Shown here: piece after piece, positions 1 to 64,000 of the stretch | Layout of the letters: the number at the start of each line of letters is the position of its first letter | Position numbering within the stretch: position 1 is the first letter of the stretch | Assembly: GCA_042577545.1 (NCBI GenBank) | Contig: JBHPDT010000001.1 | Location: 15,453 to 79,452, forward strand | Origin: Candidatus Omnitrophota bacterium | Lineage (GTDB): Bacteria; Omnitrophota; Gorgyraeia; JABMRG01 | DNA length: 64,000 bases | Reading direction: 5' to 3' | Position numbers and translations under genes: made by a program | Notes under the pieces: model-generated | Told to the model about the DNA's origin: nothing | The model's input: the letters and a program-made list of their open reading frames with translations, nothing else | Databases searched by the model: none

Positions 1-1
1 T

Positions 2-397
2 GAAGAGGATTTTCCTGAAATAACTGAAACTGATGCCAAACTTGTTAAGCTGGCCAAAGTTCTCGATTGCCCTGTTTTTACTAATGATTTTAATCTTAAC
101 AAAATAGCTGAGCTTCAGGGTGTGGTCGTTCTTAATATAAATGAGCTCGCCAATGCTGTTAAGCCTGTTATGCTTCCGGGTGAGGAGATGGAGGTCAAAC
201 TTATTAAAGAAGGCAAAGAGCATAGCCAGGGGATAGGCTATCTTGACGATGGAACTATGATCGTAGTTGAAGGCGGCAGGCATCTGATAGGGCAGACCAG
301 AAAGATCGTTGTTACAAGTGTTTTGCAGACCGCTGCTGGACGTATGATATTTGCTAAGACTCAAGATGATAATAATTTCAATAAGAAGAAACGATAG
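2..397 (+). CDS. yacL: PIN/TRAM-domain protein, YacL-like (5' end outside window)
   Basis: Frame open from nt 2, upstream of the listed Met (..[31 protein letters not shown]..). TRAM-like C-terminus [30 protein letters not shown]. Sits directly upstream of ispD-ispF. Confidence 0.7.
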
Positions 398-431
398 ATA
401 AGCCTGTCTCTTAAAAAAAGCTAAGATTTCA

Positions 432-1178
432 ATGAAAAAGAGTCGGACAAGAACTGTTGCTATTATCCCTTCCGCTGGTTGCGGAAAGAGGATGCGTTCT
501 AAGGTCGATAAGCCATTTGTAAGACTGAATAAGAAAGAGCTTATCTATTATACTCTAAGGGCATTAGAAGGCTCTTCGTTTATTGATGATATTATAATAG
601 TTTCGACTAAAAATAATATACCTAGATTCAAAAGACTCGTTATTAGGGAAGGCTTCAGTAAGGTATCGTATATAGTTGTAGGTGGAGACAGGCGAGCCGA
701 GTCTGTGTCTAATGGGCTTAAGTTTGTGAACTCTGGTATAGACTATATCCTTGTTCATGATGCGGCAAGACCGCTGCTTACCAAGGATATTATTAAGAGA
801 ACCTTAGATGGGGCAAAAAGAAGTGGCGGAGCTATCTGCGCTGTCTTGACAAAGCCTACAATTAAGGAGTCATATCCTAATAAGTCAATTATAAGGAGAA
901 CACTTAATAGAAGAGTTCTCTGGGAGGCGCATACTCCTCAGGTGTTTAAGAGAGATATTTTATTAAAGGCATATGCTAGGGCTGGAAAAAGAGCCGGTTC
1001 TTTTACAGATGAGGCATCTCTGGTTGAGGCGTATGGTAAGAAGGTTGCGTTAGTGGAAGGGAGTTACTCGAATATCAAGGTTACGACGCAAGAGGACCTA
1101 GTTGTTGCGGGAGCGCTGTTAGGAAGTTCAAAAATTAAAAATAAAAAATCAAAGCTGAAATTAAAAATAAAAAAATGA
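432..1178 (+). CDS. ispD: 2-C-methyl-D-erythritol 4-phosphate cytidylyltransferase
   Basis: N-terminal VAIIPSAGCGKRM..KPF nucleotide-binding motif and VHDAARP. The stop overlaps the ispF start (ATGA at 1175-1178). The last ~17 aa ([15 protein letters not shown]) are encoded by an A-rich heptad repeat. Confidence 0.9.
   Translation: MKKSRTRTVAIIPSAGCGKRMRSKVDKPFVRLNKKELIYYTLRALEGSSFIDDIIIVSTKNNIPRFKRLVIREGFSKVSYIVVGGDRRAESVSNGLKFVNSGIDYILVHDAARPLLTKDIIKRTLDGAKRSGGAICAVLTKPTIKESYPNKSIIRRTLNRRVLWEAHTPQVFKRDILLKAYARAGKRAGSFTDEASLVEAYGKKVALVEGSYSNIKVTTQEDLVVAGALLGSSKIKNKKSKLKLKIKK
1130..1178 (+). repeat. A-rich 7-nt tandem array (7 units) forming the 3' end of ispD
   Basis: aaaaatt aaaaata aaaaatc aaagctg aaattaa aaataaa aaaatga. 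Same unit type as the left arm of the palindromic element at 14894-15012. Confidence 0.8.
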
Positions 1179-1645
1179 ACATACGAATAGGTATCGGATA
1201 CGATTTGCATAAGATTGAAGAGGGCAGAAGGCTTTTTTTAGGCGGGGTTGAGATCCCATCTGAGAGAGGTGCTATTGCTCATTCTGATGGAGACGTTCTT
1301 TTGCATGCGATCTGCGACGCGGTACTGGGGGCGTGCGCATTGGGTGATATTGGCAAATATTTTCCTGATACATCTGAAAAATATAAGGATATTAAGAGTC
1401 TGAAACTTTTAAAGGAGACAGTTGTTTTGGCTACGGAGTCTGGATTAAAAAAGATAATAAATGTAGATACAGTGGTTGTGTGCGATGAACCAAAACTAGC
1501 GCCGTACATAGAAGAGATGAAAAAGACTATTTCAGAAGTGCTTGAGATCTCAATAGGCGCTGTTGGCATAAAGGCGACGACTAGCGAAGGAACAGCCCCA
1601 GGCGTGGCGTCAAGCTACGCCGTGATTTTAATTGAAAAGGCATAA
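1175..1645 (+). CDS. ispF: 2-C-methyl-D-erythritol 2,4-cyclodiphosphate synthase
   Basis: [27 protein letters not shown] metal/substrate motifs. 156 aa, typical length. Confidence 0.95.
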
Positions 1646-1651
1646 TCAGGT

Positions 1652-1727
1652 CCGGTTATCGGTTATCGGTTTTAGGTTTTCGCTTACATGTTACCGAAAA
1701 CCGTAAACCGCAAACCGAACACCGAAC
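1652..1727. repeat. Heptad-periodic palindromic element, CGGTTNN word
   Basis: Left arm ccggttatcggttatcggttttaggttttcg (1652-1682), right arm cgaaaaccgtaaaccgcaaaccgaacaccga (1695-1725). 24/31 complementary by hand alignment. Mismatches occur as dinucleotides about once per unit. Confidence 0.9.
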
Positions 1728-1749
1728 GTATATAATACGGGAGATAAAA

Positions 1750-2433
1750 ATGTGCAATATATTTTTAACTATATTATGGATACTTTTAGCAATAGCGGTT
1801 ATCAAAATTATCCTTATTAGGATTATCTTTAAAAGAGAGATAAAGGCCATATTTGACAGAGATCCGGCAGCGCGCAACTCTATAGAGGTTATAGTTACAT
1901 ATGCCGGCCTGCATGCTCTCATAGCGCATAGGGTGGCAAATACGCTCCTGAGGTTAAAGGTGCCGCTGTTTCCACGATTGATCTCTCAGATAGCGCGCCA
2001 TTTTACAGGTATCGAGATACATCCCGGGGCTACTATAGGAAATGATTTTTTTATAGATCATGGCATGGGTGTTGTTATCGGTGAGACAACAATAATAGGC
2101 GATAATGTAACGCTCTTTCAAGGTGTGACCCTTGGTGGAACTGGTAAAGAGCAGGGAAAACGTCACCCCACCATAGGTAAAAATGTCGTTGTTGGTACAG
2201 GGGCAAAGATATTAGGCAATATTATAATAGGCGATAACTCATATGTTGGGGCAAATGCTGTTGTAATAAGGGATGTTCCACCTAATTCAACTGTTGTAGG
2301 TGTTCCTGGCCGCATTACTAAGCAGGATGGAAAGCGGATGGACGCCAGCTTTGATCATAAGAGGATCTTCGATCCTATTACCCAGGCGATCGAAGCCCTG
2401 CAGAAGAGAATCGAAGAGCTGGAGAAGAAGTAA
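1750..2433 (+). CDS. cysE: Serine O-acetyltransferase (short Bacillus-type) with hydrophobic N-terminal extension
   Basis: [34 protein letters not shown] and hexapeptide-repeat beta-helix. RBS gggag 8 nt upstream of the ATG. The first ~25 aa ([25 protein letters not shown]) are TM-like. Confidence 0.85.
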
Positions 2434-2455
2434 AAATCAACCTGATAAATTGGAA

Positions 2456-2593
2456 GTTACATGAAGTTGAGTCTTGATGTTGCATGATGTTGCATGAGGT
2501 TATAGGATGTTACATAAGGTTACCGTAACCTAATGTAACCTCAATTAACCTTATGTAACCTCATGTAACATGTTCAAATAACATCATGCAAAC
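2456..2593. repeat. 138-bp imperfect palindrome with 10-nt periodic arms (GTTRCATNAN / NTNATGYAAC)
   Basis: Left arm gttgcatgat gttgcatgag gttataggat gttacataag gttac. Centre c at 2524. Right arm gtaacctaat gtaacctcaa ttaaccttat gtaacctcat gtaac.. Roughly 70% arm complementarity by eye. Confidence 0.85.
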
Positions 2594-2630
2594 CCCAGCC
2601 TTTTAGAAGGTTAAAATAACCAGGCTTACT

Positions 2631-4061
2631 ATGAGAATACATAACTCACTTACAAATAAGAAAGAGGGGTTTGAGCCCCTTAATCCGCCAGATGTAAATA
2701 TATATACCTGCGGAGTTACTGTCTATGATGAGTCCCACATCGGCCACGCTCGGAGTCTCTATACATTTGATGTAATGAGAAGGTATTTGGAGTATAAGGA
2801 CTATAATGTTAACTTTGTCCGTAATATTACCGACATAGATGATAAGATCATCAATCGCGCAAATGAGCTTAAGATCGACTGGAAAGAGCTTGTTGATAAG
2901 TATATTCAAAGCTATAAGAAGGATTTGGAACTATTAGGTGTACGCCAAGGCACGCTAGATAAAGATGGAGAGGAGCCGCGCGCTACAAAGAATATCCCTG
3001 ATATGATTAAATACATCCAGAGCCTGATAGACAAAGGATACGCGTACGCAGCCCAGACAGGTGTATATTTTAGTGTCAGAAAGTTTAGTGAATATGGAAA
3101 ACTTTCGGGCCAGTCTATAGATCAGATGCAGGCTGGATCAAGGATAGATCGCGATGAGACGAAACAGGACCCACTCGATTTTGCTTTATGGAAGATATCA
3201 AAAGAGGGTGAGCCCTCTTGGGATTCGCCTTGGGGTAAAGGGCGGCCAGGATGGCATATAGAGTGTTCTGTAATGAGTCAGAAGTTTTTAAAGACCGATA
3301 CCCTAGATATTCATGCTGGGGGGCGGGATCTGATATTTCCGCATCATGAAAATGAGACTGCGCAATCCGAAGCCTACACAGGTAAGCAATTTGCCAAGTT
3401 TTGGATTCATCATGGGTTATTGACAATAAATGGTCAGAAGATGTCAAAGTCTCTTGGGAATTTTATTACAATAAAAGATGCATTAGAAAAATATAACTCC
3501 GATGAGCTAAAGATATTTTTCCTACAGGCACATTACTCAAGTCCAATAGATTTTTCTGATGACAAGATGGTAGAGTGCAAGAACGCACTGGAAAGATTTC
3601 ATATATTTTTTGATAAGATGCAGCGTCGCAGATCAGAGAATTCGTCACTTAAGGAAATTTTTTCAGAGAAATGGTGTGTACCTTCTTTTGGTGAAAAAAT
3701 AAAGGAGATTAAGTCTAAATTTTTTGAATCCATGGATGATGATTTCAATACTCCACAGGCATTGGGTTGTTTATTCGAGATTTTAAAGGAGGCAAATAAA
3801 GATTCTCATAGAGAGTATCAAGATTCCGCAAATGCAGAATCTATAATAAGGGAGCTTGGTAGCATTTTTGGTTTGTTTTCAGCAGCCGGGAAGAAATTAG
3901 ATGATGATATGGAATCTTACGTAAAGGCAAAGATAGATGAGAGAAACAAGGCGAGAGCTGAAAAAAAATTCAAACTGGCCGATTCAATAAGAGATGAACT
4001 GTTAAAACAAGATATTATACTTGAAGATGGAGCAGAGGGAACAACGTGGCGGCAAAATTAA
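2631..4061 (+). CDS. cysS: Cysteinyl-tRNA synthetase
   Basis: Class I aaRS HIGH (SHIGHARS) and KMSKS (GQKMSKSLGN) motifs. GWHIECS zinc/cysteine-binding region. Confidence 0.95.
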   Translation: MRIHNSLTNKKEGFEPLNPPDVNIYTCGVTVYDESHIGHARSLYTFDVMRRYLEYKDYNVNFVRNITDIDDKIINRANELKIDWKELVDKYIQSYKKDLELLGVRQGTLDKDGEEPRATKNIPDMIKYIQSLIDKGYAYAAQTGVYFSVRKFSEYGKLSGQSIDQMQAGSRIDRDETKQDPLDFALWKISKEGEPSWDSPWGKGRPGWHIECSVMSQKFLKTDTLDIHAGGRDLIFPHHENETAQSEAYTGKQFAKFWIHHGLLTINGQKMSKSLGNFITIKDALEKYNSDELKIFFLQAHYSSPIDFSDDKMVECKNALERFHIFFDKMQRRRSENSSLKEIFSEKWCVPSFGEKIKEIKSKFFESMDDDFNTPQALGCLFEILKEANKDSHREYQDSANAESIIRELGSIFGLFSAAGKKLDDDMESYVKAKIDERNKARAEKKFKLADSIRDELLKQDIILEDGAEGTTWRQN

Positions 4062-4714
4062 AAAAAGGTATATTTATTACATTTGAGGGCACAGAAGGAA
4101 GCGGGAAATCTACGCAATCTAAGATGCTCACAGCTTTTTTAAAGAAAAAAGGGTTTAAAGTGGCCCACATATGGGATCCGGGTAGTACGTCTTTAGGGGA
4201 GTCTGTAAGAGATATCCTTCTTAATTCTAAAGATAACTTTTCGTATACGTCTGAGACTCTTCTTTATCTTGCGGCAAGAGCTCAACTGGCTGAGGAGAAG
4301 ATACTACCAGCTTTAAAGGATGGTAGTATAGTCATATGTGATAGATTTATCGATGCCACTATATCCTATCAGGGTTATGGACTTGGTATAGATGTTAAAG
4401 AGATCGAGCGGATGAATAAGTTTGTAATTAGTCCTATAAGAGAACCTGATTTGACAATTTTTTTGGAAGTGGATATCTGTAAGGGGTTAGAACGCGCACA
4501 TTCTGTTAAGGGGTTTTCTGATAGGATCGAGCGAAGAAGTATTGATTTTCATAAGAGAGTAAAAAGCGGCTATATGGCGCTTTCAAAAAAGTACCCAAAA
4601 AGAATTAAGAGGATATCCATTGAGAAGAACGATATCAAGGACACCCAAGAGATCGTGAGGAGCGCTGTTTTAGATGTCATTAAAGGACGTAAGGGGACAA
4701 GAAAGCGCGCTTGA
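4046..4714 (+). CDS. tmk: Thymidylate kinase
   Basis: P-loop FEGTEGSGKST, DRF motif (ICDRFIDAT). GTG start overlapping the cysS end by 16 nt. Confidence 0.9.
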   Translation: MAAKLKKGIFITFEGTEGSGKSTQSKMLTAFLKKKGFKVAHIWDPGSTSLGESVRDILLNSKDNFSYTSETLLYLAARAQLAEEKILPALKDGSIVICDRFIDATISYQGYGLGIDVKEIERMNKFVISPIREPDLTIFLEVDICKGLERAHSVKGFSDRIERRSIDFHKRVKSGYMALSKKYPKRIKRISIEKNDIKDTQEIVRSAVLDVIKGRKGTRKRA

Positions 4715-5642
4715 TATTCTTAAGCGAAGCGAGAGAAATTCACGCCTGGCGCATGCCTATCTTTTTTTGGGACCAAAAGGTTGCGGAAAAAAAAGAGCGG
4801 CTTTAGAATTTAGCAAGTTTCTGAATTGTGAGGATAAAAAAGACGATGCTTGCGATAAATGTTCGTCTTGTATAAAGATAGATAAGCTGGCTCATCCGGA
4901 TCTTTTTGTTGTAGAGAGAGATGAGAAAGCGACACAAATTTCAATATCTCAGATAAGGCGAATCAAGGAGCGGCTTAGCCTTAAGCCATTTGAGGCGCGA
5001 TATAATATAGCGCTTATAATGGATGCGCACTATATGAATGACGAGTCCTTTAACAGTCTTCTCAAGATATTAGAGGAGCCTGGGCAGGATACGCTCTTTA
5101 TATTAACCGCATCAAACCAGCGATCCTTGCCTGAGACCATAGTGTCAAGATGCCAGATTATCAAATTTAGGCCTTTAACAAAGAAAGAGGTCGAGAATCA
5201 TCTAAAGGATGAGCTATCACTAGACTCCGAAGAAGCTGGCATACTCTCTTCTGTTTCAGGCGGTAATTTAGAATATGCGCTGCGTCTTAAATCTGAGGAT
5301 ATGCTTAGCTTTAAGAACAGCCTGATAGATGAGATAGTTTTAAACAATGGTTTTTATAAGCAGGATCAGTCCCTGCTCTTAGGCCTAAAGAGAGAGGATC
5401 AGAAAGAGGCGTTAAATCTTCTTTTAGGATTCTATCGTGATCTGATCATATATAAGGTAACAAGGGATGATAACCTTATTATAAATATTGATAGGATCCA
5501 GGATATAGCAAAACTATCTGAATCTGTGAGTATCGAGAAAGCCCAAAAATATATAAGTATTGTAGAAAAAATAAGAGAAGCTATTAGCATAAATGTAAAT
5601 TCTAAATTAGCTATACGCACTTTGCAGGCGAATTTGACATAG
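4674..5642 (+). CDS. holB: DNA polymerase III delta' subunit
   Basis: AAA+ clamp-loader box HAYLFLGPKGCGKK, Zn module CDKCSSC, SRC motif (IVSRCQII). Confidence 0.8.
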   Translation: MSLKDVRGQESALDILKRSERNSRLAHAYLFLGPKGCGKKRAALEFSKFLNCEDKKDDACDKCSSCIKIDKLAHPDLFVVERDEKATQISISQIRRIKERLSLKPFEARYNIALIMDAHYMNDESFNSLLKILEEPGQDTLFILTASNQRSLPETIVSRCQIIKFRPLTKKEVENHLKDELSLDSEEAGILSSVSGGNLEYALRLKSEDMLSFKNSLIDEIVLNNGFYKQDQSLLLGLKREDQKEALNLLLGFYRDLIIYKVTRDDNLIINIDRIQDIAKLSESVSIEKAQKYISIVEKIREAISINVNSKLAIRTLQANLT

Positions 5643-5645
5643 CAG

Positions 5646-5675
5646 CGTATTGCGTATATCGTATTGCGTATTGCG
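5646..5675 (+). repeat. Direct 7-nt array CGTATTG x4 (one variant unit)
   Basis: cgtattg cgtatat cgtattg cgtattg cgcc immediately after the holB stop. No convincing complementary arm found nearby. Confidence 0.8.
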
Positions 5676-5737
5676 CCTCAAGTAATAAACAATATCGTAA
5701 ACTACCCGTAACCATGCTGTGCCAAAAGTCAACAAAT

Positions 5738-5806
5738 TGTCATTCCCGCATAAGCGGGAATCCAGACATGTCGAGTATAGATCCCCGCTTTCGCGGGGAT
5801 GACATG
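5738..5806. repeat. Twin GC-rich mini-hairpins enclosed by a short closing stem
   Basis: attcccgc-ataa-gcgggaat (5742-5761) and atccccgc-tttc-gcggggat (5781-5800), bracketed by tgtcat (5738-5743) / atgaca (5799-5804). Confidence 0.85.
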
Positions 5807-5891
5807 AGAAATAGATTTTTGTTATAGTTGCAATTATTCCATGATACAGGTTGAATGAGAGATTAAATATATAAGAAAGTGGTGAGAGATT

Positions 5892-6710
5892 ATGCATAAA
5901 GTCGTTGAGGTAAAACAGAGAGAAGAAGGCAAGGTAGTACATTATCTTGTTGGTGATCTAAAGCCTACAGCTGGGGATTATGTGATTATCGAGTCTGATC
6001 GCGGCCTGGACTATGGGCAGGTGGTCTCTGCTGAAGAGATACTGCTTGATTCGAAGATGCTTCAGAATCCGATGCGCAAGATTGTGCGTATAGCGAATAA
6101 ACACGATATGGATAATGTAAACCGCAATAAACAGAAAGCGGAAGAGGTTATAAAGACCTGCAATAGGAAGATATCCGAGCATAAGCTTAATATGAAGCTT
6201 ATCGATGCTGAGCTCTCCTTTGATTGCAGCAAGATAATATTTTATTTTACCGCCGAGGAGCGTATAGATTTTAGGGAACTGGTAAAAGATCTTGCCAAAA
6301 TATTTAAGGCTCGAATAGAATTAAAACAGGTTGGCGTAAGAGATGAAGCGAGAATGTTTGGTGGTTTTGGACAATGTGGAAAAGAGCTTTGCTGCGCCAC
6401 ATTTTTAAAAGATTTTGAGCCTGTTACAATAAAGATGGCAAAGGATCAGAATTTGCCGTTAAATCCTACAAAGATCTCAGGTGTTTGTGGGCGCCTGATG
6501 TGCTGCCTCTCATATGAGCATAAGCATTATAAAGAGCGCGCTAAAGGACTACCGAGAGCAGGACAGAAGATTAAGACCCAGGAAGGGCAGGGCAAGGTAG
6601 TGGATGTTAATTATCTTAAGCGAATTGCCACTGTTGAGCTTGAGGATGGCAGACACCTGAAGATAGATTTTTGTAAAACATGTAAGACTGATAAAAATGC
6701 GAAGCACTAA
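5892..6710 (+). CDS. ricT: PSP1 C-terminal domain protein (RicT/YaaT-like)
   Basis: Cys-rich signature CGKELCCATFL..GVCGRLMCCLSYE. Position after tmk-holB as in Bacillus yaaT. Confidence 0.8.
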   Translation: MHKVVEVKQREEGKVVHYLVGDLKPTAGDYVIIESDRGLDYGQVVSAEEILLDSKMLQNPMRKIVRIANKHDMDNVNRNKQKAEEVIKTCNRKISEHKLNMKLIDAELSFDCSKIIFYFTAEERIDFRELVKDLAKIFKARIELKQVGVRDEARMFGGFGQCGKELCCATFLKDFEPVTIKMAKDQNLPLNPTKISGVCGRLMCCLSYEHKHYKERAKGLPRAGQKIKTQEGQGKVVDVNYLKRIATVELEDGRHLKIDFCKTCKTDKNAKH

Positions 6711-6836
6711 ATTCGAAATCCTAAATTCTAAACAATATCTAAATCCGAAATTCAAATGCTCCAAACCTGAGTTTTGTATTTTGGTAATTAGAGAATTAGG
6801 ATTTGTTTAGCATTTAGATATTAGGATTTAGAATTT
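6709..6836. repeat. Heptad-periodic palindromic element, AAATYCT word
   Basis: aaattcg aaatcct aaattct aaacaat.. on the left. Outer 16 nt (6709-6724) pair 15/16 with ttaggatttagaattt (6821-6836). Followed by RBS aaaggag of metG. Confidence 0.85.
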
Positions 6837-6860
6837 ATTGTTAAAGGAGCTGGTTGGCTG

Positions 6861-8393
6861 ATGGACAAGAAGGCATTCTATATAACAACCCCATTATATT
6901 ATGTGAATGCTAAGCCTCATATAGGCCATGCGTATACTCAGGTTGCGTGCGATTGCATCTCAAGATATAAGCGCATGAAGGATGAGGACGTCTTCTTTTT
7001 GACTGGAACAGATGAGCACGGGCAAAAGGTTCAGCGATCTGCGGAGAATGAAGGTAAGGAGACCTTAGAGTTTATAGATTCAGTTGTGGTAAAATTCAAG
7101 GATCTCTGGTCAAAGCTTGATATATCTCATGATGATTTTATCCGCACTACTGAAAAACGCCATGTTGATACAGTAAGCAAGGTCTTATCTGTATTATATG
7201 AAAAAGGGGATATATATCAGGATGAGTACACGGGCTTTTATTGTACTCCGTGTGAGAGTTTCTGGTCAGAATCCCAGGCAAAAGATAGATTATGTCCAGA
7301 TTGTCAGCGCAAGACGGAGCAGATATCTGAGACAAACTATTTCTTTAGAACATCGAAGTACCAGGGGTGGCTTATAAACTATATAAATGAACACCCTGAT
7401 TTTATAAGACCTAAGATTAGGAGGAATGAGGTCTTAGGCTGCCTGCAGGAGACACTTAACGATCTTTGTATATCAAGACCTAGGGAGCGATTGACATGGG
7501 GCATTGATCTGCCTTTTGCAAAAGATCATGTAACTTATGTATGGTTTGACGCGTTAATTAATTATATAAGCGCTTGCGGTTGGGCGCATGATGACAAAAA
7601 ATTTAAAAAGCTTTGGCCAGCCAATTTTCACATAATTGGAAAAGATATATTAAGACATCACGGTATATTTTGGCCGATCATGCTGCATGCCTTGGGCATA
7701 GATCTGCCCCAGACTGTTTTTGCGCATGGTTGGTGGATGATCCATGGGGAGAAGATCTCCAAGTCAAAGGGGAATATCGTCGATCCGTTTGATGTTATAG
7801 ATATCTTTGGCCAGAATGGTTTTAGGTATTTTCTGCTGCGTGAAGTCACATTTGGTCTTGATGGCACCTTTAGTGAAGAGGCGCTTACTACGAGGTTTAA
7901 TGGAGACCTTGCTAATGATCTTGGGAATCTATTAAATCGTACGCTTACCATGGTGGAGAAGTATTTTGATGGTATAGTGCCTGATGCGGGTGAGGCAAGT
8001 GAGGATGATAAGAAGCTGGATGAAGCATTGATGAGCATATTGCCGAAGATCGATACATTTATTCCCAAACTTAATTTTAATCAGGCGCTTATCTCTATCT
8101 GGGAGGTTATAAATATAGCGAATAAGCATATAGAGGTATCAGCTCCTTGGACATTATCGAAGGAAGGTAAGACAGAGAGATTGAAGTCTGTTATATATAT
8201 ATTGTTAAAGGTTCTAAGCTACTGCGCTTTCTTCGTGTATCCTTTTATGCCTGATGCTGCTATGGAGATCTCAAGACAACTTGGTATGGACCTTAATGAG
8301 AAAGAACTAAGGTTTAACCAGCTTGACGGTGAAGTGCTTAAGCCAGGTACTCGTATCAATAAAGGCAATCCAATCTTTCCGAGAATAATGTGA
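6861..8393 (+). CDS. metG: Methionyl-tRNA synthetase (no C-terminal tRNA-binding appendage)
   Basis: HIGH (PHIGHAYT), KMSKS variant (GEKISKSKGN), zinc knuckles CTPC..CPDC. Confidence 0.95.
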   Translation: MDKKAFYITTPLYYVNAKPHIGHAYTQVACDCISRYKRMKDEDVFFLTGTDEHGQKVQRSAENEGKETLEFIDSVVVKFKDLWSKLDISHDDFIRTTEKRHVDTVSKVLSVLYEKGDIYQDEYTGFYCTPCESFWSESQAKDRLCPDCQRKTEQISETNYFFRTSKYQGWLINYINEHPDFIRPKIRRNEVLGCLQETLNDLCISRPRERLTWGIDLPFAKDHVTYVWFDALINYISACGWAHDDKKFKKLWPANFHIIGKDILRHHGIFWPIMLHALGIDLPQTVFAHGWWMIHGEKISKSKGNIVDPFDVIDIFGQNGFRYFLLREVTFGLDGTFSEEALTTRFNGDLANDLGNLLNRTLTMVEKYFDGIVPDAGEASEDDKKLDEALMSILPKIDTFIPKLNFNQALISIWEVINIANKHIEVSAPWTLSKEGKTERLKSVIYILLKVLSYCAFFVYPFMPDAAMEISRQLGMDLNEKELRFNQLDGEVLKPGTRINKGNPIFPRIM

Positions 8394-8416
8394 GGGAAAG
8401 CGACACGTATACTGTA

Positions 8417-8564
8417 GTAACCAGTTGCCAGTTGCCAGAAACCAGATAGCGATAAATTATTTCCTTTTTTGACGAATAATCAGCCATTTGATTAAAATAA
8501 AATAATCTCTTATTGTCCTGGCATCTGGTCATCTTCTGGTTACTGGTTACTGGTTTCTGGTTAC
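8417..8564. repeat. Heptad-periodic palindromic element, CTGGTNN word, with long AT-rich loop
   Basis: Left arm gtaaccagt tgccagt tgccaga aaccaga (8417-8446), right arm ..ctggtta ctggtta ctggttt ctggttac (8517-8564). Outer 8 nt are perfectly complementary. The loop holds ttccttttttgac, the reverse complement of gtcaaaaaaggaa seen at 22815-22827 and 22868-22880. Confidence 0.9.
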
Positions 8565-8591
8565 TAACTTAAAGTATCTACTGGTGTTAAT

Positions 8592-9818
8592 ATGGCAACC
8601 AACAAGACCCCCATATATTTAGATTATAACGCTACAACTCCACTCCACCCCGATGTCTTCAGAGCCATGGAGCCTTTTTTTAAGGACAAATATGGCAATG
8701 CCTCAAGCCAACATCGCAAGGGGAGGGAGGCAGAAGCTGCTCTTGAGGATTCTCGGGCAATAATAGGCAATGCTCTAGGCACTGAATCAGTTGATATTGT
8801 CTTTACATCCGGAGGCACTGAAAGCGATAACCTTGCTATAAAAGGTCTCTGTCTACGCAATAAAAGAGAAGGCGCGCACATTATAACCTCAACCATAGAA
8901 CACCCCGCTGTGCTAGAGACCTGTAAGTTTCTTGAGAAAGAGCTTGGATTTAATGTTACATATATTGGTGTTAATGAGCATGGCCTGATCAACCCTGCTA
9001 ATGTAGAGAATGCATTAACAGATAAGACTATACTCGTTACGATAATACACGCGAATAATGAGATCGGTACCATCCAGCCGATAAAAGAGATCTCCCAAAT
9101 TATCAGAGAATATAATAGTGCCTGCTGTTCGATCACCGCAAACCGCAAACCGCAAACCGCAAACAGGGTTCTCTTTCACACAGATGCTGTGCAATCATTC
9201 GGAAAGGTTTCGATAGATGTGCGGGAGCTTGGGGTCGATCTTCTTTCGATCTCAGGTCATAAGATATATGGCCCAAAGGGAGTCGGGGCCTTGTATATAA
9301 GAAAGGGCATTGAAATTATCCCCCATACTCATGGCGGGCACCATGAGAGAGGATTGCGGGCTGGAACAGATAATGTTCCTGGCATCGTTGGTCTTGGAAG
9401 AGCTGTTGAGATATTGAATAAGAACTATCATAGCAGGGAGCGCATAAGAGGTTTAAGAGACAGGCTAGAAAGATCTTTGCTAGAGGAGATTAGTGACAGC
9501 AGATTAAACGGAGATATAGAGACGAGGCTTTTTAATACATCTAATATAGGATTTAAAGGATTAGAAGGAGAGGCCCTGCTAATTAATCTAGATATGGAAG
9601 GTATCTACATATCAACCGGTTCCGCGTGTACATCACGCAGCATTACCCAATCTCATGTGCTTGAGGCTATGGGTGTTGATGAGGATTATATTAAAGGTTC
9701 AGTTAGGTTCTCTCTTGGTGAATCTAATACAGATAAAGATATAGATTATTGTGTTAGAAAGATACCCCCTCTCATAAAGCATCTTCGCAAGGCTTCAAAA
9801 ACCAGTTCGGACAAGTGA
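8592..9818 (+). CDS. nifS: Cysteine desulfurase (NifS/IscS class V aminotransferase)
   Basis: PLP-lysine motif SGHKIYGPKG, catalytic Cys loop STGSACTS, HTDAVQSFGK. Carries a repeat-encoded insertion (ITANRKPQTANR). Confidence 0.9.
   Translation: MATNKTPIYLDYNATTPLHPDVFRAMEPFFKDKYGNASSQHRKGREAEAALEDSRAIIGNALGTESVDIVFTSGGTESDNLAIKGLCLRNKREGAHIITSTIEHPAVLETCKFLEKELGFNVTYIGVNEHGLINPANVENALTDKTILVTIIHANNEIGTIQPIKEISQIIREYNSACCSITANRKPQTANRVLFHTDAVQSFGKVSIDVRELGVDLLSISGHKIYGPKGVGALYIRKGIEIIPHTHGGHHERGLRAGTDNVPGIVGLGRAVEILNKNYHSRERIRGLRDRLERSLLEEISDSRLNGDIETRLFNTSNIGFKGLEGEALLINLDMEGIYISTGSACTSRSITQSHVLEAMGVDEDYIKGSVRFSLGESNTDKDIDYCVRKIPPLIKHLRKASKTSSDK
9135..9162 (+). repeat. Intragenic heptanucleotide microsatellite (ACCGCAA x4) inside nifS
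   Basis: accgcaa accgcaa accgcaa accgcaa, four perfect copies read in frame as TANRKPQTAN. Same word as the right arms of the CGGTT elements. No left arm nearby. Confidence 0.9.
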
Positions 9819-9822
9819 TCTT

Positions 9823-10632
9823 ATGCTGATTGAGACACACGCTCACCTGGATTTTCCTGAATATAATAATGATCTCGATGATGTTATAAAGAGATCGAAG
9901 GAAGCTGGTGTAGAATATATTATCAATGTAGGCGCAAACATGGAAGGATCTTTGGCATCTGTTGAACTTAGTCGCAAGTATGATATGATCTTTGCCAGTT
10001 GCGGCATTCATCCTCATGATGCCTCAACTGTAAATAAGCAGAATATAGAAAAAATAAAGGATCTAGTAGGTGAATCTAAGAAGGTAGTTGCCATAGGGGA
10101 GATCGGCCTTGATTTTTATAGAAATCTTTCACCAAGAGATAAACAACTAGAGGTCTTTGAAGAATTTGTTCTATTGTCAAAAGAATGCGACCTTCCGTTA
10201 ATACTCCATTGCAGAGAAGAAGGGCCGAGCAAAAATGAGGCTTCAGAGTTAATATTTAAGATATTGGACAATAATCTTAAGAGACCCTTTAAGGCTGTAA
10301 TGCACTGTTTCTCTCAGAATGAAGATGTATTAAGAAAGTGCCTGGATCGGGGAATGCATATCTCTTTTACCTGTAATATTACTTATCCAAAGGCTGAGGA
10401 TTTAAGAGAGGTTTTAAAGTCCGTACCTTTAGATAGGCTCTTACTTGAGACTGATTCGCCCTTTCTATCGCCTCAAGTTCACAGGGGTAAGAGGAACGAG
10501 CCAGCATATTTGAGATATCTGGTAGATGAGATTGCGAGCGTCCTAAATATGCAAGCCTCAGAGATAGAGCGAATAACCACAGAAAACGCCAAGAAATTCT
10601 TTTGGGGACGTGCACAAAGGGGACAGGCTTGA
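9823..10632 (+). CDS. tatD: TatD-family metal-dependent hydrolase
   Basis: N-terminal IETHAHLDF, internal GEIGLDF, C-terminal LETDSPFL motifs. The last 10 codons plus stop lie in repeat arm 10603-10634. Confidence 0.85.
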   Translation: MLIETHAHLDFPEYNNDLDDVIKRSKEAGVEYIINVGANMEGSLASVELSRKYDMIFASCGIHPHDASTVNKQNIEKIKDLVGESKKVVAIGEIGLDFYRNLSPRDKQLEVFEEFVLLSKECDLPLILHCREEGPSKNEASELIFKILDNNLKRPFKAVMHCFSQNEDVLRKCLDRGMHISFTCNITYPKAEDLREVLKSVPLDRLLLETDSPFLSPQVHRGKRNEPAYLRYLVDEIASVLNMQASEIERITTENAKKFFWGRAQRGQA

Positions 10633-10738
10633 GCGCAAAAAAAGTTGAAAATTCAATAGAAAGTTTAAGATGAGTATTATTTTATCTAAGTTTTTGAAAA
10701 AATTATGCTCAAACCTGTCCCCTTTAGGACCGTCCCCA
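10603..10738. repeat. 136-bp MITE-like element with 32-bp terminal inverted repeats
   Basis: IR-L tggggacgtgcacaaaggggacaggcttgagc (10603-10634). IR-R gctcaaacctgtcccctttaggaccgtcccca (10707-10738), whose reverse complement is tggggacggtcctaaaggggacaggtttgagc. AT-rich 72-bp interior. Confidence 0.8.
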
Positions 10739-11785
10739 TTAAGAAGAATAATTAGGAACAACCGACTCTATGCTTGGATGATAATCTTTATTGTTCTTCT
10801 TCAGACATCTGCTCTAATGGTTGATGGCGGTATGCAAAAGGAAGATAAGGCTGCTGCCAGGCTGGAGTTTAAGGTTCAATCTCAAGAAAGGCAGGCAAAA
10901 GTTAGGGAGGTCCTTGAGAAAGATCGCGCACTTGCAATAGTTATAGGTTCTGTCTCACTTTTTGTGATGACTCTGCTTATAATAGGTTTTGCACTCCTAA
11001 TCTATTATTATTCCCAAAAGAGGTTTAGCGGATCTGAATTGATACCCCATACTTTGGGAAATATAGCCCCATCCTGGACTCTCGGGGATGTAATAAGGGT
11101 AGTTATTCTTTTTATTTTTTTTAATTATCTATTTTCAATATTATCTTATACGTTAAGCGGTATCTTATCTATAGAATCTCTGGATAAGCGGACATACATG
11201 ACCGCATCCACAACATTGATGGATATTCTAGCTCTTTTGTTTGTCTTGAGATTTGTTACTGTAAAATATTCCCAACCTATCGAGGCGCTGGGTCTTTCAC
11301 TTAAAGATATTATGGGAAATATAAAGATCGGTTTATACGCATATATAGGTTTTCTTCCAGTTCTTGCGATAACTTTTTTAGTAGTTCTAGCTATGGTTAA
11401 GATAACAAATTATGATCCTGTACCCGCGCCTGTGTATGATCTTATATTCAAAGAGAAGAGGCCTATTCTTCTGATAGTGATTTCTGCTCTAATAGCATTT
11501 ATAGGACCCTTTATTGAGGAAGTCTTTTTCAGGGGTTTTTTGTATGGAGCGCTTAAGAAGAGACTTAATGTCAGATGGGCGATTTTTTTGAGCGCGTTAG
11601 TATTTTCTACTCTGCATACTAATGTTCTGGGTTTTGTGCCGATTTTAGCGCTTGGAATATTTTTTGCGTATCTGAGGGAGAAGACAGGCTCGCTGGTTCC
11701 GTCGATAGCGGTGCACGTAGTACACAATAGCGCGTTAACTTCTCTCATGTTTTTTATAAGATACATAACATCTCGAATCACCTAG
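10670..11785 (+). CDS. CPBP-family intramembrane glutamic endopeptidase (CAAX protease-like)
   Basis: Multi-TM protein with EEVFFRGF (EExxxR) and HVVHNS (HxxxN) motifs. The listed start lies inside the MITE-like element. An alternative in-frame ATG at 10778 is equally plausible. Confidence 0.75.
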   Translation: MSIILSKFLKKLCSNLSPLGPSPLRRIIRNNRLYAWMIIFIVLLQTSALMVDGGMQKEDKAAARLEFKVQSQERQAKVREVLEKDRALAIVIGSVSLFVMTLLIIGFALLIYYYSQKRFSGSELIPHTLGNIAPSWTLGDVIRVVILFIFFNYLFSILSYTLSGILSIESLDKRTYMTASTTLMDILALLFVLRFVTVKYSQPIEALGLSLKDIMGNIKIGLYAYIGFLPVLAITFLVVLAMVKITNYDPVPAPVYDLIFKEKRPILLIVISALIAFIGPFIEEVFFRGFLYGALKKRLNVRWAIFLSALVFSTLHTNVLGFVPILALGIFFAYLREKTGSLVPSIAVHVVHNSALTSLMFFIRYITSRIT

Positions 11786-11787
11786 TT

Positions 11788-11833
11788 AAGCTCGGACCTT
11801 GAGCACGGGTGGTCGTGCTCAAGGTCCGAGCTT
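11788..11833. other. Perfect 20-bp GC-rich stem-loop between the CPBP gene and mtnA
   Basis: aagctcggaccttgagcacg - ggtggt - cgtgctcaaggtccgagctt. Not followed by a T-run. The RBS aaggaag of mtnA follows. Confidence 0.85.
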
Positions 11834-11852
11834 GATTAAGAAAGGAAGAATA

Positions 11853-12893
11853 ATGAGGGTTAAGACTCTAGAGTATAAGAAGAATAAGCTTAAGATTATA
11901 GATCAGAGACTGTTACCTGCGAATTATATTTGTGTGGAGTGTAATAATATAAAGGATGCGTATAAACAGATAAAGACATTGGCTGTTAGAGGCGCGCCAG
12001 CCATAGGTGTATTTGCCGCATATGGTCTGTGCGTTGGCCTAAAGGAGATAAAAAATTCTACTAGTAAGAGATCATTTTTTAAGCGATTTAATGAGATGGT
12101 AGATTATCTTAAGGGAAGCAGACCTACAGCAGTAAATCTATTTTGGGCACTTGATAGGATGAAGCACATTGCTTACAAATACGAAGAGAAGTCTGTAAAA
12201 GAGATAAAGGACATCTTGCTTTGCGAAGCCAAGAGACTTCACAAAGAGGATGAACTTATGTGCGATTTAATAGGTAAGAATGGATCAAGACTTATCAAAT
12301 CAGGTGATTCCATACTTACGCACTGTAATGCCGGTGCGTTGGCAACGGCAGGAGATGGAACCGCACTTTCAGTTATCTATAGGGCGAGTGAGGCAGGTAA
12401 AAAGATCAGGGTCTATGCTGATGAGACCAGACCCCTTTTGCAGGGAGCCCGGTTAACAGCCTGGGAACTTAAACAGAGAGATATAGATGTCACTCTAATA
12501 TGCGATAATATGGCAGCTACGGTTATGAGGCAGAAGAAGGTAAACAAGATAATAGTTGGCGCTGACAGGATAGCGGGCAATGGTGATGTCGCTAATAAGA
12601 TCGGAACATATGGTTTGGCGGTACTAGCTAAAGAGCATAATATACCCTTCTATGTAGCGGCTCCTAGTTCAACCTTTGATCTAAAGTTAAAGAGCGGAAG
12701 CGATATTCCGATAGAGAATAGAGATGCTGATGAGGTAAGAAGATTAAGGGGCGTTTGGATCGCACCGAAGAATATAGAAGTGTTTAATCCTGCGTTTGAT
12801 GTTACACCTAGCCGCTATATAAGTGCTATAATAACGGAAAAAGGTGTATTCAGGAAGCCGTACGGAAAGGCGTTAAAAAAAATGGCGCAATGA
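11853..12893 (+). CDS. mtnA: S-methyl-5-thioribose-1-phosphate isomerase (eIF-2B alpha/beta/delta-like family)
   Basis: AVRGAPAIG, HCNAGALAT, GADRIAGNGDVANKIGTY motifs. Start moved to ATG 11853 (RBS aaggaag) because the 18 upstream codons of the listed ORF are the palindrome at 11788-11833. Confidence 0.8.
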   Translation: MRVKTLEYKKNKLKIIDQRLLPANYICVECNNIKDAYKQIKTLAVRGAPAIGVFAAYGLCVGLKEIKNSTSKRSFFKRFNEMVDYLKGSRPTAVNLFWALDRMKHIAYKYEEKSVKEIKDILLCEAKRLHKEDELMCDLIGKNGSRLIKSGDSILTHCNAGALATAGDGTALSVIYRASEAGKKIRVYADETRPLLQGARLTAWELKQRDIDVTLICDNMAATVMRQKKVNKIIVGADRIAGNGDVANKIGTYGLAVLAKEHNIPFYVAAPSSTFDLKLKSGSDIPIENRDADEVRRLRGVWIAPKNIEVFNPAFDVTPSRYISAIITEKGVFRKPYGKALKKMAQ

Positions 12894-12896
12894 CAG

Positions 12897-13769
12897 GTGA
12901 AAGATATGAACGAGTTTGATATTATAAATAAGATTACTCGCGGCATAAGAACCGATAGCTCTGTCATAAAGGGGGTAGGCGATGACTGCGCTGTGATAAA
13001 GTTTACAAACAGGGAACACCTCCTATGCGCAACTGATATGATAATAGAGGGTGTTCATTTTAAGAAGAATGCTGCGCCAGAATCTATAGGGCATAAAGCC
13101 TTGGCTGTTAATATCTCTGACATAGCGGCGTGTGGAGGTATCCCTAAATGGGCGGTTGTTTCTGTTGGTTTTCCAAAGAATATTAAATATGGATATATCG
13201 ATAGAGTATTTAAGGGGCTTAGGAGACTTGCTGGCAGATATGATATAAATATAGTCGGGGGTGACACAAACTCATCCAATAAGATAATCGTTTCAGTAAC
13301 TCTTTTAGGAGTAGTAAAAACGAATCATCTAGTGTTAAGATCCACCGCTAAGGATAAAGACGCGATAGTTATTACAGGAGCGCTGAAATCAAGGCCAGAT
13401 GATCTTACGTTTATTCCACGCCTTAAGGAATCACGTAAGCTGGTTAAGGACTTAAAGATTAATTCCATGATAGATATATCAGATGGATTTCTATCAGACC
13501 TTACACATGTTTTAGAATCGAGTAATAAGTCAGCTATAATTTATGAATCTTTAATACCGAATATATCGAAGAGATTGCCCGCATCTAAACTGCTGAACAC
13601 TGGCGAGCAGTTTGATCTACTATTTACTATACCGAAATCTCAAATAAAAAAGTTGCCAAACCATTGTATTGTTGTTGGCGAAATAGTAGATGGTAATAAA
13701 GAGATCACGCTTGTTACTAGAGAAGGAAGACGTTCGCGTGTTAAGCCATTAGGCTATAGACATTTTTAA
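12897..13769 (+). CDS. thiL: Thiamine-monophosphate kinase
   Basis: AIR-synthase-related motifs GVGDDCAVI, ATDMIIEGVHF, VGGDTN. Confidence 0.85.
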   Translation: MKDMNEFDIINKITRGIRTDSSVIKGVGDDCAVIKFTNREHLLCATDMIIEGVHFKKNAAPESIGHKALAVNISDIAACGGIPKWAVVSVGFPKNIKYGYIDRVFKGLRRLAGRYDINIVGGDTNSSNKIIVSVTLLGVVKTNHLVLRSTAKDKDAIVITGALKSRPDDLTFIPRLKESRKLVKDLKINSMIDISDGFLSDLTHVLESSNKSAIIYESLIPNISKRLPASKLLNTGEQFDLLFTIPKSQIKKLPNHCIVVGEIVDGNKEITLVTREGRRSRVKPLGYRHF

Positions 13770-13783
13770 GAAATGACTAGATT

Positions 13784-14236
13784 ATGTTAACCACAGACAT
13801 GAGCCAGACAAAAGATTTAGGCCGAAAGATCGCAGGTCTATTAAAACCCGGGGATGTCCTAGCTCTTACAGGTGATTTAGGAGCTGGAAAGACGACATTT
13901 ACCAAAGGCATTGCAAAGGGCCTTGGGGTAGATAACCCTGATTATGTGAATTCCCCGACCTTTGTATTGGTAAAGGAATATGCAGGTCGCGCAAATCTCT
14001 ATCATTTTGATTTTTATAGGATCAATAATGCGTCTGAAGTAGAATATCTTAGTCCCCAGGAGTATTATGATAAAGGTGGGATAGTGGTTATAGAGTGGGC
14101 GGAGAAGTTTAAAGAGCTTCTCCCTGATGAGTACCTGCATGTTATCATAAATATTAAGAGCGAGAAAGAAAGAGAGTTTAAATTTAAAGGCCATGGCAAA
14201 AGATATCTTAACCTTATCAGTAGATACCTCAAGTAA
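13784..14236 (+). CDS. tsaE: tRNA t6A37 threonylcarbamoyl-transfer ATPase TsaE
   Basis: P-loop GDLGAGKTTFTKG, SPTF, HFDFYR motifs. 150 aa. Confidence 0.85.
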   Translation: MLTTDMSQTKDLGRKIAGLLKPGDVLALTGDLGAGKTTFTKGIAKGLGVDNPDYVNSPTFVLVKEYAGRANLYHFDFYRINNASEVEYLSPQEYYDKGGIVVIEWAEKFKELLPDEYLHVIINIKSEKEREFKFKGHGKRYLNLISRYLK

Positions 14237-14894
14237 GAGATTCAGCATAGCATTGCTTGAGAACGATCTCTTAATAGATGAGATCGAATCGGGGGCTAAT
14301 AATAGTCACTCCTCCCAGCTCATCCCCGAGATCGATAAGATGCTATTGAAAAACTTACGCGGCATAAAGGATATCGATCTGTTTTGTGTCGGATTAGGAC
14401 CAGGTTCTTTTACCGGCTTACGGATAGGCCTTACTATTATGAGGGGTTTTGCGCTCTCTCTGAAGAGACCCATTATTGGTATACCCAGCATTGATAGCTT
14501 GGCATTTAATGTCTTGGGTCACCAAGGCCTTATCTGTCCAATAATAGACGCAAAACAGCATAAGGTCTACGCGAGATTTTATGAGTGCAAAGATCAGGAA
14601 GTAAGGTCTAAGGGCAAGATTCTTCTTACTCCTATCGCGGATTTACTGAAAAGCATAAAGAGGAATGTAATATTCCTGGGTGATGGATTATCTATATATA
14701 AAGATGATATAATAAGTAAAAAGTCTAGCCTGGCAGTATTTGCGCCAGAGACGACATGGTATCCAAAGGCGGCAATAATAGGACGATTGGGCGTAGATAG
14801 ATTTAGATCTGGCGGCAAGGATAATGTTTTTAATCTCACACCACTCTATATTTATCCGAAGGAATGCCAGGTGGCTACGCGGAAACAAAGGTAA
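14193..14894 (+). CDS. tsaB: tRNA t6A37 protein TsaB
   Basis: ASKHA-fold N-terminus ILTLSVDTSS, GPGSFTGLRIG. Overlaps tsaE by 44 nt. Confidence 0.8.
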   Translation: MAKDILTLSVDTSSKRFSIALLENDLLIDEIESGANNSHSSQLIPEIDKMLLKNLRGIKDIDLFCVGLGPGSFTGLRIGLTIMRGFALSLKRPIIGIPSIDSLAFNVLGHQGLICPIIDAKQHKVYARFYECKDQEVRSKGKILLTPIADLLKSIKRNVIFLGDGLSIYKDDIISKKSSLAVFAPETTWYPKAAIIGRLGVDRFRSGGKDNVFNLTPLYIYPKECQVATRKQR

Positions 14895-15012
14895 ATTAAA
14901 AAATCAAAAGTAAAAATGCAAAATTACAGTTCAAAATTCAAAAATTGAAACCACAAAAAAATTTTAAATTTTTAATTTCATTTTTTAATTTTTATTTTTT
15001 CATTTTTAATTA
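14894..15012. repeat. Heptad-periodic palindromic element, A/T-only word
   Basis: Left aaattaa aaaatca aaagtaa aaatgca aaattac.., right ..ttttaaa tttttaa tttcatt ttttaat ttttatt. The outer aattaaaaa / tttttaatt pair. Confidence 0.75.
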
Positions 15013-15026
15013 ACTCGGAGAGAACG

Positions 15027-16148
15027 ATGAAGTTTTACCGCCCGACATGGGCCGAGATAGACCTAAACGCTGTCGATCACAACCTCAAGGCAATAAAGAG
15101 ATTGCTTAAGAGGGGGACAAAAGTCCTTGTAGCGGTAAAGGCGAATGCCTACGGTCATGGTATATTAGAGGTCTCAAAGAGGCTCATAAGATCAGGGGTA
15201 GATTATCTTGGAGTAGGAACTACTGATGAGGCTGTACTTCTAAGAAAAGCAAAGATTAATGCCCCTATTTTAATATTAGGGTCTGTTTTAAAGAGTGAGG
15301 TCGAGGCAATTACTAAATATAAGATAATGCCAACTATCGGTGATATGGAGTTTGCAAAATATCTTAATAGATCTTGCGCATCCAAGAGAACGAAGATAAG
15401 AACGCACGTGAAGATAGATACGGGCATGGGTAGAATAGGTATATGGCATAAAGAGGCGATAGATTTTATGAGAAGATTAGTTCTGCTCAAAAATATTGAT
15501 GTAGAAGGTATATATACTCATTTCCCAAGCGCTGATGAGGATGAGCTAATGACTAAACAGCAGATAAGAGATTTTTCTTTGCTGCTTGAGGAGATCGAAG
15601 AACTAGGCATAAGTATGAAATTTAGACATATGGCAAACAGCACGGCTTTATTAGATTATAAGCAATCTCATATGAATCTTGTCAGGCCCGGACTTTTGAT
15701 ATATGGCATATCCCCGTCAGATAGATTCTCTAATGGAAAGATCAAGCTAAAGAGGGCTCTAAAGCTTAAGAGTAAGATAGTATTCTTAAAAGATGTAGGG
15801 CCTGGTCGAAAGATAAGCTATGGTGGAACCCATATAACATCTTCTCACACAAAGATAGCTACAATCCCCATAGGATACGGTGATGGACTTAGCAGAAGAC
15901 TTTCAAATAAGGGCCACATTCTTGTAAAAGGAGTAAGAGCTCCGATACTGGGGCGGGTTTGCATGGACCAGATCATGGCAGATGTTGGCAGCGTTCCAGA
16001 TGTCAAAGTAGGTGATGAGATCGTATTAGTAGGTAGGCAGAGAGCTGGCGAGATTAGTGTTGAAGAGATAGCGAAACTTTGTGATACCATACCCTACGAG
16101 ATAACGTGTGCTCTAGATAGCAGGATTCCTCGCGTTTATGTGAGGTAA
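15027..16148 (+). CDS. alr: Alanine racemase
   Basis: PLP-lysine motif VAVKANAYGHG. Conserved C-terminal beta-domain (VCMDQIM). Confidence 0.9.
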   Translation: MKFYRPTWAEIDLNAVDHNLKAIKRLLKRGTKVLVAVKANAYGHGILEVSKRLIRSGVDYLGVGTTDEAVLLRKAKINAPILILGSVLKSEVEAITKYKIMPTIGDMEFAKYLNRSCASKRTKIRTHVKIDTGMGRIGIWHKEAIDFMRRLVLLKNIDVEGIYTHFPSADEDELMTKQQIRDFSLLLEEIEELGISMKFRHMANSTALLDYKQSHMNLVRPGLLIYGISPSDRFSNGKIKLKRALKLKSKIVFLKDVGPGRKISYGGTHITSSHTKIATIPIGYGDGLSRRLSNKGHILVKGVRAPILGRVCMDQIMADVGSVPDVKVGDEIVLVGRQRAGEISVEEIAKLCDTIPYEITCALDSRIPRVYVR

Positions 16149-16173
16149 GAGTTGGGAGCAGGGAGTTAGGAGT

Positions 16174-16240
16174 AAATGGGGACGGTTCTGGTTTTTATTC
16201 GCGGTAACAGCGAAAAACCAGAACCGTCCCCATTTTATTC
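16174..16240 (+). terminator. Long perfect hairpin after alr, probable intrinsic terminator
   Basis: aaatggggacggttctggttttt (16174-16196) pairs perfectly with aaaaaccagaaccgtccccattt (16213-16235), with a 16-nt loop. Followed by the T-rich ttattcttt. Confidence 0.7.
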
Positions 16241-16276
16241 TTTAAAAAATTTTTCTTAATTTTCAACATTTTTTGT

Positions 16277-16308
16277 GCTCAGACCTGTCCCCTTTAGGAC
16301 CGTCCCCA
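16277..16308. repeat. Solo copy of the 32-bp inverted-repeat arm seen at 10707-10738
   Basis: gctcagacctgtcccctttaggaccgtcccca differs from the 10707-10738 arm at 2 positions. Upstream similarity also extends (tttt..a..ttttt.tgctca). Confidence 0.85.
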
Positions 16309-16347
16309 ATTACTATCAAATAAAAGTTTACTTTTTGCAAAATAGAA

Positions 16348-16387
16348 GAATTCGTGAGATTTTACGAGAATTCGTGAGATTTTACGA
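16348..16387 (+). promoter_or_regulatory. Perfect tandem 20-mer (x2), candidate operator/activator site upstream of the pilus operon promoter
   Basis: gaattcgtgagattttacga repeated twice without a gap. Each unit contains tcgt-N8-acga dyad symmetry. It ends 32 bp upstream of the -35 box at 16420. Confidence 0.6.
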
Positions 16388-16419
16388 GTTTTTTGTTTAA
16401 AAATGGTATAAATACAACC

Positions 16420-16448
16420 TTGACCAATTAGCCCAGATACTATATATT
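16420..16448 (+). promoter_or_regulatory. Sigma70-type promoter of the MerR-like/pilus operon
   Basis: TTGACC (16420-16425), 17-nt spacer, TATATT (16443-16448). Confidence 0.55.
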
Positions 16449-16541
16449 CACATCATAGTATATCAAATGCTATCAGGTACTGCCTGAGCCGATTATCTAT
16501 AACAGGCGGTTTTAACCTGCTACAGTTTTAGGAGGATCTAT

Positions 16542-16730
16542 ATGAAAGCCGATAGATATTATTCTGCCAAGGAGGTTGCTAGGCTCTTGAGTATCTCTAA
16601 ACAGACATTGGTCAGGTATGAGTCTAAGGGTATATTTCCAAAGGCACGACGGAATAATGTAAATAGCTGGCGTGAGTATACGATAAGTGACGTAAACCAT
16701 CTTAGAAAAATTATGGGAAGATCAGCCTGA
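16542..16730 (+). CDS. Small MerR/excisionase-type helix-turn-helix protein
   Basis: 62 aa. HTH YSAKEVARLLSISKQTLVRYESKGIFP with no effector domain. RBS aggagg. First gene of the pilus cluster. Confidence 0.6.
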   Translation: MKADRYYSAKEVARLLSISKQTLVRYESKGIFPKARRNNVNSWREYTISDVNHLRKIMGRSA

Positions 16731-16761
16731 TGGCCTACCTTAGCTATCGGGGGAATTTAAT

Positions 16762-18336
16762 ATGGCCAAAACCTCAATAGGTGTATATATAAGTTCAGAA
16801 TATGTTGATGTCGCTGAGTTGAGCGGATCAAAGAATTCAGCTCGAATAGAGCATCTTATTCGAGAGGAGATAAAATCTGAGCCCCCAAAGCCCTCTGATA
16901 AACCTGAAGACGAGCAGATCTTGCTTAAGAACGCGATTGTCCAAGCGCTTAAGAAGAGCCTCTTGCAGGTTAAATCGAACTCATCAAGCATCAATATATC
17001 ATTGTCCTCAACAGATGTGATGATCCGATACTTTGATATGCCTCAGCTTCCAAGATCAGAGCAGAATCAGGCGATCAGATTTGAAGCTAGAAAGTATGTT
17101 CCATTTAAGCTAGATGAGATAATGAGTGATTTTAAGGTGCTGCCTCCTGCTAAAGGTAAGAAGATGATGGAGGTATTTTTTATAGCGGCCGCTAAAGACA
17201 AGATAAACTCTTATGTTGAATTATGTAAAGCAGGTGGGACACAGGCGGGCGGAGTAGATATAGTTCCATTTGCGCTTATGCGAATAATTCTACTGTGCAA
17301 GCTGGCTAAGCCCAAAGACAATATATGCTTATTATATGTAGATAATGATAAGAAGTCCGCGTTTATTCATATTATGGAATCTGGGATGCCATTTTTAACC
17401 AGAGACTTAAAGATTGATGTCAATGACAAAGATTCATTGTTTGAGAAGCTGGCTAGTGAGTTAAGGATATCTGTCGATTATTATAACAGGTACAAGTTAG
17501 ATAAAGAGGTCTCAAAGATTGTCATGTGCGGGGAGCATCTCTTTGAAGGATTGGATGCATATCTTGCTGATGAGCTTAAGATCGTAGCCGAGACCCTAGA
17601 TGACATGCCTGGCTTGAAAGATGCAAAGCGCGGGGCATCTTCAGCGGTTGTAGCTATAGGTACCGCTCTTGGAGGACTAGGTAGATCTACCTACAGCGTT
17701 AATCTTTCTCCTGTTGCCAAGGCAATAAAGAAGAAACAGATAAATAATGTAATAGTAGTTGAGGCTATCGCCTCCGTATTTATTATAATAGGCGCTATCA
17801 TCTTAAGCGGTATCCAGATAAGCAATAGAGGGCTTAAGCTGGATTCGATAGTAAAAGAGGGGAGCAATCTTCCAGCGCCCACATCTGGATTAGACTCAAA
17901 GACCCTCGATGTATTTAAGAGAAAATCGTTAAAAGAATTAAATTTTTTGATTCTTATGGTAAATAGCAGAGTTTCCTGGGCTCAAAAACTCGACCGCATA
18001 GTAAAAAATATCCCTGATAGCTGTTGGATAAGTGACCTTTCGGCGATTAAAGAGTTTACGCGCGGTAAAATTGGTTATCCGACTGCCGTAGCGCACGATT
18101 TACAGATATCAGGTAGAAGCTTCGTCGTAGACAGAGCTAGGCAGGCGGAACATATAAAAGCATTTTTAGCCACTCTAAAAAAAGACGAGGCCTTTATGGC
18201 TAATTTCCAAGACATAGGATTAGGTGAGATCGAGCCGAGGCAGGTCAGGGATTATTGGATAAGTTATTTTAATGTCTCTACACAACGCGAGAAGAGTGAA
18301 GCAAAAATAGAGAAAAAACAGACAAGCAAATGGTAA
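16762..18336 (+). CDS. pilM: PilM-PilN fusion protein (GspL-like architecture)
   Basis: N-terminal actin-like PilM region (~330 aa), one TM (VIVVEAIASVFIIIGAIILSGI), then a periplasmic PilN-type ferredoxin-like C-terminus (..CWISDLS..LQISGRSF..FLATLKKDEAF). Confidence 0.7.
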   Translation: MAKTSIGVYISSEYVDVAELSGSKNSARIEHLIREEIKSEPPKPSDKPEDEQILLKNAIVQALKKSLLQVKSNSSSINISLSSTDVMIRYFDMPQLPRSEQNQAIRFEARKYVPFKLDEIMSDFKVLPPAKGKKMMEVFFIAAAKDKINSYVELCKAGGTQAGGVDIVPFALMRIILLCKLAKPKDNICLLYVDNDKKSAFIHIMESGMPFLTRDLKIDVNDKDSLFEKLASELRISVDYYNRYKLDKEVSKIVMCGEHLFEGLDAYLADELKIVAETLDDMPGLKDAKRGASSAVVAIGTALGGLGRSTYSVNLSPVAKAIKKKQINNVIVVEAIASVFIIIGAIILSGIQISNRGLKLDSIVKEGSNLPAPTSGLDSKTLDVFKRKSLKELNFLILMVNSRVSWAQKLDRIVKNIPDSCWISDLSAIKEFTRGKIGYPTAVAHDLQISGRSFVVDRARQAEHIKAFLATLKKDEAFMANFQDIGLGEIEPRQVRDYWISYFNVSTQREKSEAKIEKKQTSKW

Positions 18337-18899
18337 AACAACCGAATATAAAAATTGATGATAATGCCAAGATTATAATTACAGCTTCGACGATATTTTT
18401 TGTAACTATATTCGCGTGTTTCTTGATAAACAAGGTCCGTTCCCAGAAACTTGAGGCTATAAAGCTTGAGATTATCGAGGCAAGGAAACAGCTTGTTCTC
18501 AGAAGAGACCTAGAGAAGATAGCTATAATAAAAGGAAAGTACGCGCTACTTTTTTACAAGGAGACGGCGCCTAATGTTTTAAGAAACAAGATCTCCTCGC
18601 TTGTGAACAATTCAGGCCTCTCGTTATTATCTATAGAAACTAATCCTACTGTGTCAATAAATATGTATACAAAGACCCCCTTTGATATTAAATTAAGGGG
18701 AAGCTATAGGCAATTAGCTCAATTTTTGGAAAAGGTAGAGACGCTACCAGAGCTTACAATGGTAGACAACATCTTTTTAACAAGCGCTGGCGATTATCAT
18801 AATATGTCTAAAAAAGATATATCGAAAATAAATTTTAATAAAGAGACCGAGACCGACATCTCACTCTTAATAAGCACCTATTCTTATACAGGTAAGTGA
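18330..18899 (+). CDS. pilO: PilO-like pilus assembly protein
   Basis: N-terminal TM (IIITASTIFFVTIFACFLI), coiled coil, C-terminal block PFDIKLRGSYRQLAQFLEKVETLPELT typical of PilO. Confidence 0.55.
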   Translation: MVKQPNIKIDDNAKIIITASTIFFVTIFACFLINKVRSQKLEAIKLEIIEARKQLVLRRDLEKIAIIKGKYALLFYKETAPNVLRNKISSLVNNSGLSLLSIETNPTVSINMYTKTPFDIKLRGSYRQLAQFLEKVETLPELTMVDNIFLTSAGDYHNMSKKDISKINFNKETETDISLLISTYSYTGK

Positions 18900-18909
18900 A
18901 TTTGTTGAT

Positions 18910-19377
18910 ATGGAAAAGAAAAAATTAGAACAGACTATAGTAATAATTCTTGTGCCGGTTTTTATAATCAGCTTAATTATAACTTTTTTTGGAAAAACCG
19001 GGTTTAAGAAACCATTTGTTAAGAAGCCTAAGATAGAAGAGGAGATAAGAGAGGATGAGTCTATCGATAAGCTGCCAAGCCCGAAAGATTTTCCCCTTAT
19101 CAAGTATGAGGGCACGGGCAAAGATCCTTTAAGGGATCTTTATCTTTTACATCTTTCAAGGATAAAGACGCCGACGAAAACCAATAGGCCTAAGAGACCT
19201 CTTCCTCAGCTTAAGATAGAAGGACTTATCTGGAATTCAGATATGCCTCAGGCGATAGTTGGCGGTAAAGTTATAAATATAGGAGATAGCATATTGGACG
19301 CAAAGGTCGTAGGAATCAGTAAAGAAGGCATAACATTAGAATATTACGAAGAGGTGGTACTTGTTCCCAGAAAGTAA
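18910..19377 (+). CDS. PilP/GspC-HR-like small periplasmic pilus assembly protein
   Basis: N-terminal TM, Pro/Lys-rich linker, C-terminal beta-rich block LKIEGLIWNSDMPQAIVGGKVINIGDSILDAKVVGISKEGITL. Located between pilO and pilQ. Confidence 0.4.
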   Translation: MEKKKLEQTIVIILVPVFIISLIITFFGKTGFKKPFVKKPKIEEEIREDESIDKLPSPKDFPLIKYEGTGKDPLRDLYLLHLSRIKTPTKTNRPKRPLPQLKIEGLIWNSDMPQAIVGGKVINIGDSILDAKVVGISKEGITLEYYEEVVLVPRK

Positions 19378-19397
19378 TCAATTAAGGAGAACAAAAG

Positions 19398-20948
19398 ATG
19401 ATTAAGAGATATTTTACCAGAGATTCCAGGTGGGTTAGATTATTAGTAGTGATAGTTTTTTTGTTCGGATTTGTTAACAACATGAATGCCCAGGAGGCTC
19501 GACGAGTCTCGATGGATTTTCAGGATGCCGCATTAAAAGATGTCCTAAAGATATTCTCCCAGCAAGCTGGATTGAATTTTGTGGCTACAGAGAATATTGA
19601 ATCTAAGAGGATAACCCTATACCTAGATGGAGTATCTGTGCAGGACGCTCTTGATTCGATTATCTCAGCGAATAATCTTACATATGAGCAGGCTCCTGGG
19701 AGCGCTGTCTTCATCGTAAAGGAATCAGGAAGAGCCAGGGTTGAGATGCTGACAAAGGTATATCCTATTAATTTTGCCCGACTATCAGATGTAGCTGTAA
19801 CAGGCAGCGGTAAGTCACAGATATCGGATATTAAGACTGTGCTTGAGACTATTCTTTCAAAGAATGCCAGCGGCCAGCCTTTTGGGAATATTGTTGTAGA
19901 TAAGAGGACTAATAGTATCGTTGTTACATCTATAGCCGATGATTTTTCTGTAATAGAAGAGACTATAAATAAGCTTGATACATTGACTCCCCAGGCGCTT
20001 ATTGAAGCTGAGATAGTTGAGATAAAGACCAATGCTTTAAAGAGTCTGGGGCTTGAGTGGGGAGGAACAAGTGATGGTACATTTGTCTCTTTTACAGGAC
20101 CTATACGAAGCACAAAGTTTCCATTTATAAGAAAATCCGGGCCTTTTGTTGATAGGTTGATTTCAGGGGCCGAAGATAGCCATACATTAGGTACTATGTC
20201 ATTGGCTGAATTCTCACTTGTAATTAAGGCGCTTGAGACTGAAGGTAATGCTCAATATCTGGCTAAGCCAAGAATAATGGCGTTAAATAATGAGACCGCT
20301 GAGATAAAGATAACATCAGATACGGTAGTAGGTGTCAAGAGAACGAGTGTAACAGATACAGGCGAGGTAATAGAAGAAGCGGAGAGAGTAGAGACAGGGA
20401 TTACCCTTAAGGTTACCCCTACTATTAATAAGGAAGGTTATGTAACAATGACGTTAGAGCCAGAGGTTTCAAGGGCTATTCAGTCGAATTTCTTTTCGCA
20501 GTTTGTCGATCCCGCAAAACGAAGCGCAAAGACTACTGTTATGGTAAAGAACGGCCAGACGATAGCTATCGGCGGACTTCTCCAGACAGATGAAGAAAAT
20601 TCTAACAGGCAGACCCCATATGTTAGTCATATACCATTCCTAGGAAAGCTTTTTAGGCGAAAACAAGATACCATATCTAAGACAGAGCTCATTATATTTA
20701 TTACAGCTCACATGATAAAGGATGTTACAGAGATTCTCCCAGAGCCGGTGGAGGATTTTACGACACAGAAGGAAGAGGCGGATCTGGTCTTAGGTGATGC
20801 CCCTGTCTTGGAAAGAGAGTTGCTGGGCGCTCCTGTCCAAGAGCCACCTTTTACAGAGGATGAGAAGAAGGTTGCTGATATAAGAGAAGAAGAGATAAAG
20901 AAGACAGTGTTACGGCTTAGGAAGAAAAGAGATATATCCAAAAGATAG
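19398..20948 (+). CDS. pilQ: Secretin (PilQ/GspD family)
   Basis: Signal sequence. N-terminal STN-like block (MDFQDAALKDVLKIFSQQAGLNFV). C-terminal secretin domain (GQTIAIGGLL..IPFLGKLFRRK..TELIIFITAHMI). Confidence 0.85.
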   Translation: MIKRYFTRDSRWVRLLVVIVFLFGFVNNMNAQEARRVSMDFQDAALKDVLKIFSQQAGLNFVATENIESKRITLYLDGVSVQDALDSIISANNLTYEQAPGSAVFIVKESGRARVEMLTKVYPINFARLSDVAVTGSGKSQISDIKTVLETILSKNASGQPFGNIVVDKRTNSIVVTSIADDFSVIEETINKLDTLTPQALIEAEIVEIKTNALKSLGLEWGGTSDGTFVSFTGPIRSTKFPFIRKSGPFVDRLISGAEDSHTLGTMSLAEFSLVIKALETEGNAQYLAKPRIMALNNETAEIKITSDTVVGVKRTSVTDTGEVIEEAERVETGITLKVTPTINKEGYVTMTLEPEVSRAIQSNFFSQFVDPAKRSAKTTVMVKNGQTIAIGGLLQTDEENSNRQTPYVSHIPFLGKLFRRKQDTISKTELIIFITAHMIKDVTEILPEPVEDFTTQKEEADLVLGDAPVLERELLGAPVQEPPFTEDEKKVADIREEEIKKTVLRLRKKRDISKR

Positions 20949-20975
20949 TAATCAGTTAGGTGATTAGATAAATAT

Positions 20976-22673
20976 ATGCGTAAATCTAAACTTAGAATAG
21001 GTGAGATCCTCTTAAAGGAAGGGTTGATAACCCAGCTTCAGCTTGATGAGGCTCTCAGATTCCAGAAATTCAGCGGCAGACCCTTGGGTGATATAGTAGT
21101 TGACAGGGGTTTTGCATCTGAAAAGGATCTTGCTATAGCTCTTGCAAAACAGCTTGATATACCGTTCGTCTCAATATCAGATGGTTCTTTAGTGCCCTCT
21201 AGCAAAGATGAATTAGAAAAGCTTGTTCCTGGCACTTTTGCAAGGCAGCAGCTGCTTCTTGCTTTAAGCAAACATTTAAAGTCACTTACCGTAGCTTTTG
21301 CAAACCCGCTTGATTTTTTAGCCTCAGATAATTTAACAAAGATCACAGGATGTGATGTAAATCCGGTTATAGCGACAAAGACCGATCTAAGAGAGGCGAT
21401 AACGAGATTCTATGGAGATAAGGACCTCTTGCAGGAGGCTGTTGATGAGTCATATGATTCTGGAGAAGGCATAGAGATTGAGGTGCCACGAGAGAGGCAG
21501 ACTCTTGAGGATGTTGTAGCCCAGGCAGAAGAGGCGCCTGTTATAAAACTCGTTAATCTTCTTCTGATACAAGCTGTTAAAGACAAAGCGAGCGATATAC
21601 ATATTGAGCCATTTAGAAACAAGATAACTGTAAGGATAAGGATAGATGGCGTTCTGCATCAGATAGCGCCGCCGTCACAGCATCTCTTGCCTGCTCTTAT
21701 ATCGAGAGTCAAGATTCTCTCTAAGATGGATATTGCTGAAAAGCGATTGCCCCAGGATGGTGGTTTTACAGTTAGAGTTCAAGATAGAGCCATAGATCTT
21801 AGGGTCTCTACAGTCCCTACTCTTTATGGTGAGAAGGCTGTACTTAGGATTCTTGATAAGGGCGCTATATCACTTAAATTAGAGAAGCTCGGTTTTTCAG
21901 ATCAGGATTTAGCTAATTTTAAGGATTGTATTGTAAAGCCGTATGGCCTTATATTTATAACAGGGCCTACAGGTAGCGGCAAATCTACCACACTCTATTC
22001 CGCTTTAAATTTGATTAAGAGTCCGAAAAAGAATATTATTACTGTTGAAGATCCTGTAGAATATCAGATGGCTGGATTGAATCAGGTGCAAGTTAAGCCT
22101 AAGATAGGATTAACATTCGCTGCAGGTTTGAGAGCTTTCTTAAGGCAAGATCCTGATATAATAATGGTTGGTGAGGTACGAGATCTTGAGACAGCTGAGA
22201 TATGTGTAAGGGCTGCTCTAACAGGCCATCTTGTGCTTAGTACCTTGCATACCAATGATGCTTCCTCAGCCATAACCAGGCTTGTTGATATTGGGGTTGA
22301 ACCCTACCTTGTCGCCTCAGGTATGCTCCTTATTATGGCTCAGCGCCTTATAAGAAGGCTCTGTCTTAAATGCAAAGAGCCTACAGAACTTCCGAATGAA
22401 TTGATAGAAAAGTATAAGATGCCAAAGAAGAGTGTTTTTAAGGCTAAGGGGTGTGAGGAGTGCAGATATACGGGTTATTCAGGGAGAACAGCTATACACG
22501 AACTTTTAGTCGTAAATCAGACTTTAAGAGAGCTGATATCGCGTAACCCCCCAACCTCTGAGATTAAAGAAGCGGCAAGAGGCTTTGGGATGAAGACATT
22601 AGTTGAGGATGGCCTTAGCAAAGTGGTAGAAGGCGCAACAAGTGCAGAAGAGGTCATGAGCGTCGTGTTTTGA
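20976..22673 (+). CDS. pilB: Type IV pilus / T2SS assembly ATPase (PilB/GspE family)
   Basis: N-terminal MshEN/T2SSE_N-like domain, Walker A GPTGSGKST, Walker B/Asp and His boxes (DPDIIMVGEVRD, TGHLVLSTLHTN), tetracysteine CLKC..CEEC. Confidence 0.9.
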   Translation: MRKSKLRIGEILLKEGLITQLQLDEALRFQKFSGRPLGDIVVDRGFASEKDLAIALAKQLDIPFVSISDGSLVPSSKDELEKLVPGTFARQQLLLALSKHLKSLTVAFANPLDFLASDNLTKITGCDVNPVIATKTDLREAITRFYGDKDLLQEAVDESYDSGEGIEIEVPRERQTLEDVVAQAEEAPVIKLVNLLLIQAVKDKASDIHIEPFRNKITVRIRIDGVLHQIAPPSQHLLPALISRVKILSKMDIAEKRLPQDGGFTVRVQDRAIDLRVSTVPTLYGEKAVLRILDKGAISLKLEKLGFSDQDLANFKDCIVKPYGLIFITGPTGSGKSTTLYSALNLIKSPKKNIITVEDPVEYQMAGLNQVQVKPKIGLTFAAGLRAFLRQDPDIIMVGEVRDLETAEICVRAALTGHLVLSTLHTNDASSAITRLVDIGVEPYLVASGMLLIMAQRLIRRLCLKCKEPTELPNELIEKYKMPKKSVFKAKGCEECRYTGYSGRTAIHELLVVNQTLRELISRNPPTSEIKEAARGFGMKTLVEDGLSKVVEGATSAEEVMSVVF

Positions 22674-22687
22674 GGAGTGTACTAGAG

Positions 22688-22925
22688 AAACCAGAAACCT
22701 GTAACCAGTAACCAGGTCAGTCTAACAACATGTTCTTATATATTAGTAAGCAGAAACCTGTAACCAGAAACCAGAAAAAACATCTATATCGCCTGATCTG
22801 GTAATTGGCAACCGGTCAAAAAAGGAATTGGCTTATCATTAATCTGGTAACTGGTTACTGGCAACTGGTCAAAAAAGGAACTAGTTTAACTTTATCTGGT
22901 AACTGGTTACTGGCAACTGGTTACT
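22688..22925. repeat. Composite CTGGTNN-word element: two AACCAG arrays and three direct CTGGT-array units
   Basis: aaaccagaaacctgtaaccagtaaccagg (22688-22716), cagaaacctgtaaccagaaaccag (22751-22774), then three direct units starting atctggtaa at 22796, 22842 and 22894. The first two end in gtcaaaaaaggaa. Confidence 0.85.
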
Positions 22926-22950
22926 TATTATACATATTGCAAAGGAACAC

Positions 22951-24171
22951 ATGCCAAGATATAAATATATAGCGCGACAGAGAGATGGCAAGCCTGATGA
23001 AGGCTATTTTGAGGCGATGAACGACGATGAGCTTATAGGTGTTCTGCAGGCAAGAGGCCTTACTGTGATCAGTTTTAGGCAGGATAAGCAGAGGGCTGAG
23101 AGATCTGATGCGCCAAAAAAACATAAGATGCGCAATAAGGTTAAGATCGATGATCTTATTACTTTTGCAAAACAGCTCGGAGCCTTACTCAGCGCAGGCA
23201 TTACTCTCTTAAGAAGCTTAGAGATAATAAGTCTTCAGGTCGAAAGCCAGAAATTATTCAATGCGCTTGAGACTATTAAAGCGGATGTGTCAGCCGGTAA
23301 TAGCCTAAAATCATCTATAGCAAAACACTCTAAGATATTTTCAAATCTCTGGATCAATATAATAGAGACTGGTGAGACGACAGGTCAGCTACCCTTTGCC
23401 CTGGAGCAGCTTACTGTCTATCTTGAATCATCCGCGTCTCTTCAGCGAAAGATAAAGAGCGCAATGGTCTATCCTTCAATTGTTATCGGTGTTGCTACTA
23501 TAGCTGTGACAGTCTTTATAGTAAAGATAATTCCGATGTTTGCTGAGATATATAAAGATTTTGGCGCGGATCTACCCGCATTTACTGATATGGTATTTGG
23601 CGTCTGCCTGGGTATAAAAAAATATCTTCTATTGGTTGTAGGAGTTGTAGTAGCTATGGGCGCGGGCCTGCATTATTACAGACGCACATATGGCGGCAGA
23701 AGAGCCATAGACAGTTTTTTATTAAGATTGGCCATAATCGGTAATGTAATAAGAGAGATAGCTGCTGTAAGATTTGCCAGCGGCCTTAATATGCTTATTA
23801 AGAGCGGCACACCTATTATACACGCCTTAGATATAGTTATGGAGACCTCCGGTAATGTGATAATAAAAGATATGCTTGGAAAAGTTAAGCAGAATGTACG
23901 GGAAGGAAAGAGTATGGCCCAACCCCTGCTTGAGGGGGGCCTATTTCCTGATATGCTAGCGCACATGGTCTCAGTGGGGGAGGAGTCTGGTGAGCTTGCC
24001 AGCATGCTTGATAGCGCGGCAAAGTTCTATGACGAGCGAGTTACTGAAACTGTGGCAAGAATGACAACTATGTTTGAGCCGATACTAATGGTGGTTATAG
24101 GAGGCATAGTTGGTGTATTGGTAATTGCTATGTTTCTTCCAATATTTGGCTTATCTGGTGCTATGGGATAA
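22951..24171 (+). CDS. pilC: Type IV pilus / T2SS platform protein (PilC/GspF family)
   Basis: Two T2SSF repeats (..LSAGITLLRSLEI.. and ..IKSGTPIIHALDI..), three TM segments, 406 aa. Confidence 0.9.
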   Translation: MPRYKYIARQRDGKPDEGYFEAMNDDELIGVLQARGLTVISFRQDKQRAERSDAPKKHKMRNKVKIDDLITFAKQLGALLSAGITLLRSLEIISLQVESQKLFNALETIKADVSAGNSLKSSIAKHSKIFSNLWINIIETGETTGQLPFALEQLTVYLESSASLQRKIKSAMVYPSIVIGVATIAVTVFIVKIIPMFAEIYKDFGADLPAFTDMVFGVCLGIKKYLLLVVGVVVAMGAGLHYYRRTYGGRRAIDSFLLRLAIIGNVIREIAAVRFASGLNMLIKSGTPIIHALDIVMETSGNVIIKDMLGKVKQNVREGKSMAQPLLEGGLFPDMLAHMVSVGEESGELASMLDSAAKFYDERVTETVARMTTMFEPILMVVIGGIVGVLVIAMFLPIFGLSGAMG

Positions 24172-24197
24172 AAATTAATTTTTCATCAGATTTAAGC

Positions 24198-24226
24198 TTG
24201 ACATAGATCAGTACCAAATGTATAAT
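24198..24226 (+). promoter_or_regulatory. Consensus sigma70 promoter of the pilin gene
   Basis: TTGACA (24198-24203), 17-nt spacer tagatcagtaccaaatg, TATAAT (24221-24226). Strong RBS aaggagg before ATG 24268. Confidence 0.75.
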
Positions 24227-24267
24227 GTGAGAAAAGTTAATAAAGTCGAAAAAAAGGAGGTAGGGGG

Positions 24268-24660
24268 ATGAGAAAAGGTTTTACGTTAATCGAAGTTCTT
24301 ATCGTTGTTATTATTTTAGGTATACTCGCTACAATAGCTGTTCCCCAGTTTGTTAAGATCGTGGAGAAGGCAAGAAGAGCAGAGGCTGTAACGAATATAT
24401 CAGGTATCAGAACAGCGCTGGCTATCTATTATTTGGAAGAAGAAGGGTATCAGGCCTTAGGTACTGCTAGTGAAATCGAGGGAAATTTAGATGTTCAAGT
24501 AACTGAGAATAACTGGGCATATACAGTAACTGCTCCTACTACGACAACTTATACAGTTGTAGCTACTCGTGATGCTACCAGCGGCTGGGGTGGCCAGACT
24601 ATAATAATGGATCAGGCTGGAGCATATACTGGTAATTATGAATTTGTTCCTAATAATTAG
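24268..24660 (+). CDS. Type IV pilin / GspG-like pseudopilin
   Basis: Prepilin leader MRKG|FTLIEVL with Glu+5 and a hydrophobic alpha1 helix. No Cys pair. Thr run APTTTTYT in the globular part. Confidence 0.8.
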   Translation: MRKGFTLIEVLIVVIILGILATIAVPQFVKIVEKARRAEAVTNISGIRTALAIYYLEEEGYQALGTASEIEGNLDVQVTENNWAYTVTAPTTTTYTVVATRDATSGWGGQTIIMDQAGAYTGNYEFVPNN

Positions 24661-24700
24661 CGCTGATAGTTGAGATTTTGTCTTAGAATTTTTTAAAAAA

Positions 24701-24737
24701 AAGGGCATGCTTATCAAAAGCATGCCCTTTTAGTTTT
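24701..24737 (+). terminator. Rho-independent terminator after the pilin gene
   Basis: aagggcatgctt - atca - aagcatgccctt (12-bp perfect stem) followed by ttagttttt. Confidence 0.8.
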
Positions 24738-24902
24738 TACTAGATATTTCCCTCATATTCTTGTACAATATAGTTTGATCACTACTAACTCTAATATATT
24801 TAATCCATATTTTTTTAAGAGGTATTATTTCCGCGAATATCCTACACTTAGTATAACTATAATTCACCAATTTCAAAAGAAATAAAAAAAGTCTAAGTTT
24901 AT

Positions 24903-26195
24903 ATGAAAAAAATACTAATTATAGCGCATCCTTTTCTTCCCTTTGATGAAGGCGGCAGCGTAGTAAGGGTTATGAAGTTTCTTAAATACCTGCCTGAATT
25001 TAAGTGGAGGCCCGTGGTCTTAACTGTAAGAGATAATTCTGTTAATTCTCCATCCGCGTGGGCTGCTTTTGATAATTTACGAGCTACTATACGAGTGCAT
25101 AGAGCTTTCTGCTTAAACTTATTGAGCAGGTGTAAATATAGATCATATAAAACGAATAAAGCCGCAAAGAGATCTTATCCAGGCGATCTTCGTAAAGAAA
25201 AGAGATTTTCTGGAAGATGGAGCAGGGTTGTACACCCCTGGTTTTTGTTTCCAGATACCGCTATTGAGTGGTTACCCTTTGGGTTGATCAAGGCCTGCTC
25301 AGTTATGCAGAAAGAGGGCGTAGATATTATATTTTCTACTTCTCCTTACACAACAAATCATATAATAGGACTTCTGTTGAAAAAATTATTTGATAAGCCA
25401 CTGGTTGTTGACTTTAGGGATAAGTGGGAATATTCCTTTCTTAAATATCCCACTCATTTTCATAAGATACTTAACGAATTTCTCGAAAAGAAGGTTTTGA
25501 TGGCTGCGGATAAGATTATAGTTGTATCTGAGCCGATGAGAAAAGATATCTTAGAGAGATATCAGTTTCTAAGTACGAAGAAGATAGAGGTTATAACCAA
25601 TGGTTTTGATCCGGATGATTTTTTGGATGTGAAGATAAAGGCGCATGATAAGTTTACAATTACGCATGCGGGAACATTTCATCGACCGCCAAAGGTGTTT
25701 CTTAAGGCTATCAAAAGCCTGATTAATGAGAAGCCTGAGCTTAAGAATCATTTTAGGATAGTATTTGTCGGAAGTTTTAGCGCAGATCTGATCAGGTCAA
25801 TTAAGGTGACGCAGCTGGAAGATATGGTTGAGGTGGTACCGTTTGTGGCTCATAGAAGAAGTATTGGATATATTCTCAATTCCGACTTGCTTCTCGTGAT
25901 CCCTGGTCCAGGAATAGAAACAATAACGGGAAAGGTTTTCGAGTATATCGCGTCCGGTAAACCTATATTGGCGTTGGCTGATCCAGGGGCTTGCGCGTCT
26001 TTGGTTAAGGAGACAAGATCTGGTTATGTTGTTGACCCATGCGATATTGATGCTATTAAGAATGCGGTTTGGCAATCTTACCTGTCATATAAAAGTAAGA
26101 ACTTAAATCCTGATTCAAGGACTTTAGAAATTAGTAGATTCCATCGCCGGAATCTTACTAAGGAATTGGCAGGGACATTGAATTCACTGCTATAA
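24903..26195 (+). CDS. Glycosyltransferase, GT-B fold (GT4-like)
   Basis: N-terminal KILIIAHPFLPFDEGGS and C-terminal donor-binding block GKVFEYIASGKPILAL typical of GT4 enzymes. Confidence 0.7.
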   Translation: MKKILIIAHPFLPFDEGGSVVRVMKFLKYLPEFKWRPVVLTVRDNSVNSPSAWAAFDNLRATIRVHRAFCLNLLSRCKYRSYKTNKAAKRSYPGDLRKEKRFSGRWSRVVHPWFLFPDTAIEWLPFGLIKACSVMQKEGVDIIFSTSPYTTNHIIGLLLKKLFDKPLVVDFRDKWEYSFLKYPTHFHKILNEFLEKKVLMAADKIIVVSEPMRKDILERYQFLSTKKIEVITNGFDPDDFLDVKIKAHDKFTITHAGTFHRPPKVFLKAIKSLINEKPELKNHFRIVFVGSFSADLIRSIKVTQLEDMVEVVPFVAHRRSIGYILNSDLLLVIPGPGIETITGKVFEYIASGKPILALADPGACASLVKETRSGYVVDPCDIDAIKNAVWQSYLSYKSKNLNPDSRTLEISRFHRRNLTKELAGTLNSLL

Positions 26196-26233
26196 GTAAG
26201 TTATTAAAGAATATCAGAAGAGGATAGCTGCAT

Positions 26234-28294
26234 ATGCGTAGAAGGTCTAATATATTAGGTCTAAATATTGATAAGCTTAATACTGAGGATGTTTTAGGGT
26301 ATATTGATGAGGCTATATTACGCGAAAAGAAGACACAAGTCTCTTATATAAATGCGCATTGCGTAAATCTTGCATTTTCAGATCAGGAGTATAAAGATAT
26401 AGTTTCAAGATCAGATCTCTTATATCCAGATGGTATGGCTATCGTGTGGGCGTCATATCTTTATGGAGACCCTCTGCCCGAGAGAGTAAATTTAGGGGAT
26501 TTTTTCTATAAATTGTGTAAGCTGTGCGTTGATAAGAGATATAAGATATTTCTGCTTGGAGGAAAAGACAATATAGCGAAAAAGGCAGCCTCTAATTTAA
26601 GAACGGTCTTTCCTGAATTGAATATAGTTGGAACCTATCATGGGTTTTTTAGCAGAGAGGAAGAGAACGATATTATTGATTTAATCAATAACTCTTCAGC
26701 GGATATCGTGTTGGTTGGCATGGGTGTTCCTAAGCAGGAGAAGTGGATCGCTAAGAACAGAGGCCCATTGGCGCCGCCTATTTTATGGGGAGTAGGCGCT
26801 TTATTTGATTATTATAGTAATAGCATAAGAAGAGCCCCAATAATATTAAGGCGCCTTGGGTTTGAATGGTTCTTTAGATTGGTAGTTGAGCCATCCAGAT
26901 TATGGAGAAGATATATAATCGGTAATATTCTATTCTTGTTTAGATTACTCACGCCTATATTCATTGATATTACGCTGGTTGCGCTATCTTGGATCTTAGC
27001 TTATATGATCCGCTATATCATGGACCCATTCTTTTCAAGACCTATAGGAACTTTAGGTAATTACTTATTTATGTTAATGTGTATTATGCCGGCATGGCCC
27101 CTTATCTGCGGTTTCTTTGGACTGTATAGAGCTAAGAAGACTCCCGGGCAGATAGGTTTGGTTGCGTCAATATTGAAGGTATCCGCATCAGGGCTGGTAT
27201 TTACGGCGGTGTTCTCTTATATCTTTCGCGAAGTAGGCATAGCCAGGTCTTTCCTTGGGATATGGTCGGTTTTAATATTTTCCATATTACTCCTATCTAG
27301 GTTTATCCTGACAAAGTCAAAGGCATGGTTTTTGCAGCAGGATATACCATCAAACGCACTTATTGTCAGTTCTGGCAGGGATTCGATAGCTCTGAAAGAG
27401 AAGTTATTAAAGTCTTTGTCGTATAAGATGGTAGGATTATTGGACGGACCGCGAAGAAGAGAAGAAGATAAGATAGGCCCTGATTTATCTCTTGGCATTT
27501 TCGCTGATCTTGATGATGTAATTAATAAGTATAATATAGATGAGGTCTTATTGTTTGATGCAGAGATGTCTATATCTGAAAAACTGAATCTTGTTATTAA
27601 ATATCTTGATAGCGGAATCAGTTTTAAGATTATATCCAAGGAACTCGATACCTTCTCTGAACGAGTAAAGATAAGGCAGATGGAGAATAAACCTGTTCTT
27701 GAATTGAAATTCAGAGAGGTCAGCGCAATCTACATTATCGCCAAAGAGATCATAGATAGATTAGGCGCTATGATATCTCTTATTATTATTCTTCCTTTAT
27801 GGATTTTGATCACAATTTTAATAAAACTTGATTCAAGGGGACCCGCGATTTTTACCCATACTCGCGTAGGTAAGGATGGGCATAACTTTAGATTGTATAA
27901 GTTTAGAACAATGCTAAAGGACGTGGATCCTCAAAAACCATCACCTGCAGATGATAACGATGAAAGAGTAACGAAGCTAGGCAGGGTTCTGCGCCGTTGG
28001 TCCATTGATGAATTACCGCAGCTTCTTAATGTACTAAAAGGTGATATGAGCTTAGTAGGACCTCGGCCTGAGATGCCGTTTATTGTTAATAGCTACCAGT
28101 CGTGGCAGAGGCAGAGGTTAAAGGTCAAGCCTGGCATTACAGGACTTTGGCAGATCGCGGGTAGAAAGGATATACCTCTTTCAGAGAATATAGAATATGA
28201 TTTTTATTATATTAACGACCGTTCTTTTATGCTTGATCTTGCAATAGTTATAAAGAGTATACCAATAATTGTCAGAAAAAAAGGCGCGTATTAA
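26234..28294 (+). CDS. Fusion: WecG/TagA/CpsF-type glycosyltransferase (GT26) + WbaP-type polyprenyl-phosphate glycosylphosphotransferase
   Basis: aa 1-~235 are GT26-like (YINAHCVNLA.., LYPDGMAIVWA, VGMGVPKQEKWI, GVGALFDY). Then ~5 TM and a Rossmann-like linker. C-terminal bacterial sugar-transferase domain (KLDSRGPAIFTHTRVGKDG..FRLYKFRTM..DELPQLLNVLKGDMSLVGPRP). Confidence 0.8.
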   Translation: MRRRSNILGLNIDKLNTEDVLGYIDEAILREKKTQVSYINAHCVNLAFSDQEYKDIVSRSDLLYPDGMAIVWASYLYGDPLPERVNLGDFFYKLCKLCVDKRYKIFLLGGKDNIAKKAASNLRTVFPELNIVGTYHGFFSREEENDIIDLINNSSADIVLVGMGVPKQEKWIAKNRGPLAPPILWGVGALFDYYSNSIRRAPIILRRLGFEWFFRLVVEPSRLWRRYIIGNILFLFRLLTPIFIDITLVALSWILAYMIRYIMDPFFSRPIGTLGNYLFMLMCIMPAWPLICGFFGLYRAKKTPGQIGLVASILKVSASGLVFTAVFSYIFREVGIARSFLGIWSVLIFSILLLSRFILTKSKAWFLQQDIPSNALIVSSGRDSIALKEKLLKSLSYKMVGLLDGPRRREEDKIGPDLSLGIFADLDDVINKYNIDEVLLFDAEMSISEKLNLVIKYLDSGISFKIISKELDTFSERVKIRQMENKPVLELKFREVSAIYIIAKEIIDRLGAMISLIIILPLWILITILIKLDSRGPAIFTHTRVGKDGHNFRLYKFRTMLKDVDPQKPSPADDNDERVTKLGRVLRRWSIDELPQLLNVLKGDMSLVGPRPEMPFIVNSYQSWQRQRLKVKPGITGLWQIAGRKDIPLSENIEYDFYYINDRSFMLDLAIVIKSIPIIVRKKGAY

Positions 28295-28299
28295 AAAAG

Positions 28300-30075
28300 A
28301 TGAATAGTAAAGTGCGCAATATCTTAACCCTTGATTTAGGGGTGATTTTTTTAATCGCCCTTTCTCTATTTTTGAGACTTTTTATGTCTAGATTATTTCC
28401 ATTTTTTTCACATTCTATCGGCGGCGCGCTTTCAGTTGTATATGATAATCTGGCAGGCGCTGCTTCAATTTCTATTATATTTTTTGCCTTAATTCTATTC
28501 CTGATAAGTGTTAAGGGCAGAGTTTTTTTCGGGACTGATCTTGACAGGCCTTTGTTATTATTTGTTACAGCAGCGCTTATTTCGCTCTTTTACTCAGTTG
28601 ATAGGAATTTAACTCTAAGAAGCCTTATATGCCTATTGTCTAACATATCTGTATTTTATATGCTGCTGGGAGTTCTTAATACGAAAAAACGTATTATGTT
28701 TTTTTTAGCATTCTTGATAGGTCTTTCGCTTTCAGTATCTATATTAGGGCTTGTCCACTATTTTTTTATATATAATCTAATATTAACCGAGTTTAGCTCA
28801 CTTATCCCAAGTGAGGTCGTAAGGAATTTTCTGCAGATCGGACGCATAAGCTCTGTTTTTGGCTGGCCCAATCTTTTAGCTGGATTTCTGATGCTCTATG
28901 TACCTGTGGCCTTTGTCTTTTGTTTTTTTACTCAGAACAGAAGGGAGAGGTTATATGTAGGTCTAATAGCTGCTATACTGTCTCTGACAATGCTCTTTAC
29001 ATATTCTATCGCGGGCCTATTTAGCTTAGCAACAGCTATTTTCATCTCAGCATTTTTATATAAAAGATGCAAAAATAGGGACGGTTCCAACAAAAGTGTT
29101 GGTAAAGGAAAAGCGTTTATAGCTGCTATTGTACTACTGCTAATTTTAGTATCTATTATTGCCAGTAAGCGATTTAATATTTTTACACTCTCATCTTTTC
29201 AATCTAGAGCAATTTATCTGAGAAGTGTTTTAATGATGATAAAGACCCACCCTGTACTAGGCTATGGTTTAAATACCTTTCAGATAGTAAACCCGAACTT
29301 TATTACTTCGTCCGCGGGATATGCCGCCCACGCGCATAATAGTTATTTGCAGATTTGGGCAGAAACGGGTATAGTAGGTTTTATCTCTTTTATACTTTTT
29401 GTGTCAGCTATAGTTAAATCAGCTATCCATGGATTAAGGCATTGCCGAGAGCGGAAAGATGCCTTGGTTTTAATAGGTATATTTTGTGGAGCGCTGGCGT
29501 TTTTAATACATAATATCTTCAGCTTTACTTTATTCGTACCGCGTACCGCTATCTTTTGGTGGGTATCTTTAGCCCTGATCTTTGCTTGGATTAAACAGAT
29601 GTATCCAGTGGACGATAAGAGGCCTGTTACAAAAAATAAGAGGCTTCAACAGTTGGGATCAGCATTAGTGCGCTTAATATTGGCTATATCCGCCATATTT
29701 TTTGTACGTCTTTTTTTAGCTGATATTTATTTTTATAATGGTTTAAATTCCGCAAAACAAAATAATATTAGCAATTCAATTTTGAATTTCAGCAGGGCAA
29801 ATATAGCAAATCCCACAGATGGCAAGATCCATACCGTTATGGGGAAAACCTATCTTAACTTATACAATGTTAAGAGGAGAAGAGTGCTTCTTAAGTACGC
29901 TGAAGAGGAGTTTAAGAAAGCCATATCTTTAAGGCCGACAGTTGCTCTAAACTATGGTCTTCTTGGTAATTTGTATAGAGTGCAAGGCAAGGCAAAGATA
30001 GCGCAGAATTATTACGATATTGCCGCGAGATTGTCGCCGTCTCAGGCTAAATATAGAAGAATATCGCATAGGTAA
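28300..30075 (+). CDS. O-antigen ligase/Wzy_C-family membrane protein with C-terminal TPR domain
   Basis: At least 10 predicted TM segments. Wzy_C signature HAHNSYLQIWAETGIVGF. C-terminal ~120 aa TPR-like (..KYAEEEFKKAISLRPTVALNYGLLGNLYRVQGKAKIAQNYYDIAARLSP). Confidence 0.75.
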   Translation: MNSKVRNILTLDLGVIFLIALSLFLRLFMSRLFPFFSHSIGGALSVVYDNLAGAASISIIFFALILFLISVKGRVFFGTDLDRPLLLFVTAALISLFYSVDRNLTLRSLICLLSNISVFYMLLGVLNTKKRIMFFLAFLIGLSLSVSILGLVHYFFIYNLILTEFSSLIPSEVVRNFLQIGRISSVFGWPNLLAGFLMLYVPVAFVFCFFTQNRRERLYVGLIAAILSLTMLFTYSIAGLFSLATAIFISAFLYKRCKNRDGSNKSVGKGKAFIAAIVLLLILVSIIASKRFNIFTLSSFQSRAIYLRSVLMMIKTHPVLGYGLNTFQIVNPNFITSSAGYAAHAHNSYLQIWAETGIVGFISFILFVSAIVKSAIHGLRHCRERKDALVLIGIFCGALAFLIHNIFSFTLFVPRTAIFWWVSLALIFAWIKQMYPVDDKRPVTKNKRLQQLGSALVRLILAISAIFFVRLFLADIYFYNGLNSAKQNNISNSILNFSRANIANPTDGKIHTVMGKTYLNLYNVKRRRVLLKYAEEEFKKAISLRPTVALNYGLLGNLYRVQGKAKIAQNYYDIAARLSPSQAKYRRISHR

Positions 30076-30089
30076 AAAGGTACCCGAAT

Positions 30090-31577
30090 ATGATAAGATA
30101 TAACTCATCTGTTAATAGAGTAGTCGTGCTTGCGACCCTTGTGGCCGGTATATGCGCTATCTTCCTGCAACAATTTGCTACACACACTTTATACGGCATA
30201 GATGGGCATCTTCATATAAGAATGGCGCAATTTTTGCGAGACCTTGGTCCGCATTATCAATTCCATTGGGCTCGTTATTCAGTTTTCTTTGACAATTTTT
30301 CAGATAAAGATTTCTTGTACCACCTGATGTTGATACCTTTTACATGGTTTAAGGATATATTCTTTGGAGCAAAGATAGCCGCGGCGTTATTTGCTTCGAT
30401 CCTTTTTGCTGTTTATGCTCTTATGCTTAACAGGTACTCGGATTACAGGATACGCGTTTTTTTCATGCTTGCTTTTTTCTTATCTTATCCATTCTGCAAC
30501 TTCATAAGTTTCGCAAGGCCCATGACCGTTGTACTGTTTCTTACATTAGGCTTTTTCCATTTTGCTATTATTAGAAAGAGTTCAGTGGTATTTATAATAT
30601 CAATGATTTATACGTTAACGCACGTAACAGGGCCTATTATGATATTTTATGCCTTCATTATAGAGGCTGTAAGGTATCAGCATAAGAGGGAATTTTGTGT
30701 TAGAATGATTGCCATGGCTTTCTTCGGTGTTATTGCAGGCTTTCTTATACATCCAAATTTTCCAGCTAACATAAGAGTATTTTATCTAAACTCTATTTTA
30801 GTGCCGCTTTATTGTATCAAGGGAAGTAGTATAGAATTTCCGTCTGAATTCAGCCCTGCTAATACGAAGTATTTTATCATAGCGTATCCTATGGTATTCT
30901 TTAGCATAATCTATCTGATGTTTGCAGCTGTTTTTAACAAAGTAAGAACAAGCTTTGAAACCAAGGTTTTTTTTGTTTTAAGCCTGCCATTTTTAGCGCT
31001 TTCTATGACAGGAATCAGGTATGCTGTGCATTGCTATCTGATTCTGCTTCTTGCGGTTGCAGGATATATTACAGACAGCTTGAAACACAAAGAAAAGTTA
31101 AGCAGGTTTCTTATATCTGTAATGGTCATTTTGTCATTGGTTCTTGGGGCAAACTCTTTTGTAAAATTTAAGCATGGAACACGCTTTAATCATGCCATGA
31201 ATACTCACTATGAGCGTGTCGCGAACATATTTAAAGAGATCGTTCCAGAAGGTGAGATTATATTTCACGCCTCCTGGGGGGACTCACCGTTTTTTATAGG
31301 CTTGAATCCAAAGAATGATTATCTCGTCACGCTAGATCCTATCTATATGTATGCGTGGGATCCAAAATTCTATTATTTATATAAGAATCTCGTTCATGGT
31401 AAGACAAAAGACCCTTACACTATCATTAAGGAGAGATTTCGCACTAGATACGGTTACATAAGTATCAAGGTAACCACAGGTATAGAATTATATAAGCAGA
31501 TTATTAAGGATAAGCGATTTAGAATACTCTACAAGGATGATCTTGGCGTAATCTTTGTAATTAAAAATAACGAATAA
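30090..31577 (+). CDS. Uncharacterised polytopic membrane protein, paralog A (possible GT-C-like transferase or polymerase)
   Basis: 495 aa, ~11 hydrophobic segments plus a soluble C-terminus. ~55% aa identity by eye to ORF 33177-34649. Conserved loop-1 block YGIDGHLHIRMAQFLRDLGPHY..FSDKDFLYH. Confidence 0.6.
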   Translation: MIRYNSSVNRVVVLATLVAGICAIFLQQFATHTLYGIDGHLHIRMAQFLRDLGPHYQFHWARYSVFFDNFSDKDFLYHLMLIPFTWFKDIFFGAKIAAALFASILFAVYALMLNRYSDYRIRVFFMLAFFLSYPFCNFISFARPMTVVLFLTLGFFHFAIIRKSSVVFIISMIYTLTHVTGPIMIFYAFIIEAVRYQHKREFCVRMIAMAFFGVIAGFLIHPNFPANIRVFYLNSILVPLYCIKGSSIEFPSEFSPANTKYFIIAYPMVFFSIIYLMFAAVFNKVRTSFETKVFFVLSLPFLALSMTGIRYAVHCYLILLLAVAGYITDSLKHKEKLSRFLISVMVILSLVLGANSFVKFKHGTRFNHAMNTHYERVANIFKEIVPEGEIIFHASWGDSPFFIGLNPKNDYLVTLDPIYMYAWDPKFYYLYKNLVHGKTKDPYTIIKERFRTRYGYISIKVTTGIELYKQIIKDKRFRILYKDDLGVIFVIKNNE

Positions 31578-31608
31578 CCCTTTTTTACAGCTGATTTATA
31601 AAACAAAT

Positions 31609-33180
31609 ATGAAAAACAAAAAAACCTATAAGCTAGCGGTCTTGCTTTTCTTTGTGATATATCTCGTTGTCGGCTTATCTATTTTTAAAGATTACGGAAT
31701 CTCATGGGATGAGCAGCTTCAAAGAAAAATAGGGGCATGGTCGCTAAGGTATATCTTGTTAGGAGATACTGATCTATTTTTATTTCCTGATAGACACTAT
31801 GGACCTTTTTTTGAGATGGTATTAATTGTTATTGAGATGGCCTTTAATCTTACAAATAATCTCAGGGCCTTATTCCTGATGCGCCACTTTGTGACTTTTC
31901 TACTTTTTTTCACAAGTACAATATTCTTCTATTTACTATGTAAAGACAAATTTAGTAGCTGGAAGTTAGGCCTTCTAGGTACACTATTTCTAATTTTAAA
32001 TCCCAGGATATTTGCTCATTCATTCTATAATTCAAAAGACATTGCTTTTTTGGCTATGTTTATAATAAGCGTATACACATTATTTGCCTATCTTAAGAGT
32101 AAAAAAATATACATGGCGGTTTTTCATGGATTGGCTTCAGCAATCTTAATCGATATACGTATTGTAGGCCTTTTGGTTCCTTTATTTACTTGTATGTTTA
32201 CTGTTGGCGATATAGTATTATTGAAAATGAATAAGAGGGGACGAACGCACGCGATTTTGAACTTTATTGTATATTTTGGTGTTTTTTTACCATTCATGGT
32301 TTTGTTTAGACCGCTCTTATGGTCCGATACGCTTGGAAATCTTACTAGAATATTTTTAGAGATGAAGAGTTACCCGATCAGTTATCCTATGTTATATATG
32401 GGCAAGAGCATAGTCTCAAAAGATCTCCCATGGCATTACATCCCTGTCTGGATAGCTATCTCAACTCCGCTAATTTATCTGGCAGGGTTTATAGTGGGAG
32501 TTTTCTTTATAGTAAAATATTTTTTTAAGGCCCCAACAATGTTTTATAGTGAATCTAAATTGGATCTAATCTCTCTTCTGTGGTTTTTCCTGCCTCTTAT
32601 CTCTGTTATAGGTTTAAGATCCGCTATGTATGATGCTTGGAGGCATATGTTTTTTATATATCCTGCGCTGACAATGATTTCATTATCAGGGTTAGTTTAT
32701 CTCTTCCGATATCTTAAATCAAAATCTGTAGTGCGTAATCGTATACTGAAATTTACTTTCATTTCTATTATATCAGCTGGTTTATCTACGACGACATATT
32801 TTATGATAAGATATCATCCATTTCAAAATGTATATTTTAATACATTGGCTGGAAGAGATATGAGCAGGGTAGGGGAGAGGTTTGAACTTGATTATTGGGG
32901 TCTATCGTATAAGCAGGCATTGGAATATATATTGAAAAATGATAAAGATGAGAATATCAAAGTCTGCGCGCATACGCCTCCCGGCTTATCCAATGTTTTA
33001 ATTTTGCCTACAGATAAATCAAAAAGGCTTAGCTTTGTTTTTGATGAGAATGACGCGAAGTATCTACTAACCAATTACAGATTTAATAAGGGCGATTACC
33101 CCTATGAAGAATATTATTCAATAAAGGTTAAGAGAGCAAGGATTCTAGGGGTCTATAAGATAGGTGATAAAAGGGCATGA
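31609..33180 (+). CDS. GT-C-fold glycosyltransferase (GT39/ArnT/PMT-like)
   Basis: 523 aa. First periplasmic loop DYGISWDE (acidic pair typical of GT-C), many TM segments, C-terminal soluble domain (FELDYWGLSYKQALEYI). Confidence 0.6.
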   Translation: MKNKKTYKLAVLLFFVIYLVVGLSIFKDYGISWDEQLQRKIGAWSLRYILLGDTDLFLFPDRHYGPFFEMVLIVIEMAFNLTNNLRALFLMRHFVTFLLFFTSTIFFYLLCKDKFSSWKLGLLGTLFLILNPRIFAHSFYNSKDIAFLAMFIISVYTLFAYLKSKKIYMAVFHGLASAILIDIRIVGLLVPLFTCMFTVGDIVLLKMNKRGRTHAILNFIVYFGVFLPFMVLFRPLLWSDTLGNLTRIFLEMKSYPISYPMLYMGKSIVSKDLPWHYIPVWIAISTPLIYLAGFIVGVFFIVKYFFKAPTMFYSESKLDLISLLWFFLPLISVIGLRSAMYDAWRHMFFIYPALTMISLSGLVYLFRYLKSKSVVRNRILKFTFISIISAGLSTTTYFMIRYHPFQNVYFNTLAGRDMSRVGERFELDYWGLSYKQALEYILKNDKDENIKVCAHTPPGLSNVLILPTDKSKRLSFVFDENDAKYLLTNYRFNKGDYPYEEYYSIKVKRARILGVYKIGDKRA

Positions 33181-34649
33181 GAAGAGATAACATAGAAATT
33201 TATAAATTATTGATAATTATAATCTTCATAGCCGGTATATCCGCTATTTTTCTAGTGCAGTTTGCTACGCCAACACTATACGGAACCGATGGATATCTCC
33301 ATATCAGGATGGCCCAGTTTTTGAGAGATCTTGGACCACACTACAAATTCCACTGGACTAAATATTCGATATTTTATGATAAGTTTTCAGATAAGGATTT
33401 CTTGTATCATCTATTGCTTATACCGTTTACATGGTGTAAGGATATATTTTTTGGGGCAAAGATAGCCGCTGCTTTTTTTGCTTCTTCACTATTTCTTGTA
33501 TTTTTCTTCTTATTGAACAAATATGCTGATAATAGAGTGCACCTGTTTTTTATGCTGGCTTTCTTTTTTTCCGCGTCATTTCTTCATGGAATCAGCTTAG
33601 CAAGACCCATGACACTTGTTATCTTAATAATTCTTTTGAGTACACATTTTGCTATCTTGCAAAAGCATGCCTGGGTTTTCTTGCTTTCAATTGCTTATAG
33701 TTTAGTTCATGTTACCGGACCTATAATTATAATTTATATAGCTATAGTTGAGTGTGTAAGATATAAGGAGAAGGGATTATTTAATTCAAAGACAGTGCTG
33801 GCTGCTATTTTAGGTGTTATAGTTGGCTTCCTTATTCACCCTAATTTTCCCAACAATTTAACAGTATTTTATCTTAACGCTATTCTTGTTCCTGTTCATT
33901 CATTGACCGGCAATAAGATCGGAATAGGGGCTGAGTTTATGCCGCTTGATACCAGGCAGGTAATACTTAATTATCCAGTTGTTTTGTTGGGGGTAGTTTT
34001 TATGATGTATATAGCTTTCTTCAAGAGTGTGGAGACCAGATTTCATACTCGAGTTTTCTTTATTGTTTCTTTACCATTTTTTATTATCTCCTTTGTTTCT
34101 AAGCGATATGCTTGGCACAGTTATCCATTCATGCTTGTTGCCTTTGCCTGCCTGTTTTCAGATTATTTAAGAACTTACCCTAGAGATAGGCTGAGATCCA
34201 ATATTTTATTGATGATTATATCGATCGTATTAATTCTAAATTCCGTTTTATGTTTTAAAAAGCACATAGAGTTTGATTCCGCGCTCAATAAACATTTTGA
34301 ATTTTTTGGATTTAATATGAAGCATGCAATACCCAAGGGTGAAACCGTATTCCATTCCGCGTGGTCCGATTCCCAATATTTTATTGGATTAAATCCCGAT
34401 AATGATTATATGGTGACCTTGGACCCAATATATATGCATGAAAAGGACCCGTATCTGTATAAGATATATAGAGATCTCTCTTTTGGCAGAGTTTCAGACC
34501 CTTATGATATACTGCAAAATGTTTTTGGCCTTAGGTACGGGTATGTGAACAAGAAGTGGAGAAGGTTGCTTTATGATCAGATCAGAGTAGACTCGAGATT
34601 TGAGATTATCTTTGAAGATCGCCTGGGTGCTATTTTTAAACTTTCATAA
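33177..34649 (+). CDS. Uncharacterised polytopic membrane protein, paralog B
   Basis: 490 aa, colinear with ORF 30090-31577 (YGTDGYLHIRMAQFLRDLGPHY..FSDKDFLYH..VTLDPIYM). Start overlaps the GT-C gene stop (ATGA at 33177-33180). Confidence 0.6.
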   Translation: MRRDNIEIYKLLIIIIFIAGISAIFLVQFATPTLYGTDGYLHIRMAQFLRDLGPHYKFHWTKYSIFYDKFSDKDFLYHLLLIPFTWCKDIFFGAKIAAAFFASSLFLVFFFLLNKYADNRVHLFFMLAFFFSASFLHGISLARPMTLVILIILLSTHFAILQKHAWVFLLSIAYSLVHVTGPIIIIYIAIVECVRYKEKGLFNSKTVLAAILGVIVGFLIHPNFPNNLTVFYLNAILVPVHSLTGNKIGIGAEFMPLDTRQVILNYPVVLLGVVFMMYIAFFKSVETRFHTRVFFIVSLPFFIISFVSKRYAWHSYPFMLVAFACLFSDYLRTYPRDRLRSNILLMIISIVLILNSVLCFKKHIEFDSALNKHFEFFGFNMKHAIPKGETVFHSAWSDSQYFIGLNPDNDYMVTLDPIYMHEKDPYLYKIYRDLSFGRVSDPYDILQNVFGLRYGYVNKKWRRLLYDQIRVDSRFEIIFEDRLGAIFKLS

Positions 34650-34695
34650 ATTTGATTAGTTTTTTAACAAGTTAATTGTACAAAAGAGCTGATAC

Positions 34696-36000
34696 ATGTC
34701 AGAAAAAATTGGAATTACTAGAGGAACTGTATTGTTATTAGGCACCAGGGCAGTTATAATTTTAATATCAATAGCCACCAGCGCAATTATAGCCAGATAT
34801 TTAGGGCCCTCAGGAAAGGGGGTGCTTGCTTTACTTGTTACAATTAACGCGCTTGCCTGGCAATTTGGTAATATCGGCTTGCCATCAGCAAATGTCTATT
34901 TTGTTGCAAAAAATAGAGAATTGCTTTCTAAAATTGTTGCAAATTCCCTGTGGTTTGGTGTTACGGGAGCAGGCGCAGCTGTTTTTTTTATATCTTTATT
35001 ATACATTTTTTTTCACAAGATTATCTTAGTTGATATTAGGTTTCCTCTGCTGTTGATCTCCCTGTTAAGTTTGCCTGCTTTTTTTGTCTCATATCTGTTA
35101 AGTAACATTTTATGGGGCATGCAGAAAGTTAAGGTTGTTAACAAATTGAATCTTTTAAATTCCGCGCTTTTTCTGATAAGTGCGATTACTGTTTGTCTAC
35201 TCTTAAAGCAAGGCATAACAGGTATTGTAATTGCAAATCTTACTGTCTATTATATCTGCGCGCTCGTATATATGTTATATTTAAAGATGCCAGAGAAAAT
35301 AGATTGTTTTTTTGATAAAAAGCTTTTTCTAAATATGCGTGGATATGCTGCTAGGTCGTACATCTCTTGCCTACTAGGGTTTCTTATAATCAAATCGGAT
35401 ATATTCCTTGTAAACTTTTTTTTAGGCAGTTCCGCCACTGGTGTATATTCCATTGACGTGGCATTTGCGGACATGATATATATTCTTCCGGCAACTATTG
35501 GAGCGCTCTTATTTCCCAAGATAGCAGCCGGTAGTAATACTATGGAGTTGACTCAAAGAATATCCCGCCATCTTATCTTTATTATGTTAATTATCTGTAT
35601 TTTTGCAGGTATACTATCTAAATTTGCAATAAGATTTATATATGGAGAGATGTATCTAGGGGCGATTACCCCCTTCTACTGGCTTTTGCCAGGAATTTTT
35701 TGTTTGGGCATAGGGACTCTTTTTATGAATGATCTTGCTGGCAGAGGGCAGCCCCCCATCGTTTATATAGCACCGGGCATTTCTCTATTACTTAACATTT
35801 TATTGAATCTGATATTTATACCTCGATACGGAGTAACCGGTGCCGCCATAACATCCTCATTAGCGTATGGACTAATGGCGATTTTGACAATCTGGTATTT
35901 TATTAGGCTTACAGGGACATCTTTACGAGACGCGGTTCTTATTAAAGGAAATGAAATTATCGGTTTATTTAATAAGTTGCGTATAAGTCATAAGGGTTAA
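34696..36000 (+). CDS. wzx: Wzx-type oligosaccharide flippase (MOP superfamily)
   Basis: 434 aa, ~12 TM, polysaccharide-biosynthesis-protein-like organisation. No soluble domain. Confidence 0.7.
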   Translation: MSEKIGITRGTVLLLGTRAVIILISIATSAIIARYLGPSGKGVLALLVTINALAWQFGNIGLPSANVYFVAKNRELLSKIVANSLWFGVTGAGAAVFFISLLYIFFHKIILVDIRFPLLLISLLSLPAFFVSYLLSNILWGMQKVKVVNKLNLLNSALFLISAITVCLLLKQGITGIVIANLTVYYICALVYMLYLKMPEKIDCFFDKKLFLNMRGYAARSYISCLLGFLIIKSDIFLVNFFLGSSATGVYSIDVAFADMIYILPATIGALLFPKIAAGSNTMELTQRISRHLIFIMLIICIFAGILSKFAIRFIYGEMYLGAITPFYWLLPGIFCLGIGTLFMNDLAGRGQPPIVYIAPGISLLLNILLNLIFIPRYGVTGAAITSSLAYGLMAILTIWYFIRLTGTSLRDAVLIKGNEIIGLFNKLRISHKG

Positions 36001-36010
36001 GAGGGGTTTT

Positions 36011-38110
36011 GTGAGATTTCAAAAAGTTGTGACAATATGTAAAAAGTTATTAAATGCGGTTAGGCTATTACGCAGACCTTATTATGTTTTCTATAGATTG
36101 GGCTCACGAATAAAAATAGAACAAACAATAGCAGACCATGATTTTGTAAATCATTTTTTAATTAAAGAAGCGTTAATAATTAAGGAAGACTTATTGCGGC
36201 ATTTTAGAGAGCGAAAATATGTAAAAACATTTCCTTTTAATGAGATGGATATCAGTGATAACGAGTCAGAGCCATTACTAAGACGCGCTGATGAGGTTCT
36301 AAGCCATAAATTTACTATATTGGGTAAAGCATATCAGTTTCAAAAAGAGATTGATTGGTCATCAGATTTTACTGGTAAAAGCTGGATAAAAGGTCACTAC
36401 ATGGATTTAAATTCTAAGTTATATAAGAATGATCACAAGAACGAACATTATATAGGAGACATTAAGATACCATGGGAATTTAATAAACATGCTCATTTTG
36501 TTACCCTGGGGCAGGCTTATGCTATTACCCGTGATGAGAGATATGCTGAAGAATTTGTGCGTCAGATATTAGATTGGATAGATAAGAACCCATATGAATT
36601 TAATGTAGCTTGGACACAAAATCTTATTGTTGCGCAGCGCGCTATTTCGTGGTCTCTTGCGCTAAATCTTTTTTTAAATTCTCCAAAATTGACACCGATT
36701 TCTTTTATAAAGATCCTCAAATCCCTTATGCAGCATGCGTATTATATAGAAAATCATCTAGAGCTTGCCTCATTGGCTTCAAATCATCTTATGGGCAATT
36801 TATCAGCTTTATTTATCGTATCTGTATTTTATCCTGAGTTTAAGAGATCTAATAAATGGCGTAAGATGTCATTGGGGTTATTATCAGAGGAGATTATACG
36901 GCAGGTCTACTCTGATGGTGTCGATTTTGAACAGTCTATAAACTACCATAGATATGTGATAGATTTTTCTTTAATACCAGCAACCTGGGCGTATTTGAAT
37001 GATAAGAAACTTCCCAAGAGATTTATGAAGCGCCTAGAAAAGATGTTAGAATTTACTATGCATATGACCCAGCCAAATGGGTTGGTACAGCCTATTAGTG
37101 ACGCTGATGGGGCAAGGGTATGGAATTTTTCGAATGCTGATATAAATGACCATAGACCCTCTTTGGCTATAGGAGCGCTGATTTTTAAGAGAGGAGATTT
37201 TAAATATATCGCGGAAGATAAGAGTGAAGATGTGAAGTGGTTATTTGGGAACACTGGTTTTCAAGGGTACAAATCTATCAAGAGTTATCTACCGCATGGG
37301 ACCTCAAAAGCTTTTCGCAAAGGCGGTTACTACATTATGCGGACTGGGTGGGGTAAAGATGATTCATGGTTATTCTTTGATTGCGGTTATGTTGGCATGG
37401 GAAGACATAACAAAAATATGCCATTTGCATCACACGGTCACGATGATATACTGAATTTTGGCCTCTACGCTAAGGGAAGAGTTCTAATTACAGATAGAGG
37501 TTCGTATACATATACAGCGAGCAAGGAATGGCATGATTATTTTAGGAGTTCTAAGGCGCATAATCTTCTAATTATAGATGATGAGAATGAAAGTATACAT
37601 ACAAAGACCTGGACCTTAAAATCTATCGCTATCCCCAAGTTTATAAGATGGCATGAATCAGATGGATATGGCTATGTCTCTGGCAGTCACGATGGGTATG
37701 GTAGGTTGAAATCCCCAGTTTCAGTAATCCGAAGCGTTCTATTTCTTAAGAAAAAAAATCAGATTGTTATTAAGGATATCCTTACAGGTAGAGATCGTCA
37801 TAAGGCTAGTCTGTATTTTCAATTACATCCTGGCATAAAACCTGAAGAAGAGTCGCCGCGTAGATATAGTCTCGGTGATGATATTACTATAACGTCATAT
37901 TTGGAAGATGGAGTAGATGAGATATTAGACAGTTGGTATTCTCCAGATTATGGTATAAAGGTACCATCTAAGGCAATAAGATTTGAATCTTATTTAAATA
38001 TTCCACATAAGATCTATACTGTGATAGATCTAGGGCCTAATGAGCCTTTATCAAGGCAAGGTGTGGAAAAACTGATCGAAGGGTATGAAGAGAGTGTCTT
38101 ATTTAGGTAA
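36011..38110 (+). CDS. Heparinase II/III-like protein
   Basis: 699 aa. N-terminal alpha/alpha toroid-like region (..NVAWTQNLIVAQRAISW..SNHLMGN..). C-terminal His cluster ASHGHDDILNF and KAHNLLIIDD typical of the Hepar_II_III family. Confidence 0.7.
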   Translation: MRFQKVVTICKKLLNAVRLLRRPYYVFYRLGSRIKIEQTIADHDFVNHFLIKEALIIKEDLLRHFRERKYVKTFPFNEMDISDNESEPLLRRADEVLSHKFTILGKAYQFQKEIDWSSDFTGKSWIKGHYMDLNSKLYKNDHKNEHYIGDIKIPWEFNKHAHFVTLGQAYAITRDERYAEEFVRQILDWIDKNPYEFNVAWTQNLIVAQRAISWSLALNLFLNSPKLTPISFIKILKSLMQHAYYIENHLELASLASNHLMGNLSALFIVSVFYPEFKRSNKWRKMSLGLLSEEIIRQVYSDGVDFEQSINYHRYVIDFSLIPATWAYLNDKKLPKRFMKRLEKMLEFTMHMTQPNGLVQPISDADGARVWNFSNADINDHRPSLAIGALIFKRGDFKYIAEDKSEDVKWLFGNTGFQGYKSIKSYLPHGTSKAFRKGGYYIMRTGWGKDDSWLFFDCGYVGMGRHNKNMPFASHGHDDILNFGLYAKGRVLITDRGSYTYTASKEWHDYFRSSKAHNLLIIDDENESIHTKTWTLKSIAIPKFIRWHESDGYGYVSGSHDGYGRLKSPVSVIRSVLFLKKKNQIVIKDILTGRDRHKASLYFQLHPGIKPEEESPRRYSLGDDITITSYLEDGVDEILDSWYSPDYGIKVPSKAIRFESYLNIPHKIYTVIDLGPNEPLSRQGVEKLIEGYEESVLFR

Positions 38111-39248
38111 GAAAATACGAGATTTGCATCGATCATATATATTAGTAACTGATAGGAACATGGCCTACACACTTCGTTCGATTGCAAGAAAGTCGCAGGA
38201 GGGTAGGAGTAAACATGCGCTATATCCTGAAACTATCTATATTGTTGTTAATAACAGTTGTAATCTTAAGTGCAAGATGTGTGACTATGGTCAAGGAGAC
38301 AGTGGTTTTCAGTTCTATAAGATGACAAAGAGGAACGGTCCTGGAGAACTGGATATCGCAAGATTAAAGGTTTTAATCGATGAGGTGAGAAGTTTTAGAC
38401 CGCTGATTGCAGTTACATCAACCGAACCTCTTATGTATAAAGATATACTTGAATTCTTAATATATGTCAAATCCAAAAAACTGAAGATGCAAATTACTAC
38501 AAATGGTTTTCTCTTGCCAAGGTTTGCCGAAGAACTTGTCAAAGATGGTTTAGACATATTGTGGGTTTCATTAGACGGACCGGAATCAGTCCATAATGAG
38601 ATAAGAGGCAATAAGGAGAGCTACAAGAACGCGATTGAAGGCATACAACGCATAATCTCTTATAAACAAAAGAATAATAAGAAAAAGCCCGCTATATATA
38701 TCAATTACACTATAACCGATCATAATTATCATTGTCTCTATGAATTTATGAAGGCTATCGACGGTTTAGATCTTATCTCAATCAATTTTTCACATATGAA
38801 CTATATATCTAGAGATATTGCAGATAGTCATAATAGTAAATTCTCGGATATTTGCAAGGCATATCCGAGTAGTATATTATCAACTAGACCTGAAAATGTA
38901 GACACACAAACATTATTAGAGCAGATTCAGCTTGTTAAGAAACATTATCCAGAAAAAGCATATTTTGTGCCAGATTTGAACTTAATGGATGAGCTTGATA
39001 CTTATTATAAAAGACCAGAGATCTGCTTAGTCTCAAAAGGGCAATGTTTAGTGCCGTGGCGGGCGGCGCAGATCTTGGCAAATGGTGATTGTGTTACAAT
39101 GACAAGATGCTATGACCTTGTATTTGGTAATATCTATAAAAATAGTTTTAAATCGATCTGGAACGATGAGAGATATAAGCAATGGCGAAAAGTTTTATCT
39201 AAACATGGTTCGTTTTTAGCATGTTCCAGATGCTGTGGTATTTTTTAA
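38085..39248 (+). CDS. Radical SAM protein with SPASM-like C-terminal Cys cluster
   Basis: CxxxCxxC (SCNLKCKMCD). C-terminal cysteines CLVPW..GDCVTMTRC..LACSRCCG. Alternative start ATG 38160 (RBS agga) avoids the 26-nt overlap with the upstream gene. Confidence 0.75.
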   Translation: MKRVSYLGKKIRDLHRSYILVTDRNMAYTLRSIARKSQEGRSKHALYPETIYIVVNNSCNLKCKMCDYGQGDSGFQFYKMTKRNGPGELDIARLKVLIDEVRSFRPLIAVTSTEPLMYKDILEFLIYVKSKKLKMQITTNGFLLPRFAEELVKDGLDILWVSLDGPESVHNEIRGNKESYKNAIEGIQRIISYKQKNNKKKPAIYINYTITDHNYHCLYEFMKAIDGLDLISINFSHMNYISRDIADSHNSKFSDICKAYPSSILSTRPENVDTQTLLEQIQLVKKHYPEKAYFVPDLNLMDELDTYYKRPEICLVSKGQCLVPWRAAQILANGDCVTMTRCYDLVFGNIYKNSFKSIWNDERYKQWRKVLSKHGSFLACSRCCGIF

Positions 39249-39263
39249 GAATCCTAGACTATT

Positions 39264-40529
39264 ATGAAAAGATCTAAAAAGACGATATGTATCTTTGTTC
39301 AGAATAATGCCGCTCATGATCCTAGAGTATCTAAGGAAGCACGGATCGCCTCAGAGTATGGTTATAATACCATCGTTATTGGTATATATGACAGGACCCT
39401 CCCTGCGATAGAGAAGAAAGCCTTATATACTATTGTACGAGCGAAGATATTTATATTCGATAATTTACGAAATGTATATAGAAAATTCAAGATAGGCTCT
39501 AAGCATAATTCGGGTAATTTAGCGCCTACCGGGTTTACCAGCCAGAGGCCGAATATAGCTTTAAGAATTTTGTGGTGGTTCACTAGTAATTTTGAACGTC
39601 TTTTTCGAAATATTGTTTTTGTTGTAGCTGCCAAAAGATATAGTCCTGATATCTGCCACTGCTCGGATCTCGATACTTTATTGGCAGGTTTTGTTCTTAA
39701 CAAAATTATAGGTTCTAAGGTGGTCTATGACGCGCATGAACTATATGAGAGCCAGAGTCCCCATTCTCCAAAACTCTGGAAAGAGATCTTATTGTTTTTA
39801 GAGAGAAGACTCGCAAGGCGTGTATCTATAGTAATAGGTGTTAATGAGCATATAGCTAGGACGATAAGCGAACGCGCTAAGATTCGCAGTTACACTGAAA
39901 TTTTAAATTGCCCATATCACAGGCATATCGATAAGCCTGCAGATGATCTATGCTCTGTGGCTAACGGAAAGATAAAAGTTCTCTTTCAAGGAGCGTATAT
40001 GCCATTTCGTGGCTTAAAAGAGCTTATAGAAAGTGGACAGTTTATTAGAGATGCGGTAATTATCTTGATGGGCTATGGTTCTATGGAGAGAGAGCTTAAG
40101 CGTTTAGTTACGCGTCTTAAGTTAGGAGATAAAGTTTTCTTTTTGGACCCCGTGCCGATGGATAAGCTAACTGAAGGGGCGATTGGGGCAGATGTGGGTA
40201 TCATTCCTTATCTACCGGTCTGCGCCAATCATCTATATTGCACTCCTAACAAATTTTTTGATTATATGCATGCGGGCTGCGCTATACTTGCCAGTGATCT
40301 TCCAGAATTGCGGCGCCTTGTAATCAACAACAATATAGGCGATCTTTTTGATGCTAACAACCCTAAAGATATAGCGAATAAGATAAATAAACTCTCTGAG
40401 AACAAGGAAGAGCTGTTTGCTATGAAAGAGAGATCTAGAACTTTAGCTAAAGAGAGATATTATTGGCAGAAAGAGGGCTTAAAACTGGTAGATGTATATG
40501 ACAAGTTACTAGGGCTCAAGGATGAGTGA
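39264..40529 (+). CDS. Glycosyltransferase, GT-B fold (GT4-like)
   Basis: C-terminal donor-binding block TPNKFFDYMHAGCAILASDLPEL. Two-Rossmann layout, 421 aa. Confidence 0.7.
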   Translation: MKRSKKTICIFVQNNAAHDPRVSKEARIASEYGYNTIVIGIYDRTLPAIEKKALYTIVRAKIFIFDNLRNVYRKFKIGSKHNSGNLAPTGFTSQRPNIALRILWWFTSNFERLFRNIVFVVAAKRYSPDICHCSDLDTLLAGFVLNKIIGSKVVYDAHELYESQSPHSPKLWKEILLFLERRLARRVSIVIGVNEHIARTISERAKIRSYTEILNCPYHRHIDKPADDLCSVANGKIKVLFQGAYMPFRGLKELIESGQFIRDAVIILMGYGSMERELKRLVTRLKLGDKVFFLDPVPMDKLTEGAIGADVGIIPYLPVCANHLYCTPNKFFDYMHAGCAILASDLPELRRLVINNNIGDLFDANNPKDIANKINKLSENKEELFAMKERSRTLAKERYYWQKEGLKLVDVYDKLLGLKDE

Positions 40530-40553
40530 AAAAGATAAGGATCTTATAAGATC

Positions 40554-42515
40554 ATGTGTGGTATCGCGGGTATATACAATAATTCAAAGACAGTAAATCC
40601 TCTCCATATAAAGGAGATGACAGATAAGATGCGTCATAGAGGGCCGGATGACGAAGGTTTTCTTGCCTTGAATGTAAAGACAAAGGAGTTTGATAGTCTA
40701 ATAGGTGGTGATAGCAGAATAGATGGCCAGAGAATCGAAACATACAAAAAGCGGTCGCATCTTTTTTTAGGCCATAGAAGATTAGCGATAATTGATACCT
40801 CATCCATGGGGCATCAGCCTATGAGTAACAAAGATGGGACATTGTGGCTCATCTTTAATGGGGAGATCTATAACTATATAGAGCTGCGGGAAGAGCTGTG
40901 TGGCCTTGGATATAGTTTTAAGTCCAATACTGACGCGGAGGTATTATTGGCGGCATATGAAACCTGGGGCGAGGATTGTCTTAAGCGATTTAATGGAATG
41001 TGGGCTTTTGTGATTTATGATAGAAGGAGAAATATCCTCTTTGGCTCTCGTGATCGTTTTGGCGTAAAGCCTTTATATTATTATATCGATAAGGATTATT
41101 TTATCTTTGCATCAGAGATAAAGGCGTTGTTACTCCCATTTATTAAGAGGGAAGTGAATCCCAGAGCTGTTTTTGACTATCTTGTTTTGGGCTTGGAGGA
41201 GAATGAATCAGAGGGATTTTATAAAAATATACACGAGTTAAAGCCCTCATCTAATTTCATATATGATATCGGTACCCACAAGATTAGTACAGAAAACTAT
41301 TATAGTCTTGAATATACGGATAGATGGGAGACCTTCAGTGAAAGCAAATCATATAAGTATATTGAAGGAATAAGAGAGCTTATCTTTAATGCTGTTAACA
41401 TGCGGCTTAGATCAGATGTCCCAGTAGGGTCATGTCTTAGCGGCGGAATTGATAGTTCATCTATAGTGTGTGTAGTAAATAATATTCTTAAAGAGAGGAG
41501 TTTAGAGCAAGTAGGTAAAGAGCAGAATGTATTTACCGCTAGCTTTAATGATAGTTTGATTGATGAGAGCAATTGGGCTAAAATTGTAGTAGAAAATACG
41601 AAGACATCCTGGACAAAGACACTGCCCAATGCCAAGGAGTTTATTAAAGACCTTAAAGATCTAATCTATACGCAAGACATTCCATTCGGATCAACAAGCA
41701 TATATGCGCAATATCGTGTGATGAAGATCGCCCGAGAAAAGGGCGTGAAGGTCCTGTTGGATGGACAGGGAGGGGACGAGGTCTTTACAGGATATCTGCC
41801 CTTTCATAGGGCTTTCTTTGAGGAGATGATAAAAAATTTCTCATTACTGCAATCTGTTAAAGAGTTCAGCAATATTCACAAAGGTAAAAAAGATATGCTC
41901 TTATCATTATCCAAGATGTTTATTACTAAATTATTGCCGCTTAATTATTTGAAAGCTGCCTTCAGAGCGCGCAAACAGATGCCTAGGCATTTAAATAATG
42001 ACTTTTGGGCTCTCCATTCTAATAGAATAGAGGAGAAGAGGGGCCATGCAACCACATCTTTAAATAAGATGCTGCATACTTATATGAGTGGACCCTATTT
42101 AAAATCACTCTTACGATATGAAGATAGGAATTCAATGAGGTTTTCTATAGAAGCGAGGACTCCGTTTGCTGATGATATTGATCTTATTGAGTATCTCTTT
42201 TCGATCCCGTCTGTCTATAAGATACATGACGGATGGAGTAAGTTTTTGTTAAGGCAATCTATGGAAGGCATATTGCCTGATGCGATAAAGTACAGGAGAG
42301 ATAAGATAGGATTTGCCACCCCAGAATATAGGTGGCTAAACGAGTCAAAGGATAATATAAGAGATTATATAACAGATGATCTGAATGAATTTATAGATAC
42401 TAAACAGTTACTTAATAATTGGGAAACGCTTATTAAGAGTCAGCCGAGGCAAGGCATTACCCCCATATGGCGTATAATAAATTTAGGTATTTGGAAGAAA
42501 GTATACGAACTTTAA
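40554..42515 (+). CDS. asnB: Asparagine synthase-type glutamine amidotransferase (AsnB/WbpG-like)
   Basis: Ntn nucleophile MCGIAG, PP-loop SCLSGGIDSS, 653 aa. Located in a glycan locus, which suggests sugar amidation rather than Asn synthesis. Confidence 0.8.
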   Translation: MCGIAGIYNNSKTVNPLHIKEMTDKMRHRGPDDEGFLALNVKTKEFDSLIGGDSRIDGQRIETYKKRSHLFLGHRRLAIIDTSSMGHQPMSNKDGTLWLIFNGEIYNYIELREELCGLGYSFKSNTDAEVLLAAYETWGEDCLKRFNGMWAFVIYDRRRNILFGSRDRFGVKPLYYYIDKDYFIFASEIKALLLPFIKREVNPRAVFDYLVLGLEENESEGFYKNIHELKPSSNFIYDIGTHKISTENYYSLEYTDRWETFSESKSYKYIEGIRELIFNAVNMRLRSDVPVGSCLSGGIDSSSIVCVVNNILKERSLEQVGKEQNVFTASFNDSLIDESNWAKIVVENTKTSWTKTLPNAKEFIKDLKDLIYTQDIPFGSTSIYAQYRVMKIAREKGVKVLLDGQGGDEVFTGYLPFHRAFFEEMIKNFSLLQSVKEFSNIHKGKKDMLLSLSKMFITKLLPLNYLKAAFRARKQMPRHLNNDFWALHSNRIEEKRGHATTSLNKMLHTYMSGPYLKSLLRYEDRNSMRFSIEARTPFADDIDLIEYLFSIPSVYKIHDGWSKFLLRQSMEGILPDAIKYRRDKIGFATPEYRWLNESKDNIRDYITDDLNEFIDTKQLLNNWETLIKSQPRQGITPIWRIINLGIWKKVYEL

Positions 42516-42593
42516 TTCTATATATCTAAAAAGATACAAATAGCCCAAATTTAGTCTTCTGCCTTAGTTGTAAGATCACCCCTTAGAATTTAT

Positions 42594-42621
42594 TTGACAT
42601 GTGGTATTATTGTGATATAAT
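42594..42621 (+). promoter_or_regulatory. Strong sigma70 promoter of the ilv-leu array
   Basis: TTGACA (42594-42599), 16-nt spacer, extended -10 TGaTATAAT (TATAAT at 42616-42621). Leaves a ~165-nt leader before ilvD. Confidence 0.7.
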
Positions 42622-42791
42622 CTCTGACTAAGTACACTAAGTATAATATAACCCCTCGCAGCTTACGTATAGATATGGGTGGCTCGGGATTCAATTCGCA
42701 CATATGATTTATGTCGTGTGGAGTTTATTCTCTGCAGTTTTGGCGAAGTGGGGCACTCCATAAATCATGTGCTCATTGAAGGAGAAAAGGC

Positions 42792-44447
42792 ATGAGAAGT
42801 CGTGTCATTAAGCAGGGCATTGAGAGAGCCCCGCATAGGTCGCTTCTGTACGCTACTGGCGTTAGAAAGGACGATCTTAAGAAGCCGTTTATAGGTATAG
42901 CCTCTAGTTTTACTGACCTTATTCCAGGTCATGTTGATATGAGGCAGCTTGAGCACGCTATCCAGATGGGTGTTCGTTCGGGCGGAGGAGTTCCCTTTGT
43001 CTTTGGAATACCTGGCATATGTGATGGAATAGCTATGGGGCATGCTGGAATGAGGTATTCTCTCGCTTCTAGAGAGCTTATAGCTGATTGTGTTGAATCT
43101 GTTACAATGGCCCATGCCTTAGATGGCCTTGTTCTGCTTACAAATTGTGATAAGATCACACCTGGGATGCTTATGGCAGCTGCCAGACTTGATATACCTG
43201 CTATAGCGGTTACTGCAGGACCCATGGCTTCTGGTATGTATCAGATGAAGAGGCGTTCTTTTGTTAGAGATACGTTTGAGGCTATGGCAAAGAGGCAGAA
43301 TAACGAGATATCTGAGAAGGAGCTAGAGAATCTTGAGATCTGCTCTTGCCCTGGCGCTGGTTCATGTCAGGGGCTTTATACAGCTAATACCATGGCTTGT
43401 GTTACTGAGACACTAGGTATGTCTCTACCTGGATGCGCGACAGCGCTTATGAACTCCGCTAAGAAGAAGAGGATCGCTTTATCAAGCGGCGAACAGATAG
43501 TAACGCTTGTTAAGAAAAACCTTACAACAAATAAGATCATCAACAAGTCCTCTATCTATAATGCCATTATGGTCGATATGGCACTCGGAGGTTCAAGCAA
43601 TACAATGCTTCATATACCAGCTATCGCGCACGAGGCGGGCATTGAGGTGAGTTTATCTGAACTTGACGCTATATGCAAGAAGACTCCGCATATAGCTAAC
43701 ATAAGACCTGGTGGTGAATATTTTATGGAGGATCTTGAATATGCCGGTGGAATACCAGCGGTTCTAAAGAGATTATCTCCTAAGATCCACAATAATATAA
43801 CTGTGACTACAAAATCTTTGAAGGATAATATAAAAGACGCGCCTATCAATGACGATGATATTATAAGAAGTCTTGATAAGGCCTACCACAAGGAGGGTGG
43901 AATAGCCATCTTAAGGGGTAACATTGCCCCAGATGGCTCTGTTGTAAAACAGAGCGCTGTTGATAAGGGGGCTATGACTTTTGTGGGAAAGGCTAGGTGC
44001 TTTAATTCTGAAGAAGAGGCGATGAAGGAGATAATGGCACATAAGATCGAATCCAGAAGTGTTATTGTCATCAGATACGAAGGCCCTAAAGGCGGCCCTG
44101 GGATGAGAGAGATGCTCGCTCCAACCGCTGCTATAGCTGGAATGGGTCTCTCAAAGGAGATAGCTCTTATCACAGATGGTAGATTCTCCGGAGGTACTAG
44201 AGGTCCATGTATCGGACACATATCACCGGAAGCTGCCTCAGGCGGTCCGATAGCGGTAATACGTGATGGCGATCTTATAGAGATAAATATACCAAAGAGA
44301 AAGATCGAGCTTAAGATCTCTAAAACAGAGCTTGAGAAGAGATTGCGCGCATTCAAGCCAAGGAAGCCTAAGGTTAAGACAGGTTATCTGGCTAGATACG
44401 CGAAGCTAGTGCATTCCGCTTCGACCGGAGCAATCGTTAACGTTTAA
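42792..44447 (+). CDS. ilvD: Dihydroxy-acid dehydratase
   Basis: N-terminal [18 protein letters not shown], Fe-S ligand regions CDGIAMGH and CDKITPGM, C-terminal [10 protein letters not shown]. Confidence 0.95.
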
Positions 44448-44448
44448 C

Positions 44449-44635
44449 ATAATTTTAGGATTAAGTCGTAAGGATTAAGAATTAAGAATTTGTTGCTGCG
44501 ATACTTAATACTTAATACTTAATTTTTTATACTAAACAAGGATAATTTTAGGATTAAGTTGTAAGGATTAAGAATTAAGAATTTGTTGCTGCGATACTTA
44601 ATACTTAATCCTTAATCCTTAATACTAAACGAGGA
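44449..44635 (+). repeat. Tandem duplication (2 x ~93 bp) of a CTTAATN-word heptad palindrome including its RBS-like 3' flank
   Basis: Each unit is ataattttaggattaagtYgtaaggattaagaattaagaattt-gttgctgcg-atacttaatacttaat..actaaacRagg. Units start at 44449 and 44542. The second ends at the ilvB RBS. Confidence 0.9.
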
Positions 44636-44642
44636 TAATACC

Positions 44643-46316
44643 ATGAAAATGAAGGGCGCAAAGATACTAATAGAGTCATTATTAAAGGAGGATGTCGAAT
44701 GCATGTTCGGCTATCCAGGAGGTTCGGTCTTACCGATATTTGATGAGATATTTGAAGCTCCGATAAAATTTATTTTAACCAGGCATGAACAGGGTGCGGT
44801 ACACGCTGCAGACGGTTATGCTCGCGCAACAGGCAAGGTAGGCGTATGTCTTGCGACTTCTGGACCTGGAGCTACCAATCTTGTTACCGGTATTGCTACC
44901 GCATTTATGGATTCAGTGCCATTGGTTGCGATAACAGGTCAGGTTAAGACTTTTCTCATTGGAAATGACGCTTTTCAGGAAGCGGATGTTACTGGTATAA
45001 CCCGACCTATCTCAAAACATAACTACCTTGTTAAGGATGTTAATAACTTGGCTAATATTATAAAAGAGGCGTTCCACATCGCTAGAAGTGGAAGGCCCGG
45101 GCCTGTTGTTATCGATCTGCCTGTTGACGTTACAATGGCAGAAGCGGAGTTTAGCTATCCTGACGAGGTTAACATAAGAAGCTATAAGCCCGTTTATTTT
45201 GGCCATAGTGGTCAGATAAAGAAAGCTGCCAATGCTATTAAGGAATCTAAAAAACCTGTTATATATGCCGGTGGAGGAGTTATTATCTCAGAGGCGTCTG
45301 ATGAGCTGACCGCCCTTGCGCGAAAGACTAACATACCTGTTACAACCACATTGTTAGGTTTGGGAGCTTTTCCTGAGACCGATCCGCTAGCTTTACATAT
45401 GTTAGGTATGCATGGAACCGTTTATGCTAATCACGCTACGATGGATAGCGATCTTATCATAGCTGTTGGAGCAAGGTTCGAAGACAGGGTTACTGGAAAG
45501 CTCGATACATTTGCTCCGCATGCTAAGATCATTCATATAGATATAGATCCATCTAGTGTTAGTAAAAACGTCCATGTTCATATACCTATCGTTGGTGACG
45601 CCAAGAATATCTTAAGTGAATTGATTAAGATAGTTGAGAAGCCTGATACTCAAGCGTGGCTGAATCAGATAGATGAGTGGAAGAGTAAAGGGTCTTTAAA
45701 ATATGGAGAAAGCAGTGAGATAAAACCTCAGTATGTTGTTGAGCAGATCTACGAAGCTACTAAAGGTGATGCTATCATAGTTACTGAGGTTGGCCAGAAT
45801 CAGATGTGGGCTGCTCAGTATTACAAGTACACCAAACCGCGGACTTTTATATCCAGCGGCGGGCTGGGTACTATGGGATATGGTTTTCCAGCCGCTATTG
45901 GCGCGCAGATGGGTGCGCCTGATAAGGTAGTCTTTGATATTGCCGGAGACGGCAGTATACAGATGAATATTCAGGAGTTATCAACCGCTGTTTCGAATAA
46001 ACTTCCGGTTAATATAGCTATATTGAATAACTGTTATTTGGGGATGGTACGACAGTGGCAGGAGCTATTTTATAAGAAGAGATACTCGCATACATGTCTT
46101 GAGGCAGGATGCCCTGACTTTGTTAAATTAGCTGAGGCATATGGAGCGCTAGGGATGAGGATCTCTAAGAAGGAAGATGTTAGAGCTGCTATTGATAAGG
46201 CTGTTAATTCAAAGAATACTGTGGTCATGGATTTTCTTGTTGATAAGGAAGAGAACGTTTGGCCAATGGTTCCAGCTGGCGAGGCGATCAACCGCATGAT
46301 CGGGGGAATGGCTTAA
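44643..46316 (+). CDS. ilvB: Acetolactate synthase, large (catalytic) subunit
   Basis: ThDP enzyme with GDG..NN motif ([18 protein letters not shown]), [14 protein letters not shown]-terminus. Confidence 0.95.
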
Positions 46317-46412
46317 TTCGGTTTTCGGTTAGCGGTTCTCGGTTTTTCCGCCAAAGGCGGACCCGCCTCCGGCGGGCGTAACTACCGCACACCGTAAACC
46401 GCACACCGAACC
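46317..46412. repeat. CGGTTNN-word palindromic element carrying a GC-rich twin-hairpin core
   Basis: Arms ttcggttttcggttagcggttctcgg / ccgcacaccgtaaaccgcacaccgaacc. Core ccgcc-aaa-ggcgg a cccgcc-tcc-ggcggg (46348-46376). Positions 46333-46401 are 68/69 identical to 51552-51620. Confidence 0.9.
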
Positions 46413-46431
46413 ATAGAACAAGGATAAAAAA

Positions 46432-46902
46432 ATGAAACATATAATATCAGTTTTAGTTGAGAATAAGTTTGGAGTTCTGGCACGCGTTTCAGGCCTCTTT
46501 AGCGCAAGGGGTTTTAATATAGACTCATTAGCTGTAGGCGTGACAGAAGATCCTACAATATCCCGCATGACGATAGTTGTTAAAGGGGATGACAAGACTT
46601 TAGAGCAGGTTAAGAAACAGCTTAATAAGCTCATAGATGTTATCTCTGTAGGAGATTTTGCTAATAAAGAGCATATTGATAGAGAGCTTCTTTTGATAAA
46701 GGTCAATATTGATAAGGATGCAAAAAAAGCTGTTATTGACATATTAGAGAAAGCCCAGGCTACAATTATTAAGACAGCGGATGAGACTGTTACGGCGCAG
46801 ATAGCTTGTGATCAGGACCAGATATCGGAGCTTTTCAGTAGTCTTAATGAGTATGGCATTAAGGAGATAGTCAGGACAGGCCGTATCGCCATGGCGTTGT
46901 AA
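46432..46902 (+). CDS. ilvN: Acetolactate synthase, small (regulatory, ACT-domain) subunit
   Basis: HIISVLVENKFGVLARVSGLFSARGFNIDSL ACT signature. Follows ilvB. Confidence 0.9.
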   Translation: MKHIISVLVENKFGVLARVSGLFSARGFNIDSLAVGVTEDPTISRMTIVVKGDDKTLEQVKKQLNKLIDVISVGDFANKEHIDRELLLIKVNIDKDAKKAVIDILEKAQATIIKTADETVTAQIACDQDQISELFSSLNEYGIKEIVRTGRIAMAL

Positions 46903-46918
46903 CGCGTAATACAAACGT

Positions 46919-47057
46919 CTTCGGTTATCGGTTTGCGGTTAGCGGTTCTCGGAAAAACGTTGGCCGTAAACCGCACACCGAAAACCGTAAACCGAATTTA
47001 TATCGGTTCCCAGAAATGCAGTAGCCGTAAACCGTAAACCGAAAACCGAACACCGAA
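46919..47057. repeat. CGGTTNN-word element with one left arm and two right arms
   Basis: Left cttcggttatcggtttgcggttagcggttctcgg (46919-46952). Right 1 ccgtaaaccgcacaccgaaaaccgtaaaccgaa (46964-46996). Right 2 ccgtaaaccgtaaaccgaaaaccgaacaccgaac (47024-47057). Confidence 0.9.
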
Positions 47058-47078
47058 CTATAGAACAAGGAGCTGCAA

Positions 47079-48077
47079 ATGGCAAAGATTTATTATGACA
47101 AGGACGCGGATCTAGAACTTCTAAAAAGTAAGAAGGTGGCAATAATAGGCTATGGTATTCAAGGCAGGGGCCAGGGCCTTAATTTAAAAGATAGCGGTAT
47201 CGATGTTATTATATCTGAGTTGGAAGGCACGCCAAATTATGAGCAGGCTATCAAAGATGGTTTTAAGCCTGTTTCAGCGCAGGAAGCTGCCAAAGAGGCT
47301 GATATAATTCAGATATTGACCCAGGATCATGTTCAGGCAATGGTTTATAATGAATCTATAGCGCCAAACCTAAAAGATGGAGATGCCCTGGTTTTTTCAC
47401 ACGGATTCAACATACACTTTAAGCAGATAGTTCCTCCAAAGAACGTGGATGTTCTTATGGTAGCGCCAAAAGGTCCTGGCGCGCTAGTAAGGCAGATGTA
47501 TGTTGAAGACAAAGGCGTTCCCTGTCTTATCGCGATATTTCAGGAATTTAGTGGTAAGGCGCTGGAAATAGGGTTAGCATATGCTAAGGGCATAGGTGGT
47601 ACTAGGGCAGGCGTAATTGAGACAACGTTTGCTGAGGAGACAGAGACAGATCTCTTTGGTGAGCAGGTTGTTCTATGCGGCGGCGCTACAGAGCTGATCA
47701 AGGCGGGCTTTGAGACGCTCGTTGCTGCCGGTTATCAGCCTGAAATAGCGTATTTTGAATGTCTGCATGAGCTTAAGCTCATAACAGATCTAATTTATAA
47801 ACATGGCATAACAGGTATGCGTAATCGCGTATCTGATACTGCTGAGTATGGTGACTATTCTCGGGGCAACAGGGTTGTGGATCAGAAGACCAGAGATACA
47901 ATGAAGACTATATTATCTGAAATACAGTCTGGTAAATTTGCCAAAGAGTGGATCGATGAGAATAAGAACGGCAGAAAGAACTTTAATTCTATGCGAGAGA
48001 AAGAATCTCAGCATATGATAGAATCAGTGGGCAAAGAGTTGCGTGAACTTATGCCCTGGATGAAGAGCGAAGAATAA
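47079..48077 (+). CDS. ilvC: Ketol-acid reductoisomerase (class I)
   Basis: Rossmann [20 protein letters not shown], metal-binding region [11 protein letters not shown]. Confidence 0.95.
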
Positions 48078-48081
48078 ACGT

Positions 48082-48272
48082 TTCGTATCTCGTTGTTCGT
48101 ATCTTGTATCTCGAAAAAACACTTGAACGAGAAGGAGGCGAGATACGAGATACGAGATACTAGATACGGAAACATGTGAACAAGAAGATAGCTAGATACG
48201 GAAACAGCAGAACAAGAAAAAACAAGTGGAACTAGCTTAAGCGAGATACGAGATACTAGATACGAGATACGA
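48082..48272. repeat. ~190-bp CGTATCT/GAGATAC-word composite element, copy A
   Basis: Left arm ttcgtatctcgttgttcgtatcttgtatctcg (48082-48113). GAGATAC arrays at 48139-48168 and 48241-48272, plus a short one at 48191-48200. Left arm pairs 27/32 with 48241-48272. Modules shared with 54606-54800. Confidence 0.9.
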
Positions 48273-48275
48273 ATT

Positions 48276-49808
48276 ATGAAGAAAGACATAATTATATTCG
48301 ATACAACGTTAAGAGATGGTGAGCAATCTCCAGGGGCAAGTCTTCAGCAGAACGAGAAGCTTGAGATAGCTCTTGGGCTTGCTCGTCTTGGCGTAGATGT
48401 TATTGAAGCTGGTTTTCCAATAGCATCACCAGATGATCTTGCGGCTGTTAAGCTGATAAGTGAGCGGGTAAAAGGACCTATTATATGCGGTCTTGCGCGT
48501 TCTCTTAAAGAGGATATAGACGCTGCTTATGAAGCTGTAAGACATGCTCAGCGTCCCCGTATACATGTTTTCTTGGCTACATCGAAGATCCATATGAAGT
48601 ATAAGCTTAAGAAGGCTGAAGAAGAGATACTTAGGCAGGCTGTCGAGGCTGTCGACTACGCAAAGAGTTATGTGAATGATGTTGAGTTCTCGCCGGAGGA
48701 CGCGTCTAGAACTCACCCTGATTTTCTCTTTAAGGTTCTTGAAGAAGTTATTAACGCGGGAGCAACGACTGTAAATATTCCTGACACCGTGGGATACGCT
48801 ATACCTGAAGAATTTGGGAGGCTTATATACAACATAAAGCGAAGAGTGCCAAATATCAACAATGCTGTAATAAGCGTACATTGTCATAATGATCTTGGCT
48901 TGGCGGTCTCCAATTCATTGGCTGCGGTTACATATGGAGCTGGCCAGGTGGAATGTACTATAAATGGTATTGGTGAGCGCGCTGGAAATGCTTCTCTTGA
49001 AGAGATAGTCATGGGAATGAAGACCAGAAAAGATTTTTTCAATAATAAGACAGGTATAAAATCAAAGCATCTATATGAAACATCGCGCATGGTAAGCAGG
49101 CTCACCGGAATTCTTATACAGCCTAACAAGGCTATTGTGGGATCGAATGCCTTTGCTCATGAGGCGGGAATTCATCAGGACGGTATCTTAAAGATGCCAG
49201 CTACCTATGAGATAATGAAGCCTCAGGATGTGGGTTTTGGCGAAACCAAACTTGTTCTCGGTAAACATTCTGGCAGGCACGCGCTTTCAGTTAGACTTAA
49301 AAAACTCGGCCATGATCTTAAAGGCGATGATTTAAAACGCGCGTTCGAAAAATTTAAGAAACTGGCTGATAAGAAGAAGAATATATATGATGAGGATCTT
49401 AATGCGATTATCGAGGATGATATTGCGTTGATGCCAGAACTCTATAGACTTGAGTACCTCTATATTGAGGGAGGAACTCAATCGGAACCTAAAGCTACTG
49501 TTAAGGTCAAGTTCAAAAATAAGAAGATAGATGCGACAGCTACAGGTGATGGACCCGTAGATGCATGCTATAAGGCTATAGATAAGATAACCGGCCTTAA
49601 AGGCAAACTACTCGATTATAGTATAAGATCTATTACCAGCGGCAAAGACGCCCTTGGTGAAGCATCTATAAAGATAGAGATAAAGGGCAAAGTTGTCTCT
49701 GGCAGGGGTACGAGTACGGATGTAATCGAAGCAAGTGTTAAGGCATATCTTAATGTTATAAATAAGATATTCTCATTCCATCCGCAGAAGATCAAGCAGT
49801 GCCTATAA
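48276..49808 (+). CDS. leuA: 2-isopropylmalate synthase
   Basis: [24 protein letters not shown]-terminal LeuA dimerisation/regulatory domain. 510 aa. Confidence 0.9.
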
Positions 49809-49820
49809 GAATCTTTTCTT

Positions 49821-50672
49821 ATGAAAAAGAGAGATGATTACATGATTTATGGCATCATAGGCTGTCCGGTTGAACACAGCCTCTCGCCTTTTATGCAGAA
49901 CGCTGCCTTTAGAAAATTAGATATAGAGGCAGCGTATCTTCCTTTCCGCGTCAATAAGGGAAAACTGAAGTCTTTTATCTCTTCTTTGCGAAAGAGCAGG
50001 ATATCAGGTTTCAATGTTACTATACCTTACAAGTCAGATGTTATTAAACTCCTAGATAAGATAGATCCGATAGCTGCTAAGATAGGGGCTGTCAACACCG
50101 TGGTTGTGAAGAATAAGAAATTTATAGGTTACAATACCGATAGCCCTGGATTTATCAGAAGTCTCAAGGAAGATCTTAAGATCAATCTTAAGAACAAGAG
50201 TGTTTTTGTAATAGGCGCTGGAGGCGCTGCCAGGGCTGTGGCGTTTGGGCTCATAGGAGAAGGCATACGAAGTATCTATTTATTCGATGTGATAAAAAAG
50301 AAAGCAGATGCTTTAGCGAAGGATGTTCGTGGATATTCATCTTATTGCGATGTAGTTAGCTCCTCTAGAGCCCAGATAAAAGAATCCCTCAAAAACTGCG
50401 GGCTTCTTGTCAACTGCACGCCGCTTGGAATGCGTAAATCAGATCCATTACCGATCGATCCCAGATTGCTGCGTAAAGGGCTTAAGGTATATGATATTGT
50501 ATATACTCCTTTGGTGACAAAGCTTATTCGGGTTGCGCGCAAAAAGGGCATAAAGGCTGTTGGTGGCGCTGGCATGCTTCTTTATCAAGGGGCAAGCGCT
50601 TTTGAGCTGTGGACTAAGAAGAAGGCCCCTATCGAGTTAATGAGAAAGGAACTCTATAATAGATTGAAGTGA
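49821..50672 (+). CDS. aroE: Shikimate dehydrogenase
   Basis: IGCPVEHSLSP, NVTIPYK, GAVNT, Rossmann VIGAGGAARAV. Confidence 0.85.
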   Translation: MKKRDDYMIYGIIGCPVEHSLSPFMQNAAFRKLDIEAAYLPFRVNKGKLKSFISSLRKSRISGFNVTIPYKSDVIKLLDKIDPIAAKIGAVNTVVVKNKKFIGYNTDSPGFIRSLKEDLKINLKNKSVFVIGAGGAARAVAFGLIGEGIRSIYLFDVIKKKADALAKDVRGYSSYCDVVSSSRAQIKESLKNCGLLVNCTPLGMRKSDPLPIDPRLLRKGLKVYDIVYTPLVTKLIRVARKKGIKAVGGAGMLLYQGASAFELWTKKKAPIELMRKELYNRLK

Positions 50673-50754
50673 GATCCTTCGGCCTTACGGCCTCAGGATG
50701 AGGCCTCCTTACACGAAACAATGCGTCGAGGCCTCACTTAACAAAGAGGAGAAG

Positions 50755-51528
50755 ATGATACTTTTTTTTACAATTGTTTTTGCTCTTGCTATAGGAAGCT
50801 TTTTAAATGTATGCATATATAGAATGCCGCAGGAGAAGTCGGTGGTCATGCCCCGATCTTTTTGCCCGAAATGCAAACACATTATACCGATATATGACAA
50901 TATCCCTATTTTAAGTTTTATAGTACTTGGGGGCAAGTGTCGTTTTTGCAAAGAGAGGATCTCTGTAAGGTATCTGATAGTTGAGCTGTTAACAGCCCTT
51001 ACGTTTGTCACCCTGGTAACTCAGCTAGGATTAAGCATCACAACCATTATCTATATTATCCTTTCTTGCGGACTTATAGTCGCTACCTTTATAGATTTTG
51101 AACATCAGATTATTCCGGATGAGATAACATATGGGGGTATGGTTTTAGGACTTATAGCTAGTGTCGCGTTTCCACAGCTTCATGATACAGCCAATAGACT
51201 GCACGCGCTCTTCTTCTCTTTTATCGGACTTCTAACAGGTGGCGCTATAATCTATCTTACCGGAGTAGCTGGTAAACTGATATTTAAGAAAGATGCCATG
51301 GGCGGCGGGGATGTAAAATTCCTAGCTATGATAGGGGCATTCTTAGGTTTTAGTAACGCTATATTCATATATTTCTTAGCGCCATTTTTTGGATCTGTGG
51401 TAGGGATTATTGCCAAGATCAAGTTTAAGGCGGATATAATTCCTTATGGCCCATATCTTTCATTGGCGACTTTTATTGTTATTATCTGGGGTGATAAGAT
51501 CATGCGGATCTTGTTCCCATATCTTTAG
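50755..51528 (+). CDS. pilD: Prepilin peptidase / N-methyltransferase family A24
   Basis: Zn pairs CPKC..CRFC, catalytic Asp regions FIDFEHQIIPDE and GGGDVKF. Start moved to ATG 50755 (RBS agaggag) because the listed upstream 19 codons cover a GC-rich hairpin (tgaggcctc / gaggcctca, 50698-50736). Confidence 0.85.
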   Translation: MILFFTIVFALAIGSFLNVCIYRMPQEKSVVMPRSFCPKCKHIIPIYDNIPILSFIVLGGKCRFCKERISVRYLIVELLTALTFVTLVTQLGLSITTIIYIILSCGLIVATFIDFEHQIIPDEITYGGMVLGLIASVAFPQLHDTANRLHALFFSFIGLLTGGAIIYLTGVAGKLIFKKDAMGGGDVKFLAMIGAFLGFSNAIFIYFLAPFFGSVVGIIAKIKFKADIIPYGPYLSLATFIVIIWGDKIMRILFPYL

Positions 51529-51542
51529 TGGATACGAATGTT

Positions 51543-51626
51543 TTCGGTTATCGGTTCTCGGTTTTTCCGCCAAAGGCGGACCCGCCTCCGGCGGGCGTAA
51601 CTACCGCGCACCGTAAACCGAACACC
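51543..51626. repeat. CGGTTNN-word element with GC-rich twin-hairpin core, second copy
   Basis: ttcggttatcggttctcggtttttccgccaaaggcggacccgcctccggcgggcgtaactaccgcgcaccgtaaaccgaacacc. Core at 51567-51597. Followed by tagaacaaggagg, the RBS of aroC. Confidence 0.9.
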
Positions 51627-51652
51627 TAGTTTTAGAACAAGGAGGAACAATA

Positions 51653-52774
51653 ATGTTACGTTACTTAACAGCAGGCGAATCGCATGGTGAAGCGCTGGTT
51701 GCTATACTTGAAGGCATGGTAGCTGGTTTAAAGATAGATCAGAGCAAGATAGATAAGGAGCTTAAGCGTCGTCAGCAGGGCTATGGGCGTGGCGGGCGTA
51801 TGAAGATTGAGTCTGACAGAGCAAATATACTCTCTGGTATACGAAAGGGCTCTACCTTGGGCAGTCCCATAGCTATTATGATTAAGAATAAAGATTTCAG
51901 TATTAACCGATTGGCAGCGGTCACTTCTCCACGACCCGGACACGCGGATCTAGCTGGAATATTAAAGTATAATAGCAAAGACGCGCGGGATATATTGGAG
52001 AGAGCAAGTGCCAGAGAGACTGCGGCTAGAGTAGGGGTTGGCGCTATATGCAAAGAGTTCTTGTCAGAGTTTGGGATTAATATATTTAGTCATATCACTT
52101 ATCTGGATGGTGTTAATGCCGCTACAAAAAACCTGTCATTTGACCAGATAATAAAAAAGGTCTCTAAGTCTAAGCTAAATTGCGCGGATGAAGGGGCTGA
52201 ATCTCTTATGATAAAAAGAATCGACACCGCAAAGGCGAAAGGTGATACTCTGGGGGGAGCTTTTGAGGTTATCGCGCTTGGCCTTATACCAGGTTTAGGC
52301 AGTTGTATGCATTACGACAGAAAGCTCGATGCAATAATAGCCTTTGAACTTATGTCTATGCAGGCGATAAAAGGTATTGAGTTTGGCGCGGGCTTTAATG
52401 GCTGCAGATCTTTTGGATCACAATTTCACGATCCTATATCTATCAAGGGTAAGAGTATTAAGAGGGTAAGAAATAACGCGGGCGGCATAGAGGGCGGGAT
52501 GAGTAATGGCCAACCGATTAGAGTAACCTGCGCTATGAAACCGATCGCGACTCTTCTTAACCCATTAGATTCCATTGATATTAGGAAGAAGATATCACAG
52601 AAAGCGGCTGTTGAAAGATCAGATATCTGCGCTCTGCCAGCAGCGTCTGTAGTTGGTGAGAATATCATGGCTTTTGTGCTTGCCCAAGCTATGCTTGAGA
52701 AGTTTGGTGGCGACTCACTTGATGAGACAAAACGTAATTACAAGAGCTACGTGAAGAATTTGCCTTTCAAGTAG
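51653..52774 (+). CDS. aroC: Chorismate synthase
   Basis: MLRYLTAGESHG, RPGHADL, GRSSARETA-like SARETAARV, GGMSNG motifs. Confidence 0.95.
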   Translation: MLRYLTAGESHGEALVAILEGMVAGLKIDQSKIDKELKRRQQGYGRGGRMKIESDRANILSGIRKGSTLGSPIAIMIKNKDFSINRLAAVTSPRPGHADLAGILKYNSKDARDILERASARETAARVGVGAICKEFLSEFGINIFSHITYLDGVNAATKNLSFDQIIKKVSKSKLNCADEGAESLMIKRIDTAKAKGDTLGGAFEVIALGLIPGLGSCMHYDRKLDAIIAFELMSMQAIKGIEFGAGFNGCRSFGSQFHDPISIKGKSIKRVRNNAGGIEGGMSNGQPIRVTCAMKPIATLLNPLDSIDIRKKISQKAAVERSDICALPAASVVGENIMAFVLAQAMLEKFGGDSLDETKRNYKSYVKNLPFK

Positions 52775-52824
52775 TTGTTGTAATATTGTCTGGCAAATAG
52801 CTGTAAAAATATGTATATATCAAA

Positions 52825-52916
52825 GAAACCAGAAACCAGAAACCAGTAACCAGAAACCAGAAGATACCAGATATCAGGAAAAACTAATCTGGAAACTGGC
52901 AACTGGCAACTGGTTA
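52825..52916. repeat. Heptad-periodic palindromic element, CTGGTNN word (asymmetric arms)
   Basis: gaaacca gaaacca gaaacca gtaacca gaaacca gaagata ccagata tcagg, then a loop, then atctgga aactggc aactggc aactggtta. Confidence 0.9.
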
Positions 52917-52955
52917 TTTATCGAATCTTCTTGTTTTTAACAGGAGGAACGGTTC

Positions 52956-53495
52956 ATGAAAAACATAGTGCTAGTCGGATTCATGGGGACAGGAAAGACG
53001 AGAATTAGTAAAATTCTCGCCAAGCGTCTTAAGCGGCAGCGCTTGTGTATTGATGATATGATCGAATGGAAGATCGGAAAACCCATATCCCGAATATTTA
53101 CAGAAGATGGTGAAGAGTATTTTCGAAAACTTGAATCAGAGATGGCGGCATCTGTATCTAAAGATAGGAATGCTATTATAGACGCTGGTGGTGGAATAGT
53201 TATAAATGAGTCGAATGTCAGGCGCTTGAAGGAGCATGGCATTCTTTTTTGCCTTAAGGCAAGACCAGAGGTGATATACGATAGGGTCAAGGCGCATGCT
53301 CATAGGCCTTTATTAAATACAGAAGATCCTGTTTCAAGCATAGCTAAGTTGCTTAAAGAACGTGATAACCATTATCAGCGCGCTGATTATACTATAGATA
53401 CCTCTGATCTTAAACCTATTGAGATTGTGGATAAGATCATAGCTATAGTAGATGAGCATGAGTCTGATAAGAGAAGCCATCTTGTATTAACGTAA
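52956..53495 (+). CDS. aroK: Shikimate kinase
   Basis: P-loop LVGFMGTGKT, DAGGG motif (IIDAGGGIV). 179 aa. Confidence 0.85.
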   Translation: MKNIVLVGFMGTGKTRISKILAKRLKRQRLCIDDMIEWKIGKPISRIFTEDGEEYFRKLESEMAASVSKDRNAIIDAGGGIVINESNVRRLKEHGILFCLKARPEVIYDRVKAHAHRPLLNTEDPVSSIAKLLKERDNHYQRADYTIDTSDLKPIEIVDKIIAIVDEHESDKRSHLVLT

Positions 53496-53503
53496 AAAAA
53501 CTT

Positions 53504-54589
53504 ATGAATATAGATAAAAGAGATCTCATCCTGCTAAACATGACGCAGGTTATCGGGTTTAAGAAGCTCAAAGCGCTTTTAGATGAGTTTAAAACTACCG
53601 AAGCTATCTTCAGCGCCCCTATAAAGAGATTAGCTGCTGTTGAAGGAATAGGCCTGGCAATAGCAAAATCTATTAAATGCGCTAAATCCAAGTTTAATGT
53701 AGATAAGGAGATTGATTTAGCCCAAAGGCTTGGCGTAGATATAAGAACGATCTTTGATAATAGATACCCTGTTTTACTTAAAGGAATATTTAGTCCACCG
53801 ATCGTTCTTTATATAAAAGGTGATTTTACAGATACCGATATCTTTTCAATAGGAATTGTAGGCGCCCGGGCTTGCACTCAATATGGCAGAAGGATGGCAA
53901 AAGAGGTAGCTGGCGAACTCTCCGATCACGATATAACAGTCGTCTCTGGTATGGCGCGCGGCATAGATACAGCCGCGCATAAAGGCTGTTTGTCTGCCGG
54001 CGGCAGGACAATAGCTGTTTTGGGAAATGGTTTGGCCTCTGTTTATCCGCCAGAGAATAAGAACTTAGCAGACCTTATAGCCAACAATGGAGCTTTAGTT
54101 TCTGAATTCCCGATGAAGACACCGCCTCACAAAAGAAATTTCCCTCAGCGTAACAGGGTAATCAGTGGACTTTCTAAGGCCATAGTTGTTGTTGAGGCAG
54201 CTAAGAAGAGCGGCGCTCTTATAACCGCGGATTTAGCAATTGATCAAGGTAAAGAGGTCTTTGCTATCCCAGGGCCCTGTGGTTCTTTGGCATCTGAAGG
54301 AACTAATAATCTGATAAGAGATGGGGCTAGGCTTATCGGCAATGCTTCAGAGCTTATCGAAGAATTAGGGGTTTTGTCTAAATCCAAATTATCTAAAAAT
54401 AATGAGGTCGGTTTTAGCAATACGTTTGAAGAAAGTATATATGGCCTCTTATCTGATGAACCACATGATGAGGATGATATTGTTGAGAGTATCTCACTTT
54501 CCGCCAAAGGCTTAAAGAAGGCGCTTCTTGATATGGAGATGAAGGGTCTTGTTAAGCAGCTTCCGGGAAGGTTGTATGTGAGGGCATAG
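53504..54589 (+). CDS. dprA: DNA-processing protein DprA
   Basis: Rossmann-like core SGMARGIDTAAHKG, FPQRNRVISGLS. C-terminal winged-helix-like tail. Confidence 0.85.
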   Translation: MNIDKRDLILLNMTQVIGFKKLKALLDEFKTTEAIFSAPIKRLAAVEGIGLAIAKSIKCAKSKFNVDKEIDLAQRLGVDIRTIFDNRYPVLLKGIFSPPIVLYIKGDFTDTDIFSIGIVGARACTQYGRRMAKEVAGELSDHDITVVSGMARGIDTAAHKGCLSAGGRTIAVLGNGLASVYPPENKNLADLIANNGALVSEFPMKTPPHKRNFPQRNRVISGLSKAIVVVEAAKKSGALITADLAIDQGKEVFAIPGPCGSLASEGTNNLIRDGARLIGNASELIEELGVLSKSKLSKNNEVGFSNTFEESIYGLLSDEPHDEDDIVESISLSAKGLKKALLDMEMKGLVKQLPGRLYVRA

Positions 54590-54605
54590 CGTACGCGTAA
54601 TATAC

Positions 54606-54800
54606 ACGTTTTGTATCTCGTTGTTCGTATCTAGTATTTCAAAAAACAGCTGCACAAGACAAAAATGAGATACAGAAACACCAGAACAAGAAAAAACAAG
54701 CCGAACTAGTTTAAACGAGATACGAGATACTAGATGCGAGATACGAAAACATGTAAACAAGAAGGAAATAAGATACGAGATACTAGATACCAGATACGAA
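54606..54800. repeat. ~195-bp CGTATCT/GAGATAC-word composite element, copy B
   Basis: Shares with copy A the blocks acgttYtgtatctcgttgttcgtatct, gaaacaNcagaacaagaaaaaacaagNNgaactagYtta, cgagatacgagatactagatRcgagatacga and aaacatgtRaacaagaag, in partly different order. Confidence 0.85.
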
Positions 54801-54814
54801 AAAAAGGGGGAAGC

Positions 54815-55747
54815 GTGAGAAAACGATTGTTAGTAGTTGCTGTCTCGGTTGTTATCTTTGGTTTTATTGTTAACGTTGTTCAGCCAGTATTTGCTATTGA
54901 ACAGAAAGTCGATTACAGGCTTATGCAGAAGATAGAGAAGGCTGTAGAGAGCCTATCTAGTAAAAAGGGTAATGAGAGCAGACAAGCGAAGAAGAATCTT
55001 ATTAAATGGGGAGGGGCATCTGTAGAGCCTTTATTAGAGGTAGCAAAAGACTGGAAAGGCCAGGAAGGCGCTCTGAGGGTTAAGTGTGTGGATATCTTGG
55101 GCGAGCTTAAAGATGATAGAGCTGTACCTGTTCTAATATCTGTTCTTGGTGAGAAGAAGATGACTATGAGATATAATGCGGCAAAGGCCCTGGGTAAGAT
55201 AGGTGATAATAAGGCCGTGCCCGCGTTAATAAAACTGCTTAGTGACCCAGAATGGGAGGTTCGATTCTTTACAGTTGAGGCCATAGGAGATATAGGGGAT
55301 GTTCAGGCTGCAAAACCTCTCTCCAATGTATTACTAAGCGATTCCAACAAAGAAGTTAGGCTTGCCGCTGTTGAGGCGCTGGATAAGATAGACGCAAGAT
55401 CAGAGACAGGCGTAGTTGTGGATGCTCTTTCAGATGATGACGCAAAGGTAAGAGGATATGCGGCAGAATTAGCAGCCAGCTGGAAGATCGTTGATGCCGA
55501 AGCGACCGTAGTTAACATGCTCAGAAATGACAGGGTTAACGTAGCGCGCGCTTCATGCGCACACGCTCTTGGTATTTACGGAAACATCGCATCTGTTCCC
55601 GCGCTTATACAGGCGCTAAGAGATGATTACAAAGATGTTAGGATATATGCCGAGCAGAGCCTTAAGAAGATCTCAGGGCAGAGTTATGGAAGCGATCAGG
55701 ATGCTTGGAGCCGCTGGTTTGAGCTTAACAAAGATAAGACAGAATGA
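54815..55747 (+). CDS. Exported HEAT-repeat protein, paralog 1
   Basis: GTG start at 54815 (RBS aaggggg), signal/anchor RKRLLVVAVSVVIFGFIVNVVQPVFA. PBS-lyase-type HEAT repeats (..AAKALGKIGDNKAVPALIKLLSDPEWEVR..). The listed upstream Met lies in the repeat element. Confidence 0.65.
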   Translation: MRKRLLVVAVSVVIFGFIVNVVQPVFAIEQKVDYRLMQKIEKAVESLSSKKGNESRQAKKNLIKWGGASVEPLLEVAKDWKGQEGALRVKCVDILGELKDDRAVPVLISVLGEKKMTMRYNAAKALGKIGDNKAVPALIKLLSDPEWEVRFFTVEAIGDIGDVQAAKPLSNVLLSDSNKEVRLAAVEALDKIDARSETGVVVDALSDDDAKVRGYAAELAASWKIVDAEATVVNMLRNDRVNVARASCAHALGIYGNIASVPALIQALRDDYKDVRIYAEQSLKKISGQSYGSDQDAWSRWFELNKDKTE

Positions 55748-56661
55748 TTAGCAGGAAGGCTTGTATGATTACCCGATTATCTTTAGCTTTAATTTTGATC
55801 TTTGGACCAGCTTGCTCTTTTGCATCAGGTGAGGATTCAAAACAAGATATTCAGATCGATGAGGCTATAAAAAACCTAGGCTCATACAAGGCCGCTGAAA
55901 AGAAACAGGCTATAGATGATCTGGTAAGCCTTAAAGATAAGGCAGTGGCTCCTCTTTTAGACACAGCAAAGGATAGCGCAAATCCCGAGCGTCTTAGGTC
56001 TAGATCTATATCTGTGCTTGGGCAGATAGGAGATAAGTCTGCTGTTAAAGATCTTATAATGTTACTTGATGATAAGAGTAAGAAGGTTAGGGGGGAGAGC
56101 GCATACGTATTAGGTAATATGCAGGATAAGAGCGCCCTGAAGGATCTGGTTCGTCTTTTAGATGATAAAGAAGATTCAGTCAGGTATTATGTGGTTGAAG
56201 CTATAGGTAAGATGGGTGATAAAACAATAGCATATGCTATTAGCCAAAGACTCTTAGTAGATCCAAGCGAAAGCGTCAGGTATAAGACCCTAGAAGCCCT
56301 GGATAAACTTGAGGCTAAGAAAGAGTACAGCACTATTCTTGGCGCTTTATCAGATCCTAATTTTGAGGTACGTTCCTATGCTGCTGAGCTATCGGGTATC
56401 TGGAAACTAGATGGGGCCGAGCGCAAATTAGCAAATATGGTATCAAGAGATGAAGATGAAGTAGTAAGAAGGTCGTGCGCCTTAGCGTTAGTCAATTTTA
56501 AGACTGATTCAAGCAAAAAGGCGCTGATAGAGGCGCTTGATGATAACGATGAGGCTGTCAGGGTTAATGCGCTTGTTTCACTAAATAAAATTACAGGTGA
56601 AGACTATAAATATAATCAACATAAATGGAGAGAGTGGCTTGGATCTAATGCTAATAGATAA
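55744..56661 (+). CDS. Exported HEAT-repeat protein, paralog 2
   Basis: Signal peptide ..LILIFGPACSFA. The same HEAT periodicity (..VLGQIGDKSAVKDLIMLLDDKSKKVR..). The C-terminal W-x2-W tail matches paralog 1. ATGA overlap with the upstream gene. Confidence 0.65.
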   Translation: MISRKACMITRLSLALILIFGPACSFASGEDSKQDIQIDEAIKNLGSYKAAEKKQAIDDLVSLKDKAVAPLLDTAKDSANPERLRSRSISVLGQIGDKSAVKDLIMLLDDKSKKVRGESAYVLGNMQDKSALKDLVRLLDDKEDSVRYYVVEAIGKMGDKTIAYAISQRLLVDPSESVRYKTLEALDKLEAKKEYSTILGALSDPNFEVRSYAAELSGIWKLDGAERKLANMVSRDEDEVVRRSCALALVNFKTDSSKKALIEALDDNDEAVRVNALVSLNKITGEDYKYNQHKWREWLGSNANR

Positions 56662-56680
56662 GCCACCTGTTGGAATATGA

Positions 56681-56732
56681 ATCCCGTTAGACTATGTTAC
56701 CATAGATATGTTAGAAAGTAGTCTAACGGGAT
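56681..56732. other. Perfect 14-bp stem-loop downstream of the HEAT genes
   Basis: atcccgttagacta (56681-56694) pairs with tagtctaacgggat (56719-56732) across a 24-nt loop. No T-run follows. Confidence 0.7.
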
Positions 56733-56832
56733 GAACCCCGCCCTTCCTAAGTATTAATACAGGTCGGGGTAGGATATAAGTAAATAAGAAATTTTATTGT
56801 AGATCGTTTGTTTATGTGAAAGGAAGAGCTGG

Positions 56833-58980
56833 GTGAAGAAAAGACTTGTTATAGTGGAATCTCCGGCAAAGTGCAAGACACTTGCTAAGTTTTTAGGTGA
56901 TGAGTATGAGGTTACCTCGTCTATGGGGCATCTTATAGATCTTCCCGCAAGCAGTATGGGCGTAGATGTTGAAGATAACTTTAAGCCGCAATATGTTGTA
57001 ATTCCCACGCGCAAAAAAATGATAGCGGATTTAAAGAAGTTATTCAAGGGTAAATCTGTTATATATTTAGCCACAGATCCGGATCGTGAAGGTGAGGCTA
57101 TAAGTTGGCACCTTGCGCGCGAACTTGTTACAAAGAATCAGAAAAGTTCTAGGGTAGAATTTCATGAGATAACAAGGGAGGCTATTCTCTCCGCGTTTAA
57201 GAATCCTCGAGATATAGACATGGATAAGGTTAATGCTCAACAGGCCAGGCGCATATTGGATAGAATAGTTGGATACAATCTCTCCCCGTTATTATGGGAG
57301 AAGGTTGCCAGGGGCTTGAGCGCAGGACGAGTACAGTCGGTTGTGCTGCGTATAATTGTTGAGAGAGAAGAAGAGATTAAGGCCTTCAAACCACAGGAGT
57401 ACTGGGACATAGAAGCAGAATTGAAAAAAAAGGATAAAGAAGAATCTTGTAAATTTATTGCCAAGCTTGCGCAGATAGAGGGGAAAAAGCCCAAGATCAA
57501 TTCACAGAAAAAGTGCGACGTTCTTCTCGATATATTAAAGACAAAAGATTATATAGTATCAGGCTTAAAGAAACAGAAGAAGACCAGAAAGCCATCCCCG
57601 CCATTTATAACAAGTACGATGCAGCAGGAGGCCTTCAATAAGCTGCGGTTCTCCGCAAGTAGGACTATGAGAGTGGCTCAACAGCTATATGAAGGATTAG
57701 ATCTGGGCGCAGAGGATAGCGCCGGACTTATTACATATATGCGAACAGATTCTACAAAGATATCTCAGGAAGCAAAGAATCAGGCACGAAACTATATAGA
57801 GAACAACTTTGGAAAAAAATATCTGCCAGCTGCGCCCCATGCGGCAAAATCGTCAAAGCAGAAGACTCAAGACGCCCATGAGGCAATAAGACCAACTTCT
57901 ATTAATAGAACCCCTGATAAGATAAAGAAATATCTTAGTCTGGACCAGCTTAAGATCTACACTCTTATCTGGAAGAGATTTGTTCAAAGTCAGATGTCCT
58001 CAGCAATATTTAATATTAAGACAGTAGAGATACACGCTACGCAAATCGCTCAACGAGATAAGAAGTATATATTCCGGCTAGGTGGCAGCAGTATAATCTT
58101 CGATGGTTTCTTAAAGTTAAATGATAATACAGAAGATGGCGCTAAGGATACTGTACCTGAGTTAGAGATAGATGAGAACTTGGATCTTCTTAAGCTAATA
58201 CCTTCCCAACATTTCACCAAACCTCCCCCCAGGTTTTCAGACGCCTCGCTGGTCAAGGAGTTGGAAGAACAGGGCATAGGCCGACCGAGTACATATGCCC
58301 CGATAATTATCACTATCTGTCAGCGTCAATATGTTGATAGAAAGAATGGGTATTTCTATTCGACAGAAGTTGGCACAGAGGTGACAAGGTTGCTGGTGAA
58401 ACATTTTCCAGATATACTTAATGTGAGTTTTACAGCTCAGATGGAGAATGAGCTCGATAAGATTGAGGAAGGTGAGATGGATTGGGTGGCGGTGCTTAAG
58501 GAATTTTATGACCCGTTCTGCAAGGATCTATCTCAGGCAAAGATTAAGATGGAGGATCTTAAGAAGAGGCAGACACCTTCTGATATAAAGTGTGAGCTAT
58601 GCGGCAAGAAGATGATATTCAGATGGTCCAGGCGCGGGACATTCCTGGGGTGTTCAGGATTTCCAAAATGCAAGAACTCTAAACCAGCAAAGAAGAACGA
58701 GGATGGTAAGATAGAGATAGTTGAGCCAGAGACTACAGATAAGGTATGCGATAAATGTAATAAATCTATGATCGTTAAGCGTTATAAGGACGGCAGGTTC
58801 TTAAGTTGCTCTGACTATCCGCAATGCAAGAATACAAAACCTTTTCCAACGGGGGTCAAGTGCACACAAGATCAATGTGATGGTGAGCTTGTTGAAAGGT
58901 ATTCCAGGCACGGTCTCTTCTTTGGATGTTCAAAATATCCTGATTGTAAGTTTACAACTAGAAAGCTGCCAAAAGAATAG
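56833..58980 (+). CDS. topA: DNA topoisomerase I
   Basis: TOPRIM LVIVESPAKCKT, active-site Tyr region LITYMRTDS. Three C-terminal C4 zinc ribbons (CELCGKK..CSGFPKC, CDKCNKS..CSDYPQC, C..C..CSKYPDC). GTG start with RBS aaggaag. Confidence 0.95.
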   Translation: MKKRLVIVESPAKCKTLAKFLGDEYEVTSSMGHLIDLPASSMGVDVEDNFKPQYVVIPTRKKMIADLKKLFKGKSVIYLATDPDREGEAISWHLARELVTKNQKSSRVEFHEITREAILSAFKNPRDIDMDKVNAQQARRILDRIVGYNLSPLLWEKVARGLSAGRVQSVVLRIIVEREEEIKAFKPQEYWDIEAELKKKDKEESCKFIAKLAQIEGKKPKINSQKKCDVLLDILKTKDYIVSGLKKQKKTRKPSPPFITSTMQQEAFNKLRFSASRTMRVAQQLYEGLDLGAEDSAGLITYMRTDSTKISQEAKNQARNYIENNFGKKYLPAAPHAAKSSKQKTQDAHEAIRPTSINRTPDKIKKYLSLDQLKIYTLIWKRFVQSQMSSAIFNIKTVEIHATQIAQRDKKYIFRLGGSSIIFDGFLKLNDNTEDGAKDTVPELEIDENLDLLKLIPSQHFTKPPPRFSDASLVKELEEQGIGRPSTYAPIIITICQRQYVDRKNGYFYSTEVGTEVTRLLVKHFPDILNVSFTAQMENELDKIEEGEMDWVAVLKEFYDPFCKDLSQAKIKMEDLKKRQTPSDIKCELCGKKMIFRWSRRGTFLGCSGFPKCKNSKPAKKNEDGKIEIVEPETTDKVCDKCNKSMIVKRYKDGRFLSCSDYPQCKNTKPFPTGVKCTQDQCDGELVERYSRHGLFFGCSKYPDCKFTTRKLPKE

Positions 58981-59850
58981 ATGCGCAGATACGTAGATAA
59001 ATTTATCAGATATCTTGAGATAGAAAAACAGGCCTCAAAACACACATTAACGAATTACAAGATAGATCTTAAAGCCTTCGAATCTTTTCTTGATAAGAAG
59101 AGAATAGAGGATGTAGACTATCTCTTATTAAGACAGTTTTTAGCCCACCTTAGGCAGAGGAAGCTTTCACGTTCATCAATAGCAAGAAATCTCTCGTGCC
59201 TAAGGAGTTTTTTTAGATTCATGGTTCGTGAGGGTCTGCTGAAATCAAACCCGGTAGCTGGTGTTGCTACCCCTAAGAGAGAAGCAAGATTACCTCATTT
59301 TTTACATGAGGAAGAGATAGCTAAGGTATTCGAAGTCCAGGCCTCAGATACCAGGGGCTTAAGGGATAAGGCTATAATGGAGACCCTATACAGCACTGGG
59401 ATGAGGGTCTCAGAGCTTATCAACCTAAACTCCGATGATTGTGATTTTATAGGTGGGGTAGCTAAGGTCTTGGGTAAAGGTAAAAAAGAGAGATTTACAC
59501 CTATAGGTGAGAAAGCTATTAAGGCTATAAGAGATTATACCAAGGCCTCTAGCGCACAGAGGGAGTCCGGGGTAAAGGCTATATTCTTAAACAATAGAGG
59601 TAAGCGCTTAACTGATAGATCTGTTAGGCGCATTGTGGACCGTTATATAAGTTTAGCGAGTATAAAGGGTAAGGTGTCGCCCCATACTATGCGTCACTCA
59701 TTTGCTACTCATCTGCTTAACAGAGGAGCTGATCTAAGGGCTGTGCAGGAACTCTTAGGGCATGCCAATCTTTCAACAACTCAGATATATACACATGTTA
59801 CTACTGAGCGCATGAAAGATATATATCAGAAGGCTCATCCGCGAGCCTAA
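58981..59850 (+). CDS. xerC: Tyrosine site-specific recombinase XerC/XerD family
   Basis: Catalytic R..HxxR..Y signature (MRVSELINL, HTMRHSFATHLL, GHANLSTTQIYTHV). The start abuts the topA stop. Confidence 0.85.
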   Translation: MRRYVDKFIRYLEIEKQASKHTLTNYKIDLKAFESFLDKKRIEDVDYLLLRQFLAHLRQRKLSRSSIARNLSCLRSFFRFMVREGLLKSNPVAGVATPKREARLPHFLHEEEIAKVFEVQASDTRGLRDKAIMETLYSTGMRVSELINLNSDDCDFIGGVAKVLGKGKKERFTPIGEKAIKAIRDYTKASSAQRESGVKAIFLNNRGKRLTDRSVRRIVDRYISLASIKGKVSPHTMRHSFATHLLNRGADLRAVQELLGHANLSTTQIYTHVTTERMKDIYQKAHPRA

Positions 59851-59987
59851 ATCGGTTATCGGTTATCGGTTTACGGTGTTCGCAAAATACACTAACTGCA
59901 GACTGCGTTTAACGAAAAATTAGGTTCGGTTATCGGTTTTTGGTTTACGGAAATGTATTAGCCGTACACCGTACACCGTAAACCGAT
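59851..59987. repeat. CGGTTNN-word element with two left arms and one right arm
   Basis: atcggttatcggttatcggtttacggtgttcg (59851-59882), ggttcggttatcggtttttggtttacgg (59923-59950), ccgtacaccgtacaccgtaaaccgat (59962-59987). Confidence 0.9.
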
Positions 59988-59993
59988 AAAAAT

Positions 59994-62411
<2,418 letters not shown>

Positions 62412-64000
62412 GCTTGTCTCTTTTATATTTAGACTGCTGCCTATCCCGTTAGTATTTTTTATAGCCAGGCGCCTTGGCGAGGCATCAATGTATTTAAATA
62501 TGAAGCGCCGCAGGATAGCCTATGCTAATCTTAAGTCCGCTTTTTTGGGCCAGTATAGCCCAAAAGAGCTTAAGCGTATTTTGAGAAAGACATATGCTAA
62601 TATAGGCCAGGGTCTTCTTGAGGTATTTCTTCTACCGAAGGTGGATAAGGCCTATATAGAGCGCTTTATCAGCTTTGAGAATTTTCAATACTCCAAAGAA
62701 GCTCTTAAGCGCGGCAAAGGCCTTATGTTTCTTACCGCTCATTTTGGCACCTGGGAGATGTCGCAGGCAGCTCTCCCATATATGGGTTATGCCGTTGTGA
62801 GTATAGCAAGAGAGCAGAAACCATACCTTCTGAATCAGTTATTAAATAGCTATAGAGAATCCAGAGGTTGCAAGATTATTTTTAAAGGCCTGGCTGTTAA
62901 GGAGGCATTTAAGACTTTAAAATCTAACGGGGTGGTTGGTATGTTGGTAGATCAGGACGCTGGTAAGGATGGTGTCTTTGTGAAGCTCTTTGGAAAAGAG
63001 GCCTCATGGAATCGCGGTATTATGGAGATTGCTTATAAGACAGGCGCGATAATAGTACCCGGATTTGCTATAAGAGAGAAGGGCCCCTCCGTAAGATTCA
63101 AACTCTCTGAACCGATAGATCTGTCAATATATGATAATAAAGAAGAAGCTATCATAGAGGGCTTTAAGCGATATTCCTCTATTTTAGAGGGGGTTATACG
63201 GGATAATCCTGACCAATGGCTCTGGCAGCACAGGCGGTGGAAGTCGTCTCCTGTGCGTGATGTGCTTATATTAAATGATGGAAGAACCGGGCATCTGCGT
63301 CAGTCAGAGGCGGTATTAAATATATTGCGTAATATATGGCAGAAGAAGGGGTATAAGAGAGAGGATATCAGGTCGAAAGTGATCGATATTAGTTTTAAAG
63401 GACCCTTCCTAAGAAAGGTCCTTGCTTTTGGTGGCAATTTTTCAGGTTCCTTTTGCATGGGCTGTGTAGGGTGTGTGCGTTCTTGTCTTAAGAAGGAGTC
63501 ATCCGAGGCGCTTATTGGAAGTTACGCTGATATAGTGATCTCCTGCGGGTCATCTATAGCCCCCTTGAATGCTATTATTTCAAAAGAGAATAATGCTAAG
63601 AGTATTTTAATAATGAAACCGCCTATGCCTGGGTTGAAAAAATTCAACCTTGCTATTGTGCCCAAACATGATAACCCGCCTCTTTTAAAGAACGTTCTTA
63701 TTACAGACGGCGCGTTAAATCTTATTGACCAGGACCGGATGGATGAGTGCAAAAAAGTTATAATGAGCAGGATCTCTGATCTAAGGAGTAAGGTGATCGG
63801 TATTTTACTTGGTGGAAGCGCTAAAGGCTATTCTATGGATCCCGATACTATTGGTAGGTTGATCGATGGCATATTAGACTCAGCTAAAGAGAATGATTGC
63901 GATATTATCATTACTACTTCAAGGCGCACCCCCGCTAAGGTTGAGGAGTTACTTAAAGCAAAACTTAGCAATGATAATAGGTGCAAACTACTTATTATAG

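Follow-up and report, generated by a model that had tools for sequence, protein, structure and literature searches.

Heptamer hairpins and arrays have been published for several groups of bacteria. In cyanobacteria, 7-bp STRR repeats form intergenic hairpins, and those in the hupS-hupL gap have been proposed to act in transcript stability or translational coupling (PMC2670836). Geobacter carries heptanucleotide arrays that are paired and inverted (PMC2700814), and inverted GGGAATC arrays occur in Xanthomonas (PMC4692102). An excess of heptanucleotide repeats is ascribed to prokaryotes generally, going by the summary of Mrazek (2007) contained in PMC4679880. Binding proteins are the favoured speculation as to what such repeats are for (PMC4679880; bioRxiv 10.1101/2022.06.06.494920; PMC2700814).

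Here we analyse palindromes with heptad arms in a 64-kb stretch of one genome, a Candidatus Omnitrophota MAG (hereafter the window). Like the cyanobacterial STRR hairpins and REP/BIME-like elements, they are dispersed hairpin-forming repeats between genes. The original prediction had taken this design to be undescribed, a belief contradicted by the reports cited above: the Omnitrophota elements resemble invasive repeat DNA of an already described, little-understood heptamer kind more than a new class of regulatory RNA. We put at about one half the probability that they are dispersed non-coding repeat DNA, the Omnitrophota counterpart of STRR and REP/BIME elements, consisting of selfish or neutral palindromes built by slippage and tolerated in operons.

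Periodicity, arm complementarity and folding

Tandem arrays were catalogued with Tandem Repeats Finder (TRF), and 35 of its 72 rows for the window had period 7. Periodicity was compared with dinucleotide shuffles, both in the pooled internal spacers (n=21) and in individual spacers (n=19). Pooled lag-7 identity was 0.389, as against 0.275 +/- 0.007 after shuffling (z=16.2) and 0.262 in coding DNA, which bears out the predicted heptad periodicity; lags 14 and 21 were also raised (z=9.7 and z=5.0), and all other lags remained at z <=3. Thirteen of the 19 individually tested spacers reached a lag-7 z >=4.3. Together with spacer 54590-54814, in which a further period-7 array emerged when the start of the next ORF, previously miscalled, was placed at GTG 54815, and spacer 2434-2630, which holds a period-10 variant, this makes about 15 repeat-filled spacers out of 21-22, in agreement with the earlier count of about 15 out of 22.

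The arm matches previously aligned by hand were compared with 1000 shuffles per arm pair. Those of 24/31 for the element at 1652 (mismatches at positions 1, 6-7, 14-15 and 22-23) and 15/16 for the element at 6709 were recovered exactly; for the element at 48082, no match better than the reported 27/32 exists, although it had been placed one base out of register. Each was reached by 0/1000 shuffles. Folded as RNA, the elements scored z = -2.4 to -9.1 against shuffles in one set and z = -3.9 to -5.8 in a second, in which none of the 200 shuffles per element folded equally well; the A/T-only element (14893-15011) is the exception (z=-0.4). Predicted stems are 4-8 bp helices broken by 1x1 to 2x2 internal loops. 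Summed over the window and the related locus L001, sense and antisense folding amounted to -900 and -1015 kcal/mol, and the antisense strand folded better by 6-25 kcal/mol in the CGGTT and L001 families. Among 46 co-directional inverted pairs from many contigs, sense folded better in 21 and antisense in 24 (p=0.55). Since both strands fold equally well, nothing marks selection on an mRNA hairpin.

Each heptad had been described as five conserved plus two variable positions. This rule is clear in the pooled CGGTT family, where the information content is 1.2-2.0 bits at positions 1-5 and falls to 0.5-0.6 bits at positions 6-7, but weak across all arrays (two adjacent positions account for 0.77 of the variation vs 0.67 under the null, p=0.004). 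That the CGGTT family varies mainly at two of seven positions suggests that its 5-nt word is under a constraint for which slippage does not account. Isolated words outside the arrays were not enriched (z <=3.3).

The elements and their placement

The CGGTT family includes a palindrome that separates ispF from a hexapeptide transferase gene (1652..1727; left arm CGGTTNN x5, right arm NNAACCG x5; z=-4.9), one with a G+C-rich double-hairpin core that begins at the ilvB stop codon (46317..46412; z=-5.1) and one in the pilD-aroC gap (51543..51626). Two further members are composites: that of ilvN|ilvC (46919..47057) has one left and two right arms and alternative pairings (MFE frequency in the ensemble 0.007), and is immediately preceded by the 5' module CGCGTAATACAAACGT (46903-46918); that of xerC|waaA (59851..59987, TRF) has two left arms and one right arm, and takes up the whole gap after the stop codon except for the last 7 nt ahead of the start. 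ACCAG/CTGGT palindromes occupy the metG-iscS gap (8417..8565; z=-5.1), the gap between T2SSE-type and T2SSF-type pilus genes (22686..22925; a TRF-detected composite of two left and three right arms with a 53-bp higher-order repeat) and aroC|aroK (52824..52916), where the arms can pair in more than one register (the centroid structure is empty). The CGTATCT/AGATACG word forms a composite of one left and two right arms at ilvC|leuA (48082..48272; TRF and arm alignment) and its paralog at 54594..54800 (TRF), which overruns the miscalled ORF start. A TAAGNNN/CTTAATN palindrome at ilvD|ilvB (44449..44639; z=-5.8) is tandem-duplicated (93-bp unit, 93% match), and an AAATYCT/AGRATTT palindrome (6695..6837) overlaps a stop codon at 6710 with its left arm. 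The weakly folding A/T-only palindrome has a lag-7 z of 4.8. The period-10 variant (2456..2593; words GTTAC/GTAAC, TRF periods 10 and 20, MFE z=-9.1) has a period-9 relative at L001 10130-10290. A single-arm array, GCGTATT x4.4 (5645..5675, TRF), stands without an inverted partner and had been overlooked.

Within operons, the elements occupy the interval from one gene's stop codon to the RBS of the following gene, and typically 4-27 nt are left between the element and the downstream start codon. As predicted, all four junctions of ilvD|ilvB|ilvN|ilvC|leuA carry them. Just two promoters in the window match the sigma-70 consensus at 12/12 positions (24198 and 42594); both of them, like the best intrinsic terminator (24699-24731), fall in heptad-free spacers, and the elements are therefore located within transcription units. 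The predicted absence of U-tracts held, no element being called terminator-like as a whole hairpin, and an identity as intrinsic terminators was rejected. The genes on either side of an inverted pair are co-directional in 46 of 85 cases, convergent in 15 and divergent in 6.

Two copies inside reading frames had also been missed. A perfect ACCGCAA x4.3 array (9135-9164, forward strand, TRF) lies in frame in the cysteine desulfurase gene and forms part of a 15-aa insertion of IscS relative to solved homologs, as measured against 9wep. A complete CGGTT-family palindrome (60893-60975, forward strand) lies in frame inside waaA-lpxK, where the interdomain linker of WaaA has an insertion of ~30 aa relative to 2xci (Aquifex WaaA) and most of 11 aligned homologs. 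In contrast to the intergenic copies, both insertions are nearly free of stop codons.

Copies, relatives and spread

Several copies are demonstrably related. Those at 46317 and 51529 have an identical 46-nt core and both flanks in common, with a 7-nt indel distinguishing their left arms, and those at 48078 and 54590 have modules in common. The same 16-nt 5' module precedes CGGTT arms at 46903 and CGTATCT arms at 54594, and the loop CATGGGATTTTTAAAAG is common to five L001 copies. Where arms can be distinguished, each family has a single orientation (6/6 CGGTT, 3/3 CTGGT, 2/2 CGTATCT). Neighbouring identical units numbered 24 in the window (17.1 +/- 2.5 expected; reached by 3/500 permutations) and 563 at metagenome loci (332 +/- 11 expected; 0/500 permutations), an excess that is a signature of slippage. 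The 64 kb alone contain six or more unrelated words, and each other genome has still others.

Relatives differ at the ilv junctions both in the presence of elements and in their words. In L006, L011 and L002, among the closest relatives, with IlvC 73-77% identical, the ilvB|N|C|leuA junctions measure just 0-27 nt and are element-free. L001 has elements at 4/4 ilv junctions, and L012, L016, L017, L019 and L021 have elements with different words at some of them. The 5' flank and RBS region at ilvN|ilvC are common to the window and L001, whose arms read TCGGTTA and TCGCATA, respectively; at ilvC|leuA, the CGTATCT word recurs in L012, and L001 has a related one.

At equal stringency, 80 ilvC-anchored loci from many phyla contained 15 arrays of period 7, in 9 loci, as against 0, 1, 0, 2, 0, 0 and 0 arrays of periods 5, 6, 8, 9, 10, 11 and 12. 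A reverse-complement partner lay <=250 bp away for 62 of 102 arrays (11 for the control). Inverted period-7 pairs with locus-specific words were found in Deltaproteobacteria, Endomicrobia, Nitrospinae, Planctomycetota and >120 metagenome contigs. No Rfam family matched the elements.

Origin and possible function

Interpretation as dispersed repeat DNA is supported by paralogs with common cores and 7-nt indels, by ilv junctions that are empty or hold another word, by in-frame copies in ORFs, by the excess of neighbouring identical units and by the equal folding of the two strands. Replication slippage, whose signatures are seen, would create the arms and alter their length by 7 nt at a time. 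Copies capable of forming hairpins or cruciforms may then be propagated or repaired via intrastrand template switching, by which the arms would stay complementary. Whole or half elements would reach new sites by copying, probably through template switching driven by homology or microhomology, or through array gene conversion, rather than by a dedicated transposase. Selection presumably purges insertions in promoters, terminators, RBSs and reading frames, which would account for the observed pattern of survivors filling stop codon-RBS gaps in operons or tolerant protein linkers in frame. Transcripts would fold into long interrupted hairpins and may slow 3' exonucleases or be cleaved by RNase III, an effect that would be a by-product or, at most, a later co-option. 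Against this interpretation, no target-site duplication, DNA-level empty-site pair or mobilising enzyme was found that would reveal how copies are made. Occupation of the same ilv junctions in several lineages, and the presence of the CGTATCT word at ilvC|leuA in both the window and L012, could instead reflect retained function. Furthermore, arm complementarity outlasts full word turnover on an apparent single scaffold, which neutral drift alone would not preserve, and the interpretation accounts neither for the constraint suggested on the 5-nt word of the CGGTT family nor for the 7-nt step.

Preserved complementarity, strongly negative folding scores and the location between stop codon and RBS, at junctions filled in several lineages with different words, are what would be expected of intercistronic RNA elements that stabilise mRNA or are processed by RNase III/RNase E, tuning the relative output of neighbouring cistrons with any word whose arms match; the role proposed for the hupS-hupL hairpins agrees (PMC2670836). 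The original prediction of selection for architecture rather than sequence stands in that one architecture has many words, swapped while position and flanks stay, but not in its claim that selection keeps the elements as RNA structure. We regard such a function as unlikely, since close relatives have no spacer at these junctions, sense strands fold no better than antisense, complete and half copies lie inside ORFs, single-arm arrays exist, 21 of the 85 pairs separate convergent or divergent genes, and the pairing register can be ambiguous. Ordinary terminators or attenuators would explain stable hairpins 3' of genes, and the composites at 46919-47057 and 48082-48272 would permit the alternative pairings of an attenuator; this is nevertheless scarcely credible, given the missing U-tracts, the copies within ORFs and the canonical hairpin plus U-tract used elsewhere in the genome (24699-24731), and the operon could not be expressed if transcription ended at each ilv junction.

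The omega repressor binds contiguous heptads, and arrays read in a 7-nt register by a protein would fit the sharp period 7 across phyla, the fixed 5-nt word with two variable positions in the CGGTT family and the speculation favoured in the literature. On DNA, candidates for such a reader would be nucleoid proteins and ribbon-helix-helix proteins like omega of pSM19035; on RNA, it could be an S1, cold-shock or CsrA-like protein, as proposed for TAACTGA repeats. Such binding is very improbable in view of the many unrelated words, their exchange at orthologous positions, the location of arrays within operons rather than at promoters and the lack of enrichment of isolated words. Non-autonomous REP/REPIN- or MITE-like elements, moved in trans by a hairpin-recognising enzyme, for example a RAYT/IS200-type Y1 transposase, to which the heptad arms would be the target structure, would account for dispersed copies, some inserted in ORFs, and for the single orientation per family. 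In addition, a RAYT-like Y1_Tnp+HTH gene adjoins waaA in contig L201, which is syntenic and rich in heptads, and its family, found widely in Omnitrophota, is single-copy there. Mobilisation of this kind is nonetheless distinctly unlikely. No transposase, RAYT or reverse transcriptase was found among 39 scanned window ORFs, nor a Y1 homolog in the window by tblastn; no target-site duplication was recognised, and many words per genome would demand many specificities. The RAYT match of the Y1-HTH protein falls below the NCBIfam cut-off (59 vs 80 bits), and no link between the elements and this RAYT-like transposase is seen: five 20-kb loci around Y1-HTH genes contain two heptad arrays in all, neither flanking the gene, and the genes are flanked by AAGGTTGAACCTYAAGTGTAA-type motifs instead.

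Periodicity, complementarity and folding

The intergenic DNA of the window carries a pronounced seven-nucleotide periodicity. Across the 21 internal spacers that separate plus-strand ORFs by 46 nt or more, lag-7 self-identity is 0.389, as against 0.275 ± 0.007 in dinucleotide shuffles (z=16.2), an enrichment that bears out the original prediction. Harmonics are seen at lags 14 and 21 (z=9.7 and z=5.0, respectively), the remaining lags all have z≤3, and coding DNA, with a lag-7 identity of 0.262, lies at background. Thirteen of the 19 spacers tested singly have a lag-7 z of at least 4.3, and period 7 occurs in 35 Tandem Repeats Finder rows for the window. Adding spacer 54590-54814, which gains a period-7 array after the next start is moved from 54734 to the GTG at 54815, and spacer 2434-2630, which holds the period-10 variant, agrees with the earlier estimate that about 15 of 22 spacers contain such a repeat.

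Arm complementarity had been aligned by hand. Matches of 24/31 and 15/16 were exact, the former including its mismatch positions, and neither value was reached in 1000 shuffles. The third match, 27/32, is a true optimum that none of 1000 shuffles equalled, but its coordinates had been given one base out of register. The proposed division of the unit into five conserved and two variable positions is clear in the pooled CGGTT family; over all arrays it is weak, though significant. Folding gave z between -2.4 and -9.1 across elements (-3.9 to -5.8 by the fold tool) and the A/T-only element as the sole poor folder.

Anatomy of the elements

Because the arms are tandem arrays, their pairing register is degenerate. 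The centroid structure of 52820-52920 is empty, and at 46915-47062 the MFE structure, which pairs the distal arm, has an ensemble frequency of 0.007. Several elements are composite and hence not simple hairpins: one left arm is combined with two right arms at 46919-47057 and 48082-48272, two left arms with one right arm at 59851-59987, and two left with three right arms at 22686-22925. A whole palindrome is duplicated in tandem (93-bp) at 44449-44639, the array at 5645-5675 is without a partner, and the copies at 9135-9164 and 60893-60975 lie within ORFs. Left arms start 0-24 nt past the upstream stop codon, two of them overlapping it, with the exception of that at 52824, which starts 50 nt past; right arms usually end 4-27 nt ahead of the next start codon.

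The ilv junctions in relatives

In the Omnitrophota relative L001 (IlvC 80%) all four junctions between ilvD, ilvB, ilvN, ilvC and leuA are filled as well, by one family (TCGCATA / ACGACAT) with a common loop. The corresponding junctions of three other loci (L006, L011 and L002; IlvC 73-77%) overlap or span 1-27 nt and are without an element, which is therefore dispensable for the operon. Further loci are filled with the same or other words, the conserved unit sequences. At ilvC/leuA, L012 has CGTATCT/AGATACG, the word of the window at the matching site, and L021 has GTAAGNN/NNCTTAC, while ilvN/ilvC carries ATCAGC/GCTGAT in L017 and CATGAGT/ACACAAG in L016. The number of units at ilvC/leuA differs among the window, L012 and L001. 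Between the window and L001, the ilvN/ilvC junction has kept its 5' flank (cgcgtaatacaaacgtct and agcggaatataaacgttt, respectively) and its RBS region, but the word differs, being TCGGTTA in the former and TCGCATA in the latter. At 46903 and 54594 of the window a single 5' module recurs, in front of CGGTT arms in the first case and of CGTATCT arms in the second; this module, GTAATAYAMACGTYT, was found in none of 208 fetched loci. The filled, empty and re-worded junctions indicate that position and architecture persist or recur and that words turn over, both arms changing together.

Copies within genes

The alignment of the window WaaA with Aquifex WaaA (2xci) runs to residue 290 and resumes at residue 325, with 34 residues in the window protein where 2xci has 4. 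Most of 11 aligned Omnitrophota WaaA homologs are without the insert, although four (P0004, P0039, P0042 and P0058) have unrelated inserts of 20-40 aa at the same linker, one of which, in the WaaA of the syntenic heptad-rich contig L201, contains ACGACAT heptads and a GC hairpin (L201 6900-7010). IscS has 15 extra residues relative to its solved homolog 9wep, encoded mainly by ACCGCAA x4.3. In both proteins the flanks align to the solved homologs in one frame around the inserts of 30 aa and 15 aa. The two ORF copies are almost free of stops in all frames, unlike their intergenic relatives. Since a heptad array shifts frame with each unit, stop-poor copies are the expected outcome of purifying selection. 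That a conserved enzyme should contain a complete element, with both arms, has hardly an explanation other than the insertion of repeat DNA that already existed.

The interdomain linker of WaaA appears as an insertion hotspot in the homolog alignment (columns ~318-350). In the window, a single ORF of 805 aa (59994-62411) combines waaA (Kdo transferase) with lpxK (tetraacyldisaccharide 4'-kinase) as a fusion; most homologs are separate proteins of ~430 aa.

Traces of probable slippage and copying

The paralogous elements at 46317 and 51529 are near-identical over ~95 nt apart from a 7-nt indel, and those at 48078 and 54590 have common modules, with 46-nt blocks gained or lost. Adjacent identical units number 24 in the window, compared with 17.1 ± 2.5 in permuted arrays (reached in 3 of 500 permutations), and 563 in metagenome loci, compared with 332 ± 11 (0 of 500); in 80 ilvC loci the excess is not significant (42 versus 35.7). 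The indel, the block changes and the adjacent identical units are traces expected of slippage. In each of the five L001 copies, a T-to-C change has spread across the units of the left arm but not those of the right, giving A.C mismatches on the sense strand. Its confinement to left arms indicates homogenisation within an arm, the whole element being copied afterwards.

Occurrence in other phyla

Period 7 is favoured far beyond the taxa of the original description, as a side survey of 80 ilvC-anchored loci (1.1 Mb, chosen without regard to repeats) indicates. Periods were compared at equal stringency, the threshold of 3.5 units per array being unfair to short periods. Fifteen arrays of period 7 were found in 9 of the 80 loci; periods 5, 6, 8, 9, 10, 11 and 12 gave 0, 1, 0, 2, 0, 0 and 0 arrays. 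Besides Omnitrophota, a deltaproteobacterium (L039), Endomicrobia (L073) and Nitrospinae (L076) have inverted pairs, each locus with words of its own; in one Thermoguttaceae locus (L042) complementary arrays lie 440 nt apart, beyond the pair-distance limit. A reverse-complement partner at most 250 bp away accompanies 62 of 102 arrays, against 11 in the reversed-sequence control, so that about 60% of the surveyed arrays form inverted pairs, with no sense-strand bias. A metagenome scan for CGGTTNN x4 returned at least 120 contigs with G+C from 0.38 to 0.74, and many of the matches listed were paired.

Comparison with known repeats

The finding is real and striking, and it belongs to a kind already known. 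STRRs have been known since 1990, and their literature includes Mazel et al. (1990) and Vioque (1997). Like the window elements, the STRRs of heterocystous cyanobacteria are tandem 7-nt units with several words per genome, dispersed between genes, whose inverted arrays can form intercistronic hairpins. Hairpins of 7-bp STRRs lie between hupS and hupL and upstream of hoxW, and are proposed to act in transcript stability or translational coupling (PMC2670836); arrays of both orientations have been listed (PMC2408588). The likeness is one of architecture and setting rather than sequence, the Omnitrophota words being different; moreover, nearly all window arrays are half-palindromes, and there are composite elements and in-frame ORF copies. 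As the host is not a heterocystous cyanobacterium, the elements fall outside the original STRR definition and belong only to the wider heptanucleotide-repeat class, with which they have in common tandem 7-nt arrays, several dispersed words and unit-number change by slippage signatures.

According to summaries in PMC4679880 and PMC4692102, Mrazek, Guo and Shah (2007) describe heptanucleotides as the most abundant long simple repeats of most prokaryotic genomes and propose polymerase slippage as their origin. Among the Xanthomonas GGGAATC arrays some form inverted pairs, and array length differs from one close relative to the next (PMC4692102). The LSSRs of Mrazek, the GGGAATC-type arrays of Xanthomonas and Nostoc and the TAACTGA arrays of Beggiatoaceae resemble ours in period, intergenic position and variable length between relatives; they are mostly direct single-word arrays, often perfect, whereas the window arrays have 3-5 units with ~2 degenerate positions each and are paired as palindromes. 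Geobacter metallireducens has multicopy heptanucleotide elements, namely 4 x GGACCGG, with 49 copies within and between genes, and paired 5 x MTYCTGA arrays on opposite strands (PMC2700814). They too have 4-5 tandem heptanucleotides per arm, opposite-strand pairs and dozens of copies in and between genes, but only one word per class; they were annotated as putative regulator binding sites or regulatory RNAs, and comparative or strand tests are not reported there (PMC2700814). Promoter-proximal heptamer arrays with regulatory effects are described in a Nostoc preprint (bioRxiv 10.1101/2022.06.06.494920). The original prediction knew of no described family of tandem-heptad palindromes; the STRR hairpins, the Geobacter paired arrays and the Xanthomonas inverted pairs had in fact been described. 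A search of open-access text found no paper on Omnitrophota repeats and none on the cross-phylum inverted-pair pattern.

Other families share single features with the window elements. REP/BIME sequences are dispersed imperfect palindromes in transcribed extragenic DNA, as are the window elements; they can stabilise upstream mRNA, form composite mosaics, and are frequent within operons and after convergent genes and rare at promoters. Each REP family has its own conserved sequence of 20-40 nt, a conserved 5' tetranucleotide and a cognate RAYT, and is without internal tandem periodicity. In the window, members of a family have words in common, and in some cases a core or a 5' module as well; no common tetranucleotide was identified among the few copies available. 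Rickettsia palindromic elements (RPE) also occur in frame within protein genes, at tolerant surface or linker positions; with the copies at 60893-60975 and 9135-9164 the analogy is functional only; RPE measure 100-150 bp, have a conserved sequence without heptad periodicity and belong to a different lineage. The nearest architectural analogue of tandem repeats within a palindrome is the Drosophila Foldback (FB) transposon, with long inverted terminal repeats built of short tandem repeats. Foldback elements are eukaryotic, kilobase-scale, made of 10/20/31-bp units and tied to transposase-encoding copies, and no relationship is implied.

Origin and level of action

At about even odds (roughly 0.5), the best-supported reading is that of slippage-built, hairpin-capable repeat DNA which spreads from one permissive site to another under the filter of selection, any RNA effect being secondary. 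The elements lie inside transcription units, since the only two perfect sigma-70 consensus promoters of the window (24198 and 42594) and its best hairpin-plus-U-tract terminator (24699-24731) are in heptad-free spacers, and no heptad palindrome is called terminator-like, the sole overlap being a 5-bp sub-stem inside 1652-1669. The claimed absence of U-tracts thus holds, and a terminator function is extremely improbable; on these calls the elements were rejected as intrinsic terminators, which consist of a G+C-rich hairpin with a direct U-tract. A structure-selected intercistronic RNA, as originally proposed, would agree with the folding of the elements, and a selected sense hairpin would be expected to tolerate transitions as G-U pairs on the sense strand. 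Summed over window and L001 elements, the sense strand gives -900 kcal/mol with 68 G-U pairs and the antisense strand -1015 kcal/mol with 91; among 46 inverted heptad pairs between co-directional ORFs of many contigs, the sense fold is the stabler one in 21 cases and the antisense fold in 24 (Wilcoxon p=0.55). The sense-strand wobble bias that would mark RNA selection is absent from both sets. None of 4227 Rfam covariance models matches the window at gathering score, and the window has no tRNA or tmRNA gene. With no sense-strand advantage, empty junctions in L006, L011 and L002, and copies inside ORFs, the proposal is not supported; nothing in the sequences points to an RNA role, and we regard architecture-selected RNA as unlikely. 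The wide preference for period 7, the ~60% of inverted pairs and the lack of sense-strand bias together argue for a process acting mainly at the DNA level.

Mobilisation by a transposase, as for REP sequences or MITEs, would fit the arms if these are taken as terminal inverted repeats. The window contains no IS, no transposase was found among 39 scanned window ORFs, no Y1 homolog occurs in the window, and no target-site duplication is recognisable at the ORF insertions or junctions. A 296-aa Y1_Tnp gene adjoins waaA in L201 (7406-8296), its best NCBIfam match being the REP-associated tyrosine transposase (59 bits versus a cut-off of 80). It belongs to a family of 285-300 aa with the HUH motif NHLHLLL and a C-terminal HTH (also at 10001-10890 of L204-L208), which is widespread and single-copy in Omnitrophota (1852 matches at E≤1e-10). 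These Y1-HTH genes are tightly packed among housekeeping or LPS genes, often in LPS/glycosyltransferase clusters, and in six loci a AAGGTTGAACCTYAAGTGTAA-type conserved motif precedes or flanks them. No heptads flank them in these six loci, only two heptad arrays being found in 100 kb around them, and the family looks domesticated rather than an active IS. Without flanking heptads and without a transposase in the window, the RAYT idea is unsupported for the 64 kb covered, and a transposase-mobilised REP/MITE seems distinctly improbable. Protein-binding arrays, a reading akin to the regulator-site annotation in Geobacter, are more doubtful still.

The reading as slippage-built repeat DNA does not account for the 7-nt step, for the constraint on 5 of the 7 positions or for the way in which the two arms are rewritten in concert while the scaffold is conserved. 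A speculative and rather improbable alternative is that inverted heptamer arrays are a cross-phylum class kept for shape, in which a structure-reading factor measures the 7-nt register of short helices and internal loops. Candidates would be nucleases, replication or repair proteins that bind hairpins, and mobilising enzymes so far unrecognised. Nothing would then restrict the turnover of words, provided that the scaffold is conserved and both arms are rewritten together, and the factor would explain the dominance of the 7-nt long-repeat unit in prokaryotes. The window is an unusually dense natural sample, its 64 kb comprising 17 loci, mainly intergenic, with six or more words and with composites, half-elements and ORF insertions; for this sample, sister genomes offer empty, differently filled or same-word junctions.

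Genomic context and additional observations

The window IlvC has its best match, at 80% identity, in a Candidatus Omnitrophota MAG; the twenty matches that follow are mostly from Omnitrophota, and the WaaA-LpxK protein is recorded at NCBI under Candidatus Omnitrophota. The genes annotated, all outside the nuo-like block 26234-42515, are housekeeping (ispDF, cysS, metG, iscS, type IV pilus, ilvDBNC-leuA, aroE/C/K, dprA, topA, xerC, waaA-lpxK). All 49 retained ORFs read in the plus direction, and each 2-kb bin shows positive GC skew, a layout that points to genes strongly co-oriented with replication.

At 24198-24660, a type IV pilin gene (Pfam ComP_DUS, 35.8 bits, cut-off 27.3) stands under the control of a perfect TTGACA-N17-TATAAT promoter, and the pilus operon and dprA also lie within the window. 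The ComP_DUS-type pilin and dprA prompted the idea of uptake sequences (DUS/USS), which was rejected because words outside elements are not enriched (z=0.5-3.3 against dinucleotide shuffles).

For annotation, the elements account for miscalled starts, for unusual insertions in conserved proteins and for gaps in assemblies. In the window, the mechanically called ORF start, 54734, falls within a heptad element; the true start is likely the GTG at 54815, directly after an AAGGGGG Shine-Dalgarno-like run. At aroC/aroK of L201 (484-900) there is a very long ATAGCGT-type heptad array with a 35-nt higher-order unit, and the run of N interrupting it indicates that such repeats break short-read assemblies.

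Short G+C-rich hairpins occur in this genome of 40% G+C (5740-5810, 46347-46378, 51566-51597, 16149-16215 and 56680-56790; for example ttcccgcataagcgggaa, tccccgctttcgcgggga, ccgccaaaggcgg and cccgcctccggcggg), and two perfect ones, at 16160-16215 and 56684-56730, are longer. The hairpins, some of them nested within heptad elements, may constitute a second repeat family. The longest heptad-free spacer contains a perfect 20-nt direct repeat (AGAATTCGTGAGATTTTACG x2.1, 16347-16388) upstream of a small ORF (16543-16731), whose product (MKADRYYSAKEVARLLSISKQTLVRYE...) reads by eye as a MerR/excisionase-type HTH protein. L001 has a palindrome with a 9-nt arm period at 10130-10290 (GTTACGNNN / NNNCGTAAC-like), which shares the word GTTAC/GTAAC with the period-10 element of the window at 2456-2593; palindromes of period 9 and 10 imply that the architecture is not strictly bound to 7 nt.

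What the first reader, a model, noticed from the sequence alone, without database searches (positions are those of the whole stretch)
46317..46412. 69-nt module with a GC-rich twin-triloop core is 68/69 identical at two loci (upstream of ilvN and of aroC)
Seen:
- 46333-46401 and 51552-51620 differ at one position.
- The shared sequence is cggttctcggtttttCCGCCaaaGGCGGaCCCGCCtccGGCGGGcgtaactaccgcRcaccgtaaaccg.
- The core forms two adjacent mini-hairpins (5-bp stem with AAA loop, 6-bp stem with UCC loop). It is embedded in the CGGTT/AACCG heptad stem, which predicts a multi-helix junction.
- The two half-sites are near-repeats of each other (CCGCC-N3-GGCGG), so cross-pairing is also possible.
- The GC content is strikingly above the AT-rich background.
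- Near-identity over 69 nt contrasts with the 75-85% arm complementarity of other elements. This implies recent copying or strong constraint.

Inference: a structured RNA or DNA motif, such as a protein-binding platform, processing signal or the recognition hairpin of a mobilising enzyme.
Basis: partly seen in the sequence, partly recalled or inferred. Interest (0 to 1): 0.65.

Follow-up and report, generated by a model that had tools for sequence, protein, structure and literature searches.

The report
Thirty-base twin-hairpin DNA insertion element
The GC-rich core is a copy of a 30-base palindromic DNA insertion found almost letter-perfect in many uncultivated bacterial phyla, even inside essential genes, so it looks like a very small, apparently undescribed selfish element rather than a regulatory RNA.

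Summary
Positions 46333-46401 and 51552-51620 are 68/69 identical, and the similarity extends to 100/111.

The module is a composite of two things.
- A 30-nt element, T-CCGCC-AAA-GGCGG-A-CCCGCC-TCC-GGCGGG, at 46347-46376 and 51566-51595.
- The tip of a CGGTT-type "heptad-arm" hairpin, one of many filling operon spacers in this Omnitrophota genome.

A pattern scan found the 30-mer in at least 117 stretches of species-representative genomes, mostly Patescibacteria/CPR, Omnitrophota and Planctomycetes-labelled MAGs. A symmetric sister family turned up in at least 120 metagenome contigs.

Key properties of the copies:
- They are exact 30-nt insertions without target duplication, placed 3' of a T-run.
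- They occur in both orientations.
- They lie in spacers, in loops of dead tRNA copies (often beside small GIY-YIG nuclease genes), and in frame inside RecG, UvrA, SecA and aminoacyl-tRNA synthetase genes.
- In genes, 56 of 62 use the one frame that encodes S/P-A-x-G-G-P/S-A-x-G-G.

Syntenic relatives lack the element. Rfam and the searched literature hold nothing.

Best reading: a DNA-level selfish palindromic insertion whose mobilising enzyme is unidentified. The window's two copies arose by duplication of hairpin plus element. An RNA function is not supported.

The parts
46347..46376 (+). 30-nt twin-hairpin insertion element, copy 1 (TCCGCCAAAGGCGGACCCGCCTCCGGCGGG): hairpin 1 is T-CCGCC/AAA/GGCGG-A, hairpin 2 is C-CCGCC/TCC/GGCGG-G
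   Evidence: It matches the family consensus T-CCGCC-NNA-GGCGG-A-C-CCGCC-TNN-GGCGG-G derived from 125 copies. As ssDNA it folds into twin hairpins.
51566..51595 (+). 30-nt twin-hairpin insertion element, copy 2, identical to copy 1 including both loops
46317..46346 (+). Left heptad arm of the host hairpin, copy 1 (TTCGGTT TTCGGTT AGCGGTT CTCGGTT TT). Its terminal T-run is the insertion site.
   Evidence: TRF period 7, repeat families D3/I15, folds.
46377..46412 (+). Right heptad arm, copy 1 (CGTAACT ACCGCAC ACCGTAA ACCGCAC ACCGAAC)
51541..51565 (+). Left heptad arm, copy 2 (TTTTCGGTTATCGGTTCTCGGTTTT)
51596..51628 (+). Right heptad arm, copy 2
46321..46431 (+). Whole duplicated spacer module 1 (hairpin, element and RBS block ATAGAACAAGGA) between the ilvB stop (46316) and the ilvN start (46432)
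   Evidence: 100/111 identical to 51540-51650. Genes identified.
51540..51650 (+). Whole duplicated spacer module 2, between the A24 prepilin-peptidase gene (ends 51528) and aroC (starts 51653)
1653..1726 (+). CGGTT-type heptad hairpin without the element. Its tip GGTTTT^CGCTTAC resembles the filled tips GGTTTT^[30-mer]CGTAAC, making it the closest 'empty' paralogue in the window.
46921..46996 (+). Neighbouring CGGTT-type heptad hairpin (ilvN-ilvC spacer) without the element

Best explanation
Shown:
- The GC-rich core is a 30-nt DNA insertion belonging to a very large family with almost invariant sequence.
- Consensus of the asymmetric form: T-CCGCC-NNA-GGCGG-A-C-CCGCC-TNN-GGCGG-G. A symmetric sister form ends ...GGCGG-A-T-CCGCC-TNN-GGCGG-A.
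- The family is dispersed over uncultivated bacterial lineages.
- Copies are exactly 30 nt and make no target-site duplication.
- They lie immediately 3' of a short T-run (about 5'-TTT^CA), with a fixed orientation relative to that T-run.

Inferred:
- It behaves as a non-autonomous selfish element that acts at the DNA level.
- It is probably inserted as, or into, single-stranded DNA. Its two small hairpins would then be the feature that a trans-acting enzyme recognises.
- Copies survive only where they are harmless: spacers, tips of existing hairpins, loops of redundant tRNA fragments, and coding regions in the one reading frame that gives a flexible Ser/Pro-Ala-x-Gly-Gly decapeptide.

In this window:
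- One copy landed in the T-rich tip of a CGGTT-type heptad hairpin.
- The composite spacer module (hairpin, element and RBS) was then copied to a second operon spacer. That explains the 68/69 identity.

The mobilising enzyme is not identified. A stand-alone GIY-YIG nuclease is the only enriched neighbour. An HUH-type single-strand transposase is the closest mechanistic analogue.
For: Family size and spread:
By record title these were 51 CPR/Patescibacteria, 18 Omnitrophota, 11 Planctomycetes-labelled and 6 Kiritimatiellota/Lentisphaerota, plus smaller groups. Host loci ranged from 27-60% GC.
- The symmetric form hit at least 120 metagenome contigs.

Insertion anatomy:
- Left flank is T at position -1 in 113/125 copies, at -2 in 89 and at -3 in 103. 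Right flank position +2 is A in 80/125.
- 18 paralogous empty-site matches, for 16 element copies, lie in the same loci. All fit an exact 30-nt insert with no duplication. Examples are the D-loop CAGTT^GGTTAG (L023) and the anticodon loop CTTG^AAAA (L099).

DNA-level, not RNA-level:
- Inside long ORFs, 19/21 asymmetric and 37/41 symmetric copies use frame TCC GCC NNA GGC GGA CCC GCC TNN GGC GGG or its complement. Both orientations are used, 11 versus 8 for the asymmetric form.
- Host genes include RecG, UvrA, SecA, LeuRS, IleRS, MetRS, PyrG and PheT.
- Solved RecG structures (1gm5, 9wm0) and CTP synthase (1vcm) show a gap opposite the insert.
- Of the 120 closest RecG homologues, only 8-9 carry it at that site. 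L077 lacks the insert where L109 RecG carries one.

Hairpin constraint:
- The closing pair of hairpin 2 is C..G or T..A. There were 231 T..A strand matches and 0 C..A.
- L119 has a compensated CCAGCC..GGCTGG variant.

Not ancestral here:
- Five syntenic relatives (78-82% LeuA identity) have no unit at all.

Orientation:
- The element's T-run strand has positive GC skew in 56/88 loci (p = 0.014), and in 28/39 loci with strong skew. That fits a target on the lagging-strand template. Both window copies agree.

Enzyme lead:
- GIY-YIG ORFs (Pfam PF01541, E 9e-16) are the only enriched neighbour family: 16 loci, median distance 9 nt.
Against: - No mobilising enzyme is established. GIY-YIG genes abut only about 10% of asymmetric copies and 1/120 symmetric ones. 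No transposase-like family is enriched.
- No filled/empty polymorphism within a single population was shown.
- Stems are letter-perfect even at a RecG site shared by proteins only 55-60% identical. That hints at selection or sequence maintenance beyond simple parasitism, or at repeated insertion into a hot spot.
- The vehicle for cross-phylum spread is unknown. There was only one hit, a doubtful one, in 2.9 million viral contigs.
- The window holds only two copies, both in one duplicated module, so mobility in this particular genome is not demonstrated.
- The replication-strand bias is modest and uncorrected.
- Taxon labels of many MAG records are unverified.
Confidence: 0.7

Rival explanations
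1. A structured RNA motif in the ilvBN and aro operon transcripts, acting as a processing site, mRNA stabiliser, attenuator or protein platform. The twin triloop hairpins would be the functional core.
For: - The whole hairpin is very stable as RNA (-45.7 and -40.5 kcal/mol, z -4.65 and -3.26).
- It lies between a stop codon and the next RBS, inside operons.
- Both window copies are in the sense orientation.
Against: - No Rfam match, even at E <= 10.
- No terminator-like tail.
- The same spacers in syntenic relatives are 16-27 nt long, or hold unrelated hairpins without the core.
- Family members occur in both orientations within coding regions and inside dead tRNA fragments.
- Loop bases vary freely.
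Confidence: 0.05
2. A host-useful DNA binding site. Each 15-bp unit TCCGCC-NNN-GGCGGA is a palindromic operator-like site for a conserved dimeric protein (nucleoid, replication, recombination or restriction-modification related). Copies would be kept because the protein needs them.
For: - Stems are almost invariant across phyla, while the four loop positions vary.
- Each unit is a perfect dyad, and the unit also occurs singly (47 solo units against 199 twins).
- Conservation persists in copies that look old.
Against: - Positions are not conserved between relatives.
- Copies interrupt essential genes at unrelated places and sit in pseudo-tRNAs.
- Close relatives of the window organism have none in about 100 kb.
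- The closing-pair covariation fits intrastrand hairpins, which a duplex binding site does not require.
Confidence: 0.12
3. A by-product of free-standing GIY-YIG homing cassettes. The hairpin would be the cassette end or an immunity scar that breaks the nuclease's target in the displaced tRNA fragment. Solo copies would be leftovers.
For: - In 12-13 of 117 loci the hairpin lies 0-15 nt from a roughly 85-aa GIY-YIG ORF.
- The architecture is consistently [tRNA fragment with the hairpin in its D or anticodon loop] - ORF - [intact tRNA].
- The hairpin lies 3-10 nt from the end of the duplicated tRNA segment.
Against: - About 90% of copies have no GIY-YIG gene within kilobases, and only 1/120 in the symmetric family is adjacent.
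- Cassettes flanked by tRNA repeats exist without the hairpin (L112).
- Hairpin-bearing pseudo-tRNA pieces exist without the ORF (L233, L116, L027, L014, L138).
- Hairpin orientation follows the T-run, not the ORF.
- Copies in coding regions have no cassette remnants.
Confidence: 0.1
4. Nothing more than a recent local duplication of one spacer, with the palindromic core being a chance feature of that spacer.
For: Only two copies lie in the 64-kb window. They share 100/111 positions, including identical loops.
Against: More than 230 further copies of the same 30-mer exist in unrelated genomes and contexts. None is expected by chance in the window.
Confidence: 0.02

Closest known systems
Rickettsia palindromic elements (RPE; 'selfish DNA in protein-coding genes', Ogata et al. 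2000; from my own knowledge, papers listed were not read)
   Same: - Palindromic repeats that insert in frame into essential protein genes and RNA genes as well as spacers.
- They add a tolerated peptide.
- No transposase is known.
   Different: - RPEs are about 100-150 nt, restricted to Rickettsia, and diverge in sequence.
- This element is 30 nt, nearly invariant, spread over several phyla, and shows a defined T-run target.
Mitochondrial GC clusters of yeasts and double-hairpin elements (DHE) of fungal and chytrid mitochondria (from my own knowledge; the papers surfaced were not read)
   Same: - Short GC-rich palindromes in AT-rich genomes that fold into one or two hairpins.
- They are dispersed in spacers, RNA genes and, in frame, in coding genes.
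- Mobility is inferred from filled and empty sites.
   Different: - Those are organellar, with variable length (about 26-80 nt) and sequence classes.
- Some GC clusters make target duplications.
- Here the hosts are free-living or episymbiotic bacteria, the length is fixed at 30 nt, and there is no duplication.
REP/REPIN elements mobilised by RAYT (HUH Y1) transposases (from my own knowledge)
   Same: - Hairpin repeats of 20-40 nt, often as doublets.
- They are non-autonomous and recognised as single-stranded hairpins.
- They are very abundant in spacers.
   Different: - REPs carry a conserved 5' GTAG-type head, are strictly extragenic, and flank their RAYT gene.
- Here there is no such head, copies lie inside genes, and no Y1 gene is enriched nearby.
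IS200/IS605 family and its palindrome-associated derivatives (PATE), with single-strand transposition (from my own knowledge)
   Same: - No target duplication.
- Strand-specific insertion 3' of a short target sequence.
- A hairpin at each end.
- Preference for the lagging-strand template, compared with the skew bias.
   Different: - Known elements are longer than 100 nt, with guide sequences next to the hairpins and a TnpA gene somewhere in the genome.
- Here the two hairpins abut with 1 nt between them, and no TnpA link is shown.
Bacterial MITEs such as Correia, ERIC and BOX (from my own knowledge; the review surfaced was not read)
   Same: Small non-autonomous repeats that can be co-transcribed and fold into hairpins.
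   Different: MITEs have terminal inverted repeats derived from an IS, make target duplications, and are 50-500 nt long. None of these holds here.
Heptamer tandem repeats: cyanobacterial STRR (from my own knowledge) and intergenic TAACTGA repeats of Beggiatoaceae, Cyanobacteria and Bacteroidetes (PMC4679880, abstract read). Relevant to the host hairpin's arms only.
   Same: Tandem 7-nt units concentrated in intergenic regions just upstream of start codons, with a patchy phylogenetic distribution and unknown function.
   Different: - Those are direct repeats of essentially one heptamer.
- Here, inverted sets of heptads form long hairpins, with several heptad families per genome and different families in close relatives.

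Membership tests
The 30-nt twin-hairpin insertion family defined here (no published name found) | Sequence T-CCGCC-NNA-GGCGG-A-C-CCGCC-TNN-GGCGG-G, 30 nt long | tested here: met
   Both window copies match every specified position.
The 30-nt twin-hairpin insertion family defined here (no published name found) | Lies directly 3' of a T-run, in fixed orientation | tested here: met
   Window flanks are GGTTTT^ in both copies. The family has T at -1, -2 and -3 in 113, 89 and 103 of 125 copies.
The 30-nt twin-hairpin insertion family defined here (no published name found) | Exact insertion relative to an empty site, with no target duplication | tested here: inconclusive
   This is shown for 16 copies elsewhere. 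In the window, no orthologous or paralogous empty site with the same tip exists. The closest is the tip at 1680-1700. Relatives have different spacers.
REP/REPIN-RAYT | Conserved 5' tetranucleotide head (GTAG-like) next to the hairpin | tested here: not met
   The 5' neighbour is a T-run and no conserved head is present.
REP/REPIN-RAYT | Strictly extragenic location | tested here: not met
   About a quarter to a third of copies lie inside long ORFs of housekeeping genes.
REP/REPIN-RAYT | A RAYT (Y1 transposase) gene flanked by the repeats | tested here: inconclusive
   No such family appears among the ORF clusters within 2.5 kb of 237 loci. Whole genomes were not available.
MITE | Terminal inverted repeats plus a target-site duplication | tested here: not met
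   Empty-site comparisons show no duplication. The whole element consists of two hairpins.
IS200/IS605-type single-strand transposon or PATE | No target duplication, and insertion 3' of a specific short sequence on one strand | tested here: met
   There is also a modest bias of the element strand towards positive GC skew.
IS200/IS605-type single-strand transposon or PATE | Cognate TnpA (Y1 HUH) in the genome, and guide sequences beside the subterminal hairpins | not testable with these tools
   Whole genomes of hp-bearing organisms could not be retrieved. There is no room for guide sequences in a 30-mer (sequence inspection).
Rickettsia palindromic elements | Sequence and size class of the RPE families (about 100-150 nt, Rickettsia) | tested here: not met
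   The element is 30 nt long and its hosts are other phyla. The resemblance is functional only.
Any Rfam RNA family | Covariance-model match | tested here: not met
   No hit at gathering thresholds in the whole window, and none credible at E <= 10 around the element.
Intrinsic transcription terminator | GC-rich hairpin followed by a T-run | tested here: not met
   The T-run precedes the hairpins, and no terminator-like site is called at either locus.

The most novel reading that the evidence does not exclude
The 30-mer is the smallest known autonomous-enzyme-dependent transposable unit in bacteria. It consists only of two recognition hairpins and is moved through single-stranded DNA by a small stand-alone nuclease, with the roughly 85-aa GIY-YIG protein as the candidate. 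That protein also builds tRNA-duplicating cassettes. This would be a new mobilisation mechanism, shared horizontally among CPR, Omnitrophota and PVC bacteria, that writes the same decapeptide into essential proteins.
Probability: 0.2. Interest if true: 0.92.

Novelty: new variant of a known kind. Interest (0 to 1): 0.78.

Why it matters
- If confirmed, this is a pan-phylum selfish element of only 30 nt, confined to lineages that have never been cultivated. That may be why it escaped description.
- It inserts the same Gly-rich decapeptide into RecG, UvrA, SecA and aminoacyl-tRNA synthetases. It also marks dead tRNA copies and decorates spacer hairpins. It therefore affects gene calling, protein alignments, tRNA annotation and phylogenomics of CPR and Omnitrophota genomes.
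- Its exact length, missing target duplication and T-run target make the question of what moves it directly testable. A small GIY-YIG nuclease is a concrete candidate.
- Its near-invariant stems across phyla are a useful marker of horizontal exchange among episymbiotic bacteria.
- For the window itself, it shows that the ilvB-ilvN and aroC spacers are recent mobile-DNA constructs, not conserved regulators.

Tried and rejected
- **Rfam:** searched at gathering thresholds (whole window) and at E <= 10 (46250-46480). Nothing found.
- **Source contig:** look-ups through the window's own IlvN and LeuA proteins were not on record.
- **Orthologous spacers in five relatives:** no core, so no comparative alignment or covariance model of the composite could be built.
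- **Metagenome scan for the window-specific composite GGTTTTT-[30-mer]-CGTAAC:** 0 hits.
- **Viral contigs:** one hit, in a high-GC contig and probably chance.
- **Covariation of the two loop dinucleotides** (single long hairpin model): 19/125 Watson-Crick against 14.5 ± 3.4 in shuffles, not significant. The closing-pair test then favoured the twin-hairpin reading.
- **General preference for hairpin tips:** enriched only in the asymmetric family, where 16 or more of 24 flank pairs occur in 6.7% of copies against 0.2% of controls, driven by Omnitrophota heptad hairpins. It is not seen in the symmetric family.
- **Another enzyme near the copies:** ORF clustering within 2.5 kb gave only GIY-YIG plus recurrently hit housekeeping genes.
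- **GIY-YIG ORF in the window:** none found.
- **Near-identical RecG homologues as an empty allele:** P0122 and P0124 turned out to carry a 48-aa gap and were uninformative.
- **L077 site in RecG:** L109 has other residues of similar length there, so it is not a clean empty site.
- **Terminator reading:** rejected.
- **Literature searches:** by sequence, by peptide and by topic, none found a description.
- **Likely chance matches:** seven to eight pattern hits in genomes of 60-75% GC with a non-consensus middle base.

Full report
**1. The observation**

The two stretches are as described. Positions 46333-46401 and 51552-51620 differ only at 46389/51608 (A versus G). Ungapped similarity runs to 100/111 over 46321-46431 versus 51540-51650. 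The 29-nt core CCGCCAAAGGCGGACCCGCCTCCGGCGGG occurs twice in the window, with none expected by chance. It is 83% G+C in a 40% G+C window.

NCBIfam identifies the neighbouring genes.
- Copy 1 sits between the ilvB stop and the ilvN start.
- Copy 2 sits between a prepilin-peptidase (A24) gene and aroC.

As RNA, the whole spacer folds into a long hairpin, at -45.7 and -40.5 kcal/mol with z-scores of -4.65 and -3.26. Its tip holds either the twin mini-hairpins or, for copy 1, a cross-paired single hairpin. As single-stranded DNA, the twin hairpins dominate.

**2. Context in the window**

The window comes from a Candidatus Omnitrophota MAG. Almost all genes are on the + strand. Most spacers longer than 100 nt contain long imperfect hairpins whose arms are tandem 7-nt repeats. 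There are 18 period-7 arrays against 0 in shuffles, and none at neighbouring periods.

Several heptad families coexist: CGGTTNN, GAGATAC, CTGGTWA, TTAAGNA and others. The finding's two loci are CGGTT-type hairpins. Other CGGTT hairpins (1653-1726, 46921-46996, 59851-59985, 60893-60970) lack the GC core.

**3. Relatives**

Five contigs from relatives (78-82% LeuA identity) keep the gene order ilvD-ilvB-ilvN-ilvC-leuA-aroE-A24-aroC.
- One relative has plain spacers of 16-27 nt.
- Others have heptad hairpins at the same spacers, but built from different heptads.
- None contains even a single CCGCC-N3-GGCGG unit.

The module is therefore neither ancestral nor needed for these operons.

**4. The core is a member of a huge family**

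Counting record titles gives:
- 51 Patescibacteria/CPR
- 18 Omnitrophota
- 11 Planctomycetes-labelled
- 6 Kiritimatiellota/Lentisphaerota
- 5 Chloroflexota
- 7 "uncultured Gammaproteobacteria"
- a few others, plus 6-8 probable chance hits in genomes of 60-75% GC.

The true copies share unsearched features.
- A at the third position of loop 1.
- A between the hairpins.
- T at the first position of loop 2.
- A T-rich 5' flank: T at -1, -2 and -3 in 113, 89 and 103 of 125 copies.
- A at +2 in 80 of 125 copies.

The four remaining loop bases vary freely. A second scan that excluded the terminal G found a symmetric sister family...GGCGG-A-T-CCGCC-TNN-GGCGG-A, in at least 120 metagenome contigs.

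Diverged copies are rare in the roughly 1 Mb of genome-scan loci examined. Single hairpin units occur, but much less often than twins: 47 against 199.

**5. It is an insertion, exactly 30 nt, without target duplication**

The same loci hold 18 paralogous empty-site matches, for 16 element copies. Every one fits "one base plus the 29-mer" and shows no duplicated target.

Many of these sites are loops of partial tRNA gene copies lying beside the intact tRNA. Examples are the D-loop CAGTT^GGTTAG, the anticodon loop CTTG^AAAA, and a T-loop.

The element's orientation follows the T-run. It reads T-CCGCC... on whichever strand carries 5'-TT^.

**6. It acts at the DNA level**

A quarter to a third of copies lie inside long ORFs. 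Of 62 such copies in loci below 60% GC, 56 use the frame TCC GCC NNA GGC GGA CCC GCC TNN GGC GGG or its complement. These encode S-A-x-G-G-P-A-x-G-G or P-A-x-G-G-S-A-x-G-G. The two orientations are about equally frequent.

The hosts are housekeeping genes: RecG, UvrA, SecA, LeuRS, IleRS, MetRS, PyrG, PheT, FtsK and PilB.
- Alignment to solved RecG structures and to CTP synthase shows a gap opposite the insert.
- Among the 120 closest homologues of one RecG, 8-9 carry the insert at that site, some in decayed form. About 110 have the plain site.

Equal use of both orientations, in-frame survival and occurrence in dead tRNA pieces argue against an RNA function. Rfam has no match, and there is no terminator signature.

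**7. Structure**

Complementarity of the two loop dinucleotides, which a single long hairpin would require, is not above shuffled expectation.

The closing pair of hairpin 2 does covary. It is C..G in one family and T..A in the other, with 231 T..A strand matches and no C..A intermediates. One locus has a compensated CCAGCC..GGCTGG stem. This favours two local hairpins, meaning a tandem pair of 15-nt palindromic units.

**8. Mechanism (inferred)**

Four features resemble single-strand (HUH-type) transposition and REP-like elements (my own knowledge of those systems).
- Fixed length.
- No target duplication.
- Strand-specific placement after a T-run.
- Hairpin ends.

The element's strand shows a modest bias towards positive GC skew, in 56/88 loci (p = 0.014) and in 28/39 loci with strong skew. 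Both window copies follow it. This is consistent with a target on the lagging-strand template.

No transposase family is enriched near copies. The only enriched neighbour is a stand-alone GIY-YIG ORF of about 85 aa (Pfam E 9e-16).
- In 12-13 loci it lies 0-15 nt from the hairpin.
- The architecture is [hairpin-interrupted tRNA fragment] - ORF - [intact tRNA].

Such cassettes also exist without the hairpin. Hairpin-bearing pseudo-tRNAs exist without the ORF. About 90% of copies have no GIY-YIG gene nearby. The simplest reading is that redundant tRNA stem-loops are excellent, harmless targets. A causal role for the nuclease remains a lead.

**9. The window's copies**

Both copies lie at GGTTTT^, at the tip of CGGTT hairpins. 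In another Omnitrophota genome (BS750m-G21), seven copies lie at or beside heptad-repeat hairpins of other sequence, five of them at the tip with 17-21 of 24 flank pairs.

The two window copies have identical loops (AAA and TCC). Across the family that combination is expected in about 3% of copies. Their flanks are also nearly identical. The composite spacer module was therefore most likely duplicated or gene-converted between the two spacers after a single insertion.

**10. Novelty**

Searches by sequence, by peptide and by topic found no description. The library is incomplete, so prior description elsewhere cannot be excluded.

The kind of element is known: selfish palindromic repeats that even enter genes in frame. 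Examples are Rickettsia RPEs, mitochondrial GC clusters and double-hairpin elements. The heptad arms recall heptamer repeats such as TAACTGA/STRR.

This family differs in four ways.
- Its minimal fixed size.
- Near-invariant sequence across phyla.
- A T-run target with no target duplication.
- Its association with tRNA fragments and GIY-YIG genes.

I rate it a new variant of a known kind, with high interest.

Noticed in passing
window, spacers at 1653-1726, 6695-6837, 8416-8565, 9135-9164, 14893-15011, 22686-22925, 44457-44626, 46317-47057, 48082-48272, 52824-52913, 54610-54799, 59851-59985, 60893-60970: Most operon spacers hold long hairpins whose two arms are inverted sets of tandem 7-nt repeats. 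There are at least six heptad families, and 18 period-7 arrays against 0 in shuffles. Syntenic relatives have none, or hairpins of other heptad sequence, at the same spacers. I know of no described equivalent. How symmetric heptad arms arise, and why the heptad differs between relatives, is unexplained.
   Followed up: partly
window 48067-48275 vs 54595-54750; 8416-8473 vs 22868-22925 (inverted); 44449-44634 (93 nt x 2 tandem): Whole heptad-hairpin spacers are repeated at 85-94% identity between unrelated operon junctions, and once in tandem. The hairpin modules themselves therefore seem to be copied around the genome.
   Followed up: no
window 46412-46424, 47058-47071, 51630-51643: Three CGGTT-type spacer modules end in the same block (T)ATAGAACAAGGAG just before the start codon. 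The copied module appears to bring its own ribosome-binding site.
   Followed up: no
window 10602-10738 and 16245-16309; L003 1-152 and 624-761; L007 133-212; L006 11534-11717, 12525-12617, 18468-18535: A second kind of repeated GC-rich hairpin (GGGGAC...GTCCCC; in relatives GGGACTGTCCC and GGCGGGAC...GTCCCGCC) recurs in spacers of this Omnitrophota clade.
   Followed up: no
L099 3300-3740, L100 3530-3925, L103 7490-7880, L023 225-700, L078, L060, L111, L112: Stand-alone GIY-YIG ORFs of about 85 aa are flanked by direct repeats of tRNA gene segments, with one intact tRNA and one fragment. In the tRNA-Ser(TGA) cassettes the ORF runs into the intact tRNA and stops at the TGA anticodon. This looks like a free-standing homing cassette that restores its tRNA target by duplication.
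   Followed up: partly
L233 1880-1960, L116, L027 2950-3070, L014 6290-6400, L138 11300-11450, L119 3280-3500, L032 and L094: Short pseudo-tRNA pieces of 15-50 nt carrying the 30-mer in a loop lie 7-100 nt upstream of the intact tRNA, with no ORF between them. L119 has two elements in one tRNA copy, in the anticodon loop and the T loop. A filled copy next to an empty copy 26-400 nt away is a recurrent pattern, and its origin is unclear.
   Followed up: partly
L026, L036, L061, L077, L109 and proteins P0121-P0240: RecG is hit in 10 loci at several positions. At HG(K/R)(L/M)^K the DNA stems are perfect in proteins only 55-60% identical, while decayed versions (PAKDGSAVGG, PSKPGPAE) also exist. 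The explanation is either a hot spot or DNA-level maintenance of the palindrome.
   Followed up: partly
L003 13201-13399: A Y1 (IS200/IS605-type) transposase gene lies at the end of a relative's contig that is rich in TAGCG-type heptad hairpins. A link between HUH enzymes and the heptad hairpins was not examined.
   Followed up: no
window 30090-30389 vs 33177-33476: A 300-nt direct repeat at 73% identity lies at the starts of two adjacent large genes, probably paralogous genes in tandem.
   Followed up: no

Follow-up and report, generated by a model that had tools for sequence, protein, structure and literature searches.

The spacer between ilvN and ilvC in a Candidatus Omnitrophota genome (positions 46903 to 47078 of the 64,000-nucleotide stretch analysed here, hereafter the window) is built from heptanucleotide units that form one left arm and two right arms of a hairpin, which raises the questions of what such an element is, how it came to lie between two genes of an operon, and whether its surplus arm acts on the downstream Shine-Dalgarno (SD) sequence. 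A sequence-only reading of this DNA had proposed a modular organization, with a conserved entry flank, a stem of variable word and a conserved exit containing the SD, together with a common origin, compensatory replacement of the word in both arms, and bistable folding enabled by the surplus arms. Its observations are accurate: all ten quoted strings lie exactly where they were placed, and the three arms (46919-46952, 46964-46996 and 47024-47057) and the two-left, one-right layout of the element at 59851-59987 are as described. Its interpretations fared less evenly. As an explanation of the whole, we consider it reasonably probable that these are dispersed REP/BIME- or MITE-like heptad hairpins that were copied as cassettes between spacers, and that two copies of one such non-coding element stand in tandem between ilvN and ilvC, the first complete and the second truncated at its 5' end.

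Heptad hairpins across the window

The window contains ~50 genes, all on the forward strand (GC content 39.7%), and Pfam supports the names and positions of ilvD (42792), ilvB (44643), ilvN (46432; stop codon TAA at 46900-46902), ilvC (47079), leuA (48276), aroC (51653) and dprA (53504; stop codon TAG at 54587-54589). Its IlvC is 100% identical to an NCBI protein (P0121) and 80% identical to the protein of a Candidatus Omnitrophota MAG (L001). A perfect sigma-70-like promoter lies ahead of ilvD (42594-42621), and because none of the eight terminator-like sites between 42000 and 61000 coincides with any element, the ilv-leu-aro genes are probably co-transcribed as one transcript. No element is followed on its 3' side by a T-tail of the terminator type, the arms instead giving way to A-rich tails; a role as intrinsic (Rho-independent) terminators was rejected, there being neither a U-tract nor any overlap with terminator-like sites.

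Tandem arrays with a period of 7 nt number 25 in the window, against 0 to 3 for each other period between 4 and 12, and TRF recovers the same period-7 arrays. All but two of them (9135-9164 and 60893-60970) lie in spacers, and almost every array has an inverted partner 10 to 60 nt away. Hairpins with arms of 7-nt units occupy most window spacers of at least 90 nt, and an element is present in ~14-15 of the 21 spacers of at least 40 nt, starting 0 to 27 nt after the upstream stop and ending 3 to 26 nt before the next start. The arms measure 20 to 35 nt each and the whole hairpins 60 to 190 nt, with an internal periodicity of 7 nt; per unit, a core of 4-5 nt is constant and 2-3 positions vary, and the left arm pairs with the right through interrupted helices of 5-7 bp with small mismatches between them. 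These hairpins fold significantly better than shuffled sequences (z-scores -2.8 to -3.9). At least six word families share this architecture in the one genome, units of 9 and 10 nt also occur in the same layout, and the term "dispersed" refers to 2-6 copies per family within the 64-kb window. By starting position, the families are:

CGGTTnn: 1653, 46317, 46921, 51545, 59851, 59926 and 60893 (the last inside a gene)
CGTATCT: 48083 and 54611
CTGGTnA: 8421, 22686 and 52824
TTAAGnA: 44457 and 44550
two A/T-rich families: 6695 and 14893
GCGTATT: 5645
10-nt-unit variant: 2466

Several of the words (TCGGTTA, TCGTATC, TCGCATA, ATAGCGT, CTGGTTA) are only 1-2 bases apart, but this likeness was not used as a sign of common descent, since by our own estimate ~18% of random heptamer pairs are equally close in some rotation or on either strand.

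The ilvN-ilvC spacer itself divides as follows:

46903..46920, + strand: 5' flank next to the ilvN stop, CGCGTAATACAAACGTCT (cgcgtaatacaaacgtct), identical at 14 of 18 positions to the orthologous flank in L001 and at 14 of 16 to 54594-54609
46921..46952 (46919-46952 in the earlier description), + strand: left arm of copy 1, ~4.6 CGGTTnn heptads
46964..46996, + strand: right arm R1, nnAACCG heptads, pairing with the left arm in helices of 5-7 bp split by 1x1 mismatches
47003..47023, + strand: left remnant and loop of copy 2, one TCGGTT unit followed by the loop AGAAATGCAGTAG
47024..47058, + strand: right arm R2 of copy 2, mostly unpaired in the minimum-free-energy fold
47061..47071, + strand: tail TAGAACAAGGA, which includes the ilvC SD AAGGAG, ending 6 nt before the ATG at 47079

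The second unit (47003-47058) aligns with complete elements but has a single left-arm unit, and its loop AGAAATGCAGTAG (AGAAATGCAGTAGCC) is homologous to that of the element at 59926, GGAAATGTATTAG (GGAAATGTATTAGCC); both features indicate that copy 2 is probably a 5'-truncated tandem copy. For the 5' flank, inheritance from the host spacer is most likely, with A[AC]AC at its end and the element beginning at GTYT.

The other elements on which the comparison draws are these:

1653..1727, + strand: CGGTT-word hairpin with tail GTATATAATACGGGAG
2466..2580, + strand: hairpin of 10-nt units with the same architecture, TGATGTTGCA / GTAACCTAAT
6695-6837 and 14893-15011: A/T-rich heptad hairpins
8421..8565, + strand: CCAGTTG/CTGGTTA-word hairpin
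44449..44639, + strand: ilvD-ilvB spacer, 2.1 copies of a 93-bp unit that consists of a TTAAGnA-word hairpin and the tail ACTAAAC(A/G)AGGATAAT
46317..46424, + strand: ilvB-ilvN spacer element, 4+4 CGGTT-word heptads and tail TAGAACAAGGA, starting directly after the ilvB stop
48078..48275, + strand: ilvC-leuA spacer, CGTATCT-word composite with one left arm and two to three right arms
51545..51643, + strand: pilD-aroC spacer element, a copy of that at 46317 with the same 31-nt loop (51567-51597), 3+3 heptads and the same tail
54594..54814, + strand: spacer after dprA, entry flank CGCGTAATATACACGTT followed by a copy of the CGTATCT-word composite
59851..59985, + strand: xerC-kdtA spacer, two tandem CGGTT elements, the second complete (59926-59985)
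60893..60970, + strand: CGGTT-word hairpin in frame within a kdtA-lpxK fusion ORF

The loop of the 46317 element (46348-46378) is a nested, GC-rich double mini-hairpin. In the ilvC-leuA composite, internal tails GAACAAGAAG/GAACAAGAAA stand behind right arms; the composite downstream of dprA has its left arm at 54611-54640 and right arms at 54715-54746 and 54771-54799, and the gene that follows it probably starts at GTG 54815. The CCAGTTG/CTGGTTA family recurs at 22686-22925 and 52824-52913, every time with the A/C-rich arm first. Of the two elements between xerC and kdtA, C-to-T changes have degraded the right arm of the first (AACTGCAGACTGCG, ~59895-59908). This decayed arm and the truncated copy at 47003 both point to the same reading of the unbalanced arm numbers, namely that a surplus arm belongs to a tandem copy, to one truncated at the 5' end or to one in decay. 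Arrays also lie in frame inside two genes, kdtA and that of a class-V aminotransferase; the kdtA hairpin adds ~22-25 residues to a surface loop relative to the closest homologs, which are only 55% identical, so that its boundaries are approximate.

Copying between spacers and persistence of the flanks

Two sets of spacers bear directly on how the elements multiply. Those at 46317 and 51529/51545 have common arms, an identical 31-nt GC-rich loop and the same tail, and differ in that the arms at 51545 are one heptad shorter (4+4 vs 3+3), so that both arms changed in step. The spacers at 48078 and 54590 have in common a composite of ~190 nt in which one left arm is combined with an incomplete right arm, additional right arms and internal tails. 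Compensatory replacement of the word in place, in both arms of a resident stem, is therefore doubtful, and copying of whole cassettes fits these cases better.

The 3' tail appears to travel with the stem. The 11-mer TAGAACAAGGA occurs exactly three times (46414-46424, 47061-47071 and 51633-51643) where ~0.03 copies would be expected in 128 kb of random sequence by our own calculation, or four times against 1.7 expected when one mismatch is allowed, and variants are found at 44533, 48178, 48210, 54684 and 54754. AACAAGGA is not the generic ribosome-binding context of this genome, an outcome that the sequence-only reading had named as a ground for its own refutation: it is carried within 35 nt of the start by only 3 of 50 genes, and all three genes with AACAAGGA/TAGAACAAGGA sit behind CGGTT-word elements. 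More broadly, AACAAG is present within 25 nt on the 3' side of 8 of 24 right-arm ends (0.26 expected; Poisson P ~4e-10), although only ~5 of the 8 are independent, some elements being copies of one another. The arms so followed include the internal right arms of the CGTATCT composites and the TTAAG element; tails behind internal right arms imply that arm and tail were copied as one unit. An unbiased comparison of 12-mer flanks is significant only for the 3' tail within the CGGTT family (P<0.003); across families, the same comparison finds no significant 3' flank similarity (P=0.88), and its 5' signal comes from one pair. The tails ahead of ilvN, ilvC and aroC are retained between the window and L001 as AGAACA(A/G)GG(A/G). 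In our model, what is copied in the CGGTT family ends on the 3' side with TAGAACAAGGA, which runs through the AAGGA of the SD: the identical 11-mer at three genes shows that copying or conversion reaches through the tail to this point, and past AAGGA the sequence is again orthologous to that of L001.

On the 5' side, the flanks after the ilvN and dprA stops (cgcgtaatacaaacgtct at 46903-46920 and cgcgtaatatacacgtt at 54594-54610) match at 14 of 16 positions, the maximum among 400 shuffles being 13, but as a general feature the entry flank does not hold up, being confined to these two sites and the ortholog of one of them, with no further copy in the window. Of 20 left arms, 3 have the sequence A[AC]ACGT[TC] immediately on their 5' side, where chance would give 0.02; in the CGTATCT family this sequence is partly complementary to AAAACATGT, located behind the first right arm, and this complementarity would make it part of the stem base.

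Syntenic relatives contain the same spacers in other states. L001 has a heptad hairpin in each of its four ilv spacers, built from the word TCGCATA/TATGCGA around a common loop, GGGATTTTTAAAAGCG, and its pilD-aroC spacer has a different word, TAGGTCC. A third syntenic relative (L201/L202) contains 11 period-7 arrays and none of any other period, with the word ATAGCG[TCG], and across the three genomes the same spacers are filled though the words differ. L205 and L207, whose divergence is similar to that of L001 (IlvC ~82%), have empty spacers of 3-30 nt: 18 or 29 nt between ilvN and ilvC, and 3-4 nt between ilvC and leuA. Compact L207 also has single-arm arrays, ATAGTAT ATAGCAT ATAGTTT between pilD and aroC and three units of AAAAATT between dprA and topA. 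A high-GC, chimeric-looking contig (L204, with P0122) was left out of the comparison.

The empty sites help to assign the flanks. In L207 the ilvN-ilvC spacer reads TAG-AATATAAAACAC-TGGGAAGGA, which corresponds to the left flank of L001 (GAATATAAAC) joined directly to its right flank (AAACAC...AAGGGAG), in an alignment of short and A/T-rich sequences; in L205, AAAAACGAAGGAG is similar to AGAACAAGGAG of the window. Between the window and L001, only 38% of 4-fold degenerate sites (203/533) are identical, and yet the 5' flank of the ilvN-ilvC spacer is conserved at 14 of 18 positions. This conservation amid saturated silent sites suggests that the flanks are probably for the most part inherited host spacer, into which stems were inserted and later swapped. 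A common origin of the flanks as parts of the element is accordingly doubtful, given that the L207 empty site joins the L001 flanks; what stands of the proposed modularity is that orthologous spacers in L001 have a different word between retained flanks, and what does not is the generality of the entry flank.

From these comparisons, the elements are best described as dispersed heptad-repeat hairpins, copied between operon spacers, in which the word turns over while the host junctions persist. According to the cassette-copying model, the stem arms, with 3-6 heptanucleotide units apiece in tandem (left CGGTTnn, right nnAACCG), may have originated by heptanucleotide slippage and inverted duplication. 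Cassettes would then have spread either by hairpin transposition or by conversion over short tracts, with its anchor points close to the stop codon and the SD, until nearly every long intercistronic spacer came to be filled from the stop codon to ~3-26 nt before the next start, and the short host sequences at the stop codon and SD would stay in place while the word comes to differ between genomes.

Slippage might also be the whole story, the elements being neutral by-products, without function or mobility, of slippage-expanded heptanucleotide repeats that were inverted by intrastrand template switching. Heptanucleotides are given as the most over-represented class of long simple-sequence repeats in many bacteria, with slippage as the proposed cause, in the portion of PMC4679880 that relates Mrazek 2007. 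Single-arm arrays such as those of L207 and the lack of a sense-strand folding bias suit this account, as does the breadth of the phenomenon: period-7 arrays with inverted partners also occur in loci from Deltaproteobacteria (L039), Thermoguttaceae (L042), Endomicrobia (L073) and Nitrospinae (L076), and a metagenome scan for four CGGTTnn units returned at least 120 contigs from many unrelated organisms with GC contents of 38-72%, none of them close to the window and none providing further copies from its lineage. However, distant spacers have non-repetitive parts in common (the GC-rich loop of 31 nt, the loop AAATGNANTAGCC, tails, and the internal segments of the composites), which requires copying between loci beyond local slippage, and three genomes have elements in the same spacers even though the word has turned over. 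We therefore regard this neutral account as unlikely.

At the other extreme, the elements could represent an unrecognized class of cassettes in Omnitrophota, present patchily in other phyla, in which a dedicated mechanism, be it a hairpin-specific Y1 transposase or gene conversion templated by the hairpin, swaps the stems with precision while the host junctions (behind A[AC]AC near the stop and as far as AAGGA) stay fixed. If so, the word would turn over across the genome without the operon spacers losing their hairpin and portable ribosome-binding tail, and peptide insertions in protein loops would be an occasional product of the same process. We consider this improbable. Against cassette copying itself, too, no transposase, target-site duplication or terminal inverted repeat tied to the elements was found. 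The whole element is itself an inverted repeat, and no IS was found; comparison of the filled L001 site with the empty L207 site reveals no clear duplication, AAAC being present at both L001 junctions but also forming the stem base.

The Y1 transposase can be considered in its own right, as the agent that moves REP/REPIN-like elements as single-stranded hairpins (IS200/RAYT-type), inserting them 3' of A[AC]AC without target duplication. The elements at 46921, 48083 and 54611 begin with GTYT right after A[AC]AC where 0.02 such junctions would be expected, the L001 ilvN-ilvC element has the same junction (AAAC|GTTT), the L207 empty site is compatible with precise insertion, and the in-frame hairpins within genes are what insertions would give. 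Moreover, L201/L202, rich in heptad hairpins, carries a 296-residue PF01797 Y1_Tnp gene between kdtA and lpxK. This gene is flanked, however, by a direct repeat of ~30 nt of the kdtA 3' end rather than by heptad hairpins, and tblastn with the L202 Y1_Tnp matches only L201/L202, with nothing in the window or the other fetched loci; no direct link between the gene and the A[AC]AC|GTYT junction was found. The A[AC]AC|GTYT junction is absent from 17 of 20 left arms, and the GTAG/CGTC head of REP-type elements is inconsistent, CGTC being present only at 46915-46918 while other elements have CGTT or nothing comparable. A Y1 transposase is thus a possible mechanism for the heptad hairpins, but as the explanation of the whole set we hold it to be distinctly improbable.

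Folding and the Shine-Dalgarno sequence

The proposal that surplus arms create two folds, one exposing and one occluding the downstream SD, treats the elements as regulatory RNA modules, and two observations favour it: arm numbers are unbalanced in 5-6 spacers, and in the ilvC-leuA spacer the last right arm stops 3 nt before the leuA ATG, where arm pairing could affect initiation. In the ilvN-ilvC spacer, however, the minimum-free-energy fold pairs the left arm with R1 (-57.3 kcal/mol), and blocking R1 yields a pairing with R2 that is 11.5 kcal/mol worse (-45.8 kcal/mol), whereas blocking R2 costs only 3.6 kcal/mol. The pairing probability of the SD (47064-47071) is the same in either fold (0.25 with R1 paired and 0.24 with R1 blocked; 0.00 with R2 blocked), and since the SD is complementary to no arm, there is no basis for a bistable switch in this spacer. 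Kinetics, too, favour the pairing with R1, which is transcribed first, and the extra arms bear signs of truncation (the one-unit remnant at 47003) or of C-to-T decay (near 59895). Rfam at its gathering score returned no match to riboswitch, leader or sRNA families anywhere in the window. A switch of this kind is thus very unlikely.

Nor does folding favour the transcribed strand: the sense strand folds better than the antisense in only 10 of 24 elements, and in L001 the antisense versions are ~20 kcal/mol more stable than the sense. From this result selection on the sense transcript receives no support, and an origin at the DNA level would account for it just as well. (Counts of G·U and A·C pairs in the minimum-free-energy folds were dropped because they are biased by the folding algorithm.) In the polycistronic mRNA, cassette copies would most likely form an interrupted hairpin that leaves the A-rich tail and the SD single-stranded, and by analogy with REP/BIME their expected role would be that of an intercistronic insulator, stabilizer or processing site rather than a switch.

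Least probable of all is that the arrays serve as binding sites on RNA or ssDNA for a protein that reads ~7 nt per subunit (e.g., with a cold-shock domain or OB-fold), the hairpin being incidental: a unit with a conserved core of 4-5 nt and 2-3 variable positions does suit repeated recognition sites, CspB binds with one protein per heptamer (in the part of PMC4679880 that reviews it) and a factor that binds heptamers was postulated for Nostoc (bioRxiv 10.1101/2022.06.06.494920), but six or more unrelated words with one architecture in one genome would need as many specificities, nearly all arrays are paired with an inverted one of corresponding length, for which binding sites would have no need, and 9-nt and 10-nt units occur in the same layout.

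Relation to known repeats

REP/BIME (REPIN) elements of Proteobacteria are high-copy imperfect palindromes of species-specific sequence. They are restricted to spacers, both inside operons and between them, commonly form tandem or inverted clusters, and act as mRNA stabilizers or processing sites. The window elements would resemble these, or MITE-like repeats, except in being built of heptanucleotide simple-sequence repeats. REP units are palindromes of 20-40 nt with a GTAG/CGTC head and a RAYT gene, whereas the window stems span 60-190 nt and are 7-nt periodic, with no RAYT link found; the part of PMC3733652 that defines REP describes an imperfect palindrome with a GTAG or CGTC tetranucleotide at one end.

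The closer likeness is to heptanucleotide repeats. The window arrays consist of at least three head-to-tail 7-nt copies, are over-represented and mostly intergenic, and converge in same-word pairs at stem-loop distance, and we read the elements as a variant, REP/MITE-like in character, of the inverted heptanucleotide-repeat pairs already known. Cyanobacterial STRR heptamers (Mazel et al., 1990) reportedly comprise several words per genome and often end just upstream of start codons. In Xanthomonas, 70-75 cases per genome are known in which two convergent GGGAATC arrays are able to form stem-loops (PMC4692102, Rehm et al. 2015); these are likewise intergenic tandem 7-nt units, and between related species their length varies while the single or paired type is kept (PMC4692102). 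Xanthomonas uses one G-rich word, discussed as forming G-quadruplexes, whereas several words that are not G-rich coexist in the window, where the elements also differ in word at orthologous spacers, have loops and tails in common, and lie between co-directional operon genes. Cyanobacteria and Beggiatoaceae possess many direct heptamer arrays close to start codons. Among these are the TAACTGA repeats (PMC4679880, MacGregor 2015), tandem heptanucleotides that also occur in Bacteroidetes and lie mainly between genes; like the window elements, they often end just upstream of start codons, are patchily distributed among phyla, and are of open function (PMC4679880). TAACTGA repeats are almost always direct arrays, with one inverted case among 170 sets in BOGUAY (PMC4679880), whereas almost every window array is one arm of a hairpin. 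Both the origin and the role of heptanucleotide repeats are still open (PMC4679880, PMC4692102), and our literature search returned no description of such elements in Omnitrophota.

Other families offer partial parallels. The kdtA hairpin at 60893-60970 resembles an in-frame insertion of the kind made by Rickettsia palindromic elements (RPE), which insert into coding genes and add a surface peptide segment; RPE are ~100-150 nt, not built of heptads and mostly intragenic, whereas intragenic copies are the exception in the window. Pneumococcal BOX and Neisseria Correia elements are MITE-like repeats with modular conserved ends and a variable number of internal units; in intergenic stretches of mRNA their RNA folds into stable hairpins, and they may contain signals for expression of the next gene. 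Those internal units measure ~45 nt (boxB) or are absent, and neither kind is known to have heptad periodicity or word diversity. What appears to be new in the window is the coexistence of several words with one architecture, the replacement of the word at orthologous spacers between conserved junctions, the family-specific loops and SD-bearing tails, and the in-frame copies inside genes.

The locus and its syntenic relatives amount to a compact natural experiment, in which the same spacers are empty, hold one word or hold another between conserved junctions, and through which the boundaries of insertion and replacement, the rates of turnover, and the effect of a hairpin and SD tail on expression are open to test. 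They also call for care in annotating Omnitrophota MAGs, as arrays may extend ORF calls (e.g., the ATG at 54734 lies inside an array), can sit in frame within genes and can break assemblies, as at the N-gap in L201.

Nested hairpins and duplicated elements in intercistronic spacers

Two of the CGGTT-word heptad hairpins in the window, one in the ilvB-ilvN spacer (46317) and its copy in the pilD-aroC spacer (51545), have the same two GC-rich mini-hairpins nested within their loops, in a surrounding genome of 40% GC; the 31 nt that form them (CCGCCAAAGGCGG ACCCGCCTCCGGCGGGCG) are identical at 46348-46378 and 51567-51597. This pair may represent a second, smaller element that was put into the heptad hairpin. 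In the ilvD-ilvB spacer (44449-44639), 2.1 copies of a 93-bp unit follow one another with 93% identity: because this unit comprises an entire TTAAGnA-word hairpin together with its SD-like tail, the element is present there in duplicate, along with a fossil SD.

Upstream of ilvD, the region 42516-42791 includes a sigma-70 consensus promoter (42594-42621) that matches at 12 of 12 positions and has an extended -10. The leader of ~170 nt separating this promoter from ilvD had no match in Rfam, and could act on the ilv-leu operon as a leader or attenuator of an uncharacterised type.

Heptad sequence within coding regions

The kdtA-lpxK fusion ORF (59994-62411) harbors a complete CGGTT-word hairpin in frame (60893-60970), located in its Kdo transferase part and encoding the peptide ...SVIGSRCAVSGSHLDENRKPKTENRN.... 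The closest homologs have a short loop here, which the insert extends by ~22-25 residues. Heptad-containing inserts occupy the same loop position in two other Omnitrophota loci, and they differ from that of the window and from each other: L203 has an insert of CCATCGG units (5764-5880), and the syntenic relative L201 has ATACGAC units flanking GC-rich hairpins (10905-10995).

Between kdtA and lpxK, this relative (L201 11372-12337; L202 1866-2814) encodes a Y1 transposase of 296 residues (PF01797), with a direct repeat on either side (GGTTGAACCT(T)AA(A)TGT(G)TAAATATTTA, ~30 nt). At this position the window has a single ORF of 805 residues, a fusion of kdtA with lpxK.

A perfect ACCGCAA array of 4.3 units (9135-9164) lies in frame within the class-V aminotransferase ORF 8592-9818; it has no inverted partner and translates to TANRKPQTAN. 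Two metagenome contigs that are unrelated, L090 and L115, each contain an identical 30-mer.

Unit length and other repeat types

Inverted arrays are also built from 9-nt units (GTTACGRAN; 10150-10295 of the syntenic relative L001) and, in the window, from 10-nt units (TGATGTTGCA/GTAACCTAAT; 2466-2580), and the periodicity is therefore mostly, not strictly, seven. Repeats of other types are present in the window at 16149-16761 and at about 5739-5807.

Features of the other repeat types
About 16189-16241: hairpin with a perfect 20-bp stem (GGGGACGGTTCTGGTTTTT...AAAAACCAGAACCGTCCCC)
16347-16388: 20-nt unit, 2.1 copies
From about 16542: small HTH-like ORF
Bracketed by GTCA...TGAC: two GC-rich palindromes, TTCCCGC-ATAA-GCGGGAA and TCCCCGC-TTTC-GCGGGGA

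Arrays, gene calling and assembly

A heptad array can lead a gene caller astray. For the HEAT-repeat gene, the longest ORF called takes in 54734-54814, starting from an ATG (54734) within such an array; the GTG at 54815, 3' of GGGGGAAGC, is the plausible start. In the aroC-aroK spacer of L201, blocks of ATAGCGN heptads run for >400 nt (4483-4963), with a stretch of Ns within them where the assembly has a gap; arrays of this kind can expand greatly and break assemblies.
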